64,000 bases of DNA from Waterburya sp. (lineage in GTDB: Bacteria; Cyanobacteriota; Cyanobacteriia; Cyanobacteriales; Xenococcaceae), in assembly GCA_965217895.1 (NCBI GenBank), contig CBDCJV010000002.1, forward strand, positions 448,001 through 512,000, in the 5' to 3' direction. The notes under the pieces are model-generated. The model was not told where the DNA came from and ran no database searches. It saw only the letters and a program-made list of their open reading frames with translations. This document shows positions 1 to 64,000 of this stretch, piece by piece. How positions within the stretch are numbered: the stretch's first letter is position 1; every line of letters begins with the position of its first letter. A program made the translations under genes and the position numbers.

Positions 1-405
1 ATTAAACCAAACATTAGGATAACCAAAGTTTTCTGGACATTCGTAGGGATAAAAATCATGAATAGTAGTCACTACAGGACAAGAAAATAAAGATCGCCAA
101 AAGGGAATCGGAAATGATAAATGAACCAAATCGGGACATAGGTGATTTGTTAGTTTGGCTAATCCCCACACAAACCAAATATTTCGCGATAAAGAACTAT
201 TTTTAAGCTCGATGCTGACTAGATCGATCTTGGGTGAATCTAATACAAAAGATGTTTTGAAATAATCTAGTTGCCATGCTCCAATGACGAGAGTTATCTT
301 ATCTACTTCGTTGGTATTGGCAAGACACTGTGCCAAATTGACGGCGTGTCTGCAAACTCCAGTGGGCTTAATTGGTCTATGCAATGCAGCAATTAAAATG
401 TGCAT
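1..405 (-). CDS. Glycosyltransferase family 4, 5' part; runs off the window start
   Basis: Not in the ORF track. Manual translation from the ATG at 405 gives MHILIAALHRPIKPTGVCRHAVNLAQCL...PDLVHLSFP...PVVTTIHDFYP, open to base 1. This is a typical GT4 N-terminal domain, starting 2 nt after the stop of 408..1634. Confidence 0.8.
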   Translation of the reverse strand, partial: MHILIAALHRPIKPTGVCRHAVNLAQCLANTNEVDKITLVIGAWQLDYFKTSFVLDSPKIDLVSIELKNSSLSRNIWFVWGLAKLTNHLCPDLVHLSFPIPFWRSLFSCPVVTTIHDFYPYECPENFGYPNVWFN

Positions 406-407
406 TT

Positions 408-1634
408 TTATCGCTCGACAATTTGTTGATAAGTTTGACAGAGTTGTTTACCTTTAGCTTGCCAGCTATATAGTTCTTTAACTCGTTGTTGTCCCGCCTG
501 TCCCATTTGTCTGCAAAGTTTAGGATTCTGCCCTAACTCAATCATGACTTTCGCCATAGCATTAATAGATTCTTCGGGATCTTTGGCTAACACCTTAAAA
601 CCAGTCTCTGAGGTAATTTGTTCGGCGGGCCCGCCCAAGTCAAGACAAATAACTGGTCTTCCTGCTGCCATTGCCTCTAAACAAACTCCTCCTCCCGAAT
701 CGTGAAGGCTTGGATGTACCAACACCGAGCATTGTCCCAACTTGAGGATAACCTCATCTCTAGGTAGCAATCCTAAAAATTTAACTCGATCGCCAATTCC
801 TAAATCTAACGCTAAAGATTGAAGTCTTTTCATCTCTTCCCCTTCTCCCACAATCCAGTATTCCGCATCAAGCAAATTAGCTAAAGCAAAAGCTCGCAGA
901 CCCAAATGAATGCCTTTCCAGTGCAGCAAGCGGGCAATGCTAATAAATCTAACTGGAGTCGCATTGATAGAAGAACATTGTGCAAGCCGTTCGATCTCTA
1001 GATTGGATAAAGCGATCGCCGAAAAGATTTTAACGGATTTAGCTCCCATCTTGCTAACTCGCTTGGCGGTGTCTTTGGTAACTGCATAGGCGATCGCACT
1101 TTTTTGAGCAGTTATGCGAGCAAAAGGATCTCGCTCTCCCAACCAACGGGCTAAAGAGCGCAGAGTTTCGTAAACTTTGTTTTTAAAGCCAAAATCCTGC
1201 CAAAAAGTCTGAGGATAAACTTCTCCTCCTCCTAATGGTCCCCAAACAAAAGGAACGGGCAATAAAGCCAGAAAACTAGGACTAGAGTACTTAACAAAAG
1301 TAACATGATGAATAATGTCGAAGTCAATATCACTACCTAGTTTTTTAGCCACGAAATAAGCTTGTATTTGCCAGAGATAATAATGAATTTGCATTGCCCC
1401 TGATTGCCCCCAACGAAGACTATTTTGCCAGAAAGGTAAGGTAAAGTAGATAAATTTTAAATTAGGAATAGGATTTTGTTCTAATTCAGCTTCAATCGCC
1501 TCACGGCTTTCATCTGGTCGAGTCAAGACCCATACTTGATGCTGTTTAGCGACTTCACGAGCTATATTCCAACCTACTCCCCGTTCAGAGCCTTTACCTG
1601 GTTCGCAAGAATACGCAGATATAAGTACTTTCAT
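408..1634 (-). CDS. Glycosyltransferase family 4 (GT-B)
   Basis: MKVLISAYSCEP start; ARLLHWKG; C-terminal PSLHDSGGGVCLEAMAAGRPV donor-binding motif. Confidence 0.9.
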   Translation of the reverse strand: MKVLISAYSCEPGKGSERGVGWNIAREVAKQHQVWVLTRPDESREAIEAELEQNPIPNLKFIYFTLPFWQNSLRWGQSGAMQIHYYLWQIQAYFVAKKLGSDIDFDIIHHVTFVKYSSPSFLALLPVPFVWGPLGGGEVYPQTFWQDFGFKNKVYETLRSLARWLGERDPFARITAQKSAIAYAVTKDTAKRVSKMGAKSVKIFSAIALSNLEIERLAQCSSINATPVRFISIARLLHWKGIHLGLRAFALANLLDAEYWIVGEGEEMKRLQSLALDLGIGDRVKFLGLLPRDEVILKLGQCSVLVHPSLHDSGGGVCLEAMAAGRPVICLDLGGPAEQITSETGFKVLAKDPEESINAMAKVMIELGQNPKLCRQMGQAGQQRVKELYSWQAKGKQLCQTYQQIVER

Positions 1635-2785
1635 GTTGTTTGCTTGAACAACTTTTCATAAACTAAGGCTGTTTGTTGAGCAGTGTTTTGCCAAGTAAAC
1701 TCACTTACTCTTTTTAATCCTCGATCGATTAAGTTTTGGCGGTAGTTAGAATCTTGTTGCAGTTTACCAATAGCTGCTGAGATTCCTTCAATATCTAAGG
1801 GATCGAGAGAAATAGCTGCATCGCCAACTACTTCTGGCAGAGAAGAAACATTAGAAGTAACTACGGGCGTTCCACAAGCCATCGCCTCTAAAATTGTCAA
1901 ACCAAATCCTTCATACAGAGAAGGAGCTAACAATAAATCGGCTGCGTTATACAACTCGATCAGAGTTTCTCGATCGGGATATCCGAGGCAAGTTATCTGT
2001 GATTCGAGTTGGCGATCGCTGATATAGGCTTGTTGTTCGGCGGTAAAGTCACTGCCAACTTTCCATAAACGAACGGGTAGTCCCTTTTTCATTAAAGTTT
2101 CTAAAACCTTCAAAATAGTAAAAATATTTTTACGCTGATGAGTTGAGCCGACATTAAGCAGACAGATTTCCTCTGAAGAGGCTGTATATTGGTGTTTTCT
2201 TGCCAAGATGCGATCGCTCTTTATGACCCGAAATTGGGCATCAACTCCATTGGGTATTGTCGTCACCTTGTCGCTACTTGTATTCAACATGGATACAACA
2301 TCTTTTTTTGTATTACTTGATACAGAAATAATACAATCTGCTAATTTCATTCCTCCTACTGAATAACGCCACGATGCCATACTCAAGGCTGGTAAACGAG
2401 ATTGATCTTTCAAAATCTCAGGATAGACGTATTGAACTAAGTCATGACAAGTGATCGCAATGGGCTTACCTAGTTTGGTCAACCAACGAGCAATATGTCC
2501 ATCTGTGTGGTCAATAATGTGGAATAAGTCTGCTTTTGTGCGACTAACAGCCAGAGGATATCGCCAAAAACGCTCGTAGTACTTGCGTACAGGATTGCCA
2601 GAATGCCATGAGTTTTCAGGATCGGTACTCCAGGGTTGAGGCGCGACTTCTATAATCTCCCAATGAGGACGAACGGTTTTCAACCCAGCGATTACATTAT
2701 CGGCGTAGACATCCATGCTCAAAGCATTGCCTCTTTCTCTACGAGCGATCGCAATTCGCTTGACTGACTTTTTTTCTTGATGCAA
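1631..2785 (-). CDS. Glycosyltransferase family 4 (GT-B)
   Basis: TCHDL, RKN and PSLYEGFGLTILEAMACGTPVV (ExFG...E motif). The TTG start is uncertain. Stop overlaps the start of the next gene. Confidence 0.9.
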   Translation of the reverse strand: MHQEKKSVKRIAIARRERGNALSMDVYADNVIAGLKTVRPHWEIIEVAPQPWSTDPENSWHSGNPVRKYYERFWRYPLAVSRTKADLFHIIDHTDGHIARWLTKLGKPIAITCHDLVQYVYPEILKDQSRLPALSMASWRYSVGGMKLADCIISVSSNTKKDVVSMLNTSSDKVTTIPNGVDAQFRVIKSDRILARKHQYTASSEEICLLNVGSTHQRKNIFTILKVLETLMKKGLPVRLWKVGSDFTAEQQAYISDRQLESQITCLGYPDRETLIELYNAADLLLAPSLYEGFGLTILEAMACGTPVVTSNVSSLPEVVGDAAISLDPLDIEGISAAIGKLQQDSNYRQNLIDRGLKRVSEFTWQNTAQQTALVYEKLFKQTT

Positions 2786-3293
2786 AGATTTTTTCCTTAA
2801 TTTTTTTAAAATGATATTTTATACTGCTCGCTAAAACTATTTATAATACTATTAGTCATATTTATTAATAGATATAGGTCAACTCCTGACTACATTTAGC
2901 ATTTATAGGTTTAGAAGTAGGCCTAAACCTCTCCTACTTTCTCCTTTAAAAAAGAGGCTTAAAACCAGAATGTTCAATGTTATCTCGCCTGACGCAACAA
3001 ATGGGAAAAAGATGTAAGGCTAAGATCCGCAACTAAGAACTAAAAAGCAATAAATATTAAAAAAAAATGATTACTTTTGCATAATCTCTGCCGAGCGGAC
3101 GTAATATTATCTGGCGAAGTCAAAATTATAGATTACCTCTAATTCATAATTACTTCATATATTTCTATTTCATATTTTCTAAAATTATCATACAATAACT
3201 AGGTTACATCAATGCTACTCTTTAACTATTAAATTTAAGCACAAGCAAAATCTTTGTTTATAAAAAACAATTTAAAATATTAGGTTTCTTCTT

Positions 3294-5441
3294 ATGAATA
3301 CAAATTATCCTTCTAAAGTCGCTGATATTGCTCAAAATGCTCAATTACATGAGCTGTATGAAGTAGATGAAGGAGGGATGAACTTAGGTGCGCTTAAAGA
3401 AATCCTGTGGAGGCAATTGCCCTTAATTGCTAGTGTTACAGCAGTTGTATCGTCTTTAGCTTTTGTACAGGCCATGAATCGTACTCCTAATTATCAAGCT
3501 AGTTTTGAAATTCTCTCCGAACCAGTAACCATTGAGACTAAAGTAAGTTCTTCTGGTTCTCAGTCAAGAGAAACAACTGAAGCAATAACGTCAGTAAAAT
3601 TAGATGACGTACAAATAAAAACTCTAAAAAGCCCTAGGATAATTGATTCTGTTGTCGAGCAACTGCAACCAGCCCATCCTGATATTAATTATGCTTCGAT
3701 TGTCAGTACTTTAGATCTTAAAACTACTAACGAAGAAGAAACTGTTTTAGAAGTTGCCTACAAGCATCCTGACAGTAAACTTGTTAAAGATGTCTTAGAT
3801 ACTTTGGCAACAGTTTATTTAGATTATAGTTTGCAAAGACGGCAGTCTGGCGTGAGCCGAGGTCTAGAATTTTTGGATCAGCAAATTCCCATATTACAAG
3901 CAAAAGTTGACCAGCTCAATTTGCAAATACAACAAATAAGACAAAAACATAATTTTATCAAACCAGAAATTCAAGGACAAAACTTATCAGTGAGACTTGA
4001 AAATCTGACGCAAGAGCAACTACTCAATAAATCACAATTAAATAAAGCAAGATGGAATGCCAGCGTTGTTCAAAAAGAAGTGGCACAAGAACCAACCAAA
4101 GCCACTACAGCAATGCAGTCTGGTACAGATCGCTACAACAAATTATTAGAGGATTTGCGAGGAGTAGATCGTCAAATAGCTAACAAATCGACAGTTTTTA
4201 CCAACGATAGTGCCGAATTACAAGTTTTGTTTGATGAAAAAAAAGCAATTCTCTCTTTAATTAATCGAGAAGGAACAGTTGTCGAACAAAAACTAGCTGA
4301 TCAAATTTCTGCTCTAGAAGAGCAAAATAAAGCTATCGACCGAGACATAATAGATCTCAAACAAGAAATTAAGGATTGGTCGGGAGTTACTCAAGACTAC
4401 GATGATATTCAGAGGCAAATAACTATTACCGTCAAACAGCTTAATGAACTTTTAGTTCAAAGAGAATCTTTAAAAATCGAGTCCGCTCAAAAAGAAGCTC
4501 CTTGGAGATTGTTGACCGCCGTAGGAGATCCGCAAACTGATTCGGCGAGTAAAGTTAATTTCGTTATTTTAGGTACGCTTTTAGGTTTATTGGTAAGTAT
4601 AGGTCTGGCGATCGCTTTAGATAAATATCAAAATATTGTCCATACCTCATCTCAGGTTAAACGAGTTACCAATCTGCCAATACTAGGAATGATTCCCTTT
4701 GATCGATCTTCGACAAAATTATCCCTAGAACAAGAAATGAGCTTATTAATGGAGTCAGATAAATCGCCAATCCAAGTATACAAGGAAAATTCTGCTTTAT
4801 CTAACATTCTAACTTTATCAATCGAACCTTTTCGCTTTTTTGGTGCCAATTTAGGTTTATTTGAAGCAAATAGTACGCTTCGTTCTTTCATAATTACCTC
4901 TGCTATGCCTGGAGAAGGAAAGTCCACTGTAGCACTCAATCTAGCAAAAACCGCCGCCATAATGGGTAAGCGAGTTTTGCTTGTAGATACGGATATGCGG
5001 AGCATTAGCAGAATTAGCACGAGTATTCCTTTAGCTAACAGCTTCGGTTTGACAGATCTGGTTTTAAAACCAAATTTGAATTTGCGTGATGTCGTTCAAA
5101 AATCTTTCTTAGAAGAAAATTTATTTATTCTTTCTAGTGGTAGTCAAGCTATGACTACCGACCCAGGAAAATTATTTGTATCAACAAAAATTACAGAGGT
5201 AATGAAAACAGCCGAACAAAATTTTGATTTAGTTATTTATGATGTATCTTCTGTTGTTGACTATGCAGATGTTAGTTTGTTGGCTACAAAAACTGATGGT
5301 GTTGTTTTAGTGACAGGATTAGGTAAGTTGCAAAACACAAATTTAAAAGAGGCTATGAACCGATTGAATGTATCTAACATTCCCGTTCTTGGCATAGTCG
5401 TCAATCAATTGCTGAGGCGAAACAGCAAGAGTGCAGTTTAG
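3294..5441 (+). CDS. wzc: Wzc/GumC-type polysaccharide co-polymerase / BY-kinase-like protein
   Basis: Two TM segments flank a coiled-coil periplasmic region. Cytoplasmic Walker A SAMPGEGKST, A' LLVDTDMR and terminal VLGIVVN. Confidence 0.85.
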   Translation: MNTNYPSKVADIAQNAQLHELYEVDEGGMNLGALKEILWRQLPLIASVTAVVSSLAFVQAMNRTPNYQASFEILSEPVTIETKVSSSGSQSRETTEAITSVKLDDVQIKTLKSPRIIDSVVEQLQPAHPDINYASIVSTLDLKTTNEEETVLEVAYKHPDSKLVKDVLDTLATVYLDYSLQRRQSGVSRGLEFLDQQIPILQAKVDQLNLQIQQIRQKHNFIKPEIQGQNLSVRLENLTQEQLLNKSQLNKARWNASVVQKEVAQEPTKATTAMQSGTDRYNKLLEDLRGVDRQIANKSTVFTNDSAELQVLFDEKKAILSLINREGTVVEQKLADQISALEEQNKAIDRDIIDLKQEIKDWSGVTQDYDDIQRQITITVKQLNELLVQRESLKIESAQKEAPWRLLTAVGDPQTDSASKVNFVILGTLLGLLVSIGLAIALDKYQNIVHTSSQVKRVTNLPILGMIPFDRSSTKLSLEQEMSLLMESDKSPIQVYKENSALSNILTLSIEPFRFFGANLGLFEANSTLRSFIITSAMPGEGKSTVALNLAKTAAIMGKRVLLVDTDMRSISRISTSIPLANSFGLTDLVLKPNLNLRDVVQKSFLEENLFILSSGSQAMTTDPGKLFVSTKITEVMKTAEQNFDLVIYDVSSVVDYADVSLLATKTDGVVLVTGLGKLQNTNLKEAMNRLNVSNIPVLGIVVNQLLRRNSKSAV

Positions 5442-6009
5442 TAATTTTCTTAATAAGGCGATCGCAAAGATCGTTAACTTTGATTGAGAAAAGCAGAATT
5501 AATAATTCTCAAATGAACATAGATTTAGCAATAAATGCTTATTTTTTTCAACAGTGGAGAAATTTTAAACTCTATTTTAATGTCCTTAAACATTAAAATA
5601 GGGAAAAAAGAATATAGATTTCTTAGATGTGCGTATTTTTGTTATTTAGATTTGATAAGCTTATTGACATTGGTAACTGAGTTCTGTATTATCCTTATAA
5701 TAATTGATTTTTTTAGCTTAAAATCTAAAAAAATGCGATTAAAAACATTTAGAGATTTGAGAAATCCTCAGAAGAGAAAATTGGCTTAACTGTTATTGGC
5801 GATCGCCTTGCTTTTTTATTAAGTTGATATCACTCTCAAATGAACTAAAAAGCAGAATGCGATTGAGCGACACTTCTTTTTAAATAAAAAAACCCAATCT
5901 CAAACTATCTTTAACACGATTTATTTCTTTAAACCGTCTTGAAATTATTTTTAGACAGCTTTTTATTTGGAGAATACATTTAAATCGAATTAAATTACAT
6001 CTATATAAA

Positions 6010-7215
6010 ATGCAATTTTCAATACCAACTAAATACCTATTAAACACCCCAATAACTTGTCTTACTTTTGAAGAACAAATTATGTTGATGCTTCGATGGG
6101 CAAAAACAAAAGAAAGTAAAACTATTTGTTTGGCTAATGTTCATATGCTGATGGAAGCGTACTGGGATAGAAATTTTGCTGGGGTTCTAGAAACAGCAGA
6201 TATGGTAACTCCCGATGGAATGCCTTTGGTTTGGATGTTACAAAAACTAGGAATATACAACCAAAATCGAGTAGCAGGATTAGATGTCTTTATGAACCTC
6301 TGTGAACTAGCTCAACAATGTCAAATTGGAGTTTATTGTGTTGGCTCACAGCCTGAAGTGTTAGGCAAAATGAAGTATAGGCTAGAAGAGGAATATCCAG
6401 TATTACAAATCGCTGGGATGGAAACTTTACCGCAGATTACTATTGAAGAAATTGTCGAGGATGTAGACTATCCTTTAATCGATCGCATTAATCAAAGTGG
6501 TGCGGGAATAGTTTTTGTCTGTCTTGGATGTCCCAAACAAGAAATTTGGATGAACCAACACCAAGGAAAAATTAATGCGATCATGGTTGGTGTTGGGGCA
6601 GTTTTTTCCATGTATGCAGGTTTAAATCCACGAGCTCCCTATTGGCTTCAAAGAGCAGGGCTAGAATGGCTGTATCGCTTGCTTCAAGAACCTCGAAGGC
6701 TCTGGTATCGTTACGGTAAAACTATTCCTCCTTTTTTATACTTGGCAGTTCGACAATTACTGATTTCTTATCAAGATAATCTTGAACGAGTTCGTCGGAG
6801 TTTTGTTGATGGAAACATGGTAGTCGATATTACTGGTTTGAATAATTCACCAATTTTACTTGGTGAAATTTTGGTAAGACAGAGTTTGTTGACGCAAGAA
6901 CTATTAGACAAAGTTTTATTAGAGCAAGCACAAAACTCTTCTTTAAAACTTGGCGAAATTTTAGTTAAAAAAGACCTAATTTCTGTCGCTCAACTTCGGT
7001 ACTATCTCAAAAATCAAAGAATCAGGCTGGGAGAAATATTGGTGGAGCAAAAAGTGATTACTTTGGCAAAAATTAATGCAATTATTAGGCTTCAAAAGCG
7101 TAAAGACAAAAAACTTGGCGAAATCTTAGTCGAGCTGAACATGGTGTCCAAAAAGCAAATAGAAATGGCTCTTATGGAACAATACTGGCGACGAAAAGGT
7201 TTGTGGCTTAGATAA
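6010..7215 (+). CDS. WecB/TagA/CpsF glycosyltransferase fused to four C-terminal MshEN-like repeats
   Basis: TPDGMP, RVAG, LGCPKQE, GVGAVF and RAP..GLEWLYRLLQEPRRLWYRY are WecB/TagA hallmarks. Four 24-aa xLGEILV...Q repeats follow. Confidence 0.88.
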   Translation: MQFSIPTKYLLNTPITCLTFEEQIMLMLRWAKTKESKTICLANVHMLMEAYWDRNFAGVLETADMVTPDGMPLVWMLQKLGIYNQNRVAGLDVFMNLCELAQQCQIGVYCVGSQPEVLGKMKYRLEEEYPVLQIAGMETLPQITIEEIVEDVDYPLIDRINQSGAGIVFVCLGCPKQEIWMNQHQGKINAIMVGVGAVFSMYAGLNPRAPYWLQRAGLEWLYRLLQEPRRLWYRYGKTIPPFLYLAVRQLLISYQDNLERVRRSFVDGNMVVDITGLNNSPILLGEILVRQSLLTQELLDKVLLEQAQNSSLKLGEILVKKDLISVAQLRYYLKNQRIRLGEILVEQKVITLAKINAIIRLQKRKDKKLGEILVELNMVSKKQIEMALMEQYWRRKGLWLR

Positions 7216-7297
7216 AGTAAATAAAAAGTTTCTATGAAAGTAGATCGATTTTTATATTAATAGCTTACGATTCAAGTTAAGTTTTAAACATAAAAAT

Positions 7298-10200
7298 ATG
7301 GCAACCTCTTATAATCAGCAAAATTCACTAACAGAGAAAGAGCAATATCGTCTGTTATTAGAGTGGTCAAGAAATAAAGTTAATTATCCTCAACAAAAAT
7401 CTATTCATCAGCTATTTGCAGAACAGGTAATAAAAACACCTGCTAAAACTGCTGTTATTTTGCCTGAAAATGAATCAATAAAAACTAATCAAATTAATTA
7501 TCAAGAACTCGATCGCCGAGCAAATATTCTAGCAAATATTTTACAAAGGCAAAATGTGCAGCCAGGTACAGCGATCGCCTTAATGATGAATAGATCCCTA
7601 GAATTAATCGTCGCAATTCTGGGCATCCTCAAAGCAGGGGGAGTTTATGTTCCTTTAGCTCCATCTTATCCACAAGAACGTTTGGCGTGGATGTTAGAAG
7701 ATTCGCGATCGCCCATTATTCTGACTCAATCGGCTCTGGTTACTAGTCTCCCTGCTCACGATGCAGAAATTATCTGTTTAGATCGAGACTGGGGTAAAGA
7801 TCTAGAATTAGATACTTGCTTACCATCAATTGAAGTAGATTCTCATAGCCTTGCCTATATCAATTATACATCTGGCTCTACAGGCAAACCAAAAGGAGTG
7901 GCCGTTCCTCATCGTGGCGTAGTCAGATTGGTAATTGGAAGCGACTTTACTCCCTTAGACGGTAACCAAACTCTATTACAGCTTGCTCCCATTTCCTTTG
8001 ATGCTGCTACTTTTGAGATTTGGGGCGCATTACTTCATGGAGGCTGTTGTGTATTATATCCAGATAACGGACTGCCCGATCCCCAGACTTTAAGTAGAGT
8101 AATTAAAGACTACAATGTAACTACTATTTGGCTGACCGCTGCTTTATTTAATACCCTAATTACCGAAGCCCCAGAATGTTTGCAAGGGGTTAAAGAAATA
8201 CTAACGGGTGGCGAAGCTTTGTCAGTAGCTCATATAAAAAGGGCGCAACAACTACTGCCAAATACCCAGTTAATTAACGGTTATGGGCCAACCGAAAATA
8301 CTACCTTTACCTGTTGCTATCGTCTTCCCAACCCTTTAGAAGATAACGTAACCTCAATTCCGATTGGCAAAGCGATCGCCAATACTGAAGTTTATATTTT
8401 AGATACTAAATTACAACCAGTACCCATAGGCGAAGCAGGAGAACTATATATCGGCGGGGATGGATTGGCAAGAGGTTATCTTAATCGTCCTGATTTAACG
8501 GCAGAAAAATTTATTCCTCATCCTTTTAAAGAAGATAATACAGCAAGATTGTATAGGACGGGAGATGAAGTACGCTATTTAGCAGATGGCAATATCGAAT
8601 TTATTGGGCGTTTAGATAATCAAGTTAAGCTTAGAGGTTATCGAATCGAACTAAGTGAAATTGAAATAGCTTTAACTCAACACGATACTATCTTAGATGC
8701 GGTAGTTGTATGTCGAGAAGACAATCGAGGTAATAAGTATTTAGCTGCATACATTACATTCCAAACTAACCAGAAAATAAACGTTGAGCAATTAAAAGAT
8801 TACCTACACTTTAAGCTACCAGACTACATGGTGCCTACCAGCATTATGGTAATCCAGAAAATTCCGCTAACGGTCAATGGCAAGGTAGATCGTCAAGCTT
8901 TACCAATTCCCAATCAAGAAATATTCAGTCAGAGATTACAAATTCCCCAAACAGAAATAGAAAAAAATCTCGCTCGAATTTGGTGTGAAGTTTTAGGTTT
9001 AGAACAAGTCGGTATTGAAGATAATTTTTTCGATCTAGGTGGTACATCTTTATTAGGATTACAATTAATTACGCGAATCCAAAAAAGCTTTGCCATAGAG
9101 TTACGTGCAGTCAAGCTTTATCAATATCCTAATATTTACAAGTTAGCTCAATATTTAGTTGAAAAAGCTAATCAACGATCAACTCAACTTAAAACACAGC
9201 AAAATAAATCAACTAGTCTTTCCGCAGGAATTGCTATTGTTGGCATGGTAGGCAGATTTCCTGGTGCAGGTAGTGTAGATCAGTTTTGGGATAATCTTTG
9301 TCAGGGTGTTGAATCAAATACTTGGTTTACGGATGAACAAATCGATCCCAGTGTCGATCGAGAATTACTGGCCGATCCTAACTATATCCGCGCCAGAGGC
9401 ATTATTGAAGGTGCAGAATTATTTGATGCCAGCTTTTTCAACATTTCTCCGAGGGAAGCTGAAGTTATGGATCCCCAAGCCAGAGTATTTTTAGAGCTTG
9501 CTTATGAAGCCCTAGAAAATGCGGGGTATACAGCCGAATCTTTTGCGGGCAAAATTGGACTATATGCAGGATCGGGGCAAAATACTTATTTTGAAAATCA
9601 TCTTTGCGGCAGAAAAGAAATAATTGATCGCCTGGGTGCTTTCCAGACAATGTTAGCTAATGAAAAAGACTTCGTTACTACCCGTATCTCTTACAAATTA
9701 AACCTTACTGGACCGAGTATTAGTATCAACACTGCTTGCTCTACTTCATTAGTAGCCATCATCCAAGCTTTTCAAGGATTAAAAGCTCGTCAATGCGACA
9801 TGGCATTGGCAGGAGGAGTTTCGATTGGCACGCCTCAAAATCGAGGTTATTTATATCAAGAAGGAGGAATGCTTTCTCCAGATGGACGTTGCCGTCCCTT
9901 TGACGCTAATGGTAGCGGTACTTTGTTTAATAACGGGGCGGGCATTGTCGTCTTGAAAAGAGTTGAAGATGCCCTAGAAGATGGCGATCGCATCTATGCA
10001 GTAATTCGTGGTGTGGGCATGAATAATGATGGTGCGGATAAAGTTAGTTTTACTGCACCGAGCGTCAACGGACAAATGAATGCCATTTTAGAAGCGCAGC
10101 TTAATGCGGGTATTAATCCAGAAACCATTGATTATATTGAAACTCACGGTACGGCTACTCATCTAGGCGATCCGATCGAACTAGAGGCATTAACCCAAGC

Positions 10201-13200
10201 ATTTGGGACTCAAACTGATGCTAAACAATTTTGCGCGATCGGTTCGGTAAAAAGTAATGTGGGGCATCTAGTGGCAGCAGCAGGAGTTACAGGGGTGATT
10301 AAAACAGCTTTAGCTCTTTTTAACCAGAAAATTCCCCCTAGCCTTAATTTTGAATCTCCCAACCCTGAAATCGATTTCACTAATAGTCCTTTTTATGTCA
10401 ACAATCAGCTAGTTGACTGGGAAAAGAAACAAAACCGCCGTCGCGCTGGGGTTAGTTCTTTTGGAGTTGGTGGTACTAACGCTCACATTATTTTGGAAGA
10501 AGCACCTCTGGAAAGTCAAAAGTCAAACGTTAAAAGTCAAAAGGAATTTTGGCAATTACTGTTTATTTCGGCTAAAACTGAAGCTGCACTTCAGCAAAAA
10601 ACCGCACAGCTTCAAACCCATCTGCAACAACACCCCGATCTTAATTTGGCAGATGTGGCATATACCCTACAACGGGGTAGACAGACATTTAACTATCGGC
10701 GGTTTGTTGTCTGTCAGCAACAAGAAGCGGTAACTGCACTCGAAACCCTACCCCCAACTCAGGCTATTACTCGCTATACAGAAAAACGCAATCCCGAAGT
10801 AGTTTTTATGTTTCCTGGTCAAGGTTCGCAGTATGTAAATATGGGAGCTAACCTTTATCGAGATGAACCCTTATTTCGTAATATAGTTGATCGCTGCGCT
10901 CAAATTCTGCAACCACTTCTAGATCTAGACTTACGAGAAATTCTGTATCCTCAAGAACAGAATGAGGCATCGGCAGCCCTACTCAAACAGACAATTTATA
11001 CTCAGCCAGCCCTGTTTACGATTGAATATGCCCTAGCGCAACTGTGGCTGAGTTGGGGAATTAAGCCTGTAGCCACAATCGGGCATAGTATTGGTGAGTT
11101 TGTTTCGGCTTGTTTGGCAGGCGTGTTTTCTTTAGAAGATGCCCTCAAGCTAGTGGCAACTAGAGCTAAAATGATGTGGTCGTTACCACCAGGGGCAATG
11201 CTTTCGGTACGTCTTCGGGCTGCGGAAGTAGAACCATTGCTGACTCCAGAATTAGCGATTGCAGCAGTTAATGGACCATTTCTATGTGTAGTCTCAGGAG
11301 CAAACGAAGCAATTGCCAAACTACAGCAAGAATTAGAGGCTAAAGAGATTGTTTGCAAACTCCTGCACACCTCCCATGCTTTTCATTCGCCAATGATGGA
11401 TGCGATCGTCGAACCATTTGCCGAGGTGGTTCGCACACTTAAGCTCTTTCCTCCTCAGATTCCCTTTGTTTCTAGCGTTACTGCCGATTGGATTACCGAG
11501 TCTCAGGCAACCGATCCCAGCTATTGGGCAAATCATTTAAGAGCAACCGTTAGGTTCGCAGAAGGTATACAAACTCTTTGGCAACAGCCAGAACGAGTGT
11601 TGCTAGAAGTTGGACCTCGTACCACTGCTGCTACCTTAGCCCGTCAACAGGCAAAAGATTTAAAGCAACAAATTGCTATTTCTTCTTTGGGTAGCAAAGC
11701 CAAAGATGACTCAGAATGGGCAGCACTTTTACAGGCTTTGGGGCAACTATGGTTAGCGGGTGTACCTATCGACTGGCAAAGTTTTTATACCAATCAAAAA
11801 CGCGATCGCCTGCCCTTACCAACCTATCCATTTGAACGGCAACGCTATTGGATCGAGCCGCTACCAGCGATCGCCAGTAGCGATGATTCTAGTCCAACAG
11901 CAATTATCTCTAGAGAAAATTCAGTTTCTATTCCCATATCAAAAGAATCAAATATTATTATGTCTAATTCCCGTAAGCAACGTTTGATCCCAATTTTAAA
12001 AGAAGTTCTAGAAGCAACCTCTGGTTTAGAACTAGCTAGTGTAGACGAGTCGATTACTTTTTTGGAGATGGGCTTAGATTCCCTGTCTTTAACTCAAGTT
12101 GCGATCGCTTTAAAGAAAAAGTTCAAAGTAAAAATTGCTTTCCGCAACTTGCTAGAAGACTATCCCAATTTAGATACTCTAGCAGCATTTTTGGATACAA
12201 CCTTACCAGCAGATGCTTTTCCTGCCCCCGAAACAGTTGCCGAGCAACCCGTTTCATCTACGCCAGTGTCAACTATGAATACATCTTTTGAATCAACTAA
12301 CAGCAATGGTAAAGGTAACTATGAACTCAAACCACAGCTAATTGCCAACTCTGAAACATCAAGTGGAATTGAAGCGGTGGTTGCTCAACAGTTACAGATC
12401 ATGAATCAGCAGCTAGAGCTTCTGCGTCAAGGAGGAGTCAGCGTCACACCTTCAACTGTTCCTCAGCAGCCAACCACTACACAACCTAGTATTTCTCCAT
12501 CCCCTGCTGCGCCTGCGGTTAAAACCACTTCTGAGCCAGCTAAACCGCCAAAAATGCACGGGCCTGGAGCCAAAATTAAAAAATCTCAAGACACTACCTT
12601 AAGCTCAGAACAACAGCAGGCAATCGATCGCTTGATCGATCGCTACACAAAGCGCACTCAAGAATCTAAACGTCAAACTCAAGAACATCGTCCCTACCTA
12701 TCAGATCCGCGCACAGTTTCTGGTTTTAGTCCTCTTTTAAAAGAGATGGTTTACCCGATTGTCACAGATCGCTCTGCTGGTTCTCGCCTCTGGGATGTCG
12801 ATGGTAACGAATATATCGATCTAACCAATGGTTTTGGCTTAAATTTCTTCGGTTGGTCGCCAGAATTTGTCAAACAAGCCGTGATCGCTCAAATGGACAA
12901 GGGAATTGAAATAGGGCCTCAATCTCCTTTAGCAGGCAAAGTTGCCAAAATGGTGAGCGAATTTACAGGCATGGAACGGGTGGCATTTTGTAATACGGGT
13001 TCAGAAGCAGTAATGGCAGCTTTGCGTCTGGCTCGTACCGTTACTGGACGTAACACGGTAGCTATCTTTAACGGTGGTTATCACGGCACCTTTGATGAGG
13101 TTATCGTTCGCAGTGGTGCTAACCTCAAATCCTTACCTGCTGCCCCAGGGATTATGTCTTCGATGTTTGAAAATATTTTAGTGCTAGATTACGGCACACG

Positions 13201-14095
13201 AGAATCTCTGGAGATTTTACGTAATCAAGCCGATGACCTAGCAGCAATCATGGTAGAACCCGTGCAGAGTCGCAAACCAGGATTGCAGCCAGTAGAATTT
13301 TTACGGGATGTACGAGAGTTAACCGAAAAGTCAGAAACAGCATTTATTTTTGATGAGGTAGTAACAGGATTCCGCGTTCATCCTGGTGGCGCGCAGGCTT
13401 ACTTTAATATTCGAGCCGACTTGGCAACTTACGGAAAAGTAGTTGGTGGTGGCATACCCATTGGGATTTTGGCAGGAAAAGCCGAGTACATGGATGCCCT
13501 GGATGGAGGCTTCTGGAAGTTTGGCGACAATTCCATTCCTGAAGTGGGTGTCACCTTCTTTGCTGGTACTTTTGTCCGTCACCCCATGGCGTTAGCAGCA
13601 GCGGAGGCGGTGTTGTTAAAACTCAAAGAAGGCGGGGCAGATCTGCAACAATCTCTGAGCGTCAAGGTTGAGAAGTTTGTCAAACACCTCAGACAACATT
13701 TTGCTCACGTCGGCGCACCCATTAATATTGACTATTTTAGTTCCTTCTTCTATGTTACCTATCCTGATGAAGTAACCTATGGCGGTTTGCTGTTTTATTT
13801 GTTGCGCTCAAAAGGAGTTCATATTTGGGAATATCGTCCTTGTTTCTTGACTCTGGCACACACAGATGAAGATATTGAGTTTGTAATCAGGGCATTTAAA
13901 GATAGCGTGGCTGAATTACAAGGGATGGGATTATTGCCTGGGAAAACCGTTGAAACTAACGGCAACGGCAAAAGCGATCGCAATTTTCCGCCTCAACCAG
14001 GTGCGCGTTTGGGTAAAGATCCTCAAGGTAATCCTGCTTGGTATATTCCTGATCTAGAACGCCCTGGTAAGTATTTACAAGTTGGAGGTGTTTGA
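7298..14095 (+). CDS. Hybrid NRPS/PKS: A-T-KS-AT-ACP-class III aminotransferase
   Basis: A: YTSGSTGKPKG, YGPTE, YRTGD, NGKVDR. T: LGGTSL. KS: TACSTS, HGTAT, GHL. AT: GHSIG and HAFH (malonyl type). ACP: GLDSL. Aminotransferase: FDEVVTGFR and TYGKVVGGG (PLP lysine). No KR or DH seen. Confidence 0.95.
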   Translation: MATSYNQQNSLTEKEQYRLLLEWSRNKVNYPQQKSIHQLFAEQVIKTPAKTAVILPENESIKTNQINYQELDRRANILANILQRQNVQPGTAIALMMNRSLELIVAILGILKAGGVYVPLAPSYPQERLAWMLEDSRSPIILTQSALVTSLPAHDAEIICLDRDWGKDLELDTCLPSIEVDSHSLAYINYTSGSTGKPKGVAVPHRGVVRLVIGSDFTPLDGNQTLLQLAPISFDAATFEIWGALLHGGCCVLYPDNGLPDPQTLSRVIKDYNVTTIWLTAALFNTLITEAPECLQGVKEILTGGEALSVAHIKRAQQLLPNTQLINGYGPTENTTFTCCYRLPNPLEDNVTSIPIGKAIANTEVYILDTKLQPVPIGEAGELYIGGDGLARGYLNRPDLTAEKFIPHPFKEDNTARLYRTGDEVRYLADGNIEFIGRLDNQVKLRGYRIELSEIEIALTQHDTILDAVVVCREDNRGNKYLAAYITFQTNQKINVEQLKDYLHFKLPDYMVPTSIMVIQKIPLTVNGKVDRQALPIPNQEIFSQRLQIPQTEIEKNLARIWCEVLGLEQVGIEDNFFDLGGTSLLGLQLITRIQKSFAIELRAVKLYQYPNIYKLAQYLVEKANQRSTQLKTQQNKSTSLSAGIAIVGMVGRFPGAGSVDQFWDNLCQGVESNTWFTDEQIDPSVDRELLADPNYIRARGIIEGAELFDASFFNISPREAEVMDPQARVFLELAYEALENAGYTAESFAGKIGLYAGSGQNTYFENHLCGRKEIIDRLGAFQTMLANEKDFVTTRISYKLNLTGPSISINTACSTSLVAIIQAFQGLKARQCDMALAGGVSIGTPQNRGYLYQEGGMLSPDGRCRPFDANGSGTLFNNGAGIVVLKRVEDALEDGDRIYAVIRGVGMNNDGADKVSFTAPSVNGQMNAILEAQLNAGINPETIDYIETHGTATHLGDPIELEALTQAFGTQTDAKQFCAIGSVKSNVGHLVAAAGVTGVIKTALALFNQKIPPSLNFESPNPEIDFTNSPFYVNNQLVDWEKKQNRRRAGVSSFGVGGTNAHIILEEAPLESQKSNVKSQKEFWQLLFISAKTEAALQQKTAQLQTHLQQHPDLNLADVAYTLQRGRQTFNYRRFVVCQQQEAVTALETLPPTQAITRYTEKRNPEVVFMFPGQGSQYVNMGANLYRDEPLFRNIVDRCAQILQPLLDLDLREILYPQEQNEASAALLKQTIYTQPALFTIEYALAQLWLSWGIKPVATIGHSIGEFVSACLAGVFSLEDALKLVATRAKMMWSLPPGAMLSVRLRAAEVEPLLTPELAIAAVNGPFLCVVSGANEAIAKLQQELEAKEIVCKLLHTSHAFHSPMMDAIVEPFAEVVRTLKLFPPQIPFVSSVTADWITESQATDPSYWANHLRATVRFAEGIQTLWQQPERVLLEVGPRTTAATLARQQAKDLKQQIAISSLGSKAKDDSEWAALLQALGQLWLAGVPIDWQSFYTNQKRDRLPLPTYPFERQRYWIEPLPAIASSDDSSPTAIISRENSVSIPISKESNIIMSNSRKQRLIPILKEVLEATSGLELASVDESITFLEMGLDSLSLTQVAIALKKKFKVKIAFRNLLEDYPNLDTLAAFLDTTLPADAFPAPETVAEQPVSSTPVSTMNTSFESTNSNGKGNYELKPQLIANSETSSGIEAVVAQQLQIMNQQLELLRQGGVSVTPSTVPQQPTTTQPSISPSPAAPAVKTTSEPAKPPKMHGPGAKIKKSQDTTLSSEQQQAIDRLIDRYTKRTQESKRQTQEHRPYLSDPRTVSGFSPLLKEMVYPIVTDRSAGSRLWDVDGNEYIDLTNGFGLNFFGWSPEFVKQAVIAQMDKGIEIGPQSPLAGKVAKMVSEFTGMERVAFCNTGSEAVMAALRLARTVTGRNTVAIFNGGYHGTFDEVIVRSGANLKSLPAAPGIMSSMFENILVLDYGTRESLEILRNQADDLAAIMVEPVQSRKPGLQPVEFLRDVRELTEKSETAFIFDEVVTGFRVHPGGAQAYFNIRADLATYGKVVGGGIPIGILAGKAEYMDALDGGFWKFGDNSIPEVGVTFFAGTFVRHPMALAAAEAVLLKLKEGGADLQQSLSVKVEKFVKHLRQHFAHVGAPINIDYFSSFFYVTYPDEVTYGGLLFYLLRSKGVHIWEYRPCFLTLAHTDEDIEFVIRAFKDSVAELQGMGLLPGKTVETNGNGKSDRNFPPQPGARLGKDPQGNPAWYIPDLERPGKYLQVGGV
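10512..10543 (+). repeat. STRR-like heptamer repeat (AAAAGTC)n inside the KS-AT linker
   Basis: aaagtc aaaagtc aaacgtt aaaagtc aaaag; encodes ESQKSNVKSQK in frame. Confidence 0.6.
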
Positions 14096-14175
14096 TGGAA
14101 GTAAAAGTTTAAAACTATTCCGCTGCATTTTTTTGTTCCAAGGCACTTTTTAAAATATCAAACTTTTTACTTTTT

Positions 14176-15138
14176 ATGTCTTTAGTATTTAGTAATTCAG
14201 TACCTAAGCCAGCTTTACCAAATCAGATCGTCAACAAGAATTCCCAAGACTTCCGCGATAAATTCAACCAAAAATCTTTTGAGTTCTCCCATAATTTGAC
14301 AGGGCATCCTTTATTTGAGATTCCTCGCTTGCTTGAGTTGGCAAATACCATTGCACTCAAATACGATCTTAATAAGGTAGTCTGTTTATCAAGTAACATA
14401 ACACCATCTCAAAAATGGTCAGATATGACTCGTAGTGAGCAAGTATCTGAGGCGATTTCTCACATTGAAGAATCTGGTTCATTAATCTTGATCAAAAGTG
14501 CCAATCTCGATCCAGACTATAAATTTCTAATGAAGCAGATTTTAGTCGAACTGGAAGAACTTACAGGCGTTCCCCTGCAAAAAGAGATTACCTGGGCAGA
14601 AGCATATATATTTATCTCTTCTCCCAATTCAATAACTCCTTATCATATTGACCACGAATCAAATTTCCTGTTTCAAATTAAAGGTGAAAAAGATGTTCAT
14701 CTGTTTGACCAGTCAGATCGTTCAATTCTCACCGAAAGAGAAATCGAAGAATATTTTGCTGGTGATTTGCAAGCAGCTACTTACAAAGAAGAAAATCAAA
14801 ATAAAGCGAATACATACCATTTGATTCCAGGTACAGCGGTTCATCATCCATCTTTAGCCCCACACTGGCTCAAAAATAAAGATCGCGCTTCTGTTTCTTT
14901 AAGTATCAACTTCTGTCTGCGCTCGGTGGATCTCAATGCCAGAGTTTATCAAACCAACCATTTCTTAAGAAAGTTGGGTTGGAATCCAACTCCGCCTCAG
15001 TCTTCGATAATTAAGGATCGAGTCAAAATGATGGCGATGGGCGTTTTTGCGAAAAGTAAACCAGATATTAAGGATGACGTGACTTTTTCTGGCGTTACGC
15101 GCTTTAAAGAATTATCAAAAAAACTATTAAAAAAATAA
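14176..15138 (+). CDS. JmjC/cupin-like Fe(II)/2-oxoglutarate oxygenase (putative hydroxylase)
   Basis: TPYHIDHESNFLFQIKGEK (HxD) plus a distal His in APHW; double-stranded beta-helix pattern. Confidence 0.75.
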   Translation: MSLVFSNSVPKPALPNQIVNKNSQDFRDKFNQKSFEFSHNLTGHPLFEIPRLLELANTIALKYDLNKVVCLSSNITPSQKWSDMTRSEQVSEAISHIEESGSLILIKSANLDPDYKFLMKQILVELEELTGVPLQKEITWAEAYIFISSPNSITPYHIDHESNFLFQIKGEKDVHLFDQSDRSILTEREIEEYFAGDLQAATYKEENQNKANTYHLIPGTAVHHPSLAPHWLKNKDRASVSLSINFCLRSVDLNARVYQTNHFLRKLGWNPTPPQSSIIKDRVKMMAMGVFAKSKPDIKDDVTFSGVTRFKELSKKLLKK

Positions 15139-15144
15139 ATTACG

Positions 15145-16026
15145 ATGAAAGAAAATTCCTATAAAGGTTCTAAACAAATTTTACGTGAATTAGTAGTTAG
15201 TTTACCAGTTATCTCCGATTACTATCTTTACCACTGGGTATTTCCGAGAGCTAGTGCCAGTTGCCGAGAAGTTTTCTCATCTTTTGCCGAAGCAAGAAAG
15301 GCAATACCCAATCGGGTTTCAGTCGGCTACAACCAACCCTTGTTTTATAACGAATCTCCCCAAGAAAATATCAAAAATATGGAGATGATTGGCACCCTAA
15401 ACAAGCCCATAGATTATCCAGTGCTGGTATGGCTTCGAGAAGCATTTACTGATAGCTCTACTGTGTTTGATTTGGGAGGAAATACTGGTTTTGGTTATTA
15501 TGGCTTCCAAAAATTTATTCCCTTTCCTTCTAAACTGGAGTGGAAAGTCTGCGATCTGCCAGAAGCAGTAAAAGCTGGTAGTGAAATTTTGAAGTGTATT
15601 GACAGCCCTGGATTATCTTATACCACTAATACCGAAGACGCAGAAGGAGCAGATATCTATATTACCTGTGGCACTCTTCAGTATATGGAGCCTTCTTTAG
15701 AAGAATTACTAGGGCAGCTTACTGCCTTACCTCGTCATCTAATCATTCACCATGTCCCTTTCTACGATGGAGAAGAATACTTTACCTTTCAAAACTTACT
15801 AGAGTCTTACGTCCCCTATAAAATTCAAAATCGCGATCGCTTTATTAACTCCCTGACTAATCTTGGTTACGAACTTATTGACAGTTGGCAAGTAGATCGC
15901 ACTTGTCGCATTCCTTTTCATCCAGAACTTTTTGTCGAAGCTTATCACGGCTTTTATTTAAAACTTAAAACAGTAACGACATCGGCTCAAGCAGAGCCGT
16001 TTTTATCTCAATCAGCACATTACTAA
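15145..16026 (+). CDS. SAM-dependent methyltransferase (TIGR04325/LIC12133-like)
   Basis: DYPVLVWL, VFDLGGNTG SAM motif, WKVCDLP, GTLQY. Confidence 0.75.
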   Translation: MKENSYKGSKQILRELVVSLPVISDYYLYHWVFPRASASCREVFSSFAEARKAIPNRVSVGYNQPLFYNESPQENIKNMEMIGTLNKPIDYPVLVWLREAFTDSSTVFDLGGNTGFGYYGFQKFIPFPSKLEWKVCDLPEAVKAGSEILKCIDSPGLSYTTNTEDAEGADIYITCGTLQYMEPSLEELLGQLTALPRHLIIHHVPFYDGEEYFTFQNLLESYVPYKIQNRDRFINSLTNLGYELIDSWQVDRTCRIPFHPELFVEAYHGFYLKLKTVTTSAQAEPFLSQSAHY

Positions 16027-16072
16027 AAATTGAAGCTGCACTTAAAAAAGATTTTTTAAAATTTAAATACCC

Positions 16073-19000
16073 ATGAATTCATTACCTGTAGACCTACAAA
16101 ATACAGCTACTGCTGTTGATTTCGATCCGTTTGCTGATGGAGATATACAACTGACTGCTCAGGCAACCGAAGCCCAAAGAGAGATCTGGGCATCTGTGAG
16201 AATGGGCGATGATGCCAACCGTGCTTATAACGAATCAGTCGAGTTGAGCTTGAAAGGAGAACTAAATCTTGAGGCACTGCAAACCTCATGGCAAAAAGTG
16301 GTCGAGCGACACGAATCTCTACGGACTACGATTAGTCCTGATGGTAACAATCTTTGTATTAGCACTTCGCCGATTTTTAAAGTATTGCCAATCGATCTGT
16401 CCCAATTGAGTCTGGAAGAGCAAGAGGCAAAAATTGTCAAATTCAAACAGCAAGCAGTCACTCAAACCTTCGACTTAGAACATGGACCTCTATTGCGAGT
16501 AGAGTTGCTAAAGCTAAATCATCACCAACACCACCTAATTTTGACTGCCCATCATATTATCTGTGATGGTTGGTCTTGGGCAGTAATAGTTACTGAGTTG
16601 GGTAAAATATATTCGGCATTAAAACAAGGAACTACAGCAGAACTAGAGCAAAGCGATCGCTTTAGTGATTATGCTCTAATGCTGGAAGAGAGCGCAAATG
16701 ATCCAGAAACCATTGCCACAGAAGAATACTGGGTACAACAATTTTCTGGTTCTGTTCCTACGGTAGATTTTCCCACAGATCGTCCCCGTCCACCCCTGCG
16801 AACCTTTAATTCTCAGCGCGAAGATTGGCAAATTTCTGAAACTTTAGTTACTGCCATCAAGCAACTAGGAACTAAGTTTGGCTGTAGTTTTATGACTACT
16901 CTGTTGTCTGGTTTCGAAGTTTTTCTCTATCGTTTAACTGGTCAAGAAGACTTAGTTGTGGGTATTTCCGCAGCAGGACAGGCAGCAACAGGTAATTATA
17001 ATTTAGTAGGACATTGTGTTAATTTACTGCCACTGCGTACTCAGATAGATTCTCAAGAGTCATTCAGCGATTACCTTAAAAAGCGTAAGACAACTGTTTT
17101 GGATGCTTATGATCGCCAACAATTTACTTTTGGTAGTTTACTGCAAAAACTAGCTTTACCTCGCGATCCTAGCCGTATTCCTTTAGTGCCGATTATTTTT
17201 AATATCGACCAAGGTTTAGATACTAACACTTTAAATTTTGACAGTTTGGAAGTTGAATTCTTTTCCAATCCTCGTGCTTATGAAAACTTTGAAATATTTA
17301 TCAATGCCACTGAGTTGCGAGGCAAACTGACTTTAGAGTGTCAATATAATACAAATTTATTTGATCGCGAAACTATTTGTCGTCGTTTGGCAGAATTTGA
17401 AACTTTATTAACTAGTATTGTTGCTAACCCCGATGAAATGATTGCCACTATTGGTCTACTGCCAAAAGCAGAACGGCAATTACTAGAACGGTGGAATCAA
17501 ACAGAAACAGACTATCCTCAAAACTTATGTATCCATCAATTAGTAGAAGCTCAAGTAGCCAAAAATCCTGACGCGATCGCAGTTGTTTTTGAAGAGCGGC
17601 AAATTACTTATCAAGAACTTAATCAACGAGCCAATAAGTTAGCTGCTTACTTGGTTAGTTTAGGAGTAAAACCAGAGGTTAAGGTAGGAATTTGTATAGA
17701 GCGATCGCTTGAAATGGTAGTTGGGTTGCTAGGTATACTCAAAGCAGGAGGAGCTTATGTTCCCATCGATCCTGCTTATCCTTCAGACAGAATTGCTTTT
17801 TTACTAGAAGATGCTCAAGTTACCGTTTTAGTTACTCAAGAATCTTTAAAATCTGGTCTACCAAAATATACAGCCAAAGTTGTTTGTTTAGATTCCGATT
17901 GGGAGACTATTAATAACACTAAAGCAATTAGTTCTATTGACATTAAACCCGATAATTTAGCCTACGTTATTTATACTTCTGGTTCTACAGGTAAACCCAA
18001 AGGAGTTTTAATTCCTCATTCTAATGCTGTCAATCTCTTACACAGCATTCAACAAAAACCAGGTTTGACAGCAGAAGATGTTTTGCTAGCGGTTACAACT
18101 ATTGCTTTTGATATTGCCCTATCAGAAATTTTCTTACCCCTATCTGTAGGCGCAAAGTTAGTCTTAGTTAGCCAGCAGGTTGCTGCCGATGGAGTTCAGT
18201 TGCTTGAGACACTAAATCTAAATACTTCTGGGGCAACCTTTATGCAGCCTACCCCGATTACTTGGCGATTATTGCTAGAGGCTGGTTGGCAGGGAAATTC
18301 AAACCTGAAAATGATTTCGACTGGGGAAGCATTACCTAGAGAGCTAGCTAATCGGTTATTGCCAATGGGGACAGAGCTTTGGAATCTTTATGGTCCTACA
18401 GAGATCACTATTTGGGCAACTAGCTGTCAAGTTAAAGAAGGCAACAAAAACATCAATATTGGATACCCTATCGCCAATACTCAAACATACATTTTAGATG
18501 CCAACTTACAGCCTGTTCCCATTGGTGTACCAGGAGAACTGCATATCGGTGGAGCGGGTGTGGCAAGAGGATATTTAAATCGTCCTGAACTCACCCAAGA
18601 AAAATTTATTGCCAATCCTTTTAGTCTAGATACTCAAAGTAGATTGTATAAAACTGGTGACTTAGCCAGATTCTTGCCCGATGGACAGATTGAGTGTTTG
18701 GGTAGGATTGACTACCAAGTAAAAGTGCGCGGCTTCCGCATCGAATTGGGAGAAATTGAAGCGATAATGGCTGAATATCCAATAGTAAAAGAAGCTGTGG
18801 CGATCGCACGAGAAGATTCGCCAGGAGAAAAATTATTGGTAGGCTATTTTGTTGCCAATACAGATGATAAAGATGCTGACGAGCATATCCCCGAACTACG
18901 TCTTTTCCTCAAAGAGAGATTGCCCGACTATATGGTGCCGACGCAATTTATGGCGTTGGATGCTATGCCACTCACGCCCAATGGCAAAGTTGATCGCAAG

Positions 19001-19345
19001 GCATTACCAAAACCCGATAATTATCGAGCGGCTCTAGCAGCTAATTATGTAGCTCCTCGTAATGAACTAGAATCACAAGTAGCTGAAATTTGGGCTGAAG
19101 TCCTTGAGGTAGAGCGAGTGGGGATTTATGATAATTTCTTTGAACTGGGTGGTTACTCCCTCTTGGCGATTCAAATTGTTTCTCGTTTACGACAAAGTTT
19201 ACAGATTGAAATTCTCTTACCCAATTTATTTGAATTACCTACCGTAGCTGATTTGGCTACCCGCATTTCGGCTTTACGTTGGGCTGCTCAAAGCCAATTA
19301 TCTAGTGAAGAAGTAGATGAAGATTACGAAGAGGGAGAATTATGA
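16073..19345 (+). CDS. NRPS module C-A-T
   Basis: C: HHIICDGWS. A: YTSGSTGKPKG, LYGPTE, YKTGD. T: LGGYSL. Acidic C-terminal docking tail DYEEGEL. Confidence 0.95.
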   Translation: MNSLPVDLQNTATAVDFDPFADGDIQLTAQATEAQREIWASVRMGDDANRAYNESVELSLKGELNLEALQTSWQKVVERHESLRTTISPDGNNLCISTSPIFKVLPIDLSQLSLEEQEAKIVKFKQQAVTQTFDLEHGPLLRVELLKLNHHQHHLILTAHHIICDGWSWAVIVTELGKIYSALKQGTTAELEQSDRFSDYALMLEESANDPETIATEEYWVQQFSGSVPTVDFPTDRPRPPLRTFNSQREDWQISETLVTAIKQLGTKFGCSFMTTLLSGFEVFLYRLTGQEDLVVGISAAGQAATGNYNLVGHCVNLLPLRTQIDSQESFSDYLKKRKTTVLDAYDRQQFTFGSLLQKLALPRDPSRIPLVPIIFNIDQGLDTNTLNFDSLEVEFFSNPRAYENFEIFINATELRGKLTLECQYNTNLFDRETICRRLAEFETLLTSIVANPDEMIATIGLLPKAERQLLERWNQTETDYPQNLCIHQLVEAQVAKNPDAIAVVFEERQITYQELNQRANKLAAYLVSLGVKPEVKVGICIERSLEMVVGLLGILKAGGAYVPIDPAYPSDRIAFLLEDAQVTVLVTQESLKSGLPKYTAKVVCLDSDWETINNTKAISSIDIKPDNLAYVIYTSGSTGKPKGVLIPHSNAVNLLHSIQQKPGLTAEDVLLAVTTIAFDIALSEIFLPLSVGAKLVLVSQQVAADGVQLLETLNLNTSGATFMQPTPITWRLLLEAGWQGNSNLKMISTGEALPRELANRLLPMGTELWNLYGPTEITIWATSCQVKEGNKNINIGYPIANTQTYILDANLQPVPIGVPGELHIGGAGVARGYLNRPELTQEKFIANPFSLDTQSRLYKTGDLARFLPDGQIECLGRIDYQVKVRGFRIELGEIEAIMAEYPIVKEAVAIAREDSPGEKLLVGYFVANTDDKDADEHIPELRLFLKERLPDYMVPTQFMALDAMPLTPNGKVDRKALPKPDNYRAALAANYVAPRNELESQVAEIWAEVLEVERVGIYDNFFELGGYSLLAIQIVSRLRQSLQIEILLPNLFELPTVADLATRISALRWAAQSQLSSEEVDEDYEEGEL

Positions 19346-22209
19346 AACCTACTACGGAAAACATCGACCAGTTATTGCTCGAACTTAGTCAAAGAAAAAT
19401 TAAATTGTGGCTAGAAGGCGATCGCCTGCGTTACAAAGCTCCTAAAGATGCTTTGACTCCAGAACTTTTGTCTCAGGTAAAAGAACATAAAGCAAATATC
19501 ATTGCTTTTCTACAATCAGCCGCTGATATCACCAGTACTCAGCTACCAACCATTGTAAAAATTGACCGTGATGCTCAGCTATCTCTTTCTTTTGCTCAAC
19601 AAAGACTTTGGTTTCTCCATCAGTTTGAACCTGAAAGTTCTTCTAACAATATGCCTGTGGTAGTACAAATTACAGGTTTACTAGATATTAATGTTTTAGA
19701 GCGCAGTATTTCTGAAGTAGTCGCTCGTCACGAAGTACTTAGAACCACCTTTCCATCTAAACAAGGAAAACCCCAACTAGTAATTGCTCCTGCTCAACCT
19801 TTTAACTTAGCGTTAATCGATCTGCGAGACTTATCAAAAGATGAGCGAGATGCTAAGGCTTTTCGTCTGGCTACTGAAGAAGCTCATAAACCCTTTGATT
19901 TAGCCAATGAATCAATGTTACGAGTTAAGCTATTTCGTTTACAGGATGACGAACATCTCTTGCTTTGGAATTTACACTGTATCGTCTGTGATGGAGCGTC
20001 TTCTGATGTCTTTTATCAAGACTTGACCGCAATTTATACTGCTTTTGTGGCAGGCAAACCCTCCCCTTTACCAAAACTAACGATTCAGTATGTAGATTTT
20101 GCTCATTGGCAACGTCAATGGTTGCAAGGGGAGGTTCTAGCAGCATCTCAACTTAGCTACTGGAAGCAACAATTAGATAATTTACCTCCTGCTTTAAAAT
20201 TACCGTTTGATCGCCCTCATCCCAAGGGTGTTCTAACCTATAAAGGCGATCGCGCAGCTTTAATGCTGCCCAAAACTCTCAACACCGAGCTAGATCGGCT
20301 TAGTCAAAAACTAGGTGCTACCTTATTTATGACTTTGCTAACGGTATTTGAGATTTTACTCTACCGCTATTGCCAACAAGAAGATATCTTGCTCAGTTTT
20401 GCTAGTGCTGGCAGGGGACAAGTAGAAACTGAGCGACTAATTGGTTTTTTCTCCAATACTCTGATGCTTCGTACTAATTTGACAGACAAGCTCACTTTTA
20501 AAGAAGCATTGGCAAGAGTCCGTCAAGCTTCCTTAGAAGCGATCGCCCATCAAGATCTCCCTTTTGAAAGGCTAGTTGAGGAACTTCGACCCAATACTAG
20601 ACAAGAGCGATCGCCTTTATTTCAGATAAAGTTTGCCTTAAATCCTCCTTGGTCTGAAGGTAGAGGTATGGCATCTGTAAAACTGCCAGATGTAACTTTT
20701 ACCTCTTTATTCGGCTATATCTATCACGGCAAAACCAAATACGATCTTACTTTGGTCATGCGAGAACAAGATGAAGGTTTGGGCATGGTTTTTGACTATA
20801 ATGCCGATATTTTCAATGCCAGCACTATCGAAAAAATGTTGGAGCATTTCCACAATCTACTTAAAGGCGTAGTTAACGATCCAGATTGTTGTCTTCAAGA
20901 TTTGCCAATGCTTGCTTTAGGAGAAGAATTGCCTCAAAGCTGCCTTGATTTCTTTGAGCCAGAGGATATGGAGATTCAGACCTCAACTCAAACAAGTTCC
21001 GAGATTTTGGACAATATCGAATCCAAATTGAGGAGAATTTGGCAAGATGTTTTAGGAATTGATCTGATCGGCATTCGAGATAACTTTTTTGAATTGGGAG
21101 GCAACTCTTTATTAGCTGTAAAAACCTTTGCCCAGATTGAAGAAAAAATCGGTAAAGTTTTGCCTCTATCAATCTTACTCAAAGCTCCTACTATTCAAGA
21201 GCTTGCCACTGTTATACGACAAGAAAAAATATCTCAAGACTGGTTGCCTCTAGTCGAAATCCAGCCCCAAGGTTCTAAACCGCCTTTATTCTGCATTCAT
21301 GGAGGTGGTTTTAATGTGTTGGTTTATCGCGATTTAGCTATTAAACTTGGTTCAGATTATCCAGTCTATGGCTTACAGGCTAGAGGACTTAAAAGCGATC
21401 GAGCTTGGCTAGATCAAATTGAGACAATTGCCCAAGACTATATTCGAGAGATTCAAAAGGTTCAACCTGAAGGTCCTTATTTTTTGGCAGGACTATCCAA
21501 TGGAGGCAATATTGCTCTAGAAATGGCTCAACAACTTAAAGATAAAGGATATCAAGTAGGTCTACTAGCCATGTTTGATAGTCAAGGTCCAGAAGGAATC
21601 GAGCTGCTACCTCTGACTCCTCGATTTTTATCTTCGCTTTATTACCTGCTGCGATATAGCAGTTTTCGTTGGCTGCTCAAAACAGTGCGATCGGATTTTT
21701 CTTTATTAAAAACAATTAAACAAAAAGCAGAAAAAATAACCAACTCAAATCCGACTAATTCAGTTGAAAAAGTTTCATCTGCCCAAAAATCTAAAGCTTT
21801 AACTACCAAATTTTCAGAACCCAAAAATAATTTCCTAGTAGACTGGATGAACAAATTTAGTGCATACGTTTTAGAGCGATCGCCCTGGGCGTTTTTTAGT
21901 CCTTCTGCTCAATTAAAAAATAGCTCGGATTCAATCTCCCAAAATTTAATAGCGTTAGAAAAATTTTATCAACAAGTCCATCAAAGCTATCAACCTAAGC
22001 CCTACTCTGGAAAGATAGTGCTGTTTATGGCGCAAGAATGCCCTCCAGGTTACCGACGAGATGCCCAATTAGGCTGGGGTAAAATTGCTCGCGAAGGAGT
22101 TGAAAATTACCAAATTCCAGGACATCATCTTTCTTTGATGCAGTCACCTGTTTTAGCAAACAGAATGAGAGACTGTATAGATAGCATCACTGTAGCTGAA
22201 ACCAGATAA
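19342..22209 (+). CDS. NRPS terminal protein: N-terminal docking domain, variant C domain, T, TE (no A domain)
   Basis: TubC-N-like docking segment (IKLWLEGDRLRYKAP); LSFAQQRLWFL; C motif HCIVCDG; T LGGNSL; TE GLSNGG and PGHHLS. ATGA overlap with the upstream NRPS. Confidence 0.92.
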   Translation: MKPTTENIDQLLLELSQRKIKLWLEGDRLRYKAPKDALTPELLSQVKEHKANIIAFLQSAADITSTQLPTIVKIDRDAQLSLSFAQQRLWFLHQFEPESSSNNMPVVVQITGLLDINVLERSISEVVARHEVLRTTFPSKQGKPQLVIAPAQPFNLALIDLRDLSKDERDAKAFRLATEEAHKPFDLANESMLRVKLFRLQDDEHLLLWNLHCIVCDGASSDVFYQDLTAIYTAFVAGKPSPLPKLTIQYVDFAHWQRQWLQGEVLAASQLSYWKQQLDNLPPALKLPFDRPHPKGVLTYKGDRAALMLPKTLNTELDRLSQKLGATLFMTLLTVFEILLYRYCQQEDILLSFASAGRGQVETERLIGFFSNTLMLRTNLTDKLTFKEALARVRQASLEAIAHQDLPFERLVEELRPNTRQERSPLFQIKFALNPPWSEGRGMASVKLPDVTFTSLFGYIYHGKTKYDLTLVMREQDEGLGMVFDYNADIFNASTIEKMLEHFHNLLKGVVNDPDCCLQDLPMLALGEELPQSCLDFFEPEDMEIQTSTQTSSEILDNIESKLRRIWQDVLGIDLIGIRDNFFELGGNSLLAVKTFAQIEEKIGKVLPLSILLKAPTIQELATVIRQEKISQDWLPLVEIQPQGSKPPLFCIHGGGFNVLVYRDLAIKLGSDYPVYGLQARGLKSDRAWLDQIETIAQDYIREIQKVQPEGPYFLAGLSNGGNIALEMAQQLKDKGYQVGLLAMFDSQGPEGIELLPLTPRFLSSLYYLLRYSSFRWLLKTVRSDFSLLKTIKQKAEKITNSNPTNSVEKVSSAQKSKALTTKFSEPKNNFLVDWMNKFSAYVLERSPWAFFSPSAQLKNSSDSISQNLIALEKFYQQVHQSYQPKPYSGKIVLFMAQECPPGYRRDAQLGWGKIAREGVENYQIPGHHLSLMQSPVLANRMRDCIDSITVAETR

Positions 22210-22211
22210 TT

Positions 22212-23579
22212 ATGTTTAAAAATCAACAAAGTTATAAGTTTAGCTTTTTCTTGATACCTTTTGCTTTGATTTTGTTGTATTTGGGCTGGAAAAAATGGCT
22301 AGTAACTGTTCCCAAACCACTACCCGAACAAACTGCTTTGGCGATAAAAAGCAGTCTCAATGGAGGTTCTTATTACGAAATATCTACCTCTGCGGCCAAA
22401 AAAGAAAGCTATTTATCGGCAGATTACCGAATTTGGATTCCCGATGGAGTTAAAAAAATTCGAGGTCTGATCGTCAAACAGCATGGATGCGGTGATGATG
22501 CTGCTGCTACGGGACTAAATCATGCTAACGATCTTCAATGGCAAGCCTTGGCATTGAAACATCAGTTTGCACTTATGGGTACTAGACTGCCGACCGATTA
22601 TCCTACGTGTACGGACAAAGCTATTGCTAACCGAGCTGCTGAAGGTTCTTTTTTAAAAGCGATTAGCATATTAGCACAAAAAAGCGATCGCCAGGAGCTA
22701 AACACAGTGCCTTGGGTAATGTGGGGACATTCTGGTGGAGCAGATTGGGGAACTCAAATGCTCAGACACTACCCCGAACGAACTATTGCTGTAATTAATG
22801 TGCGGTGTGGGGGAATTTCATTAACCTCAGGAAATTCAGAAATACTAAACCTAGATTCAAATTCACAATCAACTTCCCCTTTACTCAAAGTCCCAGTTTT
22901 CTGGTTTATAGGAGATAAAGACCCCTTTGAAAAAGAGTGTAAAAAATTACCCCAGAAAATTTTTTACAAGTTTAGAAAAGCAAACGCACTATGGGCATTG
23001 GCAGTACAGCCCAATGCTGCTCATGAGACTGGGGACAGCAGACTATTGGCTATTCCTTATGTAGATAAGATTATAAGCGCGCGAGTTACAAAAGACAGTA
23101 ACCAACTGCTCCCAATCGATAAAACTCAAGAATGGTTTGGCGATCCTACTACTCATGAAATTGCTCCCATCAACAAGTTTGAGGGCAATCCGCTAAAAGC
23201 AGCTTGGCTTCCTAACGAAGAAACGGCTCGTAAATGGCAAGAATACGTGACTACTGGCAAAATTTCTCCAACTAGCAAACCTAATGTACCAACTAATGTA
23301 ACTGTTACTAGTATTAGTGCTACAGAAAAGGTAATTAAGTGGAATTTTACTCCCGATTTAGAAAATGGCCTGCCATCTTTTCGTATCTATCGCCATAATT
23401 CGCTCATTCAAACTCTCGAAGGACAAAAGCATAATTTTGGCGATGCTCCAGAACCTGCAAATGTTACCTTAGAATTTCGAGATCCAAAAGCTGCTCCAGA
23501 TTCTACTTATACTGTGGCAGCTTTTAATCAATTGGGAGAAAGCGTTTCTGCACCAGCAACATACACCAAAAAACCATAA
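22212..23579 (+). CDS. Membrane-anchored or exported alpha/beta-hydrolase-like protein with a C-terminal FN3-like domain
   Basis: N-terminal hydrophobic segment; QHGCG oxyanion-like motif; WGHSGGA nucleophile elbow; C-terminal PTNVTV...YTVAAFNQLGES beta-sandwich pattern. Confidence 0.6.
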   Translation: MFKNQQSYKFSFFLIPFALILLYLGWKKWLVTVPKPLPEQTALAIKSSLNGGSYYEISTSAAKKESYLSADYRIWIPDGVKKIRGLIVKQHGCGDDAAATGLNHANDLQWQALALKHQFALMGTRLPTDYPTCTDKAIANRAAEGSFLKAISILAQKSDRQELNTVPWVMWGHSGGADWGTQMLRHYPERTIAVINVRCGGISLTSGNSEILNLDSNSQSTSPLLKVPVFWFIGDKDPFEKECKKLPQKIFYKFRKANALWALAVQPNAAHETGDSRLLAIPYVDKIISARVTKDSNQLLPIDKTQEWFGDPTTHEIAPINKFEGNPLKAAWLPNEETARKWQEYVTTGKISPTSKPNVPTNVTVTSISATEKVIKWNFTPDLENGLPSFRIYRHNSLIQTLEGQKHNFGDAPEPANVTLEFRDPKAAPDSTYTVAAFNQLGESVSAPATYTKKP

Positions 23580-23667
23580 TTATTGGAGGTTGATGTTTGC
23601 TATAAAATATCTTTATCAAGCCAGATTTATTGAACGCGATCAACAAAAAAATTATTTTATTTAATCA

Positions 23668-25470
23668 ATGCAATATATACGTAGATTTTTATATTTAAAT
23701 AAAGGCAAAGAAAAAAGCCTTTTCTTGATGACTTTGCTATTTTTGTTGATTTCATCCTTGGAAATGCTGGGAACTGGATTGATTGGACCATTTATTAATT
23801 TAGCTCTCAATCCAAATTCAATTCAACAAAGTAAATGGCTAAGTTCAGTCTTTGACTGGTTTAATTTTGCTACTAATAGTCAATTTTTGCTCTTGTTTGG
23901 AGCTTTTGTAATAGTTGTCTTTTATTTAAAATCATATTTAAGCTTTAATGCCCAAAAATCTGTTTTTAAATTTGGATTTAATCAACAAGGAGAGCTATCT
24001 TCTAAATTAATGCGTGCTTATTTGGCAGCTCCTTATACCTTTCACCTGAATAGAAACAGTGCCGATTTAATCCAAAATATTGTTAACGAAACAGAACGAT
24101 TTAGCAATGGGTTTATGATGCCATTGCTAACTTGTTTTTCTAATATTATAGTTATTGTCGCCCTGGTTTCGTTACTAATAGCAACAGATATAATGGCTGT
24201 AGTAATTATTGCAGGAATTGCCATAATTTCTGTGGCATTATTTTATAGTTTTAAAGATAAAATTGGTCGTTGGGGAGAAGAAGGTTCTGAATCTCGCACC
24301 GAAATGATTCGTCTTATTAATCACAGTTTAGGAGGATTGAAAGAAACTAAAGTTATCGGTTGCGAATCTTATTTTGAAAAGAAAATGCAGGTTCAAATTA
24401 CAAAATTTGCCACAAGTATTAGTTCTGCATTGATTTTTTCTAATTTACCTCGTTATGTGGTGGAAGCCTTTTTAATTACTTTTTTAATTGGTTTTACTTT
24501 ATTATTTATCACAATTAATCGCGGAAATACCCAAAATTTAAGCTCAGTATTGGGTATTTTTGCTCTGGCTTCGATTCGTCTACTGCCAGCAGCAGGAAAT
24601 TTAATTTCTGCTATCAACGGTCTTAAATATCATGCTTATACGGTCGATAAACTTTATTTAGATTTACAAGAAGTTAAAACGGTATCTCCACTAAACAATT
24701 TGAAATCTCAATCTAATCAGATTAAAGTCTTAACTAAAAAAAACGGCGATCGCTTGACAATACCTTTTGACGATCGCATTACTTTAGAGAAGATTAGTTA
24801 TACATATCCCAATGCTGATAAAAGTTCTCTTCAAGAAATTTCTTTGGCAATCGAAAAAGGCAAGTCGATTGGTTTAATTGGTAAATCTGGGGCAGGTAAA
24901 ACAACTTTAGTTGATGTAATTCTCGGACTTTTGACACCTCAACAAGGAAACATCAAAGTTGATGGTGTTTCTATATACAATGACATAAGTTCCTGGCGCA
25001 ATTTAATTGGCTATGTTCCCCAATCAATTTTCTTAACAGATGATACTTTAGAAAGAAATATCGCTTTTGGTGTTGATGACGAATCGATCGATTTTGCCAG
25101 ATTAGACAAAGCGATCGCCGCAGCCCAGCTAAACGAACTGGTCGAAAGCCTACCCCAAGGGCTACAAACTATGGTTGGCGAACGCGGTGTGATGATATCT
25201 GGAGGACAACGCCAGCGAGTTGGTATTGCCCGCGCCCTTTATCACGAACGAGAAGTTTTAGTGTTTGATGAAGCGACAGCAGCATTAGATAACGAAACGG
25301 AAAGTCTTGTTACCGAAGCAATCAAATCTTTAAGTGGTAAAAAAACGATGATTATTATTGCTCACCGTTTATCAACGCTGAAGCATTGCGATCGTATTTA
25401 TATGCTCGAACAAGGACAAATTGTTAAGTCGGGTAGCTATCAAAAGATAGTATTGGGAATCCAAAAATAA
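23668..25470 (+). CDS. ABC exporter with fused permease and ATPase (HepA/PglK/MsbA-like)
   Basis: N-terminal TM domain; GKSGAGKT; ISGGQRQR; VFDEATAALD; IAHRL. Confidence 0.92.
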   Translation: MQYIRRFLYLNKGKEKSLFLMTLLFLLISSLEMLGTGLIGPFINLALNPNSIQQSKWLSSVFDWFNFATNSQFLLLFGAFVIVVFYLKSYLSFNAQKSVFKFGFNQQGELSSKLMRAYLAAPYTFHLNRNSADLIQNIVNETERFSNGFMMPLLTCFSNIIVIVALVSLLIATDIMAVVIIAGIAIISVALFYSFKDKIGRWGEEGSESRTEMIRLINHSLGGLKETKVIGCESYFEKKMQVQITKFATSISSALIFSNLPRYVVEAFLITFLIGFTLLFITINRGNTQNLSSVLGIFALASIRLLPAAGNLISAINGLKYHAYTVDKLYLDLQEVKTVSPLNNLKSQSNQIKVLTKKNGDRLTIPFDDRITLEKISYTYPNADKSSLQEISLAIEKGKSIGLIGKSGAGKTTLVDVILGLLTPQQGNIKVDGVSIYNDISSWRNLIGYVPQSIFLTDDTLERNIAFGVDDESIDFARLDKAIAAAQLNELVESLPQGLQTMVGERGVMISGGQRQRVGIARALYHEREVLVFDEATAALDNETESLVTEAIKSLSGKKTMIIIAHRLSTLKHCDRIYMLEQGQIVKSGSYQKIVLGIQK

Positions 25471-25485
25471 CCATCATTACTTTAA

Positions 25486-26403
25486 ATGCTTCAAACTCCT
25501 GTAGTTTTAATCATCTTTAATCGACCCAAAAATACTCAAAAAGTATGGGAAATAATTCGTCAAGTAAAACCAGCAAAATTACTGGTAATTGCTGATGGAT
25601 CTCGTGCAGATCGCGCCGACGACATAGAAAAATGTGCTGCCACTCGTGCCGTCATTGACCTAGTTGATTGGGATTGTGAAGTCCTGAAAAATTATTCGGA
25701 TGTTAATTTGGGATGTGGATTGCGAATATCTTCAGGGCTTGATTGGGTGTTTGAACAAGTGGAGTCAGCAATTATTTTGGAAGATGATTGTTTGCCTCAC
25801 CCTGATTTTTTTTCTTTTTGCCAAGAATTGCTGACAAAATACAGAGATGATTTAAGAATCATGCACATTTCAGGTAACTATCTTTTACATAAATATAATA
25901 AGTCTCCACCCAAATACAGTTATTATTTTTCACGCTATCCTCTGATTTGGGGTTGGGCTACATGGCGTAGAGCTTGGCAGCACTATGACTTTAGCATGAG
26001 TTGTTTACCAGAAATTTTAGATGATGGTTGGTTTGATAGTTTTCTAAATAGAAGAGAAAAATATGTTTGGACAAGAAATTTTGTAGGTTGTTACCAACAA
26101 GCTTATACATGGGACTATCAATGGTTTTTTTCCTGCTGGATTCAAAGCGGGCTGGCAATTATGCCTAATGTAAATTTGGTTTCCAATATCGGTTTTGCTG
26201 CTGATGCTACCCATACTCAGGATTTAAAATCACCGTGGGCTAATTTGCCTAGCGAAGCTATGAGTTTTCCTTTAGAACATCCACCTTTTACCATTCGAGA
26301 TGCGGAGGCGGATCGATATCTGCAAAATAATCTCTTCGATTTTAGTAAATTGGAAATATTGAAAACCAAACTACAAAAAATTCTTAACTCTAAAAATATT
26401 TAA
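25486..26403 (+). CDS. GT-A fold glycosyltransferase (GT2-like)
   Basis: FNRP, IADG, NLGCG, IILEDDC, WGWATWRRAW. Confidence 0.8.
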   Translation: MLQTPVVLIIFNRPKNTQKVWEIIRQVKPAKLLVIADGSRADRADDIEKCAATRAVIDLVDWDCEVLKNYSDVNLGCGLRISSGLDWVFEQVESAIILEDDCLPHPDFFSFCQELLTKYRDDLRIMHISGNYLLHKYNKSPPKYSYYFSRYPLIWGWATWRRAWQHYDFSMSCLPEILDDGWFDSFLNRREKYVWTRNFVGCYQQAYTWDYQWFFSCWIQSGLAIMPNVNLVSNIGFAADATHTQDLKSPWANLPSEAMSFPLEHPPFTIRDAEADRYLQNNLFDFSKLEILKTKLQKILNSKNI

Positions 26404-26415
26404 ATAATTAGTTTT

Positions 26416-27669
26416 ATGAAAGTCTTACATTTAAGTGCTTTCGATCTGGCTGGTGGGGCTGCACGAGCAGCTTATCGAATTCATCAGGGTATGCTTAATA
26501 TGGGCATCGATTCACAATTGTTAGTTCAACACCAACAAAGTAACGATCGCACCGTTGCCACTGCTGAACCTAAAGTATATGCCAAATTGCGATCGCTGGC
26601 AGATTCTATTCCCATTAATTTTTATCCCCATCGCCAACAAATGTTCTCGCCCCAGTGGTGTCCCGATGCTTTACCTAAAAGCGTCGCTCGATTTGCGCCC
26701 GATATTATCAATTTTAATTGGGTTTGTAACGGTTTTGTCCCCGTAGAAGCTCTATTGAAGTTCAAACAGCCTTTGGTCTGGACGCTACAGGATATGTGGG
26801 CGTTTACAGGAGGATGTCACTACACCCTAGGCTGCGATCGCTATCAAGACTGTTGCGGTAATTGTCCACAACTCCAAAGCGATCGCGATCGCGATTTATC
26901 TCGTTGGGTATGGCAGCGCAAACACAAAGCTTGGCAAAATCTTAACCTTACTATTGTGACTCCTAGTTCTTGGATGGCTAAATGCGCTCGTTCTTCTTCT
27001 TTATTTAGAGAATTGGCGATCGAGATTATTCCCTTTGGCTTGGATATAGCTAAATTTGCTCCCTATGACTCACAACAAGCCAGAAAAGAATTAAATTTAC
27101 CTCAAAAGAAACAGCTAGTTCTTTTTGGTGCTATTGATGCTACAGGAGATACTCGCAAAGGTTCTCACCTGCTTCAGCAAGCTCTAAAACAACTGAGTCA
27201 GTCCTCACGACAAGAACAGATTGAACTGGTTATTTTTGGGGCTTCTCAACCAGAAAAACCGCTAGATTTTGGTTTCCCAGTCCATTACTTAGGACATTTA
27301 GACGATGCTCAGCTTAGGTTAGCTTATTCAGCAGCCGATGTGATGGTAGCCCCTTCTTTACAAGAAGCCTTTGGACAAACCGCCTCCGAGTCTTTGGCTT
27401 GCGGTACTCCTATCGTCGTGTTTGAGCATACTGGGTTGGCAGATATAGTCGATCGCGATCGCAATGGTTATATTGCCGAGTATGGAGATATTGAAGATTT
27501 AGCCAGAGGTATTGCTTGGGTAATTGAAGACAAAGAACGTCATCAACAACTTCGTTACTATGCTCGTAAAAAAGCAGAACAAGAGTATGCCGAATCAGTT
27601 CAAGCATCACGCTACCTGTCTCTTTTTGAGCAGATTGTGGCAAAGCAAAAAGCAACCTCTTTAAGTTAA
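26416..27669 (+). CDS. Glycosyltransferase family 4 (WcaC-like)
   Basis: GGAARAAYR, WTLQDMWAFTGGCHY, RKG, PSLQEAFGQTASESLACGTP. Confidence 0.88.
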   Translation: MKVLHLSAFDLAGGAARAAYRIHQGMLNMGIDSQLLVQHQQSNDRTVATAEPKVYAKLRSLADSIPINFYPHRQQMFSPQWCPDALPKSVARFAPDIINFNWVCNGFVPVEALLKFKQPLVWTLQDMWAFTGGCHYTLGCDRYQDCCGNCPQLQSDRDRDLSRWVWQRKHKAWQNLNLTIVTPSSWMAKCARSSSLFRELAIEIIPFGLDIAKFAPYDSQQARKELNLPQKKQLVLFGAIDATGDTRKGSHLLQQALKQLSQSSRQEQIELVIFGASQPEKPLDFGFPVHYLGHLDDAQLRLAYSAADVMVAPSLQEAFGQTASESLACGTPIVVFEHTGLADIVDRDRNGYIAEYGDIEDLARGIAWVIEDKERHQQLRYYARKKAEQEYAESVQASRYLSLFEQIVAKQKATSLS

Positions 27670-27678
27670 GCAGTAAAT

Positions 27679-28926
27679 ATGGAAATACAAACTCTTCAAA
27701 CAAACAAGAGTGATCGTCGATTAATGCTGTTCGATCTTGCTCTGGGTGGTCATCATGGCAACTATATCAGGTATCTAGTTGACTATTGGTGCGAACAAAA
27801 TTTATCTGGAAGTTTGGATATTGTTGTACTACCACAATTTTTAGACGTTCATGGCGACGTAGTAGAAACTATTGCTCAATCTAATCATCCAAAAATCAAA
27901 TTAATCCCTATCACTGAGGTAGAAGTAGAAACTTTAAATTCTCGGAAAACAGGATTGAGTCGAGTTGTTCGCAATTTTCAAGAGTGGGACTTGTATTGTC
28001 GGTATGCCAGTCTATTACAAGCGACTCAAAGTCTAATCATGTACTTAGATACCTGCGAAATCCCTTTGTTTGTGGGTAAATCTTCACCCTGTCCCTTTTC
28101 GGGAATTTACTTTCGACCAACCTTTCACTATCGTTATTTTCAAGGTTATCAGTGGTCTGGGAAAGAGCAACTACAAAATACTAGAGAAAAATTAACCCTC
28201 TCACGAATTTTGCAGCACTCTAAACTTAAAACGCTTTTTTGTTTAGATCCTTTTGCCATTAAACATATCGAGCAGTTTTCTAGTCGCGCAAAAGTTGTTT
28301 ATCTACCCGATCCAGTAGAAATAGATGGTAATGATAATCCTCATGTTGAAAGTATTCAAACAAATTTAGGGATTGAACCTCATAGACAAGTATTTTTGCT
28401 CTTTGGGGCTTTGGACGGGCGTAAGGGCATTTATCAACTATTAGATGCTGTAGCTCTTTTACCCGACGAACTCTGTCAAAAATTATGTTTATTGCTAGTA
28501 GGAGGTACTAATTCTGTCGAACAAAGCCAAATTGAAGCTCAAGTAAAGACTATTTGTCAACATAAACCAGTGCAAATAATTCAACGTTATCAATTTATTC
28601 CTGAAGCAGATGTGACAGCTTATTTTCAACTGGCAGATTTGGTACTTGCTCCTTATCAAAAACACGCAGGCATGAGCGGTATTTTGTTACTTGCTGCTGC
28701 TGCGGGCAAACCCGTCTTAAGTTCTAATTATGGACTAATGGGAGAAATGGTAAGAAGCTATAAACTTGGTTATGCGATCGATTCCACCATATCAAATGAG
28801 ATTGCTAAAGGACTAACTCACTGTTTGTTGTCTTATGATAGCTTAGGCGATCGCGTAAAAATGAAGGAATTTTGTCAACAGCACTCAGTAAAACATTACA
28901 CCCGTCTAATTTTTGATCTTGTTTAA
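27679..28926 (+). CDS. GT-B glycosyltransferase
   Basis: GGHHGNY; FGALDGRKG; APYQKHAGMSGILLLAAAAGKPV. Confidence 0.82.
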   Translation: MEIQTLQTNKSDRRLMLFDLALGGHHGNYIRYLVDYWCEQNLSGSLDIVVLPQFLDVHGDVVETIAQSNHPKIKLIPITEVEVETLNSRKTGLSRVVRNFQEWDLYCRYASLLQATQSLIMYLDTCEIPLFVGKSSPCPFSGIYFRPTFHYRYFQGYQWSGKEQLQNTREKLTLSRILQHSKLKTLFCLDPFAIKHIEQFSSRAKVVYLPDPVEIDGNDNPHVESIQTNLGIEPHRQVFLLFGALDGRKGIYQLLDAVALLPDELCQKLCLLLVGGTNSVEQSQIEAQVKTICQHKPVQIIQRYQFIPEADVTAYFQLADLVLAPYQKHAGMSGILLLAAAAGKPVLSSNYGLMGEMVRSYKLGYAIDSTISNEIAKGLTHCLLSYDSLGDRVKMKEFCQQHSVKHYTRLIFDLV

Positions 28927-29193
28927 AATCATGAAAGATAAAAAATAATCTTTCTCATAAGACCATTAAGTATTTTATAGTATTATTTTATGTGTCACTT
29001 AATGTAATATGTTTATTAAACTTGGTATTGTGTAAATAGTCCAAACTCTTATTTTTTCTAATTTAAAGTAAATATACTAAAAATTAAAGCCATGTTTAAA
29101 AACTATTAATACGCTAGCTATATTTCGCTCAAATAAAATATATGAACATTTATCAAGCAAAATTTACCCCAACTTATTTTAAGAAATATATTA

Positions 29194-30198
29194 ATGTCTG
29201 AATCCATGCGCCTCGCCTTTATTATGTGTACCGAAGGTGGACAACTAGAGCAAGAATCATTGTTGATGGTTGAAAGTCTGCGCCGCTTTGGCGGCGACTT
29301 AAAAGATACTCCTGTTTACAGCTTTCAAGTCAGAGATAAAAATGATGTCTCTACTCCCACTTTAAAAGCATTAGAATCTTTTAGAGTCGAACATCAAAAA
29401 GTTGTTCTCAATCACAAATATCCCGATTATCCTTTAGCTAATAAGCCCTTACTGTGTGCTTATGCCGAACAAAACATCGATGCAGAAATTTTAGTATTTC
29501 TAGATAGCGATTTGGTTTTTTTCTCTGAACCCAAAGAATTTCTGCTGACTGCTGAATACGATGTTGGCATTCGTCCAGAACACGAAAAAATGATCGGTTC
29601 TGAAGGTAAAAACGATCCTAATGATGAATATTGGCAACATCTTTATCAACTAGCTGGTGTTGGAGATAAAGAAATGTTTGTCACCACTACAGTTGATCGG
29701 CAAAAAATTCGGGCTTTTTGGAATTCGGGAGTAGTTGCTGTTAGAAGAAGTGCTGGTATTTTTACCGCCTGGCGAGAAACTTTTCTCAAACTGCTTGAAG
29801 AAGGTTCGATGATTGATAGTAAAAATTTTTATTATGAACAATCAGCCTTATCAGCAACTATTTGTGCCAAAACAAATAAAATATGGCAATTTTCTCCAAA
29901 CTATAACTATCCAATTCACTCTCACAATCCAATTATCGAATCCCAGAGGATGAAAAACTTTAAAGATATCGTTTGTATTCACGATCATCTCTTTAGAAGC
30001 CGTAAAGAATGGTATCGAGAAAGAACTTGGGTGAAAACTCTCAAAAGATTGAAAAATTTTGATAAAAATTCCTCTGAATATCGATGGCTTTATAAGTATT
30101 TACAAGAACATAATTCGCCACCAAATGTTATGCAAAGCTTATTAGAATTTGTTTTGTTTCTACCAGGTATTCAATGGATACTTCCTTATCAAAGATAA
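29194..30198 (+). CDS. Putative GT-A (GT8-like) glycosyltransferase
   Basis: ESLRRFGG, NKP, VFLDSD (DxD), WNSGVV, EQSALS, YNYP. Confidence 0.6.
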   Translation: MSESMRLAFIMCTEGGQLEQESLLMVESLRRFGGDLKDTPVYSFQVRDKNDVSTPTLKALESFRVEHQKVVLNHKYPDYPLANKPLLCAYAEQNIDAEILVFLDSDLVFFSEPKEFLLTAEYDVGIRPEHEKMIGSEGKNDPNDEYWQHLYQLAGVGDKEMFVTTTVDRQKIRAFWNSGVVAVRRSAGIFTAWRETFLKLLEEGSMIDSKNFYYEQSALSATICAKTNKIWQFSPNYNYPIHSHNPIIESQRMKNFKDIVCIHDHLFRSRKEWYRERTWVKTLKRLKNFDKNSSEYRWLYKYLQEHNSPPNVMQSLLEFVLFLPGIQWILPYQR

Positions 30199-30239
30199 CT
30201 AACATGAGGAATTTATAAACTTTGAATAAACCAAAAAAA

Positions 30240-30582
30240 ATGACCCAAGCACGTCAAGCACGTGTTGCCTGGCTGCCTCCTGCCATGGGAACAGGTGGAA
30301 TTTCCTTTTCAGCATATTCTCAGTGAGTTTACCCAAGAATTTCCTGAAACAATCGTCTATACGGGACAATGGCCTGGTTATGCTGCTGGATTTGAAAATA
30401 GTTTTCCAGTTCGAGAAGTTGGTGCAACTAAATTTATCGAGTTGGTAAAAACTGCTCAAGGTTGTAATCTGGGATTTTCTTACGTTTCTCCTAGTATTAT
30501 CGGGCATTTAATTAAATTCAAACCAGACGTTGTTTTTGCTAATACTTTTACCGTCTGGACGACAGTGGCTATTACCTTATAA
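30240..30582 (+). pseudogene. Frameshifted, truncated copy of the 5' end of the GT4 gene at 31681
   Basis: ATG at 30240 reads MTQARQARVAWLPPAMGTGGISF, followed by a +1 T frameshift. From about 30337 to 30570 it is nearly identical to about 31783-32016, then stops. Confidence 0.85.
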
Positions 30583-30607
30583 AAAAAATTAATTTAAAAA
30601 TATTCAT

Positions 30608-31669
30608 ATGCAAATAGCTTTTATTAGTCGTTATCGTACAGAAATCATGGGTATTGCCATTTTAGGGATTCTTTTATTTCATTCAACGCAAATAAATTTT
30701 GGCAATACATTTCCTTTATTCTTATTTAATTACATTAGAATAATTGGTTATAGTGGTGTAGATATATTTTTTTTCGTGTCTGGATTTGGGTTAGTTTTTG
30801 GATGGTTACAAAGAACAAATGAAGTTTTTAAGTTTTATAAAAAAAGGCTTCTAAGAATTTTGCCTGCTTATTGGACTACTCTATTTTTTTATTTAATTAT
30901 TCATCTTACGTATTTCAAGGATTTTAAGATAAAAGGATTTATTGGAGATCTATTAGGGCTTGGTTTTCTGACTTCGCATAGCTACAATTACTGGTTTATT
31001 CCTTCAATTATTGTATGTTACTTAATATTTCCTTGTATTATTTTTTTACTAAATAGAAATATTATTAAACAAAAGTTTATTAGTAATTTCTGGTATACAT
31101 TGCTTTTTTCAAGTACTTTACCTTTATTTTTGTGTTTGGGTGCAATTCTAACTAATAAATATCAATTACTCATTTTTTTGAGTCGTTTACCCAGTTTTAT
31201 TTTAGGCGTAATAGTTGCCTTTTTATATTACCAAAAAAAATACGAACTAAAATTAAATTTATTGACAATAAATTTAATTTTGATTTTGGGTTTTATTGCT
31301 CTATTTATAATTAATTTTTATGTAAACAATGAACTAAAATGGCACTACGGCTTGTTATGGTATCCATTAATATTTTTGACGTTTCCTTTATGTTTGGTTT
31401 TGGCATTTTTTTGCAGTTACATCGACAAAAATTTTGTTTTATTAAAAAATAGTTTATTTTTTTGTGGTAAATATAGTCTTGAGATTTACTTGATACATAT
31501 GTTAGTTTTTGATTTTTACGACGACTTACATACTTTCATTAGTTCTTTTGATTTGCTAGCGATGTTCAATCAAGGAAACATTTTAGTTTATGAAATTCTT
31601 ATTAGTATCTCATTACTATTATCATTTTTTCTCAAAAAATTTACCAGTTTTCTTAATATACCAATTTAG
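30608..31669 (+). CDS. Acyltransferase family 3 (OafA-like O-acyltransferase)
   Basis: R..IMGIAILGILLFH, GVDIFFFVSGFGL, FYKKRLLRILPAY, WFI, GKYSLEIYLIH; multiple TM segments. Confidence 0.88.
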   Translation: MQIAFISRYRTEIMGIAILGILLFHSTQINFGNTFPLFLFNYIRIIGYSGVDIFFFVSGFGLVFGWLQRTNEVFKFYKKRLLRILPAYWTTLFFYLIIHLTYFKDFKIKGFIGDLLGLGFLTSHSYNYWFIPSIIVCYLIFPCIIFLLNRNIIKQKFISNFWYTLLFSSTLPLFLCLGAILTNKYQLLIFLSRLPSFILGVIVAFLYYQKKYELKLNLLTINLILILGFIALFIINFYVNNELKWHYGLLWYPLIFLTFPLCLVLAFFCSYIDKNFVLLKNSLFFCGKYSLEIYLIHMLVFDFYDDLHTFISSFDLLAMFNQGNILVYEILISISLLLSFFLKKFTSFLNIPI

Positions 31670-31680
31670 GAGTTTATTAT

Positions 31681-32844
31681 ATGTCGTTCGAGCTAACGAA
31701 AAATAATCGCATTGCTTGGTTATTACCAGCAATGGGAACTGGGGGAATATCGTTTCAACATATTATTGCCGAATTCGTTCGAGAATTTCCTGAAACAATC
31801 GTCTATACGGGACAATGGCCTGGCTATGCTGCTGGATTTGAAAATAGTTTTCCAGTTCGAGAAGTTGGTGCGACTAAATTTATCGAGTTGGCAAAAACTG
31901 CTCAAGGTTATAATCTAGGATTTTCTTACGCTTCTCCTAGTATTATTGGGCATTTAATTAAATTCAAACCAGACGTTGTTTTTGCTAACGCTTTTACCAT
32001 CTGGACGGCAGTGGCGATCGCACTGAAGTTTTTATTTGGCTGGAAAGTAATTATTGTTTATGAAGGCGGATCTCCAGGTATAGACTATCGCAATTCCCCT
32101 TTACGTTTGCGATCGCGTCGTTGGCTGGTGAAATTGGCAGATGCTTTAGTAGTTAATGGTCGATCAGCAAAAGAATATATAGTAGACATATTAAACGCTC
32201 AAGAAAACCGAGTATTTGATCGACCCTTTTTAGTACCAAGTGTTAAAGCTTTACTGCAATATAGCGAAAATGAACCGCCTCAAATCGATATGGCAACCGA
32301 TAAGCCGATCTTTCTTTATGTCGGACAAATTGTTCCCAGAAAAGGATTGAAAGTATTGTTGGAAGCGTGCCTAATTTTGCAAGACTGGGGATACCATGAC
32401 TATACACTGTTGATAGTTGGTGATGGCGATCGGCGTCAGGAATTAGAAGCTTTTGCCTCTAGCAAAAACCTGGACAAACAGATTAAGTGGGTAGGACAAA
32501 TTCCCTATAAATATTTAGGTGCTTATTTTCAGGCAACAGATATTTTTGTTTTCCCAACTTATGAAGATATATGGGGGATGGTATTAACTGAAGCAATGGC
32601 TTTTGGTAAACCAGTTATCTGTTCTCAAGGTGCAAAAGCAGTAGAAATGATTGTTAATGGCGAAAATGGCTTTGTCTTCGATCCAGGCCAATCATTAAAA
32701 CTAGCTGAGTATATGGGTCAGTTTTTAGAAAATCCTCATTTAATTGACTCTATGGGGAAAAAATCCGCAGAAATAATGATCGATCACACACCAGCAAAAG
32801 CAACTCAATCTTTTATTCAAGCATTAAAATTTGTTATTAATTAG
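31681..32844 (+). CDS. Glycosyltransferase family 4
   Basis: YVGQIVPRKG; FPTYEDIWGMVLTEAMAFGKPV. Confidence 0.9.
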   Translation: MSFELTKNNRIAWLLPAMGTGGISFQHIIAEFVREFPETIVYTGQWPGYAAGFENSFPVREVGATKFIELAKTAQGYNLGFSYASPSIIGHLIKFKPDVVFANAFTIWTAVAIALKFLFGWKVIIVYEGGSPGIDYRNSPLRLRSRRWLVKLADALVVNGRSAKEYIVDILNAQENRVFDRPFLVPSVKALLQYSENEPPQIDMATDKPIFLYVGQIVPRKGLKVLLEACLILQDWGYHDYTLLIVGDGDRRQELEAFASSKNLDKQIKWVGQIPYKYLGAYFQATDIFVFPTYEDIWGMVLTEAMAFGKPVICSQGAKAVEMIVNGENGFVFDPGQSLKLAEYMGQFLENPHLIDSMGKKSAEIMIDHTPAKATQSFIQALKFVIN

Positions 32845-32986
32845 GCGTTAGTTCGGACAAAACTTTATTGTTAACAAAATCATAGGTGTTTGACCCTTGT
32901 TTGAGATTAAGATAACTAACTACTCTAACTGATCTAACTGTTGATTAAAGTAATCCGCTTTCAACTCTTTGACCCAGTAACCAAAA

Positions 32987-34384
32987 CTATGAGGCTTTTG
33001 ATTGATTATCAATTGTCAAGGGTATACGGACTTGAAAGTTAGTTTTCCCTGGTTGTGACTCGAAACGCAAATTACCTTGATGTTTTTGGACGATAATACG
33101 GCGAGAAATATCTAAACCCAAACCGCTTCCCTTGCCTACTTCCTTACTGGTAAAAAAAGGTTCAAAGATGCGGGACTGGATTTGGGGAGGGATTCCTGCA
33201 CCATTATCAATAATTTCGATCAGCACACAGTTATTTTCTAAGCCAGTACGAATAGTTAGTTCACCTTTACCATCCATGCCATCGATCGCATTATCGATTA
33301 GGTTTGTCCATACTTGATTGAGTTCACTACCGTGAGCTGAAATCTTGGGAATGTTGGCACTGTATTCTTTATTAACCTTCACGCCATATTTAATCTTGTG
33401 ATGCAGAATCTTCAGGGTATTGTCCAACCCTTCATGGAGATCTATCTCTTGTACAGCAGCCCGATCCATATAGGAATAATTTTTAATTGCCCCTACCAAG
33501 TCAGAGATGCGACTGGTGCTTTGTTCTACTTCATTTACTAAGCCATTCATTGTCAAAGTCGCTTCTAGCCAGACTAACGCCTCACTAAAAGCCTCAGATT
33601 CCATGTCTTTAGCCAGGGTTTCTAATTGAGATGGTTGTATTTTGGCACTTACCAAACTAGGTGATAACTCCCAGGCATTCTTTACGCCTTTATTTTCTAG
33701 CCAGTCTGTTAATTCATCTTCAAGATCGCTTTGTTCTAGAGGAGATAAAGCCGATTTGCTGTTTGCTTGAGCGATCGCCTGTTGCTGTAATTCTCCCATT
33801 AGCTGACGATGATGGGCGGAAAAATGTTTACCCCGAAGCGAGAGCATATTCTGCTGTAGAGAGGCGATCGCGGTGTTAAGTTGTTTGGCTGCCCTTCTGC
33901 CTGCTGCTGCGGGATTATTTAATTCATGTGCCAATCCTGCCGATAATTTGCCCAAAGCTGCCAATTTCTCCTGCTGACGCAGCCTTACTTCTAAATCCTT
34001 AGAACGTTCTGCTAAAGCTGGCACAAATAAATCGATACTGCGAGGACAGCCTTTAAGTAACTCTCTAAAATCTTGAAACTGAATTACTCGACTAACATCA
34101 ACACTACTAGCAGTTGCTTGGGAAACTCCTCCAGTCAACATACTTAAATCACCTGTAAACTCACCTCTACGGTGTAGAGTAACCACAATTTCTTCTGCGC
34201 CTAACTGTTTAGTTACTTTTACCTGTCCTTTTAAAACTACATAGAAACAATAGGCGGTATCGCCTTCACGATATAAAATTTCCCCTGGCTTAAGATCTAA
34301 AGCTGTACCACAAACTTCTAAATCCTGTAAATATTTTTCTTCTAAAACTGGAAAGAGAACTGAATCAGACAGCGTGGTACTCAT
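32987..34384 (-). CDS. Soluble sensor histidine kinase with an N-terminal cNMP-binding domain
   Basis: GEILYREGD...GEFTGD cNMP fold; LAHELNNP H-box; NLIDNAID; DNGAG; GSGLGL. Confidence 0.9.
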   Translation of the reverse strand: MSTTLSDSVLFPVLEEKYLQDLEVCGTALDLKPGEILYREGDTAYCFYVVLKGQVKVTKQLGAEEIVVTLHRRGEFTGDLSMLTGGVSQATASSVDVSRVIQFQDFRELLKGCPRSIDLFVPALAERSKDLEVRLRQQEKLAALGKLSAGLAHELNNPAAAGRRAAKQLNTAIASLQQNMLSLRGKHFSAHHRQLMGELQQQAIAQANSKSALSPLEQSDLEDELTDWLENKGVKNAWELSPSLVSAKIQPSQLETLAKDMESEAFSEALVWLEATLTMNGLVNEVEQSTSRISDLVGAIKNYSYMDRAAVQEIDLHEGLDNTLKILHHKIKYGVKVNKEYSANIPKISAHGSELNQVWTNLIDNAIDGMDGKGELTIRTGLENNCVLIEIIDNGAGIPPQIQSRIFEPFFTSKEVGKGSGLGLDISRRIIVQKHQGNLRFESQPGKTNFQVRIPLTIDNQSKAS

Positions 34385-34401
34385 AGTAATAATTACAATC
34401 T

Positions 34402-34977
34402 CTAAAAAATATCAGCTAAATTTAAGATAAGGCCAGGCAAGATATCATTACCAGATAATGTCTTTGGTGATTTTAACAACTGTACATCTTGTCCCAAAAG
34501 ATAAATTTCTACTTGTTTGGCTTCAGGATTAATTAACCAACCTAGCTTGACTCCATTATCAAGATATTCTCTCATCTTGGCTTGGACGTTAACCAAATAA
34601 TCACTGGGAGACATTAGTTCTAAGGCAAAATCTGGGGCGAGGGGAATAAATTTTTGTCTTTGTTCGCAAGTAAGACTATTCCAGCGTTTTTTTTCGATCC
34701 AGGAGACGTCAGGAGAACGGTTTGCACCACTGGGTAATTTGTAGCCTGTAGAAGAATCAAATACTTCCCCTAAGTTAGTTTGCCGATTCCAAATCCAAAA
34801 TTGCCCAACCAAGTCAGTATTGCGTTTTCCCGTTTCTCCACCAGTAGGGGGCATAATTATAATTTCTCCCTCAACATTGCGCTCAAATTTAGTATCGGGA
34901 TTATGGATACAGAGTTGATAAAACTGTTCGTCGCTGATTTCGATAATGGAATTGAAGTTAACTGTGATGGCAGTCAT
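34402..34977 (-). CDS. Uma2 family PD-(D/E)xK endonuclease-like protein
   Basis: PPTGGETG, FDSSTG, SPDVSW, PDFALELMSPSD, KMREY...LGWLINP. Confidence 0.92.
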   Translation of the reverse strand: MTAITVNFNSIIEISDEQFYQLCIHNPDTKFERNVEGEIIIMPPTGGETGKRNTDLVGQFWIWNRQTNLGEVFDSSTGYKLPSGANRSPDVSWIEKKRWNSLTCEQRQKFIPLAPDFALELMSPSDYLVNVQAKMREYLDNGVKLGWLINPEAKQVEIYLLGQDVQLLKSPKTLSGNDILPGLILNLADIF

Positions 34978-35022
34978 GGGATTTATCTCCCCAAAGATGA
35001 GATATATGTATTTTAAAAGATT

Positions 35023-35115
35023 ACCTCTTGCACAAATAAGAAATATCGGTTGAGAATGAGATCACAGATCAGAAATTTCAAAACTATTACTAAAAAATAT
35101 ATTTATGCAAGAGGT
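35023..35115. mobile_element. Short MITE-like element with terminal inverted repeats
   Basis: Left acctcttgcacaaat (35023-35037) and right atttatgcaagaggt (35101-35115) are complementary at 14/15 positions. A related single end, atttatgcaagaagtcta, lies near 48122. Confidence 0.6.
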
Positions 35116-35284
35116 TTACTGTTTCTTCTATATCCAATATTGTATGTAATTTTATGTACTATCCTAATAGAATACGTCAAAGTTAAGCTGGGAGGTTAAT
35201 TTTTCCCAATCTGAAATAAAAACGATCGCCCTGCACGATGATGTCAACAGTTGCGATCGCCTTGATCTTGCCAATAAATATTAT

Positions 35285-35626
35285 CTACGATTCGTCGCGA
35301 TCGTCAACCCTGGCTGGAGGGCTGGTGGCTTCCACAGCAGTAAAAGATTCGGTGATTTTGTAGGTATGTGATGCACCTTTAGGTACTAACCAAGAATCTC
35401 CAGGCTCTAACTTGATTACCTGTTCTTCTAAATGTAGTTCTGCTTTCCCAGCAATAACATAACCTACTGTTTCATATTCTCTAGATTGTTTGGGTTTTGG
35501 TTCTCCTGGCTGCTCCTGCTCCCAAAGACGCATAGCCATAGTTTTACCCGCAACTAGATATTTTTGACCCATTTCACCTTTTGGTGAACTGTCAGAACTA
35601 ACTTTTTTGACAGTAGTATCGCTCAT
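35285..35626 (-). CDS. Cupin domain protein
   Basis: REYETVGYVIAGKAEL...LEPGDSWLVPKGASHTY. Confidence 0.85.
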   Translation of the reverse strand: MSDTTVKKVSSDSSPKGEMGQKYLVAGKTMAMRLWEQEQPGEPKPKQSREYETVGYVIAGKAELHLEEQVIKLEPGDSWLVPKGASHTYKITESFTAVEATSPPARVDDRDES

Positions 35627-35847
35627 AAGATTTTTGATAAATTTGAATGCTACTTGATGACTAGTTCTACTGTAATGCTATAAGCACGATCGTTACTTCT
35701 GCTCAAAGATAGAGAAAATAAAGTGAATTGATTGGCTGTTTACTTGAGATATAAAAAGAAATAAAAAAATATATTTTGTTACTAAAGATAGATGTTTCCT
35801 ACTATTTAGCCTACTAATCTGATAAAAAACAAAGGAAAAAAACTAAC

Positions 35848-36153
35848 ATGGAAAACCAAGACAATCAAGACAAAAAAGTAGTTGCTAAAACCAATCCCGA
35901 AAAAGCAGAACCAGGGAAAGGCGCACCAGGCGATCAAATTGGAGTACAGACAGCGCAGACTACAGCCGTCAATCCTCCTGACATGGTTATTCCTTCTGGT
36001 GCAGATGAAGAATTGAACAAAGAGCAAATTCAAGCAATGGAAGAGCAGGAAGAGGGAACTGGAGTCAGTACTACGGATGGCTACATCATTGATGAAGCTG
36101 GGAAAATGGACAATTTTGCCATAGAACCAGAAATGTATGTAGAAGACAAGTAA
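35848..36153 (+). CDS. Small acidic hypothetical protein
   Basis: AAGGA Shine-Dalgarno-like sequence upstream; coherent C-terminal TTDGY..DEAG..DNFAIEPEMY segment. Confidence 0.65.
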   Translation: MENQDNQDKKVVAKTNPEKAEPGKGAPGDQIGVQTAQTTAVNPPDMVIPSGADEELNKEQIQAMEEQEEGTGVSTTDGYIIDEAGKMDNFAIEPEMYVEDK

Positions 36154-36245
36154 GGATTAATTAGTTAAGAGAAAATAAAATTTTGTTCCTCTTTGAATCG
36201 AGCAAATTATTAGCTTTCTTTAATAGTAATTAGCTTAAAAATATT

Positions 36246-36560
36246 ATGCAGAAAAAGATTAATGTATTCAATTTATTGCGTTCGTTGGCGATCGCCTTTA
36301 TTTTTGGACTAGGAGTTATCATTCTAAATGTACAGACAACTTCACTAGCCTATGCAGGAGATAATTACAGCGCGCAAACAGATACTTATCAAGAAACTCG
36401 TAATCCTAATCGAGTTGACACCACCACTGAAGAGTTGGCTAACAGTAAATTAAATGAACCAGAAGAAAAAGGTAAATCTATTTACGAAAATTTGATCGAT
36501 AAGGTAGATCGGCAAAAAGAATCTGCGTTACAAGGTAAACAAAGTAAAGACCTGCCTTGA
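36246..36560 (+). CDS. Hypothetical exported protein
   Basis: Signal-peptide-like N-terminus ending in SLAYA. Confidence 0.6.
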   Translation: MQKKINVFNLLRSLAIAFIFGLGVIILNVQTTSLAYAGDNYSAQTDTYQETRNPNRVDTTTEELANSKLNEPEEKGKSIYENLIDKVDRQKESALQGKQSKDLP

Positions 36561-36594
36561 ATTAAAAAAGCGATCGCGCGGTCGCTTTTTTAAT
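36561..36594. terminator. Bidirectional intrinsic terminator
   Basis: attaaaaaagcgatcgc/gcggtcgcttttttaat near-perfect palindrome with A and T tracts, between convergent genes. Confidence 0.7.
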
Positions 36595-36599
36595 TTATT

Positions 36600-36797
36600 T
36601 TAATTATTATGCTGGGTTGTCTGGCGATCGTTTTCTGCTGGTTCGCCAAAAATTAATATTTGCATAATAGAACTTAAAAACCAGTAAACACTAGCAATCA
36701 AAATCACTAAAAGTAAAGGTGCAAAACCAGCAAACGGAGCTAAAACAAAAGTTAATACGAATCCTAAAAGGGCTATTTTGTACCAAATATTACTCAT
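36600..36797 (-). CDS. Small membrane protein
   Basis: Two hydrophobic stretches; ends at the shared terminator. Confidence 0.55.
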   Translation of the reverse strand: MSNIWYKIALLGFVLTFVLAPFAGFAPLLLVILIASVYWFLSSIMQILIFGEPAENDRQTTQHNN

Positions 36798-36888
36798 TAT
36801 CTTATATTAATTAATCTATATTTTCAATTTAGCCATAACCTAGTTTGTAATCACCTATCTTTAGTAATAGCTTTTGGCTTGTCTTAAA

Positions 36889-37446
36889 TTACACAACACA
36901 AATGGCAGTATCAAAAGCTAAACTGTAATAATTATTGTGATTAAATTCAAAGCGATCAATTATCGTCATCTTTAATTTTCGAGTGTGAGCCTCATAAGAA
37001 CGTCGATTAGCAGTGTTGATAAAAGTAATCCCTGTTTTGAACTTAGTTAAAAATTCTTGACGCATTACTTCAAATAGTTGTGGAAGTAAATTAGTACCTC
37101 TTTGGCTCGAATCAATACAGACTGATCCATACTGAAAAGTGCGATCGCGCTGGATTATTTGTCCTTTAAAGCTGAGAGTAGGAAAACGAGCAACCATAAA
37201 CGGAAAAATATCCCACTGAGAGAAAAAATCCCAATCGCCAGCAAAAATATAGCCTAATACTATGCTGTTGTCTTTGGCTACAAACGCCCCTTTTTGATTT
37301 AGCAACTCTTTAATTTGCTGCTCATTAAATGGAGTTGTAACAAATCCAGCTTGTCGCTGTTCGGTTGTTAAATTGCTATAAAGGTTTCTCTCTTGTAAAG
37401 CTAATATACCTGAAATATCTTCTACCTTTCCTAATCTTAATTCCAT
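36889..37446 (-). CDS. GNAT family acetyltransferase
   Basis: VCIDSSQRGTNL acetyl-CoA motif A; N..S..AH motif B. Confidence 0.75.
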   Translation of the reverse strand: MELRLGKVEDISGILALQERNLYSNLTTEQRQAGFVTTPFNEQQIKELLNQKGAFVAKDNSIVLGYIFAGDWDFFSQWDIFPFMVARFPTLSFKGQIIQRDRTFQYGSVCIDSSQRGTNLLPQLFEVMRQEFLTKFKTGITFINTANRRSYEAHTRKLKMTIIDRFEFNHNNYYSLAFDTAICVV

Positions 37447-37593
37447 AATCTTATTAATAACATCTTAGTTTAAATCTCTTACCTCAATTTATTCTTATTC
37501 CCCCCAAATATTATTTATAACTATCGACAGATAAACTAAATCGCCAAATAATTTTAAGCTTTATGAAACAATTATTAAATAAAATATTAAACA

Positions 37594-39276
37594 ATGCCGA
37601 CATACGATGTGGTGATTATCGGGGCGGGTCATAATGGATTAGTATGTGCTGCATATCTACTTAAGGCTGGTTATAGCGTGGCTCTACTAGAAAAAAGAGC
37701 TATCCCTGGCGGTGGTGCAACTACAGAAGAGGCAATGCCAAAAGAAGCACCAGGATTTAAATTTAATCTCTGTGCGATCGATCATGAATTTATTCACTTA
37801 GGACCTGTAGTTGAAGAATTAGAATTAAATAAATATGGTTTAGAGTATCTTTATTGCGACCCTGTAACCTTTTGTCCTCATCCTGACGGTAAGTATTTCT
37901 TAGCCCATAAATCTGTCGAGAAAACCTGTGCAGAAATCGCTCGCTTTAACAAAAGAGATGCTGAAAAATACGGTGAATTTATAGATTTTTGGCAACGGCT
38001 AACCAAAGGCATTACTCCCATATTTAATGCGCCACCAAAATCCGTACTAGATATTGCGGGTAACTATGGTCTAAAAAACGTCCAAAATTTGCTTTCTACT
38101 ATAGGCGGTGTAGATAAAACCCTAGACCTGATTCGTACCATGCTGACATCTCCCCAAGACAGTCTTCAGTATTGGTTTGACTCGGAGTTTCTTAAAGCAC
38201 CTTTAGCTAGGTTAGCATCGGAATTTGGTGCGCCTCCTTCTCAAAAAACCATTGGCATTGGTTCAATGATGATGTCAATGCGTCATAATCCAGGTATGGC
38301 AAGACCTCGCGGTGGAACAGGAGCATTAACTCAAGCTTTGCTCAAGTTAGTGACAGAAAAAGGTGGGGTTGTCTTGTGCGATCGCGCTGTAGAAAGTGTT
38401 TTAATTAGCAATAATGGTAAAGCAGAAGGTGTAAGAACCAGCAACGGCGAAGAATATCGCGCCAAAACCGCCGTGATTTCTAATATTGATGCTCGTCGTC
38501 TATTTTTGAATATGATATCTGCTGCTGATAGTGATGCAGCCGACCCCAATCTACGAGAAAGACTAGATAGACGTATTGTTAACAATAATGAAACTATTCT
38601 CAAAATTGATTGCGCTCTTTCTGAAGCACCTCGTTTTGAACATCATAATCACAGAGAAGAATTTAATATTGGTTCAATCTTGATTGCCGACTCTGTACAC
38701 CATGTAGAAGAGGCTCATGCTCTACCGTCAATGGGTAAAATACCCGATGAAAATCCCTCGCTGTATCTGGATGTACCCACAGTATTAGATCCGTCTCTTG
38801 CCCCAGAAGGTAAGCATACACTGTGGATCGAATTCTTCGCCCCATATCAGATTCACGGCAAAGAAGGAACAGGTTTAAACGGTACTGGCTGGACGGATGA
38901 ACTTAAAAACAGCGTTGCCGACAGGGTAATCAATAAGCTAGCTGACTACGCACCAAATGTAAAAGACTCAATCATTGCCCGTCGTGTTGAAAGCCCTGCC
39001 GAATTAGGAGAACGTTTAGGTGCATACAAAGGCAACTATTATCACATTGATATGACCCTAGATCAGATGGTGTTTTTCCGTCCCTTACCAGAAATAGCTA
39101 ATTACACTACGCCTATTGAAGGACTATATCTTACAGGGGCAGGAACTCATCCAGGAGGTTCAATTTCAGGAATGCCTGGGCGTAATTGCGCCCGCGTTTT
39201 TCTTCAGCAGCAACAGCCCATTAGGCAACTGATCGAAGATACAAAAGGGGCATTGCATCAGAGCGGGATGATCTGA
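37594..39276 (+). CDS. crtO: Beta-carotene ketolase CrtO (CrtI-like FAD oxidoreductase)
   Basis: DVVIIGAGHNGLVCAAYL...GGATTEE...FNLCAIDHEFI matches the cyanobacterial CrtO N-terminus; C-terminal GAGTHPGGSISG. Confidence 0.85.
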   Translation: MPTYDVVIIGAGHNGLVCAAYLLKAGYSVALLEKRAIPGGGATTEEAMPKEAPGFKFNLCAIDHEFIHLGPVVEELELNKYGLEYLYCDPVTFCPHPDGKYFLAHKSVEKTCAEIARFNKRDAEKYGEFIDFWQRLTKGITPIFNAPPKSVLDIAGNYGLKNVQNLLSTIGGVDKTLDLIRTMLTSPQDSLQYWFDSEFLKAPLARLASEFGAPPSQKTIGIGSMMMSMRHNPGMARPRGGTGALTQALLKLVTEKGGVVLCDRAVESVLISNNGKAEGVRTSNGEEYRAKTAVISNIDARRLFLNMISAADSDAADPNLRERLDRRIVNNNETILKIDCALSEAPRFEHHNHREEFNIGSILIADSVHHVEEAHALPSMGKIPDENPSLYLDVPTVLDPSLAPEGKHTLWIEFFAPYQIHGKEGTGLNGTGWTDELKNSVADRVINKLADYAPNVKDSIIARRVESPAELGERLGAYKGNYYHIDMTLDQMVFFRPLPEIANYTTPIEGLYLTGAGTHPGGSISGMPGRNCARVFLQQQQPIRQLIEDTKGALHQSGMI

Positions 39277-39294
39277 TAATACTTTATTGTTACT

Positions 39295-39389
39295 TTAGAT
39301 ACCAATGCTATTATCGCCCTGCTGCAAAATTGGTTACTCGCGATGCTCAATTAAATAAAATTAACAATCTGACAATCATTAATTGGTAG
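39295..39389 (+). pseudogene. Internally deleted PIN/VapC toxin remnant
   Basis: LDTNAIIALLQ (PIN N-terminus) is joined out of frame to AKLVTRDAQLNKINNLTIINW* (PIN C-terminus). Confidence 0.6.
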
Positions 39390-39424
39390 TTGACATAAAT
39401 AATTTGATCGCACAATGCGATCGC

Positions 39425-39851
39425 GGGTTACCAAAAAGGAAAAAGACCTAAAATTAAAAATTTTCAACGTTTTCAAGAATTTGTGTTGCAGCACAATGGC
39501 AAAACGCAGCAGCGAATAGCTCAACTATGGGGCAATAATCTTACTCAGCAAAATGTGAGTGATGCAATGAAAAAACTGGGTATAACCAGAAAAAAAGCGG
39601 TGCGACCCCGCTGAACTTGTTTCAGCATGGGAACACACACTAAGCAGGACAAAGTATTCAAGAAATAGTTCAAGGCGCAGGATGTGAAATTTGGTATCTA
39701 CCACCATATTCGCCTGATTTGAACAAAATTGAGCGTTGGTGGTCGGTTCTAAAAACTTGGATGAAACAGAGAATTTATGACTTTGAGACTATTAGAGAAT
39801 GTGTTGATTCTGCTTTTGCTCAATGTCCTAACGTATTTGCGTAATGCTATA
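39425..39851 (+). mobile_element. IS630-family transposase remnant with internal deletion
   Basis: GYQKG...KTQQRIAQLW...MKKLGITRKK HTH part; then GCEIWYLPPYSPDLNKIERWW DDE end; ends in TGCTATA. Confidence 0.85.
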
Positions 39852-39870
39852 CAGCAAAAACCATAGCTTT

Positions 39871-39900
39871 CGTAAGGTGCGTTAGCAAAGCGTAACGCAC
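39871..39900. repeat. REP-like palindrome
   Basis: cgtaag gtgcgtta gcaaagcg taacgcac: 8-bp inverted arms preceded by GTAAG. Confidence 0.55.
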
Positions 39901-39955
39901 ATCATCAAGGAAATCTCAATCTTCTGATTAATTTCACCCACCTACTTATGCCTAT

Positions 39956-41215
39956 CTACTTCCTGGCTTTAGCTTTAATTAGTGGATTTGAATCGTCTGT
40001 TACCATGCCCCCGCAGGCATCACCTAACTGCTCCAAAGCAAGTAAACAAGCATATTTAAGCTCAAATATTGGCGTATTTAAAATTTCTTTTAGTAAGGGA
40101 ATTGCTTGAGTTGCTCGAAGATTTGCTAAAGCGATCGCTGCTGCTGCGCGGGATTTTTGAAACTGAGGCGAAGTATTGTTTAGGGCTTCGACAATTAGCT
40201 CGTAACCAGGCTGATAATTGAGTAAACCCAACAGCTTAACCACATGGAAATGTGCGCCATAGTCGTTGTGCGCTTCTTCTTGGTAGGTTTGTAATAAAGC
40301 CTGGGGTGCAAGCTCAGGGTAAACTTCTAAAAGGGTTTTTCCTGCCAAATAGCACCTGCCAAAATCGGTATGGTAAAGTTCCCTAATTAAAAACTCTATC
40401 GATGGTGGCTGATCGTACTCGTGTACCATCTCAATGTCTTGAGGGCGATCGCGGATGACTCGATCTAAGCTAGGTTCAATTTCGGCAAAAGTTATTTTAC
40501 CCGCAGCCATACCCGCAGCAGCAAGTAACCTAATACCTCGTAAGCGAAATGCTATAGAAATAGGTGCAAGAGCGATCGCCCGAATTGCTTGATAGTACTC
40601 TGTATCAATTAAATCTTGAATGCAGGCGCGTCTGGCGTTAATGTTGTCGTGTTGCAAAAACTCAACAACCCGCTCCATCTGGCTATAGTCATTAGTCAAA
40701 CGAGCTAAAGTTGCGATCGCAGCACTGGCGGTTGGTTGATCGTCGTTGCTAGTAAAGGGTTTAATTCTATCTATAGCTGGCTGGTAATCAAACTTAGCTA
40801 AGGTGTGCAGAATAACGCGATAGGTTTGATTAGGTTTAGTTAGTAGTTGAGCGATCGCTTCGAGGATAGAGCGATCTTCTGTGCCAATTTCGCCAATTGC
40901 CCACACCGCATTTTCTACCGTCAGGACATCTGCATCGTCTAAACAAGATGTTAGGGTTGGTAAAGCTATTCGAGCTTTTAAACGTCCTAAACTCTCAACT
41001 GCTTTACGCCTGGCGATGCGATTTTCCAAAGCAGGATCGCGATCTTCTATGGCTTCAACTAGAGCTTGAATCGATCTTTCGGTAGGAAAATTAATTAGAT
41101 GTGCTGCACCAACATAACGCTCTGATGTGCCATCTTCTGTATTTAAGGGTTTTTTTAATAAAGCGATCGCCTGATCTTCGGTTAAATTAAATATATTAGA
41201 AAATCTATTATCCAT
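39956..41215 (-). CDS. cpeY: E/F-clan HEAT-repeat phycobilin lyase, CpeY-like
   Basis: MDNRFSNIFNLTEDQAIALL, RY..AHL, NRIARRKAVESLGRL, DFGRCYLA, NDYGAHFHV and PQFQKSR match CpeY/MpeZ-type lyases. Confidence 0.8.
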   Translation of the reverse strand: MDNRFSNIFNLTEDQAIALLKKPLNTEDGTSERYVGAAHLINFPTERSIQALVEAIEDRDPALENRIARRKAVESLGRLKARIALPTLTSCLDDADVLTVENAVWAIGEIGTEDRSILEAIAQLLTKPNQTYRVILHTLAKFDYQPAIDRIKPFTSNDDQPTASAAIATLARLTNDYSQMERVVEFLQHDNINARRACIQDLIDTEYYQAIRAIALAPISIAFRLRGIRLLAAAGMAAGKITFAEIEPSLDRVIRDRPQDIEMVHEYDQPPSIEFLIRELYHTDFGRCYLAGKTLLEVYPELAPQALLQTYQEEAHNDYGAHFHVVKLLGLLNYQPGYELIVEALNNTSPQFQKSRAAAAIALANLRATQAIPLLKEILNTPIFELKYACLLALEQLGDACGGMVTDDSNPLIKAKARK

Positions 41216-41293
41216 TACTCAAACTATCTTTTTTATATTCAATAGTTTATAACTTTCTGGGCCACATCTAAATTTTAGAGTAAAGTAGCCACA

Positions 41294-41992
41294 CTAATCA
41301 TTGATAGCATCTAAGATTTCATCAGCAGTAGGATTATAGTTAGGCTCAGACAACTGTATATTCTCTTTCCAAATATAGTAAACTTCTTCTAGTGTTCCAT
41401 CGTGATGACTCCAAGATCCCGTATAGTCCTTAAAATTAAGCTTCACTAACAGCCATTCTTGCTGGGAAGTATCTAATGGTTTGGTTGTAAAAATAAATCC
41501 AGCTTCATCATCATGATATTCATATAATTCTAGAGAATACAAAGATCCTTGCCAGCCATATTCTCCTGAAACTGTTGCTTCAATTGCTGCTTTTTCTGTA
41601 TCATTTTTAGGGGTAAAAATAAAAGCTTCTCTAGGTCTGACAGAGTAAATCATAGGCGACCAGCTAAACTTATTAAGCATAAATTCAGCTAATTTTTCTA
41701 AAGCCTGTTTATCGGTAGTCATCAGCCAAATTTCAGCTTCAAGTTGGCTACTAATTGTCCATCTAATTTTGCTTTTAAATTTATAGGCAACTCCTGCAAA
41801 AGCATTATCATAAGCTAATTTATGATCTATGCCTACATATCCTTCTTTTAAAAGTTCGTCAATAGTTTTTTGTGAAGGAAAAGGCTTTTTATAAGAAAAA
41901 TCATAGTGTATTGGTCTTGCCTGAAGACTAGACTTGGCGTAGTTTTGGCTACGCTCTAGATTAACAGCTTGGTTATTTTGCATGATTAACAC
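41294..41992 (-). CDS. Hypothetical protein
   Basis: 232-aa ORF with no recognisable motif. Confidence 0.55.
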   Translation of the reverse strand: MLIMQNNQAVNLERSQNYAKSSLQARPIHYDFSYKKPFPSQKTIDELLKEGYVGIDHKLAYDNAFAGVAYKFKSKIRWTISSQLEAEIWLMTTDKQALEKLAEFMLNKFSWSPMIYSVRPREAFIFTPKNDTEKAAIEATVSGEYGWQGSLYSLELYEYHDDEAGFIFTTKPLDTSQQEWLLVKLNFKDYTGSWSHHDGTLEEVYYIWKENIQLSEPNYNPTADEILDAIND

Positions 41993-42132
41993 TATCTTCG
42001 AGAGAACTTGTACTTATTGTTCCCTAAAAAATTACTAAACATATAACCACGATCAATGTTATTAGCAAGTAAACAAAAGATACTTTAAAAGACAATAATT
42101 TTCAGAGCATCTTTTGCCGCTCAAAAAGCTCA

Positions 42133-42228
42133 TATAGCAATCCTAAATGAAGTGTAAAATTTTTGTTCTTTATTCCCTATTCCCAATACCAAAATTTAAC
42201 TGTCCACAAATGAAATAGGATTACTATA
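42133..42228. mobile_element. MITE with TATAGCAATCCTA terminal inverted repeats (IS630/TA-target type)
   Basis: tatagcaatccta ... taggattactata are complementary at 12/13 positions; internal tattccc repeats. Confidence 0.7.
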
Positions 42229-42238
42229 GCTATTAAAT

Positions 42239-43000
42239 TTAGTGACGTACTTGTTTTTGGTTGCGCGTCGAAAAGTAGAGGACAACCGACAGCAGAATTA
42301 GGGCAATGATCGAAGCATAACCTCTTGAGAGTGATAAACCACCTTTTGCCGTTGGCTTGGTCAGAAAGTCGCCAAAAGTAGCTCCAAAGGGACGGGTAAA
42401 AATGAATGCGAGCCAGAATAGTAAAACAGCGTTAATCTTGGTTGCGTAGTGCAGGGAGATGACAACAATAATGACGGTAGCAGTTACCAATGCACCCTGG
42501 ATATAGCTCAATCCCATGTTGTCTGTTAGAAAGTCACCAAAAGCTGTTCCCAAACTATTGGAAAATACCACCGCTATCCAATAGGTAGTCTCTGCGTCTT
42601 TCTTGATAATCGGGTAAACACTCAAATCGCGATCGCGATAGTACCAGACAGCGAGAGTGGTCAAAAGACAGGCTATTAGAATCAGAGATCCCACTGCGTA
42701 GCCCAGACCAAGAGAGCGATCCATGAGGTCGGAAACTTCTGTTCCTGCTGTGGTTGTAGCAATGATGGCTAACCAAAAAAGGGCTGGACGATATTTCTCA
42801 CTTTGAATTTGAAAAAAGAGGATAATTGCCAGGAGTGCGACCGTTATAGCGAAGCCGACGTAGTAGCCCCAGTTGAGTCCTTGTGAAATAAAGTCACCTG
42901 CGGTTTCCCCCAGAGTTGTGGCGATAACCTTCATGATCCAGAAGAAAATCGTGACTTGTGCGACCTTGTTGGCAACTCTATTCGTTTTAACCTTGTTCAT
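42239..43000 (-). CDS. COG4705 family membrane protein
   Basis: KVAQVTIFFWIMKVIATTLGETAGD; GTAFGD; FW.AF..TRPFGATFGD..TKP...GGL. Confidence 0.85.
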   Translation of the reverse strand: MNKVKTNRVANKVAQVTIFFWIMKVIATTLGETAGDFISQGLNWGYYVGFAITVALLAIILFFQIQSEKYRPALFWLAIIATTTAGTEVSDLMDRSLGLGYAVGSLILIACLLTTLAVWYYRDRDLSVYPIIKKDAETTYWIAVVFSNSLGTAFGDFLTDNMGLSYIQGALVTATVIIVVISLHYATKINAVLLFWLAFIFTRPFGATFGDFLTKPTAKGGLSLSRGYASIIALILLSVVLYFSTRNQKQVRH

Positions 43001-43046
43001 TGACTTTCCACCAAAAATTTAAATTTTTACTATTTTTTCCACCCAA

Positions 43047-43080
43047 ACTTTAGGAAATAATTGTCAGGAACTTTGCAAGA
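43047..43080 (-). promoter_or_regulatory. Putative promoter: 19-bp motif TCTTGCAAAGTTCCTGACA plus -10 TAAAGT
   Basis: The identical 19-mer also lies upstream of the paralog (45276-45294), with the same 9-nt spacing to a TAnnnT hexamer. Confidence 0.65.
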
Positions 43081-43119
43081 AATAGAATTTTTTGATCGCG
43101 ATCGCCTAAATAAATTGTT

Positions 43120-44349
43120 CTACTTTTTAAGTTTCTGTCCAATATCTAACAAATTGCCGTTAAATAAGGCTCGGTCGAGACGTTTAATTATGCCTTTCAA
43201 ATCTTGTTCGTGATATCGCTTGCTGATTTGCTCAATGCCATCAACTAGATCTAGGCGATTTATGTCGGTTAAGGGTTTAATCAATTCACGATAACAATTT
43301 TCTTCATAATTATCGCTGATATAACAGGTATCAACCAGCTTCTCTTTGGAGACATCTTTTTCTTTAAAGGTAGAAATTTGCTCTAGCAATCCTAACGACA
43401 AAAAAGCCGTCATTGTTCTGACGCACTTTTCACATTTGCCACAGTTGTAGTTGCCCTCGCTATAGCTCTCCTTTTCATTACACACCCGAAGATGTTTGAG
43501 AGCTATATCCCATTCTCCTACTAGCTTAGTTTTTTCTAATCTGGATAAGGCTACATTTTCATGGCGTATTTGTAGACCAGTAGTGCTATATAAAGGATCG
43601 AGCAAAGGATGAGAACCCCAAGGTTCTAGGTTGGCAAAGTCATAGGTAGAGGCAATGGAAGCAAAACTCAATCGAGTCACAAAAGCATGAGCGATCGCTG
43701 CGAGGAAAGAACCATGGTATTCAAATCGCCAAAAGCTAAAGTCAGGATCTAAATCGCGAAAATGAGCGTAGGCATTGGTATAAACTTGAATGAGTTTAAT
43801 ACCTGCATCTTCTGCCATTGCGCTTACGGCATTGATTACGTTTTGAAAATTGGGATCGAATTCGTTTTCTCCTTGCAAAACCCCGTAAACTAAAATCCCA
43901 TCTTTAATATGTCGGGGATGATCTTTAGCAAAATTGAGATGATTATCTCGTACCATCGCTAAAGCATCAATGCCACCCGAAAATAATGCTCCTGCTCTGG
44001 GTGGCTTATCAGCAAACAAAACTTCTGTTTCCAGGGGAGCTTCAATGGGAATTACTTTGCGTCCTTCGACCTGCCAATTACTTAAGCACTTCATGGAGTT
44101 AATTAAACCATCTTTAATTTCAGGAGAAATCGACCCATCAAGAGCAATTCGCTGTTCTCCGTAGCGCATGGCAGGCAAAGCGCAAGCTAGTAAAAAAGAG
44201 TTGGGATTGAGAAAAAGAGCATCTCCAAATTCAGTAGTCGTTTCAAAATAAACATCTTGACTAGGGCGATCGCGATTTTCCCAAATTACCTTGGCGATTA
44301 TTCTTACTCGATCTGCGTTGCTCTCTTTTCTGAGATTTTCAATTTTCAT
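43120..44349 (-). CDS. PP-loop-like (adenine nucleotide alpha hydrolase-like) protein with a Cys cluster
   Basis: FSGGIDA motif; PWGSHP..DP; LRVC...NCGKCEKCVRTM. Confidence 0.6.
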   Translation of the reverse strand: MKIENLRKESNADRVRIIAKVIWENRDRPSQDVYFETTTEFGDALFLNPNSFLLACALPAMRYGEQRIALDGSISPEIKDGLINSMKCLSNWQVEGRKVIPIEAPLETEVLFADKPPRAGALFSGGIDALAMVRDNHLNFAKDHPRHIKDGILVYGVLQGENEFDPNFQNVINAVSAMAEDAGIKLIQVYTNAYAHFRDLDPDFSFWRFEYHGSFLAAIAHAFVTRLSFASIASTYDFANLEPWGSHPLLDPLYSTTGLQIRHENVALSRLEKTKLVGEWDIALKHLRVCNEKESYSEGNYNCGKCEKCVRTMTAFLSLGLLEQISTFKEKDVSKEKLVDTCYISDNYEENCYRELIKPLTDINRLDLVDGIEQISKRYHEQDLKGIIKRLDRALFNGNLLDIGQKLKK

Positions 44350-44451
44350 AAATTAATTTATGTTTTAAATAAAACGACAATCTGATAAAATTACCGAGAT
44401 TCCTGCTTATGGAGGTTTCTAAGAAATAGAAAGTAAAAACGGTAATTTTTC

Positions 44452-45222
44452 TTAGCTGTCACTAGGTAGTTTGGTCAATTGGGCTGGTTTTTTTTGCTTA
44501 ATGGTCATGTAAATAATTAAGATGGCGATTGTAGTGATAAAGCTGATAGTAGTTCCCACTGTACCGAAACCAAGCCCACCATTTTTAACAGGTTGAGATA
44601 ATAGATCGCCAATAGATGCCCCTAGTGGACGAGTTAAAACATAAGTCAGCCAAAAGGTTAAAACTGCATTCATGCCAAAGCGATAATAAGCAACCGCAAT
44701 TATAGCAATTACTCCTCCAAACACAAGCGCAGAAACCGCATAACCAAGACTTAATCCTTCTGCTAATAAGTCTCCTGCTGCTGTCCCCAAGGCAAAAGTT
44801 AATAAGATAGCAGCCCAGTAAAATAGCTCTCTTTTGGTTGTTTTGATCGAGTGCATTGCTAATGTCTTTTCACTTTGATACCACACGGCAAAAAGAGCTA
44901 ATAAACCCAGAGTAAAAATTATGGTGATGGTTACTAGACTAACTCCCATCTCATCTACTAGGCGATCGGTAATTAAGGTGCCGACAATACTAACTAAAAC
45001 CACCACAGCCCAGTAACTTACTGGTATATATCGTTTCAGTCTAAACTGATTCCAAAGCACAACCGCCAAAATAGCAGCCATGAGATAGGATGTAGCTGCT
45101 AACCCAAAATTCATGGTAAATGCTAAAAAATCTGCTCCTGTTTCCCCGACGGTAGTTGCCATAATCTTAATAATCCAGAAATATAGCGTTACCTCTGGAA
45201 CTCTATTCAACATCCTGTTCAT
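44452..45222 (-). CDS. COG4705 family membrane protein (second paralog)
   Basis: RVPEVTLYFWIIKIMATTVGETGAD; RELFYWAAIL.TFALGTAAGD; LTRPLGASIGD. Confidence 0.85.
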   Translation of the reverse strand: MNRMLNRVPEVTLYFWIIKIMATTVGETGADFLAFTMNFGLAATSYLMAAILAVVLWNQFRLKRYIPVSYWAVVVLVSIVGTLITDRLVDEMGVSLVTITIIFTLGLLALFAVWYQSEKTLAMHSIKTTKRELFYWAAILLTFALGTAAGDLLAEGLSLGYAVSALVFGGVIAIIAVAYYRFGMNAVLTFWLTYVLTRPLGASIGDLLSQPVKNGGLGFGTVGTTISFITTIAILIIYMTIKQKKPAQLTKLPSDS

Positions 45223-45260
45223 AATGCTTGACTAGTATTTTTATTTTTAATAGACAACTT

Positions 45261-45294
45261 ACCCTAATGAATAAATGTCAGGAACTTTGCAAGA
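45261..45294 (-). promoter_or_regulatory. Putative promoter: 19-bp motif TCTTGCAAAGTTCCTGACA plus -10 TAGGGT
   Basis: Identical to 43062-43080, with a 9-nt spacer to TAGGGT. Confidence 0.65.
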
Positions 45295-45413
45295 TTTTGA
45301 ACTAAACCCGATTTACTTTAAAAGCGGAAAAAACAGAAATTATTGCTATTTTGTTGATTTTTTATTCAAGCTAAACTATGATTGATGAATAGTTAGTTAT
45401 TGGAATAATAAAC

Positions 45414-45776
45414 GTGTCTAATGATTTTGGTATATTAATTCGCCAAGCGCGAAAAGAAAAAAAGCATTCTCAAAGAGAATTGGCTAAACTATTGAAAATA
45501 GATTTTACCTATTTATCTAAACTAGAAAATAATCGTGCAGATTATGCCCCCAAAGAAGAGGTGATTCGCGGTTTGGCAAGACATTTAGATTTAGATCAAG
45601 AAGAACTAATTTTTCTGGCTGGAAGAATACCTCAACAGGAGGAAGATTTACTCAAGCAACATTATAAAGATATGCCTGCTTTATTTCGTCGAATGCGAGA
45701 AAATCCTGAATTTGCTCAAAGAGTATTTCGCGAAGCTTCCACCACACAGACATCTCACGCGGGTCAGGACACTTAA
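45414..45776 (+). CDS. XRE-family HTH transcriptional regulator
   Basis: FG..IRQARKEK..SQRELAK...DFTYLSKLENN; LAGRIP. Confidence 0.88.
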   Translation: MSNDFGILIRQARKEKKHSQRELAKLLKIDFTYLSKLENNRADYAPKEEVIRGLARHLDLDQEELIFLAGRIPQQEEDLLKQHYKDMPALFRRMRENPEFAQRVFREASTTQTSHAGQDT

Positions 45777-45812
45777 ATCGAAGTGTCTTTAGATAGCTAG
45801 GAGCAATAATTT

Positions 45813-46451
45813 GTGAGTGTTTTTCGTCCATTTAGATTTATTTCTAAAATTGATATTGAGGCTGCTGCTTTGGATGTTTGGCTACAAATGGAGAAAGCGA
45901 AAAACAAGCCCCAATTGCCAGTTGATGCTAGCATTATTGCCGAGTTTCTAGACTTAGATTTAGTCTGGGATCGAATTGCTGATGACGAACAGGGGAAAAT
46001 AGCAGCCAGAATTTTACCTTTAGAAAAGCTAATAGAAATTAATGAAGATCTGCCACAGCTAAGAGGAGGTTTTGGCGAATCAACCATTGCCCATGAGATT
46101 GGACATTGGGTACTGCATATTGATACTGAAAAGATAGACAGCTACAGTCGGCTTAAAGAAAAGGGTGTCGATGTGAAGGTTAAGCCTTTTCTCTGTCGCA
46201 GTGGCGATAGTTTGGCAAGGATTGAGTGGCAAGCACAATACTTTGCAGGATGCTTGCTGATGCCACAGCACATATTAACAGAATTGAAGCAGGGTAAAGA
46301 TTTAACTAAATGGCAGCATCTTTATCGAATGGCTCAACAGTTGGGCGTAACTATCTCTAATTTGACAACTCGTTTACAAGATCTAGGCTGGATTTCTCTT
46401 GATGCAGATACCCGCAAAATTAAATTAATAAATAATTTATCTAATGTCTAA
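45813..46451 (+). CDS. ImmA/IrrE family Zn metallopeptidase
   Basis: TIAHEIGHW.LH (HExxH) and EWQAQYFAGCLLMP. Confidence 0.9.
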   Translation: MSVFRPFRFISKIDIEAAALDVWLQMEKAKNKPQLPVDASIIAEFLDLDLVWDRIADDEQGKIAARILPLEKLIEINEDLPQLRGGFGESTIAHEIGHWVLHIDTEKIDSYSRLKEKGVDVKVKPFLCRSGDSLARIEWQAQYFAGCLLMPQHILTELKQGKDLTKWQHLYRMAQQLGVTISNLTTRLQDLGWISLDADTRKIKLINNLSNV

Positions 46452-47795
46452 ATGATCTTTTATTTCTTGAGCTAGCCAAGCTGCTTCTTCTTCTTTTAAT
46501 GCGCCACCAAGGTTATAAATGCGATCGCTCCCTCGCAATGCAACCTGAAAAATAGAGCCTGTGCGCTGCACAAAAACGTTATTTATTTTTTGACTAGCTA
46601 AAGTACTTTTATTATATTTCAAACCCAAAGCGTTACTGTAAATTACGGTCATATTGTTATTGATAAATATGTCTGTTTTTGATACAAGCAACAAGAAAAG
46701 CTTGATTAATACCATTAAAGGAAATATTAACAACAAGGTGGGAAAAAATGTCGTAAAAAACAAGGAAAAGCAGAACCAGGTGAATAAAGCCGCTAATCCA
46801 CTACAGCCACTATTAAAAAGCTCATTTGCTCTATCAAAACCCCCTGCGGGTATCTTGATTTCTAACAGACCTTTTTCCTTTTTTAGTTCAACTAGCGTTA
46901 GGGGAGCAATACTGTTAATTTTGTATTTATTGGTTGCTCGTTTGGTGAAAATTTCCGACTGGTTACTATAATTATAAGTAAACATCTTAGAAAGCAAAGT
47001 TTCCTTAGCTTCAACGGCATTTTGAAAACGTTTTTCTACCGTTAATTCTGTTATTTTCTCTAACCAATCAATCAAGTCTGGTTTAATATTAACGCGATCG
47101 CGAAATTGAATTCGAGAATCTTTATGAGGCAAATCCGCAGGGGATTTTCCTGTTAATAAATGAATTAAAGTTCCCCCCAAAGCATATAAATCTGAAGCCT
47201 CAACCGCCCTACCCCAAAACTGTTCTAAAGGCGCATAACCCACTGTACCAACAACTGTAAAAGTAATTCCCGTAACGGCTGCCTGTGCCTGCACTGCGCC
47301 AAAATCGATTAAATAAATGCGATCGTCTTCTCCCAAAATTATATTACTGGGCTTAATATCTCGATGTAGTACCGAGGGATTTAATTGATGTAGATAAATT
47401 AGAATATCCAAAGTTTCTTGGGCGATACTCCGAATTTTATCCTCAGTAAAACGCCGACTTTGTTCTAATAGTTCTTGTAAAGATAAGCCAGGAATATATT
47501 GCTGTACCAGAGCAAACCAAGGAACACCTTCGCCAACTTCCTTATCTAAATCAAAATAATCATAATATTTAGGAATGCAGGGATGGTCTAGAGCTTTTAG
47601 TGTCTGCGCTTCTCTTTCAAACAGCTTTAATTCTTCCCAGCGCATTTGTGGATTAAACGCCAATAGCTTGATCGCGACAAATTCGGTACTTACCCGATCG
47701 CTCGCCAGCCAAGTTTGATGTCCTGCTGCGGTACGCCCTAAACGCCTTTGCAGTTGATATCGAGAATTTAAGACTTGATCTTCTTTAAATACCAT
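46437..47795 (-). CDS. Membrane Ser/Thr protein kinase (Hanks type)
   Basis: VAIK, FEREA, HRDIKPSN, DFG, GTVGYAPLEQ, SDLYALG; C-terminal TM pair. Overlaps the ImmA 3' end convergently. Confidence 0.92.
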   Translation of the reverse strand: MVFKEDQVLNSRYQLQRRLGRTAAGHQTWLASDRVSTEFVAIKLLAFNPQMRWEELKLFEREAQTLKALDHPCIPKYYDYFDLDKEVGEGVPWFALVQQYIPGLSLQELLEQSRRFTEDKIRSIAQETLDILIYLHQLNPSVLHRDIKPSNIILGEDDRIYLIDFGAVQAQAAVTGITFTVVGTVGYAPLEQFWGRAVEASDLYALGGTLIHLLTGKSPADLPHKDSRIQFRDRVNIKPDLIDWLEKITELTVEKRFQNAVEAKETLLSKMFTYNYSNQSEIFTKRATNKYKINSIAPLTLVELKKEKGLLEIKIPAGGFDRANELFNSGCSGLAALFTWFCFSLFFTTFFPTLLLIFPLMVLIKLFLLLVSKTDIFINNNMTVIYSNALGLKYNKSTLASQKINNVFVQRTGSIFQVALRGSDRIYNLGGALKEEEAAWLAQEIKDHLDIR

Positions 47796-48178
47796 GCGAT
47801 CGCCTTGATAAAATCAGTAAGGTACATAATTAATATTAAAAATCAATCAGAACCAAGATTCTTGAAAATATTTAAGTTGAATGGAAAACAGTATCTTCAT
47901 TTAGTCTGAACGTTTTTGCACTAGATTGACAACTATTTAGCAAAATTTTAAATATTTCTTATGCGATCGCTTCAGTTCTCTTAGAACAGACAAGTTATTG
48001 AGCGAAGGCAGCAAGGTGTAACCACCGCAGCTAGTCAGACGGCAGAAGTCAGAAGGTTGATCTTTGAATTGTTCTTTGCAAATGACCCAAGACTATCTTT
48101 TTAGAAAGGTAGTTAACAATAATTTATGCAAGAAGTCTAATATACTTAAAGGATATTTTAAACGCTATTTTTTTGTTT

Positions 48179-48367
48179 ATGAATCAACCATCAAAAATTA
48201 ATAATCCTAATTTAACTTCTATACAAGAACCAATAACTAGTGCTGCACCAGAAGTAAAACAAATTATTGAGGAAATCCTAAAACTAGAAAAAGATAAGCT
48301 ATATTTAAAGACTCCTCGCAATATCAATGAAGATGTTTTAAATATAATCAAAAAAATTGTGCCATGA
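48179..48367 (+). CDS. Small protein coupled to the downstream ATPase
   Basis: ATG at 48179 (the track starts at TTG 48173); its stop overlaps the ATPase start (ATGA). Confidence 0.7.
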   Translation: MNQPSKINNPNLTSIQEPITSAAPEVKQIIEEILKLEKDKLYLKTPRNINEDVLNIIKKIVP

Positions 48368-50427
48368 AGCTAATTAATCTGCAACTATGCAACTTTAGAC
48401 AATTTTATGGCAAAACGATCCAAATCAAATTTGCTAGTGGAGAAAAAAATACGACGGTTATTTATGGCAATAATGGTGCAGGAAAAACGTCGATTCTTAA
48501 TGCTTTTACCTGGGTGCTATACGAAAAGTTTACCGCTGCTTTTGCCTTTCCCGAACTATTAGTTAATCAACGTGCTGTTACGGAGGCGCAAGCAGATCGG
48601 GCGGTGGAATGCTGGGTAGAGCTACAGTTTGAGCGCGATCGCAAACTTTATCAGCTCAAGCGTAAGTGTTACGCTAGCAAAAATACAGCCAATCAGATTC
48701 AATACAGCCAAACTAAGCTGTTTATGCTAGTTGCGGGGGATGATGGACGTTGGTATCCACCTCTTGAGTCTCCAGAAGATATTATTGACAGGATTTTACC
48801 TGCAAGCCTGCATCAATATTTTTTCTTTGATGGCGAAAGGATTGACAGTTTTTTTCGCCATAATCAGCATCATAGTATTGCTGAAGATACTAAAGAATTG
48901 TTAGGAGTAAAGGTTTTAGATCGGGCAATAGAACATTTGAAAAAAGCCAAGCGAACTTTACAAGAAGAATTACAGGAGTTAGGAGATACTAAAACTAAGC
49001 AGTTGGTAAAACAGCAAATTAAATTAGAGCAAGAAAGCGAAAATTTGGCACAGCGTAAAAACGGAATAATTGCTAAAGTTACCCAGCTTGAAGAACGTAA
49101 ATCTAGTTTATCTAATCAGCTTTTAGAAGCTAGTGGTGCAGATAAAATACAAGAGTTAAAAAATAAGTTAGTTAAACAGGAAGCAGCAGTTAAAAAAGAT
49201 ATTATTCAAAGTAAGGATAAGCTTAAAAAAAGCATTTCTCAAGATAGCTATCTAGTCTTTTTGCCCGATCTAAATAATAAGTTTGTTAAATTGCTGGAGC
49301 AGTTACGCGATCGCGGTCAATTATCTAGCGGCATCAAACAAGAATTTATTCAACAATTGTTACAGCAAAAAAGCTGTATTTGTGGTGCAGAATTGAAACC
49401 AGATACAGATGCCTATCAAAAGGTAAAATCTTGGCTAAAAAAAGTAGAAATAAAAAATGTGGAAGAATCTGCTATTCGTTTAGAAACTCAGGTAAGCAAA
49501 ATTAAATCTCGCTCAGATATATTTTGGCAACAATTAGACCAGCAGCAGGTAGAAATAAAGCATCAATATTTAGAAATAAATCGTCTAGAATCAGAAATAA
49601 CCAAAACTAATAAACAGCTAAAAAGCTATCCTGATCGAGATATTCAACAGCTACAGCAAAAAATAGAGCAAATCGAATCGCAGCTTAAAAAACTGATTTT
49701 GGAACAGGGGATAAATCAACAGCAGCAAAGCGATCGCGCCTCACAATTAAGCAAGCTAGCTCAAACAATATCCCAACATCAGCTAACCGAAAATAAGCAG
49801 AAATTGGCACAAAGGCGCATCGATCTAACTCAAGAATCTATTGTCAGATTAAACGAAGTAAGAACTCGTTTAGAACAGCAATTTAGATTAGCTTTAGAGC
49901 AAAAGGTTCAAGAAATATTTAGCTTTATTTCTTTTACTCCCTATCTACCCAAACTAAGCTCTAATTACGAACTAACTTTAGTCGAAAACACATCGGGAGT
50001 AGAAGTACCTGTTGCAGCTTCGACTGGAGAAAATCAAATTCTTAGCCTCTCGTTTATTGGCGGTATAATCGATCGCGTTAGACAGTGGAGTCAGCGAAAT
50101 ACCTTAGTAGGTTATGATAGCAGTACCTTTCCCATCGTCATGGATTCTCCTTTCGGCAGTTTAGATCAGGTTTATCGACGACAGGTAGCCAAAGCTATTC
50201 CCGAACTCGCCAATCAATTAGTGATTTTGGTAACTAAAACCCAGTGGCTAGGGGAAGTAGCAACAGAAACACGCTCGCGAATCGCCCAAGAATATGTCTT
50301 AACCTACTATTCACCAAAGACAAACTGTGAACCAGACTATATCAATCTTCAGCAGCAAGATTACCCTTTAGTTCAACCTAGCGGTAATAATTTTGAGTAC
50401 ACGAAAATTATGGCAATTAAAAATTAA
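48364..50427 (+). CDS. SMC/Rad50/DndD-like coiled-coil ABC ATPase
   Basis: NFRQF; GNNGAGKT; YFFFDGERI; central CICG hook-like motif; signature ASTGENQ; Walker B/D-loop IVMDSPFGSLD. Confidence 0.88.
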   Translation: MKLINLQLCNFRQFYGKTIQIKFASGEKNTTVIYGNNGAGKTSILNAFTWVLYEKFTAAFAFPELLVNQRAVTEAQADRAVECWVELQFERDRKLYQLKRKCYASKNTANQIQYSQTKLFMLVAGDDGRWYPPLESPEDIIDRILPASLHQYFFFDGERIDSFFRHNQHHSIAEDTKELLGVKVLDRAIEHLKKAKRTLQEELQELGDTKTKQLVKQQIKLEQESENLAQRKNGIIAKVTQLEERKSSLSNQLLEASGADKIQELKNKLVKQEAAVKKDIIQSKDKLKKSISQDSYLVFLPDLNNKFVKLLEQLRDRGQLSSGIKQEFIQQLLQQKSCICGAELKPDTDAYQKVKSWLKKVEIKNVEESAIRLETQVSKIKSRSDIFWQQLDQQQVEIKHQYLEINRLESEITKTNKQLKSYPDRDIQQLQQKIEQIESQLKKLILEQGINQQQQSDRASQLSKLAQTISQHQLTENKQKLAQRRIDLTQESIVRLNEVRTRLEQQFRLALEQKVQEIFSFISFTPYLPKLSSNYELTLVENTSGVEVPVAASTGENQILSLSFIGGIIDRVRQWSQRNTLVGYDSSTFPIVMDSPFGSLDQVYRRQVAKAIPELANQLVILVTKTQWLGEVATETRSRIAQEYVLTYYSPKTNCEPDYINLQQQDYPLVQPSGNNFEYTKIMAIKN

Positions 50428-50514
50428 TATTAATAAATTTTTCAACAATTAAGTTATAACTGTATCGGTTGCTATACCAATCAGTTACGGGAGAAGAATA
50501 GGAGAAAAACGACA

Positions 50515-51150
50515 ATGCTTTTCTTAGATTATACACAAGTCAAATACTGCAAGTTGAAAAATAATGATCGAGCCATAACAGGACTTATTTATAATGGTAA
50601 TGTCTTTACCAGAGCCAAAGCTTTTCCCAAAGAAGAATTAGAAGCAGCTATCAAAGAATGTAGAGAAGAATACTTAGATCACGAAGAACGTTCTAAAATT
50701 GCTACTTTACTAGTTAAAGATAAAAATTCTGTCGGAATTTGGATGCAAAGCGATCGCTTTAAAGCGTCTGATGCTATAGCTTCTAGTGAAGAAAAGCAAT
50801 CACCTGATGCAAAATTGTCTTCAGCTAGTTCTAGTCAGCCAAAATCAGACCTGAGCAAAATTAGTGTTCGGCAAATAGCATCAGAAATGCGTTCAGAAAC
50901 AGGCGTAGAAATTAAAACTCGCCGTTACAAACTTAAGCTATATCAGCGTTGTTTTTTAGGCAATGAGGCTGTAGATTGGATTGTCAAACGAGTTAACATT
51001 TCTCGTGCTGATGCGGTTAGATTAGGTCAAAAAATGCTGGACAAAAACATTTTTGACCATGCAACAAACGAACATCAATTCAAAGATGAAGAGTTGTTTT
51101 ACCGTTTCCGAGATGATGAAGGTAAAAGTTTATGGAATAGCAAAATTTAA
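50515..51150 (+). CDS. DEP-domain protein
   Basis: C-terminal IKTRRYKLKLYQRCFLGNEAVDWIV...SRADAVRLGQKML...H...HQFKDEELFYRF is a DEP consensus; AGGAG RBS. Confidence 0.8.
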   Translation: MLFLDYTQVKYCKLKNNDRAITGLIYNGNVFTRAKAFPKEELEAAIKECREEYLDHEERSKIATLLVKDKNSVGIWMQSDRFKASDAIASSEEKQSPDAKLSSASSSQPKSDLSKISVRQIASEMRSETGVEIKTRRYKLKLYQRCFLGNEAVDWIVKRVNISRADAVRLGQKMLDKNIFDHATNEHQFKDEELFYRFRDDEGKSLWNSKI

Positions 51151-51160
51151 TTGCATTTCC

Positions 51161-52381
51161 CTAACTTAAAAAATCGATCTGATTATTAGGCTTAAAGTTG
51201 GGAAAAACTTGACTCAGGCGATCGCCTGCAACAGACAAATGATTTTCTAAAACGTGAGCAATTATTTCTCTATAATCTGTAGTTACAGACAAATCTCGAT
51301 CCTGATCAAGCTCAGGCTCATCTAAACCTTTCCATTCTCCATAGACTTTTCCCCCACGAACTCCTCCTCCCAAAAGCATCATCACGTTGCCATATCCATG
51401 ATCTGTTCCTTTGGAGTCATTTTCTTTGAGAGTACGACCAAATTCTGATAAAACAACAATTACCGTATCGTTATAAATTGGCTCCAATCCTTTGACCAGA
51501 GTTGCTAGACCTTCGCCAAAAGAAGGTAATAATCGATTAAGAATTGCACTTTCATTCACATGAGAATCCCAGCCACCTATGTCCATGAATGCCAATTGAG
51601 TTTTAGTGCTGCCCACCATTAACTTTGCTACTTCGCCTGCATCATCGACAAAAGCGTTGACGTTTTTGGCTTGACGAGAAGAGGATTTCATTTCCTGACT
51701 CAATTCTGTCAAAATTTTCTCTCTGACCTTACGCCCATCCTGATAAGCTTTGCTCAAGTCATCGGTTCCACCATATAATTCATCAAAAGCTTTACTTACG
51801 TTAACATTGTCAGTAGGAATAGCTCTTGTTGAGTTTTTGCCAGGTTTTATGCTCGCAATATTCATTTTCCCCTTGAGTATGTAAGGGGTAGTAATACCGA
51901 CGTTAAGAGCTTGAGTGGCTTCTTCTTGAGGTAGTTCTGCTAAAAGCCGATTCATCCAACCATCGGCAGTGTTTCTAATTCCTGGAGTACCATTTTCAAT
52001 ATAGTCCTGAGCTTGAAAATGAGAACGCTCAACAATTGGTAAACCACTCGCATGAACAAAAGCCAAACTTTTCTGTTGCCAAAGGGGCATCAAATCTTTT
52101 AGGTGAGGATGCAGACCAAAAAAGCCGTCAAGATCCAGCACACCATCTTTTTCCTGGGGATAGGGGATGGCAATAGTTGGTCTTGCTAAATAATAATCTT
52201 TCTCTTGATAAGGAACAACCAGATTTAAACCATCAACTCCCCCCCGTAACAATACCACCACCAAACGTTGAGGATTAGCTGACTGGCTAAGTCCCTGAGC
52301 AGCCCAGCTATTTAAACCGATGGGAACTAAAATTCCTGTAGTTACCAAACTGGCTGCGGTCAAAAATTTTCTTCTTTTCAT
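51161..52381 (-). CDS. DUF1501 family protein, Tat-exported
   Basis: MKRRKFL Tat signal; LRGGVDGL; RSHF.AQ; GGWDSH; SEFGRT; GTDHG. Confidence 0.9.
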   Translation of the reverse strand: MKRRKFLTAASLVTTGILVPIGLNSWAAQGLSQSANPQRLVVVLLRGGVDGLNLVVPYQEKDYYLARPTIAIPYPQEKDGVLDLDGFFGLHPHLKDLMPLWQQKSLAFVHASGLPIVERSHFQAQDYIENGTPGIRNTADGWMNRLLAELPQEEATQALNVGITTPYILKGKMNIASIKPGKNSTRAIPTDNVNVSKAFDELYGGTDDLSKAYQDGRKVREKILTELSQEMKSSSRQAKNVNAFVDDAGEVAKLMVGSTKTQLAFMDIGGWDSHVNESAILNRLLPSFGEGLATLVKGLEPIYNDTVIVVLSEFGRTLKENDSKGTDHGYGNVMMLLGGGVRGGKVYGEWKGLDEPELDQDRDLSVTTDYREIIAHVLENHLSVAGDRLSQVFPNFKPNNQIDFLS

Positions 52382-52412
52382 GACTATTTTTTAAGTGAAG
52401 ATTGAGTAAAAC

Positions 52413-53918
52413 TTATCGATACATTGCTTCAGGACTGCCTAAAATAATTGCCGAACGAAGTTTTCTAGGTGTTTTGGAGATTACTTGCTTTGTCTTGTCA
52501 GAAAGATCATCATAATTGCTGATTAACTGCTTGTATTGAATAGGTTGCTCGCGATTTAAAACGCCATTGGCGATCGCTGTTGCAAAGCCTATCCTTTGTA
52601 AAATTGCCTGGGAATTTAACCAAACATCTTGAGTATTTTTATAGCCAATAGGTGCAACACACATATATGTTGGCATAGACAGACTAATCAACATTCCTCT
52701 GATCCTTTTCCAATTAGGCTGCTTGATTTCTCCTGTTCTAACCAAGGAAACTATATATTGAAACGGAGTTTGGAATTTTTGCCTGTAATACTGAGGATCA
52801 TCCAATTCTGGAGCGTGAATCAAAGTATCCATAACAACTTTAATGTTGCCATCACTTTGCAAAAACTTTTGAGCTAGTTTATCTACCAAGCTTGAGGGTG
52901 GCTCATCAGCAACAAAGTACTGTGCCAATTTATAGCTGATAAATTTAGCGGTGGCAGGATGAGTTGCTAAAATGTCCAAAGCTTGCTGTCCTTCTGCAAT
53001 GCCATTAGGCTCAATTTTATGACCCAAAAATACCTTTTCACTGTGGTCGTGACGTTTTTCATCAAAGAAAAAGCTTTGTTGGTCTTCTCCTCGAACATTT
53101 ATACTCCATCCCGTAAAAATTTTGGCAAGCTCTATTACGTCCTCCTGAGTGTAGCCACCGTCAACACCTAAGGTATGTAACTCCATTAATTCACGGGCAT
53201 AGTTTTCATTGAGGTTTTTAACAGCTTTTTTAGTCCCAGAAGCCTCAGACACTCTATTTCGCTGATTGTCTAAATAAATAAGCATTGCTGGGTGAGTTGC
53301 TGTTACTGACAACAAATCGCGAAATTTGCCAAAGGCATTGGTTCTAAGCTTATTTTCATAATCGTTTACCCATAAAGCTACTGTCCCTTTGCCAGCAAAT
53401 ACATTAAAGTGATTAAACCAAAAATCCACCATCACTTCTTGCAGTTGCCTATTAGAATAGATAGCTCTTGCTAGGTGAGCATCCATTGCTTCTTCTCTAA
53501 GTTTGGCGTGTATTTCTTTCCTGGCTTTTTCCATTTCCAATTGCCTTGCGACAGATAGCTTTTGCTTTTTTATTTTTTGACTGTCAGCAAATTCGTTTCT
53601 TTGTAATTCAATCGGCTGCTGGCTAACAAACTTTGGTTTAGCTAAATAATTTTCTAATTCAGAGGATTCTGTAATACTTTCTGGGTTAAGTTGAGACTGA
53701 ATATAGGCTTCTATTCCTTCCTTTTTTGCTTGTTTCAATTGTGCTGAATTAACACCAAAGCTCAGACGATCCAAAATGTGTCTTTGGCTAGTCTGAGATA
53801 GCTCACTTTTGCCTACGGTAACGTTAATTAAGCCAAAGCACAGAAGCAAGCTACAAATTATAGTTAAGATGCCATACCGTAGTTTATGTTTCATAATCTG
53901 TTGCAAAACGAGCAGCAA
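52413..53918 (-). CDS. DUF1800 family protein
   Basis: RQLQEVMVDFWFNHFNV; HPAMLIYLDN; NENYARELMELHTLGV; paired with DUF1501. Confidence 0.9.
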   Translation of the reverse strand: MLLVLQQIMKHKLRYGILTIICSLLLCFGLINVTVGKSELSQTSQRHILDRLSFGVNSAQLKQAKKEGIEAYIQSQLNPESITESSELENYLAKPKFVSQQPIELQRNEFADSQKIKKQKLSVARQLEMEKARKEIHAKLREEAMDAHLARAIYSNRQLQEVMVDFWFNHFNVFAGKGTVALWVNDYENKLRTNAFGKFRDLLSVTATHPAMLIYLDNQRNRVSEASGTKKAVKNLNENYARELMELHTLGVDGGYTQEDVIELAKIFTGWSINVRGEDQQSFFFDEKRHDHSEKVFLGHKIEPNGIAEGQQALDILATHPATAKFISYKLAQYFVADEPPSSLVDKLAQKFLQSDGNIKVVMDTLIHAPELDDPQYYRQKFQTPFQYIVSLVRTGEIKQPNWKRIRGMLISLSMPTYMCVAPIGYKNTQDVWLNSQAILQRIGFATAIANGVLNREQPIQYKQLISNYDDLSDKTKQVISKTPRKLRSAIILGSPEAMYR

Positions 53919-54102
53919 TTTACAATTTATTTGCTCTCATTGTAATTTTTTTTTTTACTTTTGGTTAAGCTTGGGTTGTTTGACAAACCTTAACGATACA
54001 TTGCTTTAGGACTACCTAAAATAAGGGCAGAATAAAGAAGCTTTGACTATTAGCAATTACCTTTCTGATGTGTGCAGAAAGCTCTCCCAGGTTTGTTGCT
54101 AT

Positions 54103-54189
54103 GTATTGTGCCAATTTATAGCTGATAAATTGCGTGGTGGCAAGATGAGTTGGCAGAATGCCAAAAGCTTGTTGCTCTTCTGCAATGCC
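54103..54189 (-). pseudogene. Diverged duplicate fragment of the DUF1800 gene
   Basis: gtattgtgccaatttatagctgataaatt...cttctgcaatgcc aligns to 52917-53003. Confidence 0.75.
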
Positions 54190-54196
54190 TTAGTGA

Positions 54197-54859
54197 TTAT
54201 TGTTTGAGAGCTAAGGTTAAGCCGTCAGCGATCGCCAGCATACTAATATCTACTCTTTGGTCTTGATGTAGTTTTTGATTGAACTCCCGCAGAGCAACCG
54301 TTCTTTTATCTGTATCTTCAGAATCCGCGACGCTTCCAGACCACAATACATTGTCGATCGCAATTATTCCCCCAGGACGCAGAAGCGTTAAAGCTCGTTC
54401 GTAATAGTTGAGATAATTGCTTTTATCAGCATCTATGAAGGCAAAGTCAAAGCTACTAATTTCTCCTTCAGCTATTAACTGGTCGAGAGTATCTAAAGCT
54501 GGTGCTAGACGAAAATCAATTTTGTGTTCGACTCCTGCTGCTTGCCAATAGCGACGAGCGATCGCCGTAGCTTCAGGATCGCGATCGCAAGCCACTACTT
54601 TTCCGTCTTCTGGCAATGCTAAGGCTACTACCAAAGAGCTATAGCCAGTAAAAACGCCAATATCAAGGGTTTTCTTCGCTTTTAATAATTTGACGAGCAA
54701 TGCCATAAACTGTCCCTGATCGGCAGAAATTTGCATCACGCTGGCAGGGTGGCGATCTGTTTCTTCTCTTAGCTTGCTTAAAATTTCAGGCTCTCGTAAC
54801 GATACTGAAAGCAAGTATTTGTATACACGATCGTCCAATTCCAAACTTTGCTTACTCAT
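54197..54859 (-). CDS. Caffeoyl-CoA-type O-methyltransferase
   Basis: LDIGVFTGYS; FDFAFIDADK; GGIIAIDNVLW; DGLTL. Confidence 0.92.
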   Translation of the reverse strand: MSKQSLELDDRVYKYLLSVSLREPEILSKLREETDRHPASVMQISADQGQFMALLVKLLKAKKTLDIGVFTGYSSLVVALALPEDGKVVACDRDPEATAIARRYWQAAGVEHKIDFRLAPALDTLDQLIAEGEISSFDFAFIDADKSNYLNYYERALTLLRPGGIIAIDNVLWSGSVADSEDTDKRTVALREFNQKLHQDQRVDISMLAIADGLTLALKQ

Positions 54860-54908
54860 AATCCTCTAAATACTTCATGGTCTAATACAAATACCACTTA
54901 AGCAAATC

Positions 54909-57203
54909 TTATTCAGGCTGATTAATTCTAACTTTTTGCCAAAGCATCTGCTTTTCCGCACGGGCGATCGCTTTATAGGTTCGCTCTACCGCTTCTGATT
55001 CAACGGAAATGACATCAATTCCCCAATCTATGAGTTTGGCAATCAAATCAGGATATTCTACTGGTGCTTGACCACATATACAGCATTCTATGTTGTTAGC
55101 TTTAGCCGTAGCAATTAACTCAGAAATTGCCCTGTGCATGGCAGGATGATTGGCGTTTAAACCGCGATCGCTAAATTCAGTCTGCTCGCGATCTGCTCCC
55201 AGTAGCAGTTGAGTTAGATCGTTAGTACCAATTGCAATTCCTTGGACACCTGCACGAACGTATTCAGGTAATAACAAAATTACTGAAGGCACTTCTGCCA
55301 TGATCCAAACTTTAAATGACTTTCTGCTGATTAAACCAATATTTTTCAGCCGACGATAACAAAACTCAAACTCTTCTACGCTGCGAACAAAAGGTAAGAT
55401 TAAATTAAGATTGCTATAGCCTTCGGCTGTGATAGTTGCTAATGCCTTTAGCTCTAAATCAAATAAGGACGGATCGCGGGTGTAACTATATGTACCTCGA
55501 TTACCCAAAATTGGATTTGAATCTTGGGCATACCAATCCATAGACCGATAAAATACAGGACGAGAGGCAAAAGCACTGACAAACTGACGTAAAGAATTAG
55601 TTAGGGTGTTCAAAAAATTGAGGCGATCTAATTCTGGCTGTTGTCGAGCAAAAAACTGAGGAGTTAATAACTCTGCAAGCATCAATTCAGAGCGCAACAA
55701 GCCAACTCCATCTATAGGTAGATCGAGAACCTTGGTAATACTTTCTGGTTGAGAAAGATTAACCATTAGCTTAGTGGCAATGGGATGGCTGGGATCGAGT
55801 AAATGATCGTTGGGCAAATGAGTTAGAAATAAATGCCTAGCTGCTGCGGGATAAACTTTGCCATCATTTCCGTTTAACAATACCTCAATTCCAGCCTGAA
55901 GGATTTTAGTGGCATCAACGGCGTTGACTATAGCAGGAATATTCAATTCTCTAGCGACAATTGCTCCATGACTAGTTGTACCTCCAGTTTCGGTAATAAT
56001 TCCGCCAACTTGTTTAATCAGAGCTATATGACGGGGTTCAATAGCTTTAGTTACCAAGATGCAGCCTGGAAAAATCGGCATAGAGTGGCTATCAGAGTGA
56101 GCATCAAAATCTTCAACTATTACAGTCTTCGCCAAAACAGTACCTGGAGAAGCAGCAACACCATCCAATAGAGATGATACAGATGATGAGGGTAATACTT
56201 GAGCTAATCGATTGGCTAGTAAAGTAGAACCAGCAGGCAGGCGATCGCTCAATTGAGTAAAGTAAAACTGTGGAAGAGACTGATATTCTATTTCTGGTGC
56301 AGTCCAAACTAAATATTTAACCTGCGGTTGTTTATCTAGAATAATCTGAGTTAATTGAAGCAGTTTGGCGATCGCCCTTTGCTCTAAAACATACTTCTCT
56401 GTATGGGTTTCAGCAGGCAGATAGGCTTCTAAGCAATCGTTAGCTGGTCTATTTAAATCTGTATGTTTAAGTTTATAAGCATAATTTTTATGACCCAAGG
56501 ATCTTGATAAAATATAGCCTGTAGCTCGATCTATATAATATTCATCTGGCTCAACGTCTCCCTGCAGTAAACTTTGTTCTAAACCCCAGCTAGCTTTAAT
56601 TCTTGCTACATTTAAATTAAGTTCAATTATGCCTGAAGCGTAAGCGGGCTGGAGTGGTCTAACTAAGATTGCTAAATCGATGTCTTTGATGCTTAATCCT
56701 AATTTATGCCAATACAATAGGCTGCTGGCGGTAAATAATTCTGACCAGATTTTTTTAAGTGCTATGGTTAAAGCTTGAGGATTATTATTGCAAGTATGAG
56801 ATCTCCATAAGCCCAGACTTCCCTGCTGCTGACAAGGAACTGTTACAAAGGGTTGGAGAATGAAGCTATCTGAATTGAACTGTTGTGCAGCCTGGGATAT
56901 TTCTGTTAACCATGAATCAGGCAATGGATATTGGCTAATAATCTCACGGCTACGTTGGGCGATTAATTGTAAAGCCGAAGAGCGATCATTAACTGAAAGT
57001 GAAGGAGAATTTGGCAAATGACCAACCAATAACTCTCCATGCTTTAAATCAGCTAAAAATTGCTTTAATAAACTGTGATCTAAAACAAATCCAGGTAAAA
57101 TCGGGCATTCATGTTGAAGTAATTGGCTGAGAATAAACAAATTATTCCCAACCAAATGTTGTTCTGAAAGCTGAATTTGTGAAAGCCAATAAATATAGCT
57201 CAC
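54909..57203 (-). CDS. PEP synthase-like (PpsA/PEP-utilising) protein with a degenerate N-terminal domain
   Basis: GGTTSHGAIVARE phospho-His domain; DGVGLLRSE; MAEVPS; IGTNDLTQ; ICGQAP. Confidence 0.8.
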   Translation of the reverse strand: MSYIYWLSQIQLSEQHLVGNNLFILSQLLQHECPILPGFVLDHSLLKQFLADLKHGELLVGHLPNSPSLSVNDRSSALQLIAQRSREIISQYPLPDSWLTEISQAAQQFNSDSFILQPFVTVPCQQQGSLGLWRSHTCNNNPQALTIALKKIWSELFTASSLLYWHKLGLSIKDIDLAILVRPLQPAYASGIIELNLNVARIKASWGLEQSLLQGDVEPDEYYIDRATGYILSRSLGHKNYAYKLKHTDLNRPANDCLEAYLPAETHTEKYVLEQRAIAKLLQLTQIILDKQPQVKYLVWTAPEIEYQSLPQFYFTQLSDRLPAGSTLLANRLAQVLPSSSVSSLLDGVAASPGTVLAKTVIVEDFDAHSDSHSMPIFPGCILVTKAIEPRHIALIKQVGGIITETGGTTSHGAIVARELNIPAIVNAVDATKILQAGIEVLLNGNDGKVYPAAARHLFLTHLPNDHLLDPSHPIATKLMVNLSQPESITKVLDLPIDGVGLLRSELMLAELLTPQFFARQQPELDRLNFLNTLTNSLRQFVSAFASRPVFYRSMDWYAQDSNPILGNRGTYSYTRDPSLFDLELKALATITAEGYSNLNLILPFVRSVEEFEFCYRRLKNIGLISRKSFKVWIMAEVPSVILLLPEYVRAGVQGIAIGTNDLTQLLLGADREQTEFSDRGLNANHPAMHRAISELIATAKANNIECCICGQAPVEYPDLIAKLIDWGIDVISVESEAVERTYKAIARAEKQMLWQKVRINQPE

Positions 57204-57225
57204 TGGTTTAACTCACAAAGTGAGT

Positions 57226-57257
57226 AGCTATAAGCTATAAGCTATAAGCTATAAGCT
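57226..57257 (+). repeat. STRR heptamer (AGCTATA)x4 plus a partial copy
   Basis: agctata agctata agctata agctata agct in the intergenic space. Confidence 0.85.
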
Positions 57258-57270
57258 TGGATTAAAGATT

Positions 57271-58185
57271 TTAATTGACAGCTACTAGCTCTTGCTCTTT
57301 AACTAAAGCTTTTGCCAAAAATTCCTCGGTTAGTTTGACAAATGCTTTTGAACCTCCAGAGTTTGGCATCGCTACCGAGACTGGAGTAAATAAATCTACT
57401 GCCTTAGCAACATTAACGTCCATCGGAATTGACTGCTCAAATAGCTGCTCTGGATAAAAGTCATCGCGGACTCTTTTCATCACCTGCTTATAATATCTGC
57501 CCATCAACCCACCAGCAGAAAGGATAAAGACGATTCCTAAAAGATTGACATCTATTGGTTGTGTATGTTTGTGACTTTCTCTTAGTTTAGCGATTCTTCT
57601 TTCCAAAAGCTGAATTCCCACTAAGGACAAAGGTTCAGGACGAGCAGGCAGAAGATAAAAATCACTAGCAGCAATACCGCTACGAGTTAGCAAGTTATAT
57701 CCAGGGGCGCAGTCGAGGATAATAAAGTCATAATTATCGGCTATTGGCTCAATAATATTTTGAATTAAAATTCTCTCAAAATTATCCCAAACTTTTTGGA
57801 ACTCTTCTGCTTCACATTCAACTGCTTGTTGGTGCAGCATTTCTGAGACTTGATACTCATCATAAAGTTCAATATCTCCTGGAAGTAGCTCCAGACCATC
57901 TATGCCACAAACATTAGTCACAATAATATCTTGAACTTCTAATTTGCTCCAAGGATTAGGATTAATTACATTGTCAAGAAGATAGCTAAGAGTATGTTTT
58001 TTCTTACGCAACTTCGCAAAATCGTGGGGCGAAAGCAAGCTTAAGGTAGCACTAATTTGAGAATCTAAGTCTAAAACTAATACACGCTTGTTGTGTTTCT
58101 GAGCCAAACAGGTTGCAAGATTAACGGTTAAAGTAGTTTTGCCTACTCCTCCTTTCATGTTGACGGTGCTTATAATAGTTCCCAT
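57271..58185 (-). CDS. ParA family ATPase
   Basis: NMKGGVGKTT; LDLDSQ; IILDCAPG. Confidence 0.9.
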   Translation of the reverse strand: MGTIISTVNMKGGVGKTTLTVNLATCLAQKHNKRVLVLDLDSQISATLSLLSPHDFAKLRKKKHTLSYLLDNVINPNPWSKLEVQDIIVTNVCGIDGLELLPGDIELYDEYQVSEMLHQQAVECEAEEFQKVWDNFERILIQNIIEPIADNYDFIILDCAPGYNLLTRSGIAASDFYLLPARPEPLSLVGIQLLERRIAKLRESHKHTQPIDVNLLGIVFILSAGGLMGRYYKQVMKRVRDDFYPEQLFEQSIPMDVNVAKAVDLFTPVSVAMPNSGGSKAFVKLTEEFLAKALVKEQELVAVN

Positions 58186-58425
58186 GTTTGAAATTCCTAA
58201 CAGTCCTTGTTAACGTTAGTGTGCCAGAATATATTGTGGCAACAATAAATCATAATATTTCCTAAAGTTTTTTTGGTCGATGCTGATTTATTTATAGGTT
58301 CGTAAGCAAGATTGTTCGTAGCTGTTAGCCATTAGCTCTAAGCTTTTTATTAAATTTCTTACTTTAATTTGGGAACACTAGCTTATATGTAGCTTAATTA
58401 AGCTAGTCGATCTGAGGTATTAGGC

Positions 58426-58788
58426 ATGACTCACTATAAATTTAATCCTAGGAATCATATCTGTTCACTGGTTTGGACGGTGTTTCTCTTAATTACCGTT
58501 ACCAAAGAAACCAAGACGATCAACGGTATTACCTGCGCAGCTTTATTTGGCTTGCCTACCATTGTGGCAGGAATTAATCTACGGGAAAAAGCCGATCGCA
58601 ACAAGCGCATCCAAATTATTAAAATGATTACAGAAAAGCAAATGCTCACTGCCAGTCAAACGGCAAACATCTTAGATATTCCCGCTAGTGAGGCTCAGAC
58701 ATTACTCAGTCAGCTCTATCGAGAATCAAGAATCAACGTCAGTAATCGCAGTGAAGACATGGCTGTTGTTTATATTCCCATGAATTAA
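58426..58788 (+). CDS. Hypothetical membrane protein with a C-terminal winged-helix-like segment
   Basis: Two hydrophobic segments, then LTASQTANILDIPASEAQTLLSQL; GAGG RBS; directly upstream of folK. Confidence 0.55.
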   Translation: MTHYKFNPRNHICSLVWTVFLLITVTKETKTINGITCAALFGLPTIVAGINLREKADRNKRIQIIKMITEKQMLTASQTANILDIPASEAQTLLSQLYRESRINVSNRSEDMAVVYIPMN

Positions 58789-58790
58789 TT

Positions 58791-59279
58791 ATGGTAGATT
58801 GCGCGATCGCTTTGGGCAGTAATGAAGGTAATTCTCTAAATATCTTGGAAAGTTCTCTTAATGCCCTCAATCAAATTCCTGGCATTACCCTCAAAACAAC
58901 TTCTAGCTGGTATCAAACTAAACCCGTAGGTACACTAAATTCTCAAGCAGACTATCTTAATGGCTGTGCGTTATTATCAGCAGCACAAACCCCTGAAGAA
59001 TTGTTAGCTATTCTCCAGGCTACCGAGATGCAGTTTGGCAGAGTAGGTAAGGGTACACTGCAACCAAGAACCTTAGATCTAGATTTATTATTATATGGTG
59101 ATGTAGTTTTAAACACTCCTGATTTAACTATTCCCCATCCCCGCATGAGTGAACGTGCTTTTGTCTTAGTTCCTTTAGCCGAAATTGCCCCAGACTGGAT
59201 TGAACCAGTATCAGGAAAGAAAATAGCCAAGCTTCTGCGCAACGTGAATACTTCGGGAGTTAAACTCGTTGCAGTTTAA
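58791..59279 (+). CDS. folK: 2-amino-4-hydroxy-6-hydroxymethyldihydropteridine diphosphokinase
   Basis: IALGSN; YLN; PRTLDLDLLLY; PHPRM.ERAFVL.PL.EIAP. Confidence 0.95.
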   Translation: MVDCAIALGSNEGNSLNILESSLNALNQIPGITLKTTSSWYQTKPVGTLNSQADYLNGCALLSAAQTPEELLAILQATEMQFGRVGKGTLQPRTLDLDLLLYGDVVLNTPDLTIPHPRMSERAFVLVPLAEIAPDWIEPVSGKKIAKLLRNVNTSGVKLVAV

Positions 59280-59361
59280 CAATTCCATCTTTGGTACGAC
59301 AAATAAAATTAAAGTTTGAACCAAAATGTAATTAAGTTCACTATATTTTGCTTAAATTATT

Positions 59362-59550
59362 ATGTCTGACAATAAAAATGCCACTGGTAAAAGCGGTACT
59401 GCAAAACCTAACACCAATGCCAATGGTCAAATGGATCTAGCTTCTAAGTCAACAGTCGATCCTGAATCTATTATTGACGAAGCACCCGCAGCAGAAAGAT
59501 CGGAGTCTGCACCAGAAAACAAGGCTGCTACTAAAAGAGAAGAAGCCTAA
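59362..59550 (+). CDS. Small hydrophilic hypothetical protein
   Basis: 62-aa low-complexity ORF with coding-like composition in an AT-rich gap. Confidence 0.5.
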   Translation: MSDNKNATGKSGTAKPNTNANGQMDLASKSTVDPESIIDEAPAAERSESAPENKAATKREEA

Positions 59551-59827
59551 AATTTTAAGCCAACTTTCAAGATAACGATAAAAAAAAGGATATATACCTC
59601 TTCTTTTTCATTAAAACTCCTGTTTTCAATATGGAAAGGGTTTAAAACTATGTCCTTTTTTTCTTTGACTATCATTAATACTTGCAGATAAAGCGATCAC
59701 AATTTTATTCTAAATAGTCTGTCCAACATTTTAATTATAATTAACGGAATATCAGACTGACTATCTAAGTTTATTTGTTGGTAAACACTGCCTAATGTTT
59801 TATTCACAATACCGTGTCTCGTCAAGT

Positions 59828-60112
59828 TTATGTTAGTAGCCATCGATACACCCCCAAACAGTCTACAAACAGGAAGATTGACCCCGAATAAAACATCATT
59901 AAATTATCTTTGGTTTGAATACTAGAAACCAAAAGCTGACTAGAACTTAAGGCTAAAAACAAGAATCCATAGCTACTAATATTTAGTTTTGCCGCCAACA
60001 TTACTCCACCAATAACAGCACAGATACTACTAGATATTTTTAGTAATTGAGCCGATAAATTTTTTCTCAATAATTTATAGAAAAATAGTTCGACCTGCCT
60101 GAAAATAATCAT
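59828..60112 (-). CDS. Small membrane protein
   Basis: Three hydrophobic segments ending in GVYRWLL. Confidence 0.55.
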   Translation of the reverse strand: MIIFRQVELFFYKLLRKNLSAQLLKISSSICAVIGGVMLAAKLNISSYGFLFLALSSSQLLVSSIQTKDNLMMFYSGSIFLFVDCLGVYRWLLT

Positions 60113-60126
60113 ATGTTGTATCTGAT

Positions 60127-61419
60127 GAACCTTCTCAAAAAGTCTGGGGGCTAGCTACAAAAATTTAGACCAATGAAACAGATACTGTCTCTGTAAGTTC
60201 ACCCAGTCTTGATGCTGCTTTCTGAGCAATGATTTCCCCTAAGGTCGGAATCAAATTTGTTCTCCCCACTCGATCAGTAAGATACTTCCAGAAGGAAACT
60301 CCTAATTTACGACAAGTCTTTTTGAGACTGGCAAAAGTATCTCGGCACCTTCGTCCCTCATCACTGCGGGTGCTGCCGCTGATCTTACCTTTAGTTACAA
60401 ATTCTCGGATGTCTTGCTCACTGGCATTGTTGTGAAGCGGTAATTCTGGTTTGTCTAAAACTTTGAGCAACTCCCTTTGCCGTCGGTTGAGTCTTGTCAA
60501 AACTTGATTGAGGGTTTCAAAACAAGTGTGAGTCGTAAAGATTTGGTCGAAACTAGTTTCGAGTCGGACTTTCTGTTGTTGCTGCTGGTTGGATGTCAAT
60601 TTTTTGTAAGCTTTTAAGTCCTGATAGAAATCCTAAATTTCTCCCTGAACCTTTTCCACTGCCAGTCTCTGAACCCTAGTCAAAGGAATCAGCTTGTTAA
60701 TCAGACGCTCGGCGTGAACCCAGCACAAACCATGCTCCAGCAATCGAAATTGTCCAGCGCAGATGTCTATGCCCCATTCCTGCATTTGTTCCAGGAGCTT
60801 GGGTTGGGTCACATGGCACCGCTTTGGGTAATTTCCCTCTCAAGTATTCTGCCCTTGGCGTTTTCCAGATAGCTAGTCGATACCGTGTATTATGGGCACT
60901 GATAATTAGCTCTTGAACTGTGTAATCTTGGTATCCTTTAAATTCTGAACCTGGAGGAATTTCTGACGGGGGCTGGATTATTTTGGTCTCGTGGATGATT
61001 AAGTTCGCATTTTTCTGCCGTTTTTGAAAGCCAGGACGCTTTTTCTTGCCTTGCTGCTCTTGAGACCCTTCGGTTTTTGTCTCCTCTTCTTGACTTTGAG
61101 CTTTCTTTTCTGGCTCTAGTCTGCTGGGTTTAATTTTGGGCTTTCCCTTTTCTCCTTTCAGACGGGCGATTTCATCCGTTAGCTCTTGGATGCACTCTTC
61201 CCGCTCTGGCAGTAACTGCAACAGTAGAGTCTCTCGGTCGCAGAGCTCTTCACAGGATAGCTTGGGGATTTTTGTGAGTTTTATGCCCATAGCTGATGAT
61301 TTTACCAGTTATCTCTCCCTCTAGGAAGTCTGGGCTTACTTCCTCATCTTTAAGCTTCGGACTGGTCTGTCTTTTCTCGTTTCTTTCCCTGAGTTTTCCC
61401 AGACTTATTGAGAAGATTC
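60127..61419 (-). mobile_element. IS66-like element, internally deleted, transposase pseudogene, both terminal inverted repeats retained
   Basis: Repeats gaaccttctcaaaaagtctggg (60127) and cccagacttattgagaagattc (61398-61419). Fragments: FKGYQDYTVQEL, LCWVHAER, an in-frame TAG near 60633, PLHNNASEQDIR, SLKKTCRKLG. Confidence 0.85.
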
Positions 61420-61692
61420 GTAGAAACTACCAAAGATTTAGGTATTCAGCTAATAGAAGTTGAAGATGTTGGGGTTGAAGAAGCGATCGCAATACTCGAA
61501 GGCAATCCGCAAATCGAATATGCCGAACCGAATTCTATTGTCTCAATAACCGATACATTTCCCAACGATCCGCGTTTTGATGAGCTATACGCCCTTAATA
61601 ATACAGGACAAACAAGCGGTACTCCCGATGCCGATATCGATTCTCCTGAAGGCTGGAATCTCCAAACTGGCAGTAGCGATGCAGAAAAATGA
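61420..61692 (+). pseudogene. Fragment of an S8 subtilisin-like protease (propeptide/mature junction)
   Basis: IEYAEPN...PNDPRFDELYALNNTGQTSGTPDADIDSPEGW; cut by the IS end on the left and stops before the catalytic Asp. Confidence 0.75.
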
Positions 61693-63999
61693 TTATTTAC
61701 GCCTAGCAATAAAATATCCCTGGAACAGCTTTTCCATCTCTACCCAAACAAACACCAACATACTAAAGCCAAGACAAATTAGTAAGTCAGTAAAGCTAAG
61801 AACACTAGTCTCAAAAAAGTTGCGTAGTGGTGCAACGTAAATTAGTAATACCTGTAAAACTGTGGTTAAAGCGATCGCACCGAGTAAATAAGGATTAGAG
61901 AAAAAGTTCATTTCGATAGTCAGTCTGGTATTAGAGCGTACCGCCAAAGCATGACCCATTTGCGCCAGACAAAGGGTAGTAAACACCATAGTTTTCCAAT
62001 GATTAGGATTGACGCTTTCGAGATCGTTGTTATAAGACCACACCATTAAGCTGATGGTTATAAGGGCAAAGATAATCCCAATTCGCACCATGTATAGCCC
62101 CATTCCGCGAGCAAAAATGCTTTCCTTTGGATCGTAGGGTGGGCGACTCATTACGTTGGGTTCGGCTGGTTCTAATGCTAGTGCCAGTGCAGGTAAACCA
62201 TCGGTAACAAGGTTCATCCAGAGAATTTGTAGGGGAGAAAGAGGAACACTACTTAAACCTAATAATGGCGCAGCAGCAATGGTTAATACCTCGCCAATAT
62301 TACTACCAAGGATATATTTGATAAACCGCCGAATATTATCATAAACTACTCTGCCTTCTTTGATCGCAGCGACGATAGTGGCAAAGTTATCATCGAGCAG
62401 AACCATGTCGCTAGCTTCTTTACTAACGTCAGTTCCAGTGATGCCCATAGCAATCCCGATATCTGCCTGTTTTAAAGCTGGCGCATCGTTGACTCCATCC
62501 CCCGTCATAGCCACAAATTCGCCCTGCTTTTGTAAAGCTTTAACTATCCGCAGCTTATGTTCTGGGGCAACACGAGCATAAACGCTAACCTGTTTTACCA
62601 CCTGTTCTAACTCTGCTGCGGACATCCTGGCTATTTCTTGCCCTGAAATTACTTGTCCATTAGCTTTAGCGATGTTCAGCTTAGTTGCGATCGCCATAGC
62701 GGTCAAAGGATGATCTCCCGTAATCATTACTGGTCTAATTCCCGACCTCAAACAGTTTGCCACCGCCTGTTTTACTTCCTCTCTGGGTGCATCCAGCATT
62801 CCTACCATCCCGAGCCATACAAGTTCTCGTTCGTTCTCTTCTTCTGTGTTAGCAGCAGGTATTTCTGCCAGAGGTTTATATGCTATACCCAATACTCTTA
62901 AGCCAATACTTGCTAGATAGGTATTTGAATCTAGGATTTGTTGCTTTTGCTGTTCTGTAATGGGTTGAGATTTATCGTCGTTCTGAATGTAAAGCGATCG
63001 CTCTAACATTAACTCTGGTGAACCCTTGACAAACATTATGTAGGGCGATTCTGTCTCTGGATTTTCTACTGTGACAGACATTCGTTTTCGCTCGGAGTCA
63101 AAGGGAAACTCTGCTAAGCGAGGTCTGTTTTGTTCGAGATCTTCTTTAAAAAGTCCTGTCTTTCCTGCCAAAGCCAATAGTGCGCCCTCTGTCGGATCGC
63201 CTAAGATCGACCATTTAGCTTTTTTTTGTGAGGTCTTACGGGAACATTGAAGCAGGGCATCATTACACAATACACAGGCTTCGAGTAGCTTATTAATTTC
63301 TGGCTCTTTTTCTAGACTATCTGGGTCTTCTCCTTGAAATTCTCCCGCTGGCTGATAACCCGTCCCTGTAACTTCAAAGTTAAATGAGTGGGTGCATACT
63401 TGCTGGACGATCATCTTGTTTTGAGTCAGCGTACCCGTTTTGTCAGAACAGATTGTAGTCACCGAACCTAAAGTTTCCACTGCTGGTAACTTACGTATCA
63501 AAGCCTGACGGCGAATCATCTTTTGTGTGCCAATTGCCAGAGTCACAGTTACCACCGCAGGCAATCCTTCTGGCACTACCGCCACTGCCATACTTAAAGA
63601 AGTTTCTAGAATCTCTTCAAAGATTCCCCAGCCTGACTTAAGTAAACCACCAAAAGTAATTAAGACTACCAAAGATAGCGAACCACTAACTAGTACTTTG
63701 CCTAGCTGGGTCATGCGTTGTTGTAGAGGAGTTGGTTCTGTCTCCACCGTTTGCAGCATGGTGGCAATTAGACCAATCTCCGTCTCCATGCCTGTTTTAG
63801 TGACTATGGCTTTTCCTCTGCCTTTTGCTACCTGTGTACCTTTAAAAATTAGGTTTAGACGCTCGCCTAACGGGGCATCTTCAGGTAAAATGACATCGGC
63901 ATCTTTATTTACCGCAGTGGCTTCGCCCGTAAGAGTAGACTCGCTAACCTGCAAATTTTGTGCCTCTAGCAAATGCCCATCCGCAGCAATTTGTACCCC
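61693..63999 (-). CDS. Cation-transporting P-type ATPase (Ca2+/PacL-like); 5' end lies outside the window
   Basis: [47 protein letters not shown]. The frame stays open to the window end. Confidence 0.95.
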
Positions 64000-64000
64000 T

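Follow-up and report, generated by a model that had tools for sequence, protein, structure and literature searches.

What does a short nonribosomal peptide synthetase/polyketide synthase (NRPS/PKS) line make when it sits inside a polysaccharide locus? The question is raised by a 64,000-nucleotide stretch of a Waterburya sp. contig (CBDCJV010000002.1, positions 448,001 to 512,000; hereafter the window), for which an earlier note, made from the letters alone, had placed NRPS/PKS genes between wzc/wecB and ABC transporter/glycosyltransferase genes and proposed that the product substitutes a surface glycan. We estimate at about 0.5 the probability that genes 7298-23579 build a small carrier-bound diamino-acyl peptide, which a thioesterase (TE) would hand to a repeat-unit sugar of the polysaccharide.

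All genes of that arrangement were found on the forward strand, with identities confirmed by Pfam and NCBIfam. The features are as follows.

408..2785, minus strand: two GT4 glycosyltransferases (Pfam PF00534), which form the divergent left arm of this polysaccharide locus
3294..5441, plus strand: Wzc-like co-polymerase with Wzz domain, 2 TM segments and Walker A, no C-terminal Tyr cluster (PF02706, motifs)
5664..5692, plus strand: sigma-70-like site (11/12 matches) in the wzc-wecB gap
6010..7215, plus strand: WecB/TagA/CpsF glycosyltransferase carrying c-di-GMP motifs of MshEN type at its C-terminus (scores above cut-off for TIGR00696 and NF053729)
7298..14095, plus strand: hybrid A-T-KS-AT-T-aminotransferase (Pfam, motifs)
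14176..15138, plus strand: putative JmjC/Cupin_8 2OG-Fe(II) hydroxylase, HxD...H present (PF13621)
15145..16026, plus strand: TIGR04325 methyltransferase (198 bits, cut-off 80)
16073..19345, plus strand: NRPS C-A-T protein with canonical HHIICDG (Pfam, motifs)
19342..22209, plus strand: terminal TubC_N-C*-T-TE protein, no A domain (Pfam, motifs)
22212..23579, plus strand: alpha/beta hydrolase (HGC and GHSGG motifs) that starts with a hydrophobic helix and ends in an FN3-like domain
23668..25470, plus strand: PglK/HepA-like ABC exporter, the transporter conserved in such polysaccharide loci (Pfam, NCBIfam)
25486-26403 and 29194-30198, plus strand: two putative GT-A fold ORFs (DxD-like motifs and context)
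26416-27669 and 27679-28926, plus strand: GT4 glycosyltransferases (Pfam)
30262..31669, plus strand: duplicated GT4 5' fragment and low-GC AT3 (OafA-type) acyltransferase, a recent strain-specific insert
31681..32844, plus strand: GT4 glycosyltransferase, the final co-oriented gene

After wzc and wecB, the order is thus A-T-KS-AT-T-aminotransferase, JmjC cupin, TIGR04325 methyltransferase, C-A-T and C*-T-TE, followed by the esterase-fold protein, the ABC transporter and glycosyltransferases. The tiny gaps reported earlier also hold (a 4-nt overlap at 19342/19345, 2 nt ahead of 22212 and 6 nt ahead of 15145), and from wecB (6010) to the GT4 gene 27679-28926 no intergenic gap exceeds 88 nt; wider gaps separate wzc from wecB (568 nt) and occur elsewhere (267 and 409 nt). 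The sigma-70-like site at 5664..5692 is a possible start of a wecB-to-GT4 transcript; over the whole region such sites are not enriched (11, against a shuffle mean of 15.8).

The first assembly-line protein (7298..14095) has a malonyl-type AT (HAFH), the KS Cys/His/His, both of its carrier serines and the PLP lysine. Its starter domain is recognised as amino-acid adenylating (TIGR01733, 448 bits; cut-off 317), and the valine-type code, DAFWLGGTF(K), is identical to the Val code of MlcM (PMC9113097). Pfam found two A domains only within the NRPS/PKS block. The code of the second (16073..19345), read off the motifs, is DISQITLIW, which we take to be glycine-like. The predicted product is valine plus malonate plus an amine, then a glycine-like residue: A1 would load valine, KS-AT would add malonate, the in-line aminotransferase would yield a 3,4-diamino-5-methylhexanoyl unit, and C-A-T would append the glycine-like residue. 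As a matter of chemistry, ring closure of the free gamma-amino thioester into a lactam is conceivable. No PPTase was found in the locus; the genome has three ACPS-family matches, all outside it.

In the terminal protein (19342..22209), the condensation domain (C*) reads HCIVCDG, with the catalytic His missing, and has neither the HHxxxDG motif nor the cognate A domain of a canonical elongating C domain. Most close relatives likewise have a last module without A domain and catalytic His; the second His is replaced in most close orthologs, and some keep HH. Near the locus, no A domain was found that could serve C*-T-TE in trans; three unrelated genes of A-T-TE type lie elsewhere in the genome. 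The T serine is present, and the TE (PF00975) has the GxSxG serine (GLSNGG, residue 717) and C-terminal His (GHH, residue 927) of a type I thioesterase, with Pks13 TE structures among its PDB sequence matches. Modelling C* from eight aligned rows gave a poor structure (pLDDT 60.5), which was set aside. A module with motif HCIVCDG and no A domain might be a decaying relic that lost both its A domain and its catalytic His, and last-module A domains of relatives do look degenerate; however, every ORF is open, the remaining catalytic motifs are present, C* shares 97% identity with its G020 counterpart and 84% with that of G021 (better conserved than the adjacent C-A-T protein), and His-less or A-less terminal modules recur across other families and in Rhizobium/Ensifer, so that decay seems highly improbable.

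Either the unit or a sugar may be hydroxylated by the cupin (weak PDB matches to YxbC and FIH) and methylated by the methyltransferase. TIGR04325 methyltransferases lie within or adjoin family loci from cyanobacteria through Rhizobium and Variovorax. The predicted structure of the hydrolase 22212..23579 (pLDDT 92.5) has an esterase/PHB-depolymerase fold, with PahZ1, esterase D and feruloyl esterases as top Foldseek matches (E ~1e-8 to 1e-9, 11-16% identity). Its hydropathy makes an extracytoplasmic location likely, and distant homologs adjoin SusC/SusD and carbohydrate esterases.

On the glycan side, of the parts that define a Wzc-dependent exopolysaccharide (EPS) locus, Wzc, glycosyltransferases and an ABC transporter are present, and the polymerase candidate is an 11-TM ORF without a family match. 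The Wzc-like protein scores 107.3 bits against TIGR01007 (cut-off 108.05). No Wzx or WcaJ-type gene was found in the locus, and copies lie elsewhere in the genome. Leftward, on the minus strand, the locus continues past the window start, where AT3, pectate-lyase-like and methyltransferase genes lie together with the 11-TM Wzy-like ORF; the GT4 pair 408..2785 is found likewise in the loci of many relatives. Three earlier assignments needed adjustment. PglK and HepA models are the top-scoring ones for the ABC transporter but fall below their equivalog cut-offs (NF050066, 312 against 1000 bits; NF045513, 280 against 725 bits), so it presumably works like them and is not filed as one. Among the glycosyltransferases after it, the GT4 genes were confirmed, whereas 25486-26403 and 29194-30198, which gave zero matches in Pfam, NCBIfam and PDB, are so assigned by DxD-like motifs and context. 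The acyltransferase, counted earlier as a block member, is indeed present (30608-31669), but as a recent insert (GC 0.25; genome, 0.39) missing from the near-identical G020 locus, and is therefore not a conserved partner; upstream of it, 30307-30572 is a 91%-identical copy of 31753-32018, the 5' end of the GT4 gene at 31681.

Comparison with relatives shows that this Wzc/ABC-type polysaccharide locus has a variable slot, in which the NRPS/PKS line (7298-23579) is an optional cassette. None of the 11 same-genus loci opened has the hybrid line; between wecB and the ABC gene they carry either sugar-nucleotide tailoring genes (G017, G008) or genes for carbohydrate-binding/large secreted proteins, which makes the slot cargo mostly glycan-related. 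The same glycan cassette is present without the line in several genomes, and line-bearing and line-free loci are intermixed in the ABC tree. The order PKS, C-A-T, C*...TE, esterase, ABC, GT4, GT4 is shared by G020, G648, G687 and metagenome L203, and partly by G457 and L196, which crosses families. Stand-alone A-T-TE genes adjoin DegT and GMC amino-sugar genes in three same-genus loci. A lone C-A-T in the slot (G640) was left out of the tally because no family PKS accompanies it. In G021, of the same genus, an apparently intact set (PKS, C-A-T, C*-T-TE, esterase) has no glycan genes in 10 kb on either side, and the polysaccharide locus of that genome is without the line.

The family is uncharacterised and widespread. 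Genome contigs were searched with a profile of the C* alignment, which captures generic C-domain patterns; among the matches listed, 6 of 75 loci were family, and the other NRPS loci served as controls, 17 of them with enough non-NRPS sequence. C matches in G654, G209, G636 and G046 were left out of the family. Six further candidates (G051, G038, G034, G030, G015 and G010; full-length C-T-TE, 35-43% identity) were rejected as orthologs, having canonical HH and no adjoining family PKS. Eight plasmid regions were opened, and four show the same architecture at wza/wzc loci (two Rhizobium, Ensifer and Variovorax paradoxus), again with an A-less last C-T module; carriers include Rhizobium sp. SL42, Rhizobium sp. 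CCGE532 and Variovorax paradoxus, which are non-pathogens that can be cultured. The second A domain has been swapped from ortholog to ortholog (codes of Gly, Thr, Val, Pro and basic type), a pattern also seen in diffusible natural products. The literature searched, which covered few subscription papers, yielded neither a product nor a mechanism for the family, and no description of a short diamino-acid tag on a glycan. Calteau 2014 (PMC4247773) lists unknown hybrid families, with too little gene content in the accessible part for matching, and the accessible parts of PMC4558948, PMC4062626 and PMC9324945 gave no match.

Glycan genes were counted at two distances from the line. Inside the block, AT3, TIGR04325, GT8 or a fused GT2 occurs in 25/35 family loci, and AT3 or TIGR04325 in 0/17 control NRPS loci among the matches listed. 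AT3 enzymes acylate small molecules too. Within 10 kb, polymer genes accompany 11 of the 31 family loci whose flanks reach 5 kb or more; with the window and three glycan-first picks removed, the count is 7/27 against 1/17 controls among the matches listed (Fisher p=0.10, kin not independent). The 20 loci without them include G021, all seven g38 genomes, whose loci adjoin a type I secretion pair, and the six f26 genomes with enough flank. Homologs away from glycan genes, which the earlier note named as counting against its proposal, thus make up part of the family.

These 20 loci, the free-standing G021 copy, the non-significant enrichment against listed controls, the varying A-domain codes and the widely differing slot cargo would fit a diamino-acyl peptide or lactam that stays free and carries no sugar (acting as a protease inhibitor, chelator or signal), its placement reflecting an insertion hotspot or biofilm co-regulation. 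That explanation, which we judge unlikely, leaves unaccounted for the GT2 fusions described below, the glycan-type enzymes in 25/35 blocks, an esterase with relatives in polysaccharide-utilisation loci, and the repeated placement of the line in two polysaccharide locus types (ABC and Wzx/Wzy) and in Proteobacteria.

A GT2 domain is fused N-terminal of the A domain in 12 of the 120 best PKS homologs (5 confirmed with hmmscan), every one with a DxD motif (12/12). Five genomes were chosen solely for carrying the glycan cassette without NRPS; three have the family PKS elsewhere, and all three copies are GT2-fused and adjoin polysaccharide genes. The fusions may trace to one event, and they fit peptide glycosylation as easily as polymer acylation.

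Peptide glycosylation is the core of a further alternative, in which the line makes the aglycone of a small glycopeptide, or a primer. A dedicated glycosyltransferase (a fused GT2, a GT8 or one from the locus) would glycosylate the starter hydroxyl (of Thr, or of cupin-hydroxylated valine), and the product would be released for export as a small molecule or serve as a short-glycan anchor. Starter codes are Thr-type in 11/12 GT2-fused proteins (Thr code DFWNVGMVHK; PMC9113097), although the other is Val-type. A cupin accompanies 9/15 Val-type starters (one a fragment) and 0/5 Thr-type ones (hand tally, p=0.03, kin not independent), and GT8 adjoins the cupin in G020, G357, G543 and L192. In the window, however, no glycosyltransferase lies inside the block, and the glycosyltransferases and ABC transporter belong to a polymer locus also found where the line is absent; we consider the aglycone or primer rather unlikely here.

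The line likely makes a short diamino-acid glycan tag, because relatives often place it with, and sometimes fuse it to, sugar-transfer genes. The glycan link proposed in the earlier note gains from the GT2-PKS fusions, the in-block glycan-type enzymes, the recurrence at both polysaccharide locus types and in Proteobacteria, and the A-less terminal module, and loses from the presence of polymer genes near only 11/31 loci. Drawing on the observed gene content, motifs, synteny and distribution, we propose that the A-less, His-less C*-T-TE would not elongate and would pass the chain to the TE, which would acylate a nucleotide sugar or lipid-linked oligosaccharide at one of its hydroxyls or amines. 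The decorated unit would be flipped by the ABC transporter and polymerised and exported by Wzc and the Wzy-like protein, and the outward-facing esterase might trim or re-transfer the tag.

More tentatively, cross-phylum NRPS/PKS cassettes of this kind may be programmable acyl donors for surface polysaccharides: A-domain swaps would alter the tag, and the repurposed C*-T-TE would transfer a diamino-acyl peptide to the repeat unit, giving a cationic, possibly cross-linkable, esterase-edited EPS. If so, assembly-line enzymes would be used to make tags on exported polysaccharide, His-less condensation domains would have a new role, and there would be a genetic route to amino-acid substituents of cyanobacterial sheaths and rhizobial exopolysaccharides; it would also explain how a widespread orphan family may escape solvent extracts.

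Among known systems, the McyE and MycA-ItuA-BamA hybrids share the KS-AT-T-class III (in-line) aminotransferase followed by C-A-T, and BamA was matched at 37% over the C-terminal half. McyE/MycA-type starters are fatty-acyl or polyketide chains, and the iturin/mycosubtilin, microcystin and microginin pathways continue into a multi-module peptide line. In contrast, the line in the window starts from an amino-acid A-T, has a single further elongating module, ends in a C*-T-TE with neither A domain nor catalytic His, and lies in a polysaccharide locus; with that starter (TIGR01733, above) and two A domains only, assignment to any of these pathways was rejected. Carrier-bound acyl groups reach sugars in Dlt D-alanylation of teichoic acids and in Pks13 thioesterase-type acyl transfer onto trehalose. 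The proposed route would share their logic of moving a carrier-bound acyl or aminoacyl group to a sugar or glycopolymer, but with a multi-unit peptide-polyketide as cargo; no MBOAT (DltB) or DltD Pfam match was found among the locus genes scanned.

By their descriptions, in the accessible parts of the sources, two product-unassigned clusters are similar: a Roseobacter orphan cluster with a small conserved set of NRPS, PKS, glycosyltransferase and PPTase (PMC4337385), of which the PPTase is not in the window locus, and the 72.8-kb, ~50-gene PKS-saccharide-NRPS hybrid of Gloeocapsopsis sp. UTEX B3054 (PMC6513891), another cyanobacterial NRPS/PKS interleaved with saccharide genes. As far as the accessible part of its source describes it, Clostridioides difficile type B flagellin carries an amino sugar that bears a short peptide in amide linkage, for which a D-alanine ligase and an acyltransferase rather than an NRPS are held responsible (PMC5207245); it is a protein glycan, whereas exopolysaccharide is proposed here, and it offers a chemical precedent for a peptide-sugar amide.

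The source genome is 5.29 Mb in two contigs. Re-reading of the window confirmed the open reading frames, domains and gaps described in an earlier note. The NRPS/PKS block (7298 to 23579) and other features downstream were as follows:

7298-14095 (+), A-T-KS-AT-T-aminotransferase, catalytic motifs intact
14176-15138 (+), cupin (JmjC/Cupin_8)
15145-16026 (+), TIGR04325 family methyltransferase
16073-19345 (+), canonical C-A-T
19342-22209 (+), TubC_N-C-T-TE without an A domain
22212-23579 (+), esterase-fold protein
42239-45222, two DUF347 repeat genes around an unannotated 409-aa ORF
45414-46451, HTH_3 and IrrE-like M78 peptidase pair, downstream of the DUF347 genes
48364-51150, SMC-like AAA ATPase (687 aa), then a DEP-domain protein
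60165-60599, IS66 transposase remnant

Gaps were ≤88 nt throughout from wecB (6010) to the end of a GT4 gene (28926), so a single transcript over this interval is plausible. Genes of the glycan locus lay where the note had placed them, but a divergent left arm, running beyond the window, was also present. The acyltransferase assigned to the co-oriented block (OafA-type, AT3; 30608) was found, but it is absent from comparison genome G020; it has low GC and is preceded by a partial copy of the GT4 gene that comes after it, and on sequence grounds this insert (30262 to 31669) is a recent acquisition. The WecB/TagA glycosyltransferase (6010 to 7215) was fused to two MshEN-type c-di-GMP motifs, which suggests that the polysaccharide is under c-di-GMP control. 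Full-length WecB/TagA homologs (about 400 to 430 aa) recurred across the genus.

The A-domain code of the first protein, DAFWLGGTF(K), had positions consistent with an LgrA alignment and was identical to the valine code given for MlcM in PMC9113097. The nearest named PKS homolog among the matches listed was from Myxosarcina sp. GI1 (84% over the C-terminal half). The C-A-T protein yielded DISQITLIW (taken from motifs), which reads as glycine-like. In the terminal protein, HCIVCDG replaced the HHxxxDG motif of the C domain. The domains predict a carrier-bound 3,4-diamino-5-methylhexanoyl-Gly, with hydroxylation or methylation as a possible addition. The block is genuine and intact and belongs to a widespread, uncharacterised family; it is very improbable that the line is a relic.

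The odd terminal module was conserved: orthologs carried HC, HS, HR, HA, NS, DR or PC at the His positions (HH in some), and their last A domain was often degenerate or lost. Rhizobium and Ensifer had C-T(-TE) with the motif HQxxFDG, and the final module of Variovorax was C-T without an A domain, with exosortase-type hydrolases following it in V. paradoxus. In both Rhizobium loci, the gene immediately 3′ of C-T-TE encoded a GINT1_N/GH43-like beta-propeller (L251:26409-28070, L253:27214-28815). The protein at 22212 to 23579 was confidently modelled as an alpha/beta hydrolase with a beta-sandwich (pLDDT 92.5), structurally like PahZ1, esterase D and feruloyl esterases (all at low identity) and also akin to PHB-depolymerase-type clusters. 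Its homologs adjoined the NRPS/PKS family in 10/15 metagenome loci (≥41% identity, ≥3.5 kb); three distant ones adjoined SusC/SusD together with genes for glycosidases and esterases.

Matches to the PKS C-terminal half came from at least 20 of 401 phylum genomes (E ≤ 1e-200), and matches to the His-less C domain from at least 19 of 401 order genomes (E ≤ 1e-135), both lower bounds given the small number of candidates scored for each genome. The cluster was also seen, at cyanobacterial-level identity (PKS 70%), on a contig that bears the label Candidatus Gracilibacteria (L149) and is possibly misbinned. The family tally comprised 35 loci, 31 with ≥5 kb of flank. Polymer genes (Wzc, WecB, Wzy, Wzx, WcaJ or ABC within 10 kb) accompanied 11/31, or 13/31 when any glycosyltransferase was counted; minus the window and three glycan-chosen genomes, polymer genes stood at 7/27 versus 1/17 unrelated NRPS loci (p = 0.10), which weighs against a strict polymer-gene link. 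G021 had a free-standing copy, the seven genomes of one group (g38) and a named Nostoc record (L078) had the line adjoining a type I secretion pair, and another group (f26) had a different starter, C-A(Pro-type)-T, without glycan genes. That the line makes a free metabolite, and is located in an insertion hotspot, is unlikely.

The glycan decoration proposed in the earlier note was supported in part: polymer genes were near a minority of loci, but AT3, TIGR04325, GT8 or a fused GT2 lay inside 25/35 blocks, with AT3 or TIGR04325 in 0/17 controls. Seven of the 10 blocks without any of these belonged to f26. GT2-A-T-KS-AT-T-aminotransferase fusions with a DxD motif, possibly derived from one event, made up 12 of the best 120 homologs; N-terminal GT2 fusions were seen in P0222-P0233, L278:6240-13943 and L281:1-8412. 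In 3/5 genomes picked via the glycan cassette, a second locus had a GT2 fusion with WcaJ/Wzx/Wzy-type genes next to it. Eight plasmid regions were opened: four had the family at wza/wzc loci, two (Variovorax) had TIGR04325 genes with at most one glycosyltransferase, and two lacked glycan genes. A glycan link that is present but not exclusive is probable for the family. Tentatively, the line may make a glycosylated small product or primer, as favoured by Thr-type starters in 11/12 GT2 fusions and by the cupin's occurrence with 9/15 Val-type versus 0/5 Thr-type starters. An Acidobacteriaceae record (L117:249-21308) had stand-alone A, A-T and C-A-T-TE genes among wzc, wcaJ and wecB, without a PKS.

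Close homologs of the window ABC gene occurred in 29/39 genus genomes, and the hybrid line in 0/11 opened genus ABC loci (G020 not counted). The interval from wecB to the ABC gene was occupied in these loci by genes for either CBM6/malectin or DUF4347 proteins or for sugar-nucleotide tailoring; G023, whose Wzc and WecB were 88 to 89% identical, had a different arrangement. The window glycan cassette (ABC, GT4s and the 29194-type gene) was found without the line in G704, G531, G469, G592 and truncated G561, and line-bearing and line-free loci were intermixed in the ABC tree (e.g., sisters G687/G704; one long-branch pair is unreliable). Together these mark the line as optional cargo found repeatedly at the same position. 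In G640, wecB was directly followed by a lone C-A-T gene (L262:6056-9328; 71% identity to the C-A-T of the window) and then by genes for sugar tailoring; the query used turned up no family PKS in G640. In three genus polysaccharide loci (G028, G061, G035; L073:1393-7206, L074:4116-10995, L065:687-10647), stand-alone A-T-TE genes (Thr-type code) adjoined DegT aminotransferase and GMC oxidoreductase genes, a candidate simpler system for aminoacylating an amino sugar; DegT and GMC were likewise present in Rhizobium family loci.

Orphan NRPS/PKS-glycan clusters have been published from the Roseobacter group (PMC4337385) and Gloeocapsopsis (PMC6513891), neither with a product; the architecture is not unique, as the earlier note had suspected. 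No product or mechanism for the window's family was found in the literature covered, with subscription papers and MIBiG outside its scope. We favour, at a probability of roughly 0.5, a reading in which the terminal TE would deliver the diamino-acyl peptide to a polysaccharide repeat unit; jointly, this and the glycosylated product or primer make a glycan-linked role rather likely. Delivery to the repeat unit would resemble Dlt and Pks13 in its logic, but the transfer genes of those systems are missing from the window locus. The line falls outside the McyE/MycA pathways, but its core works like modules of the McyE/MycA type.
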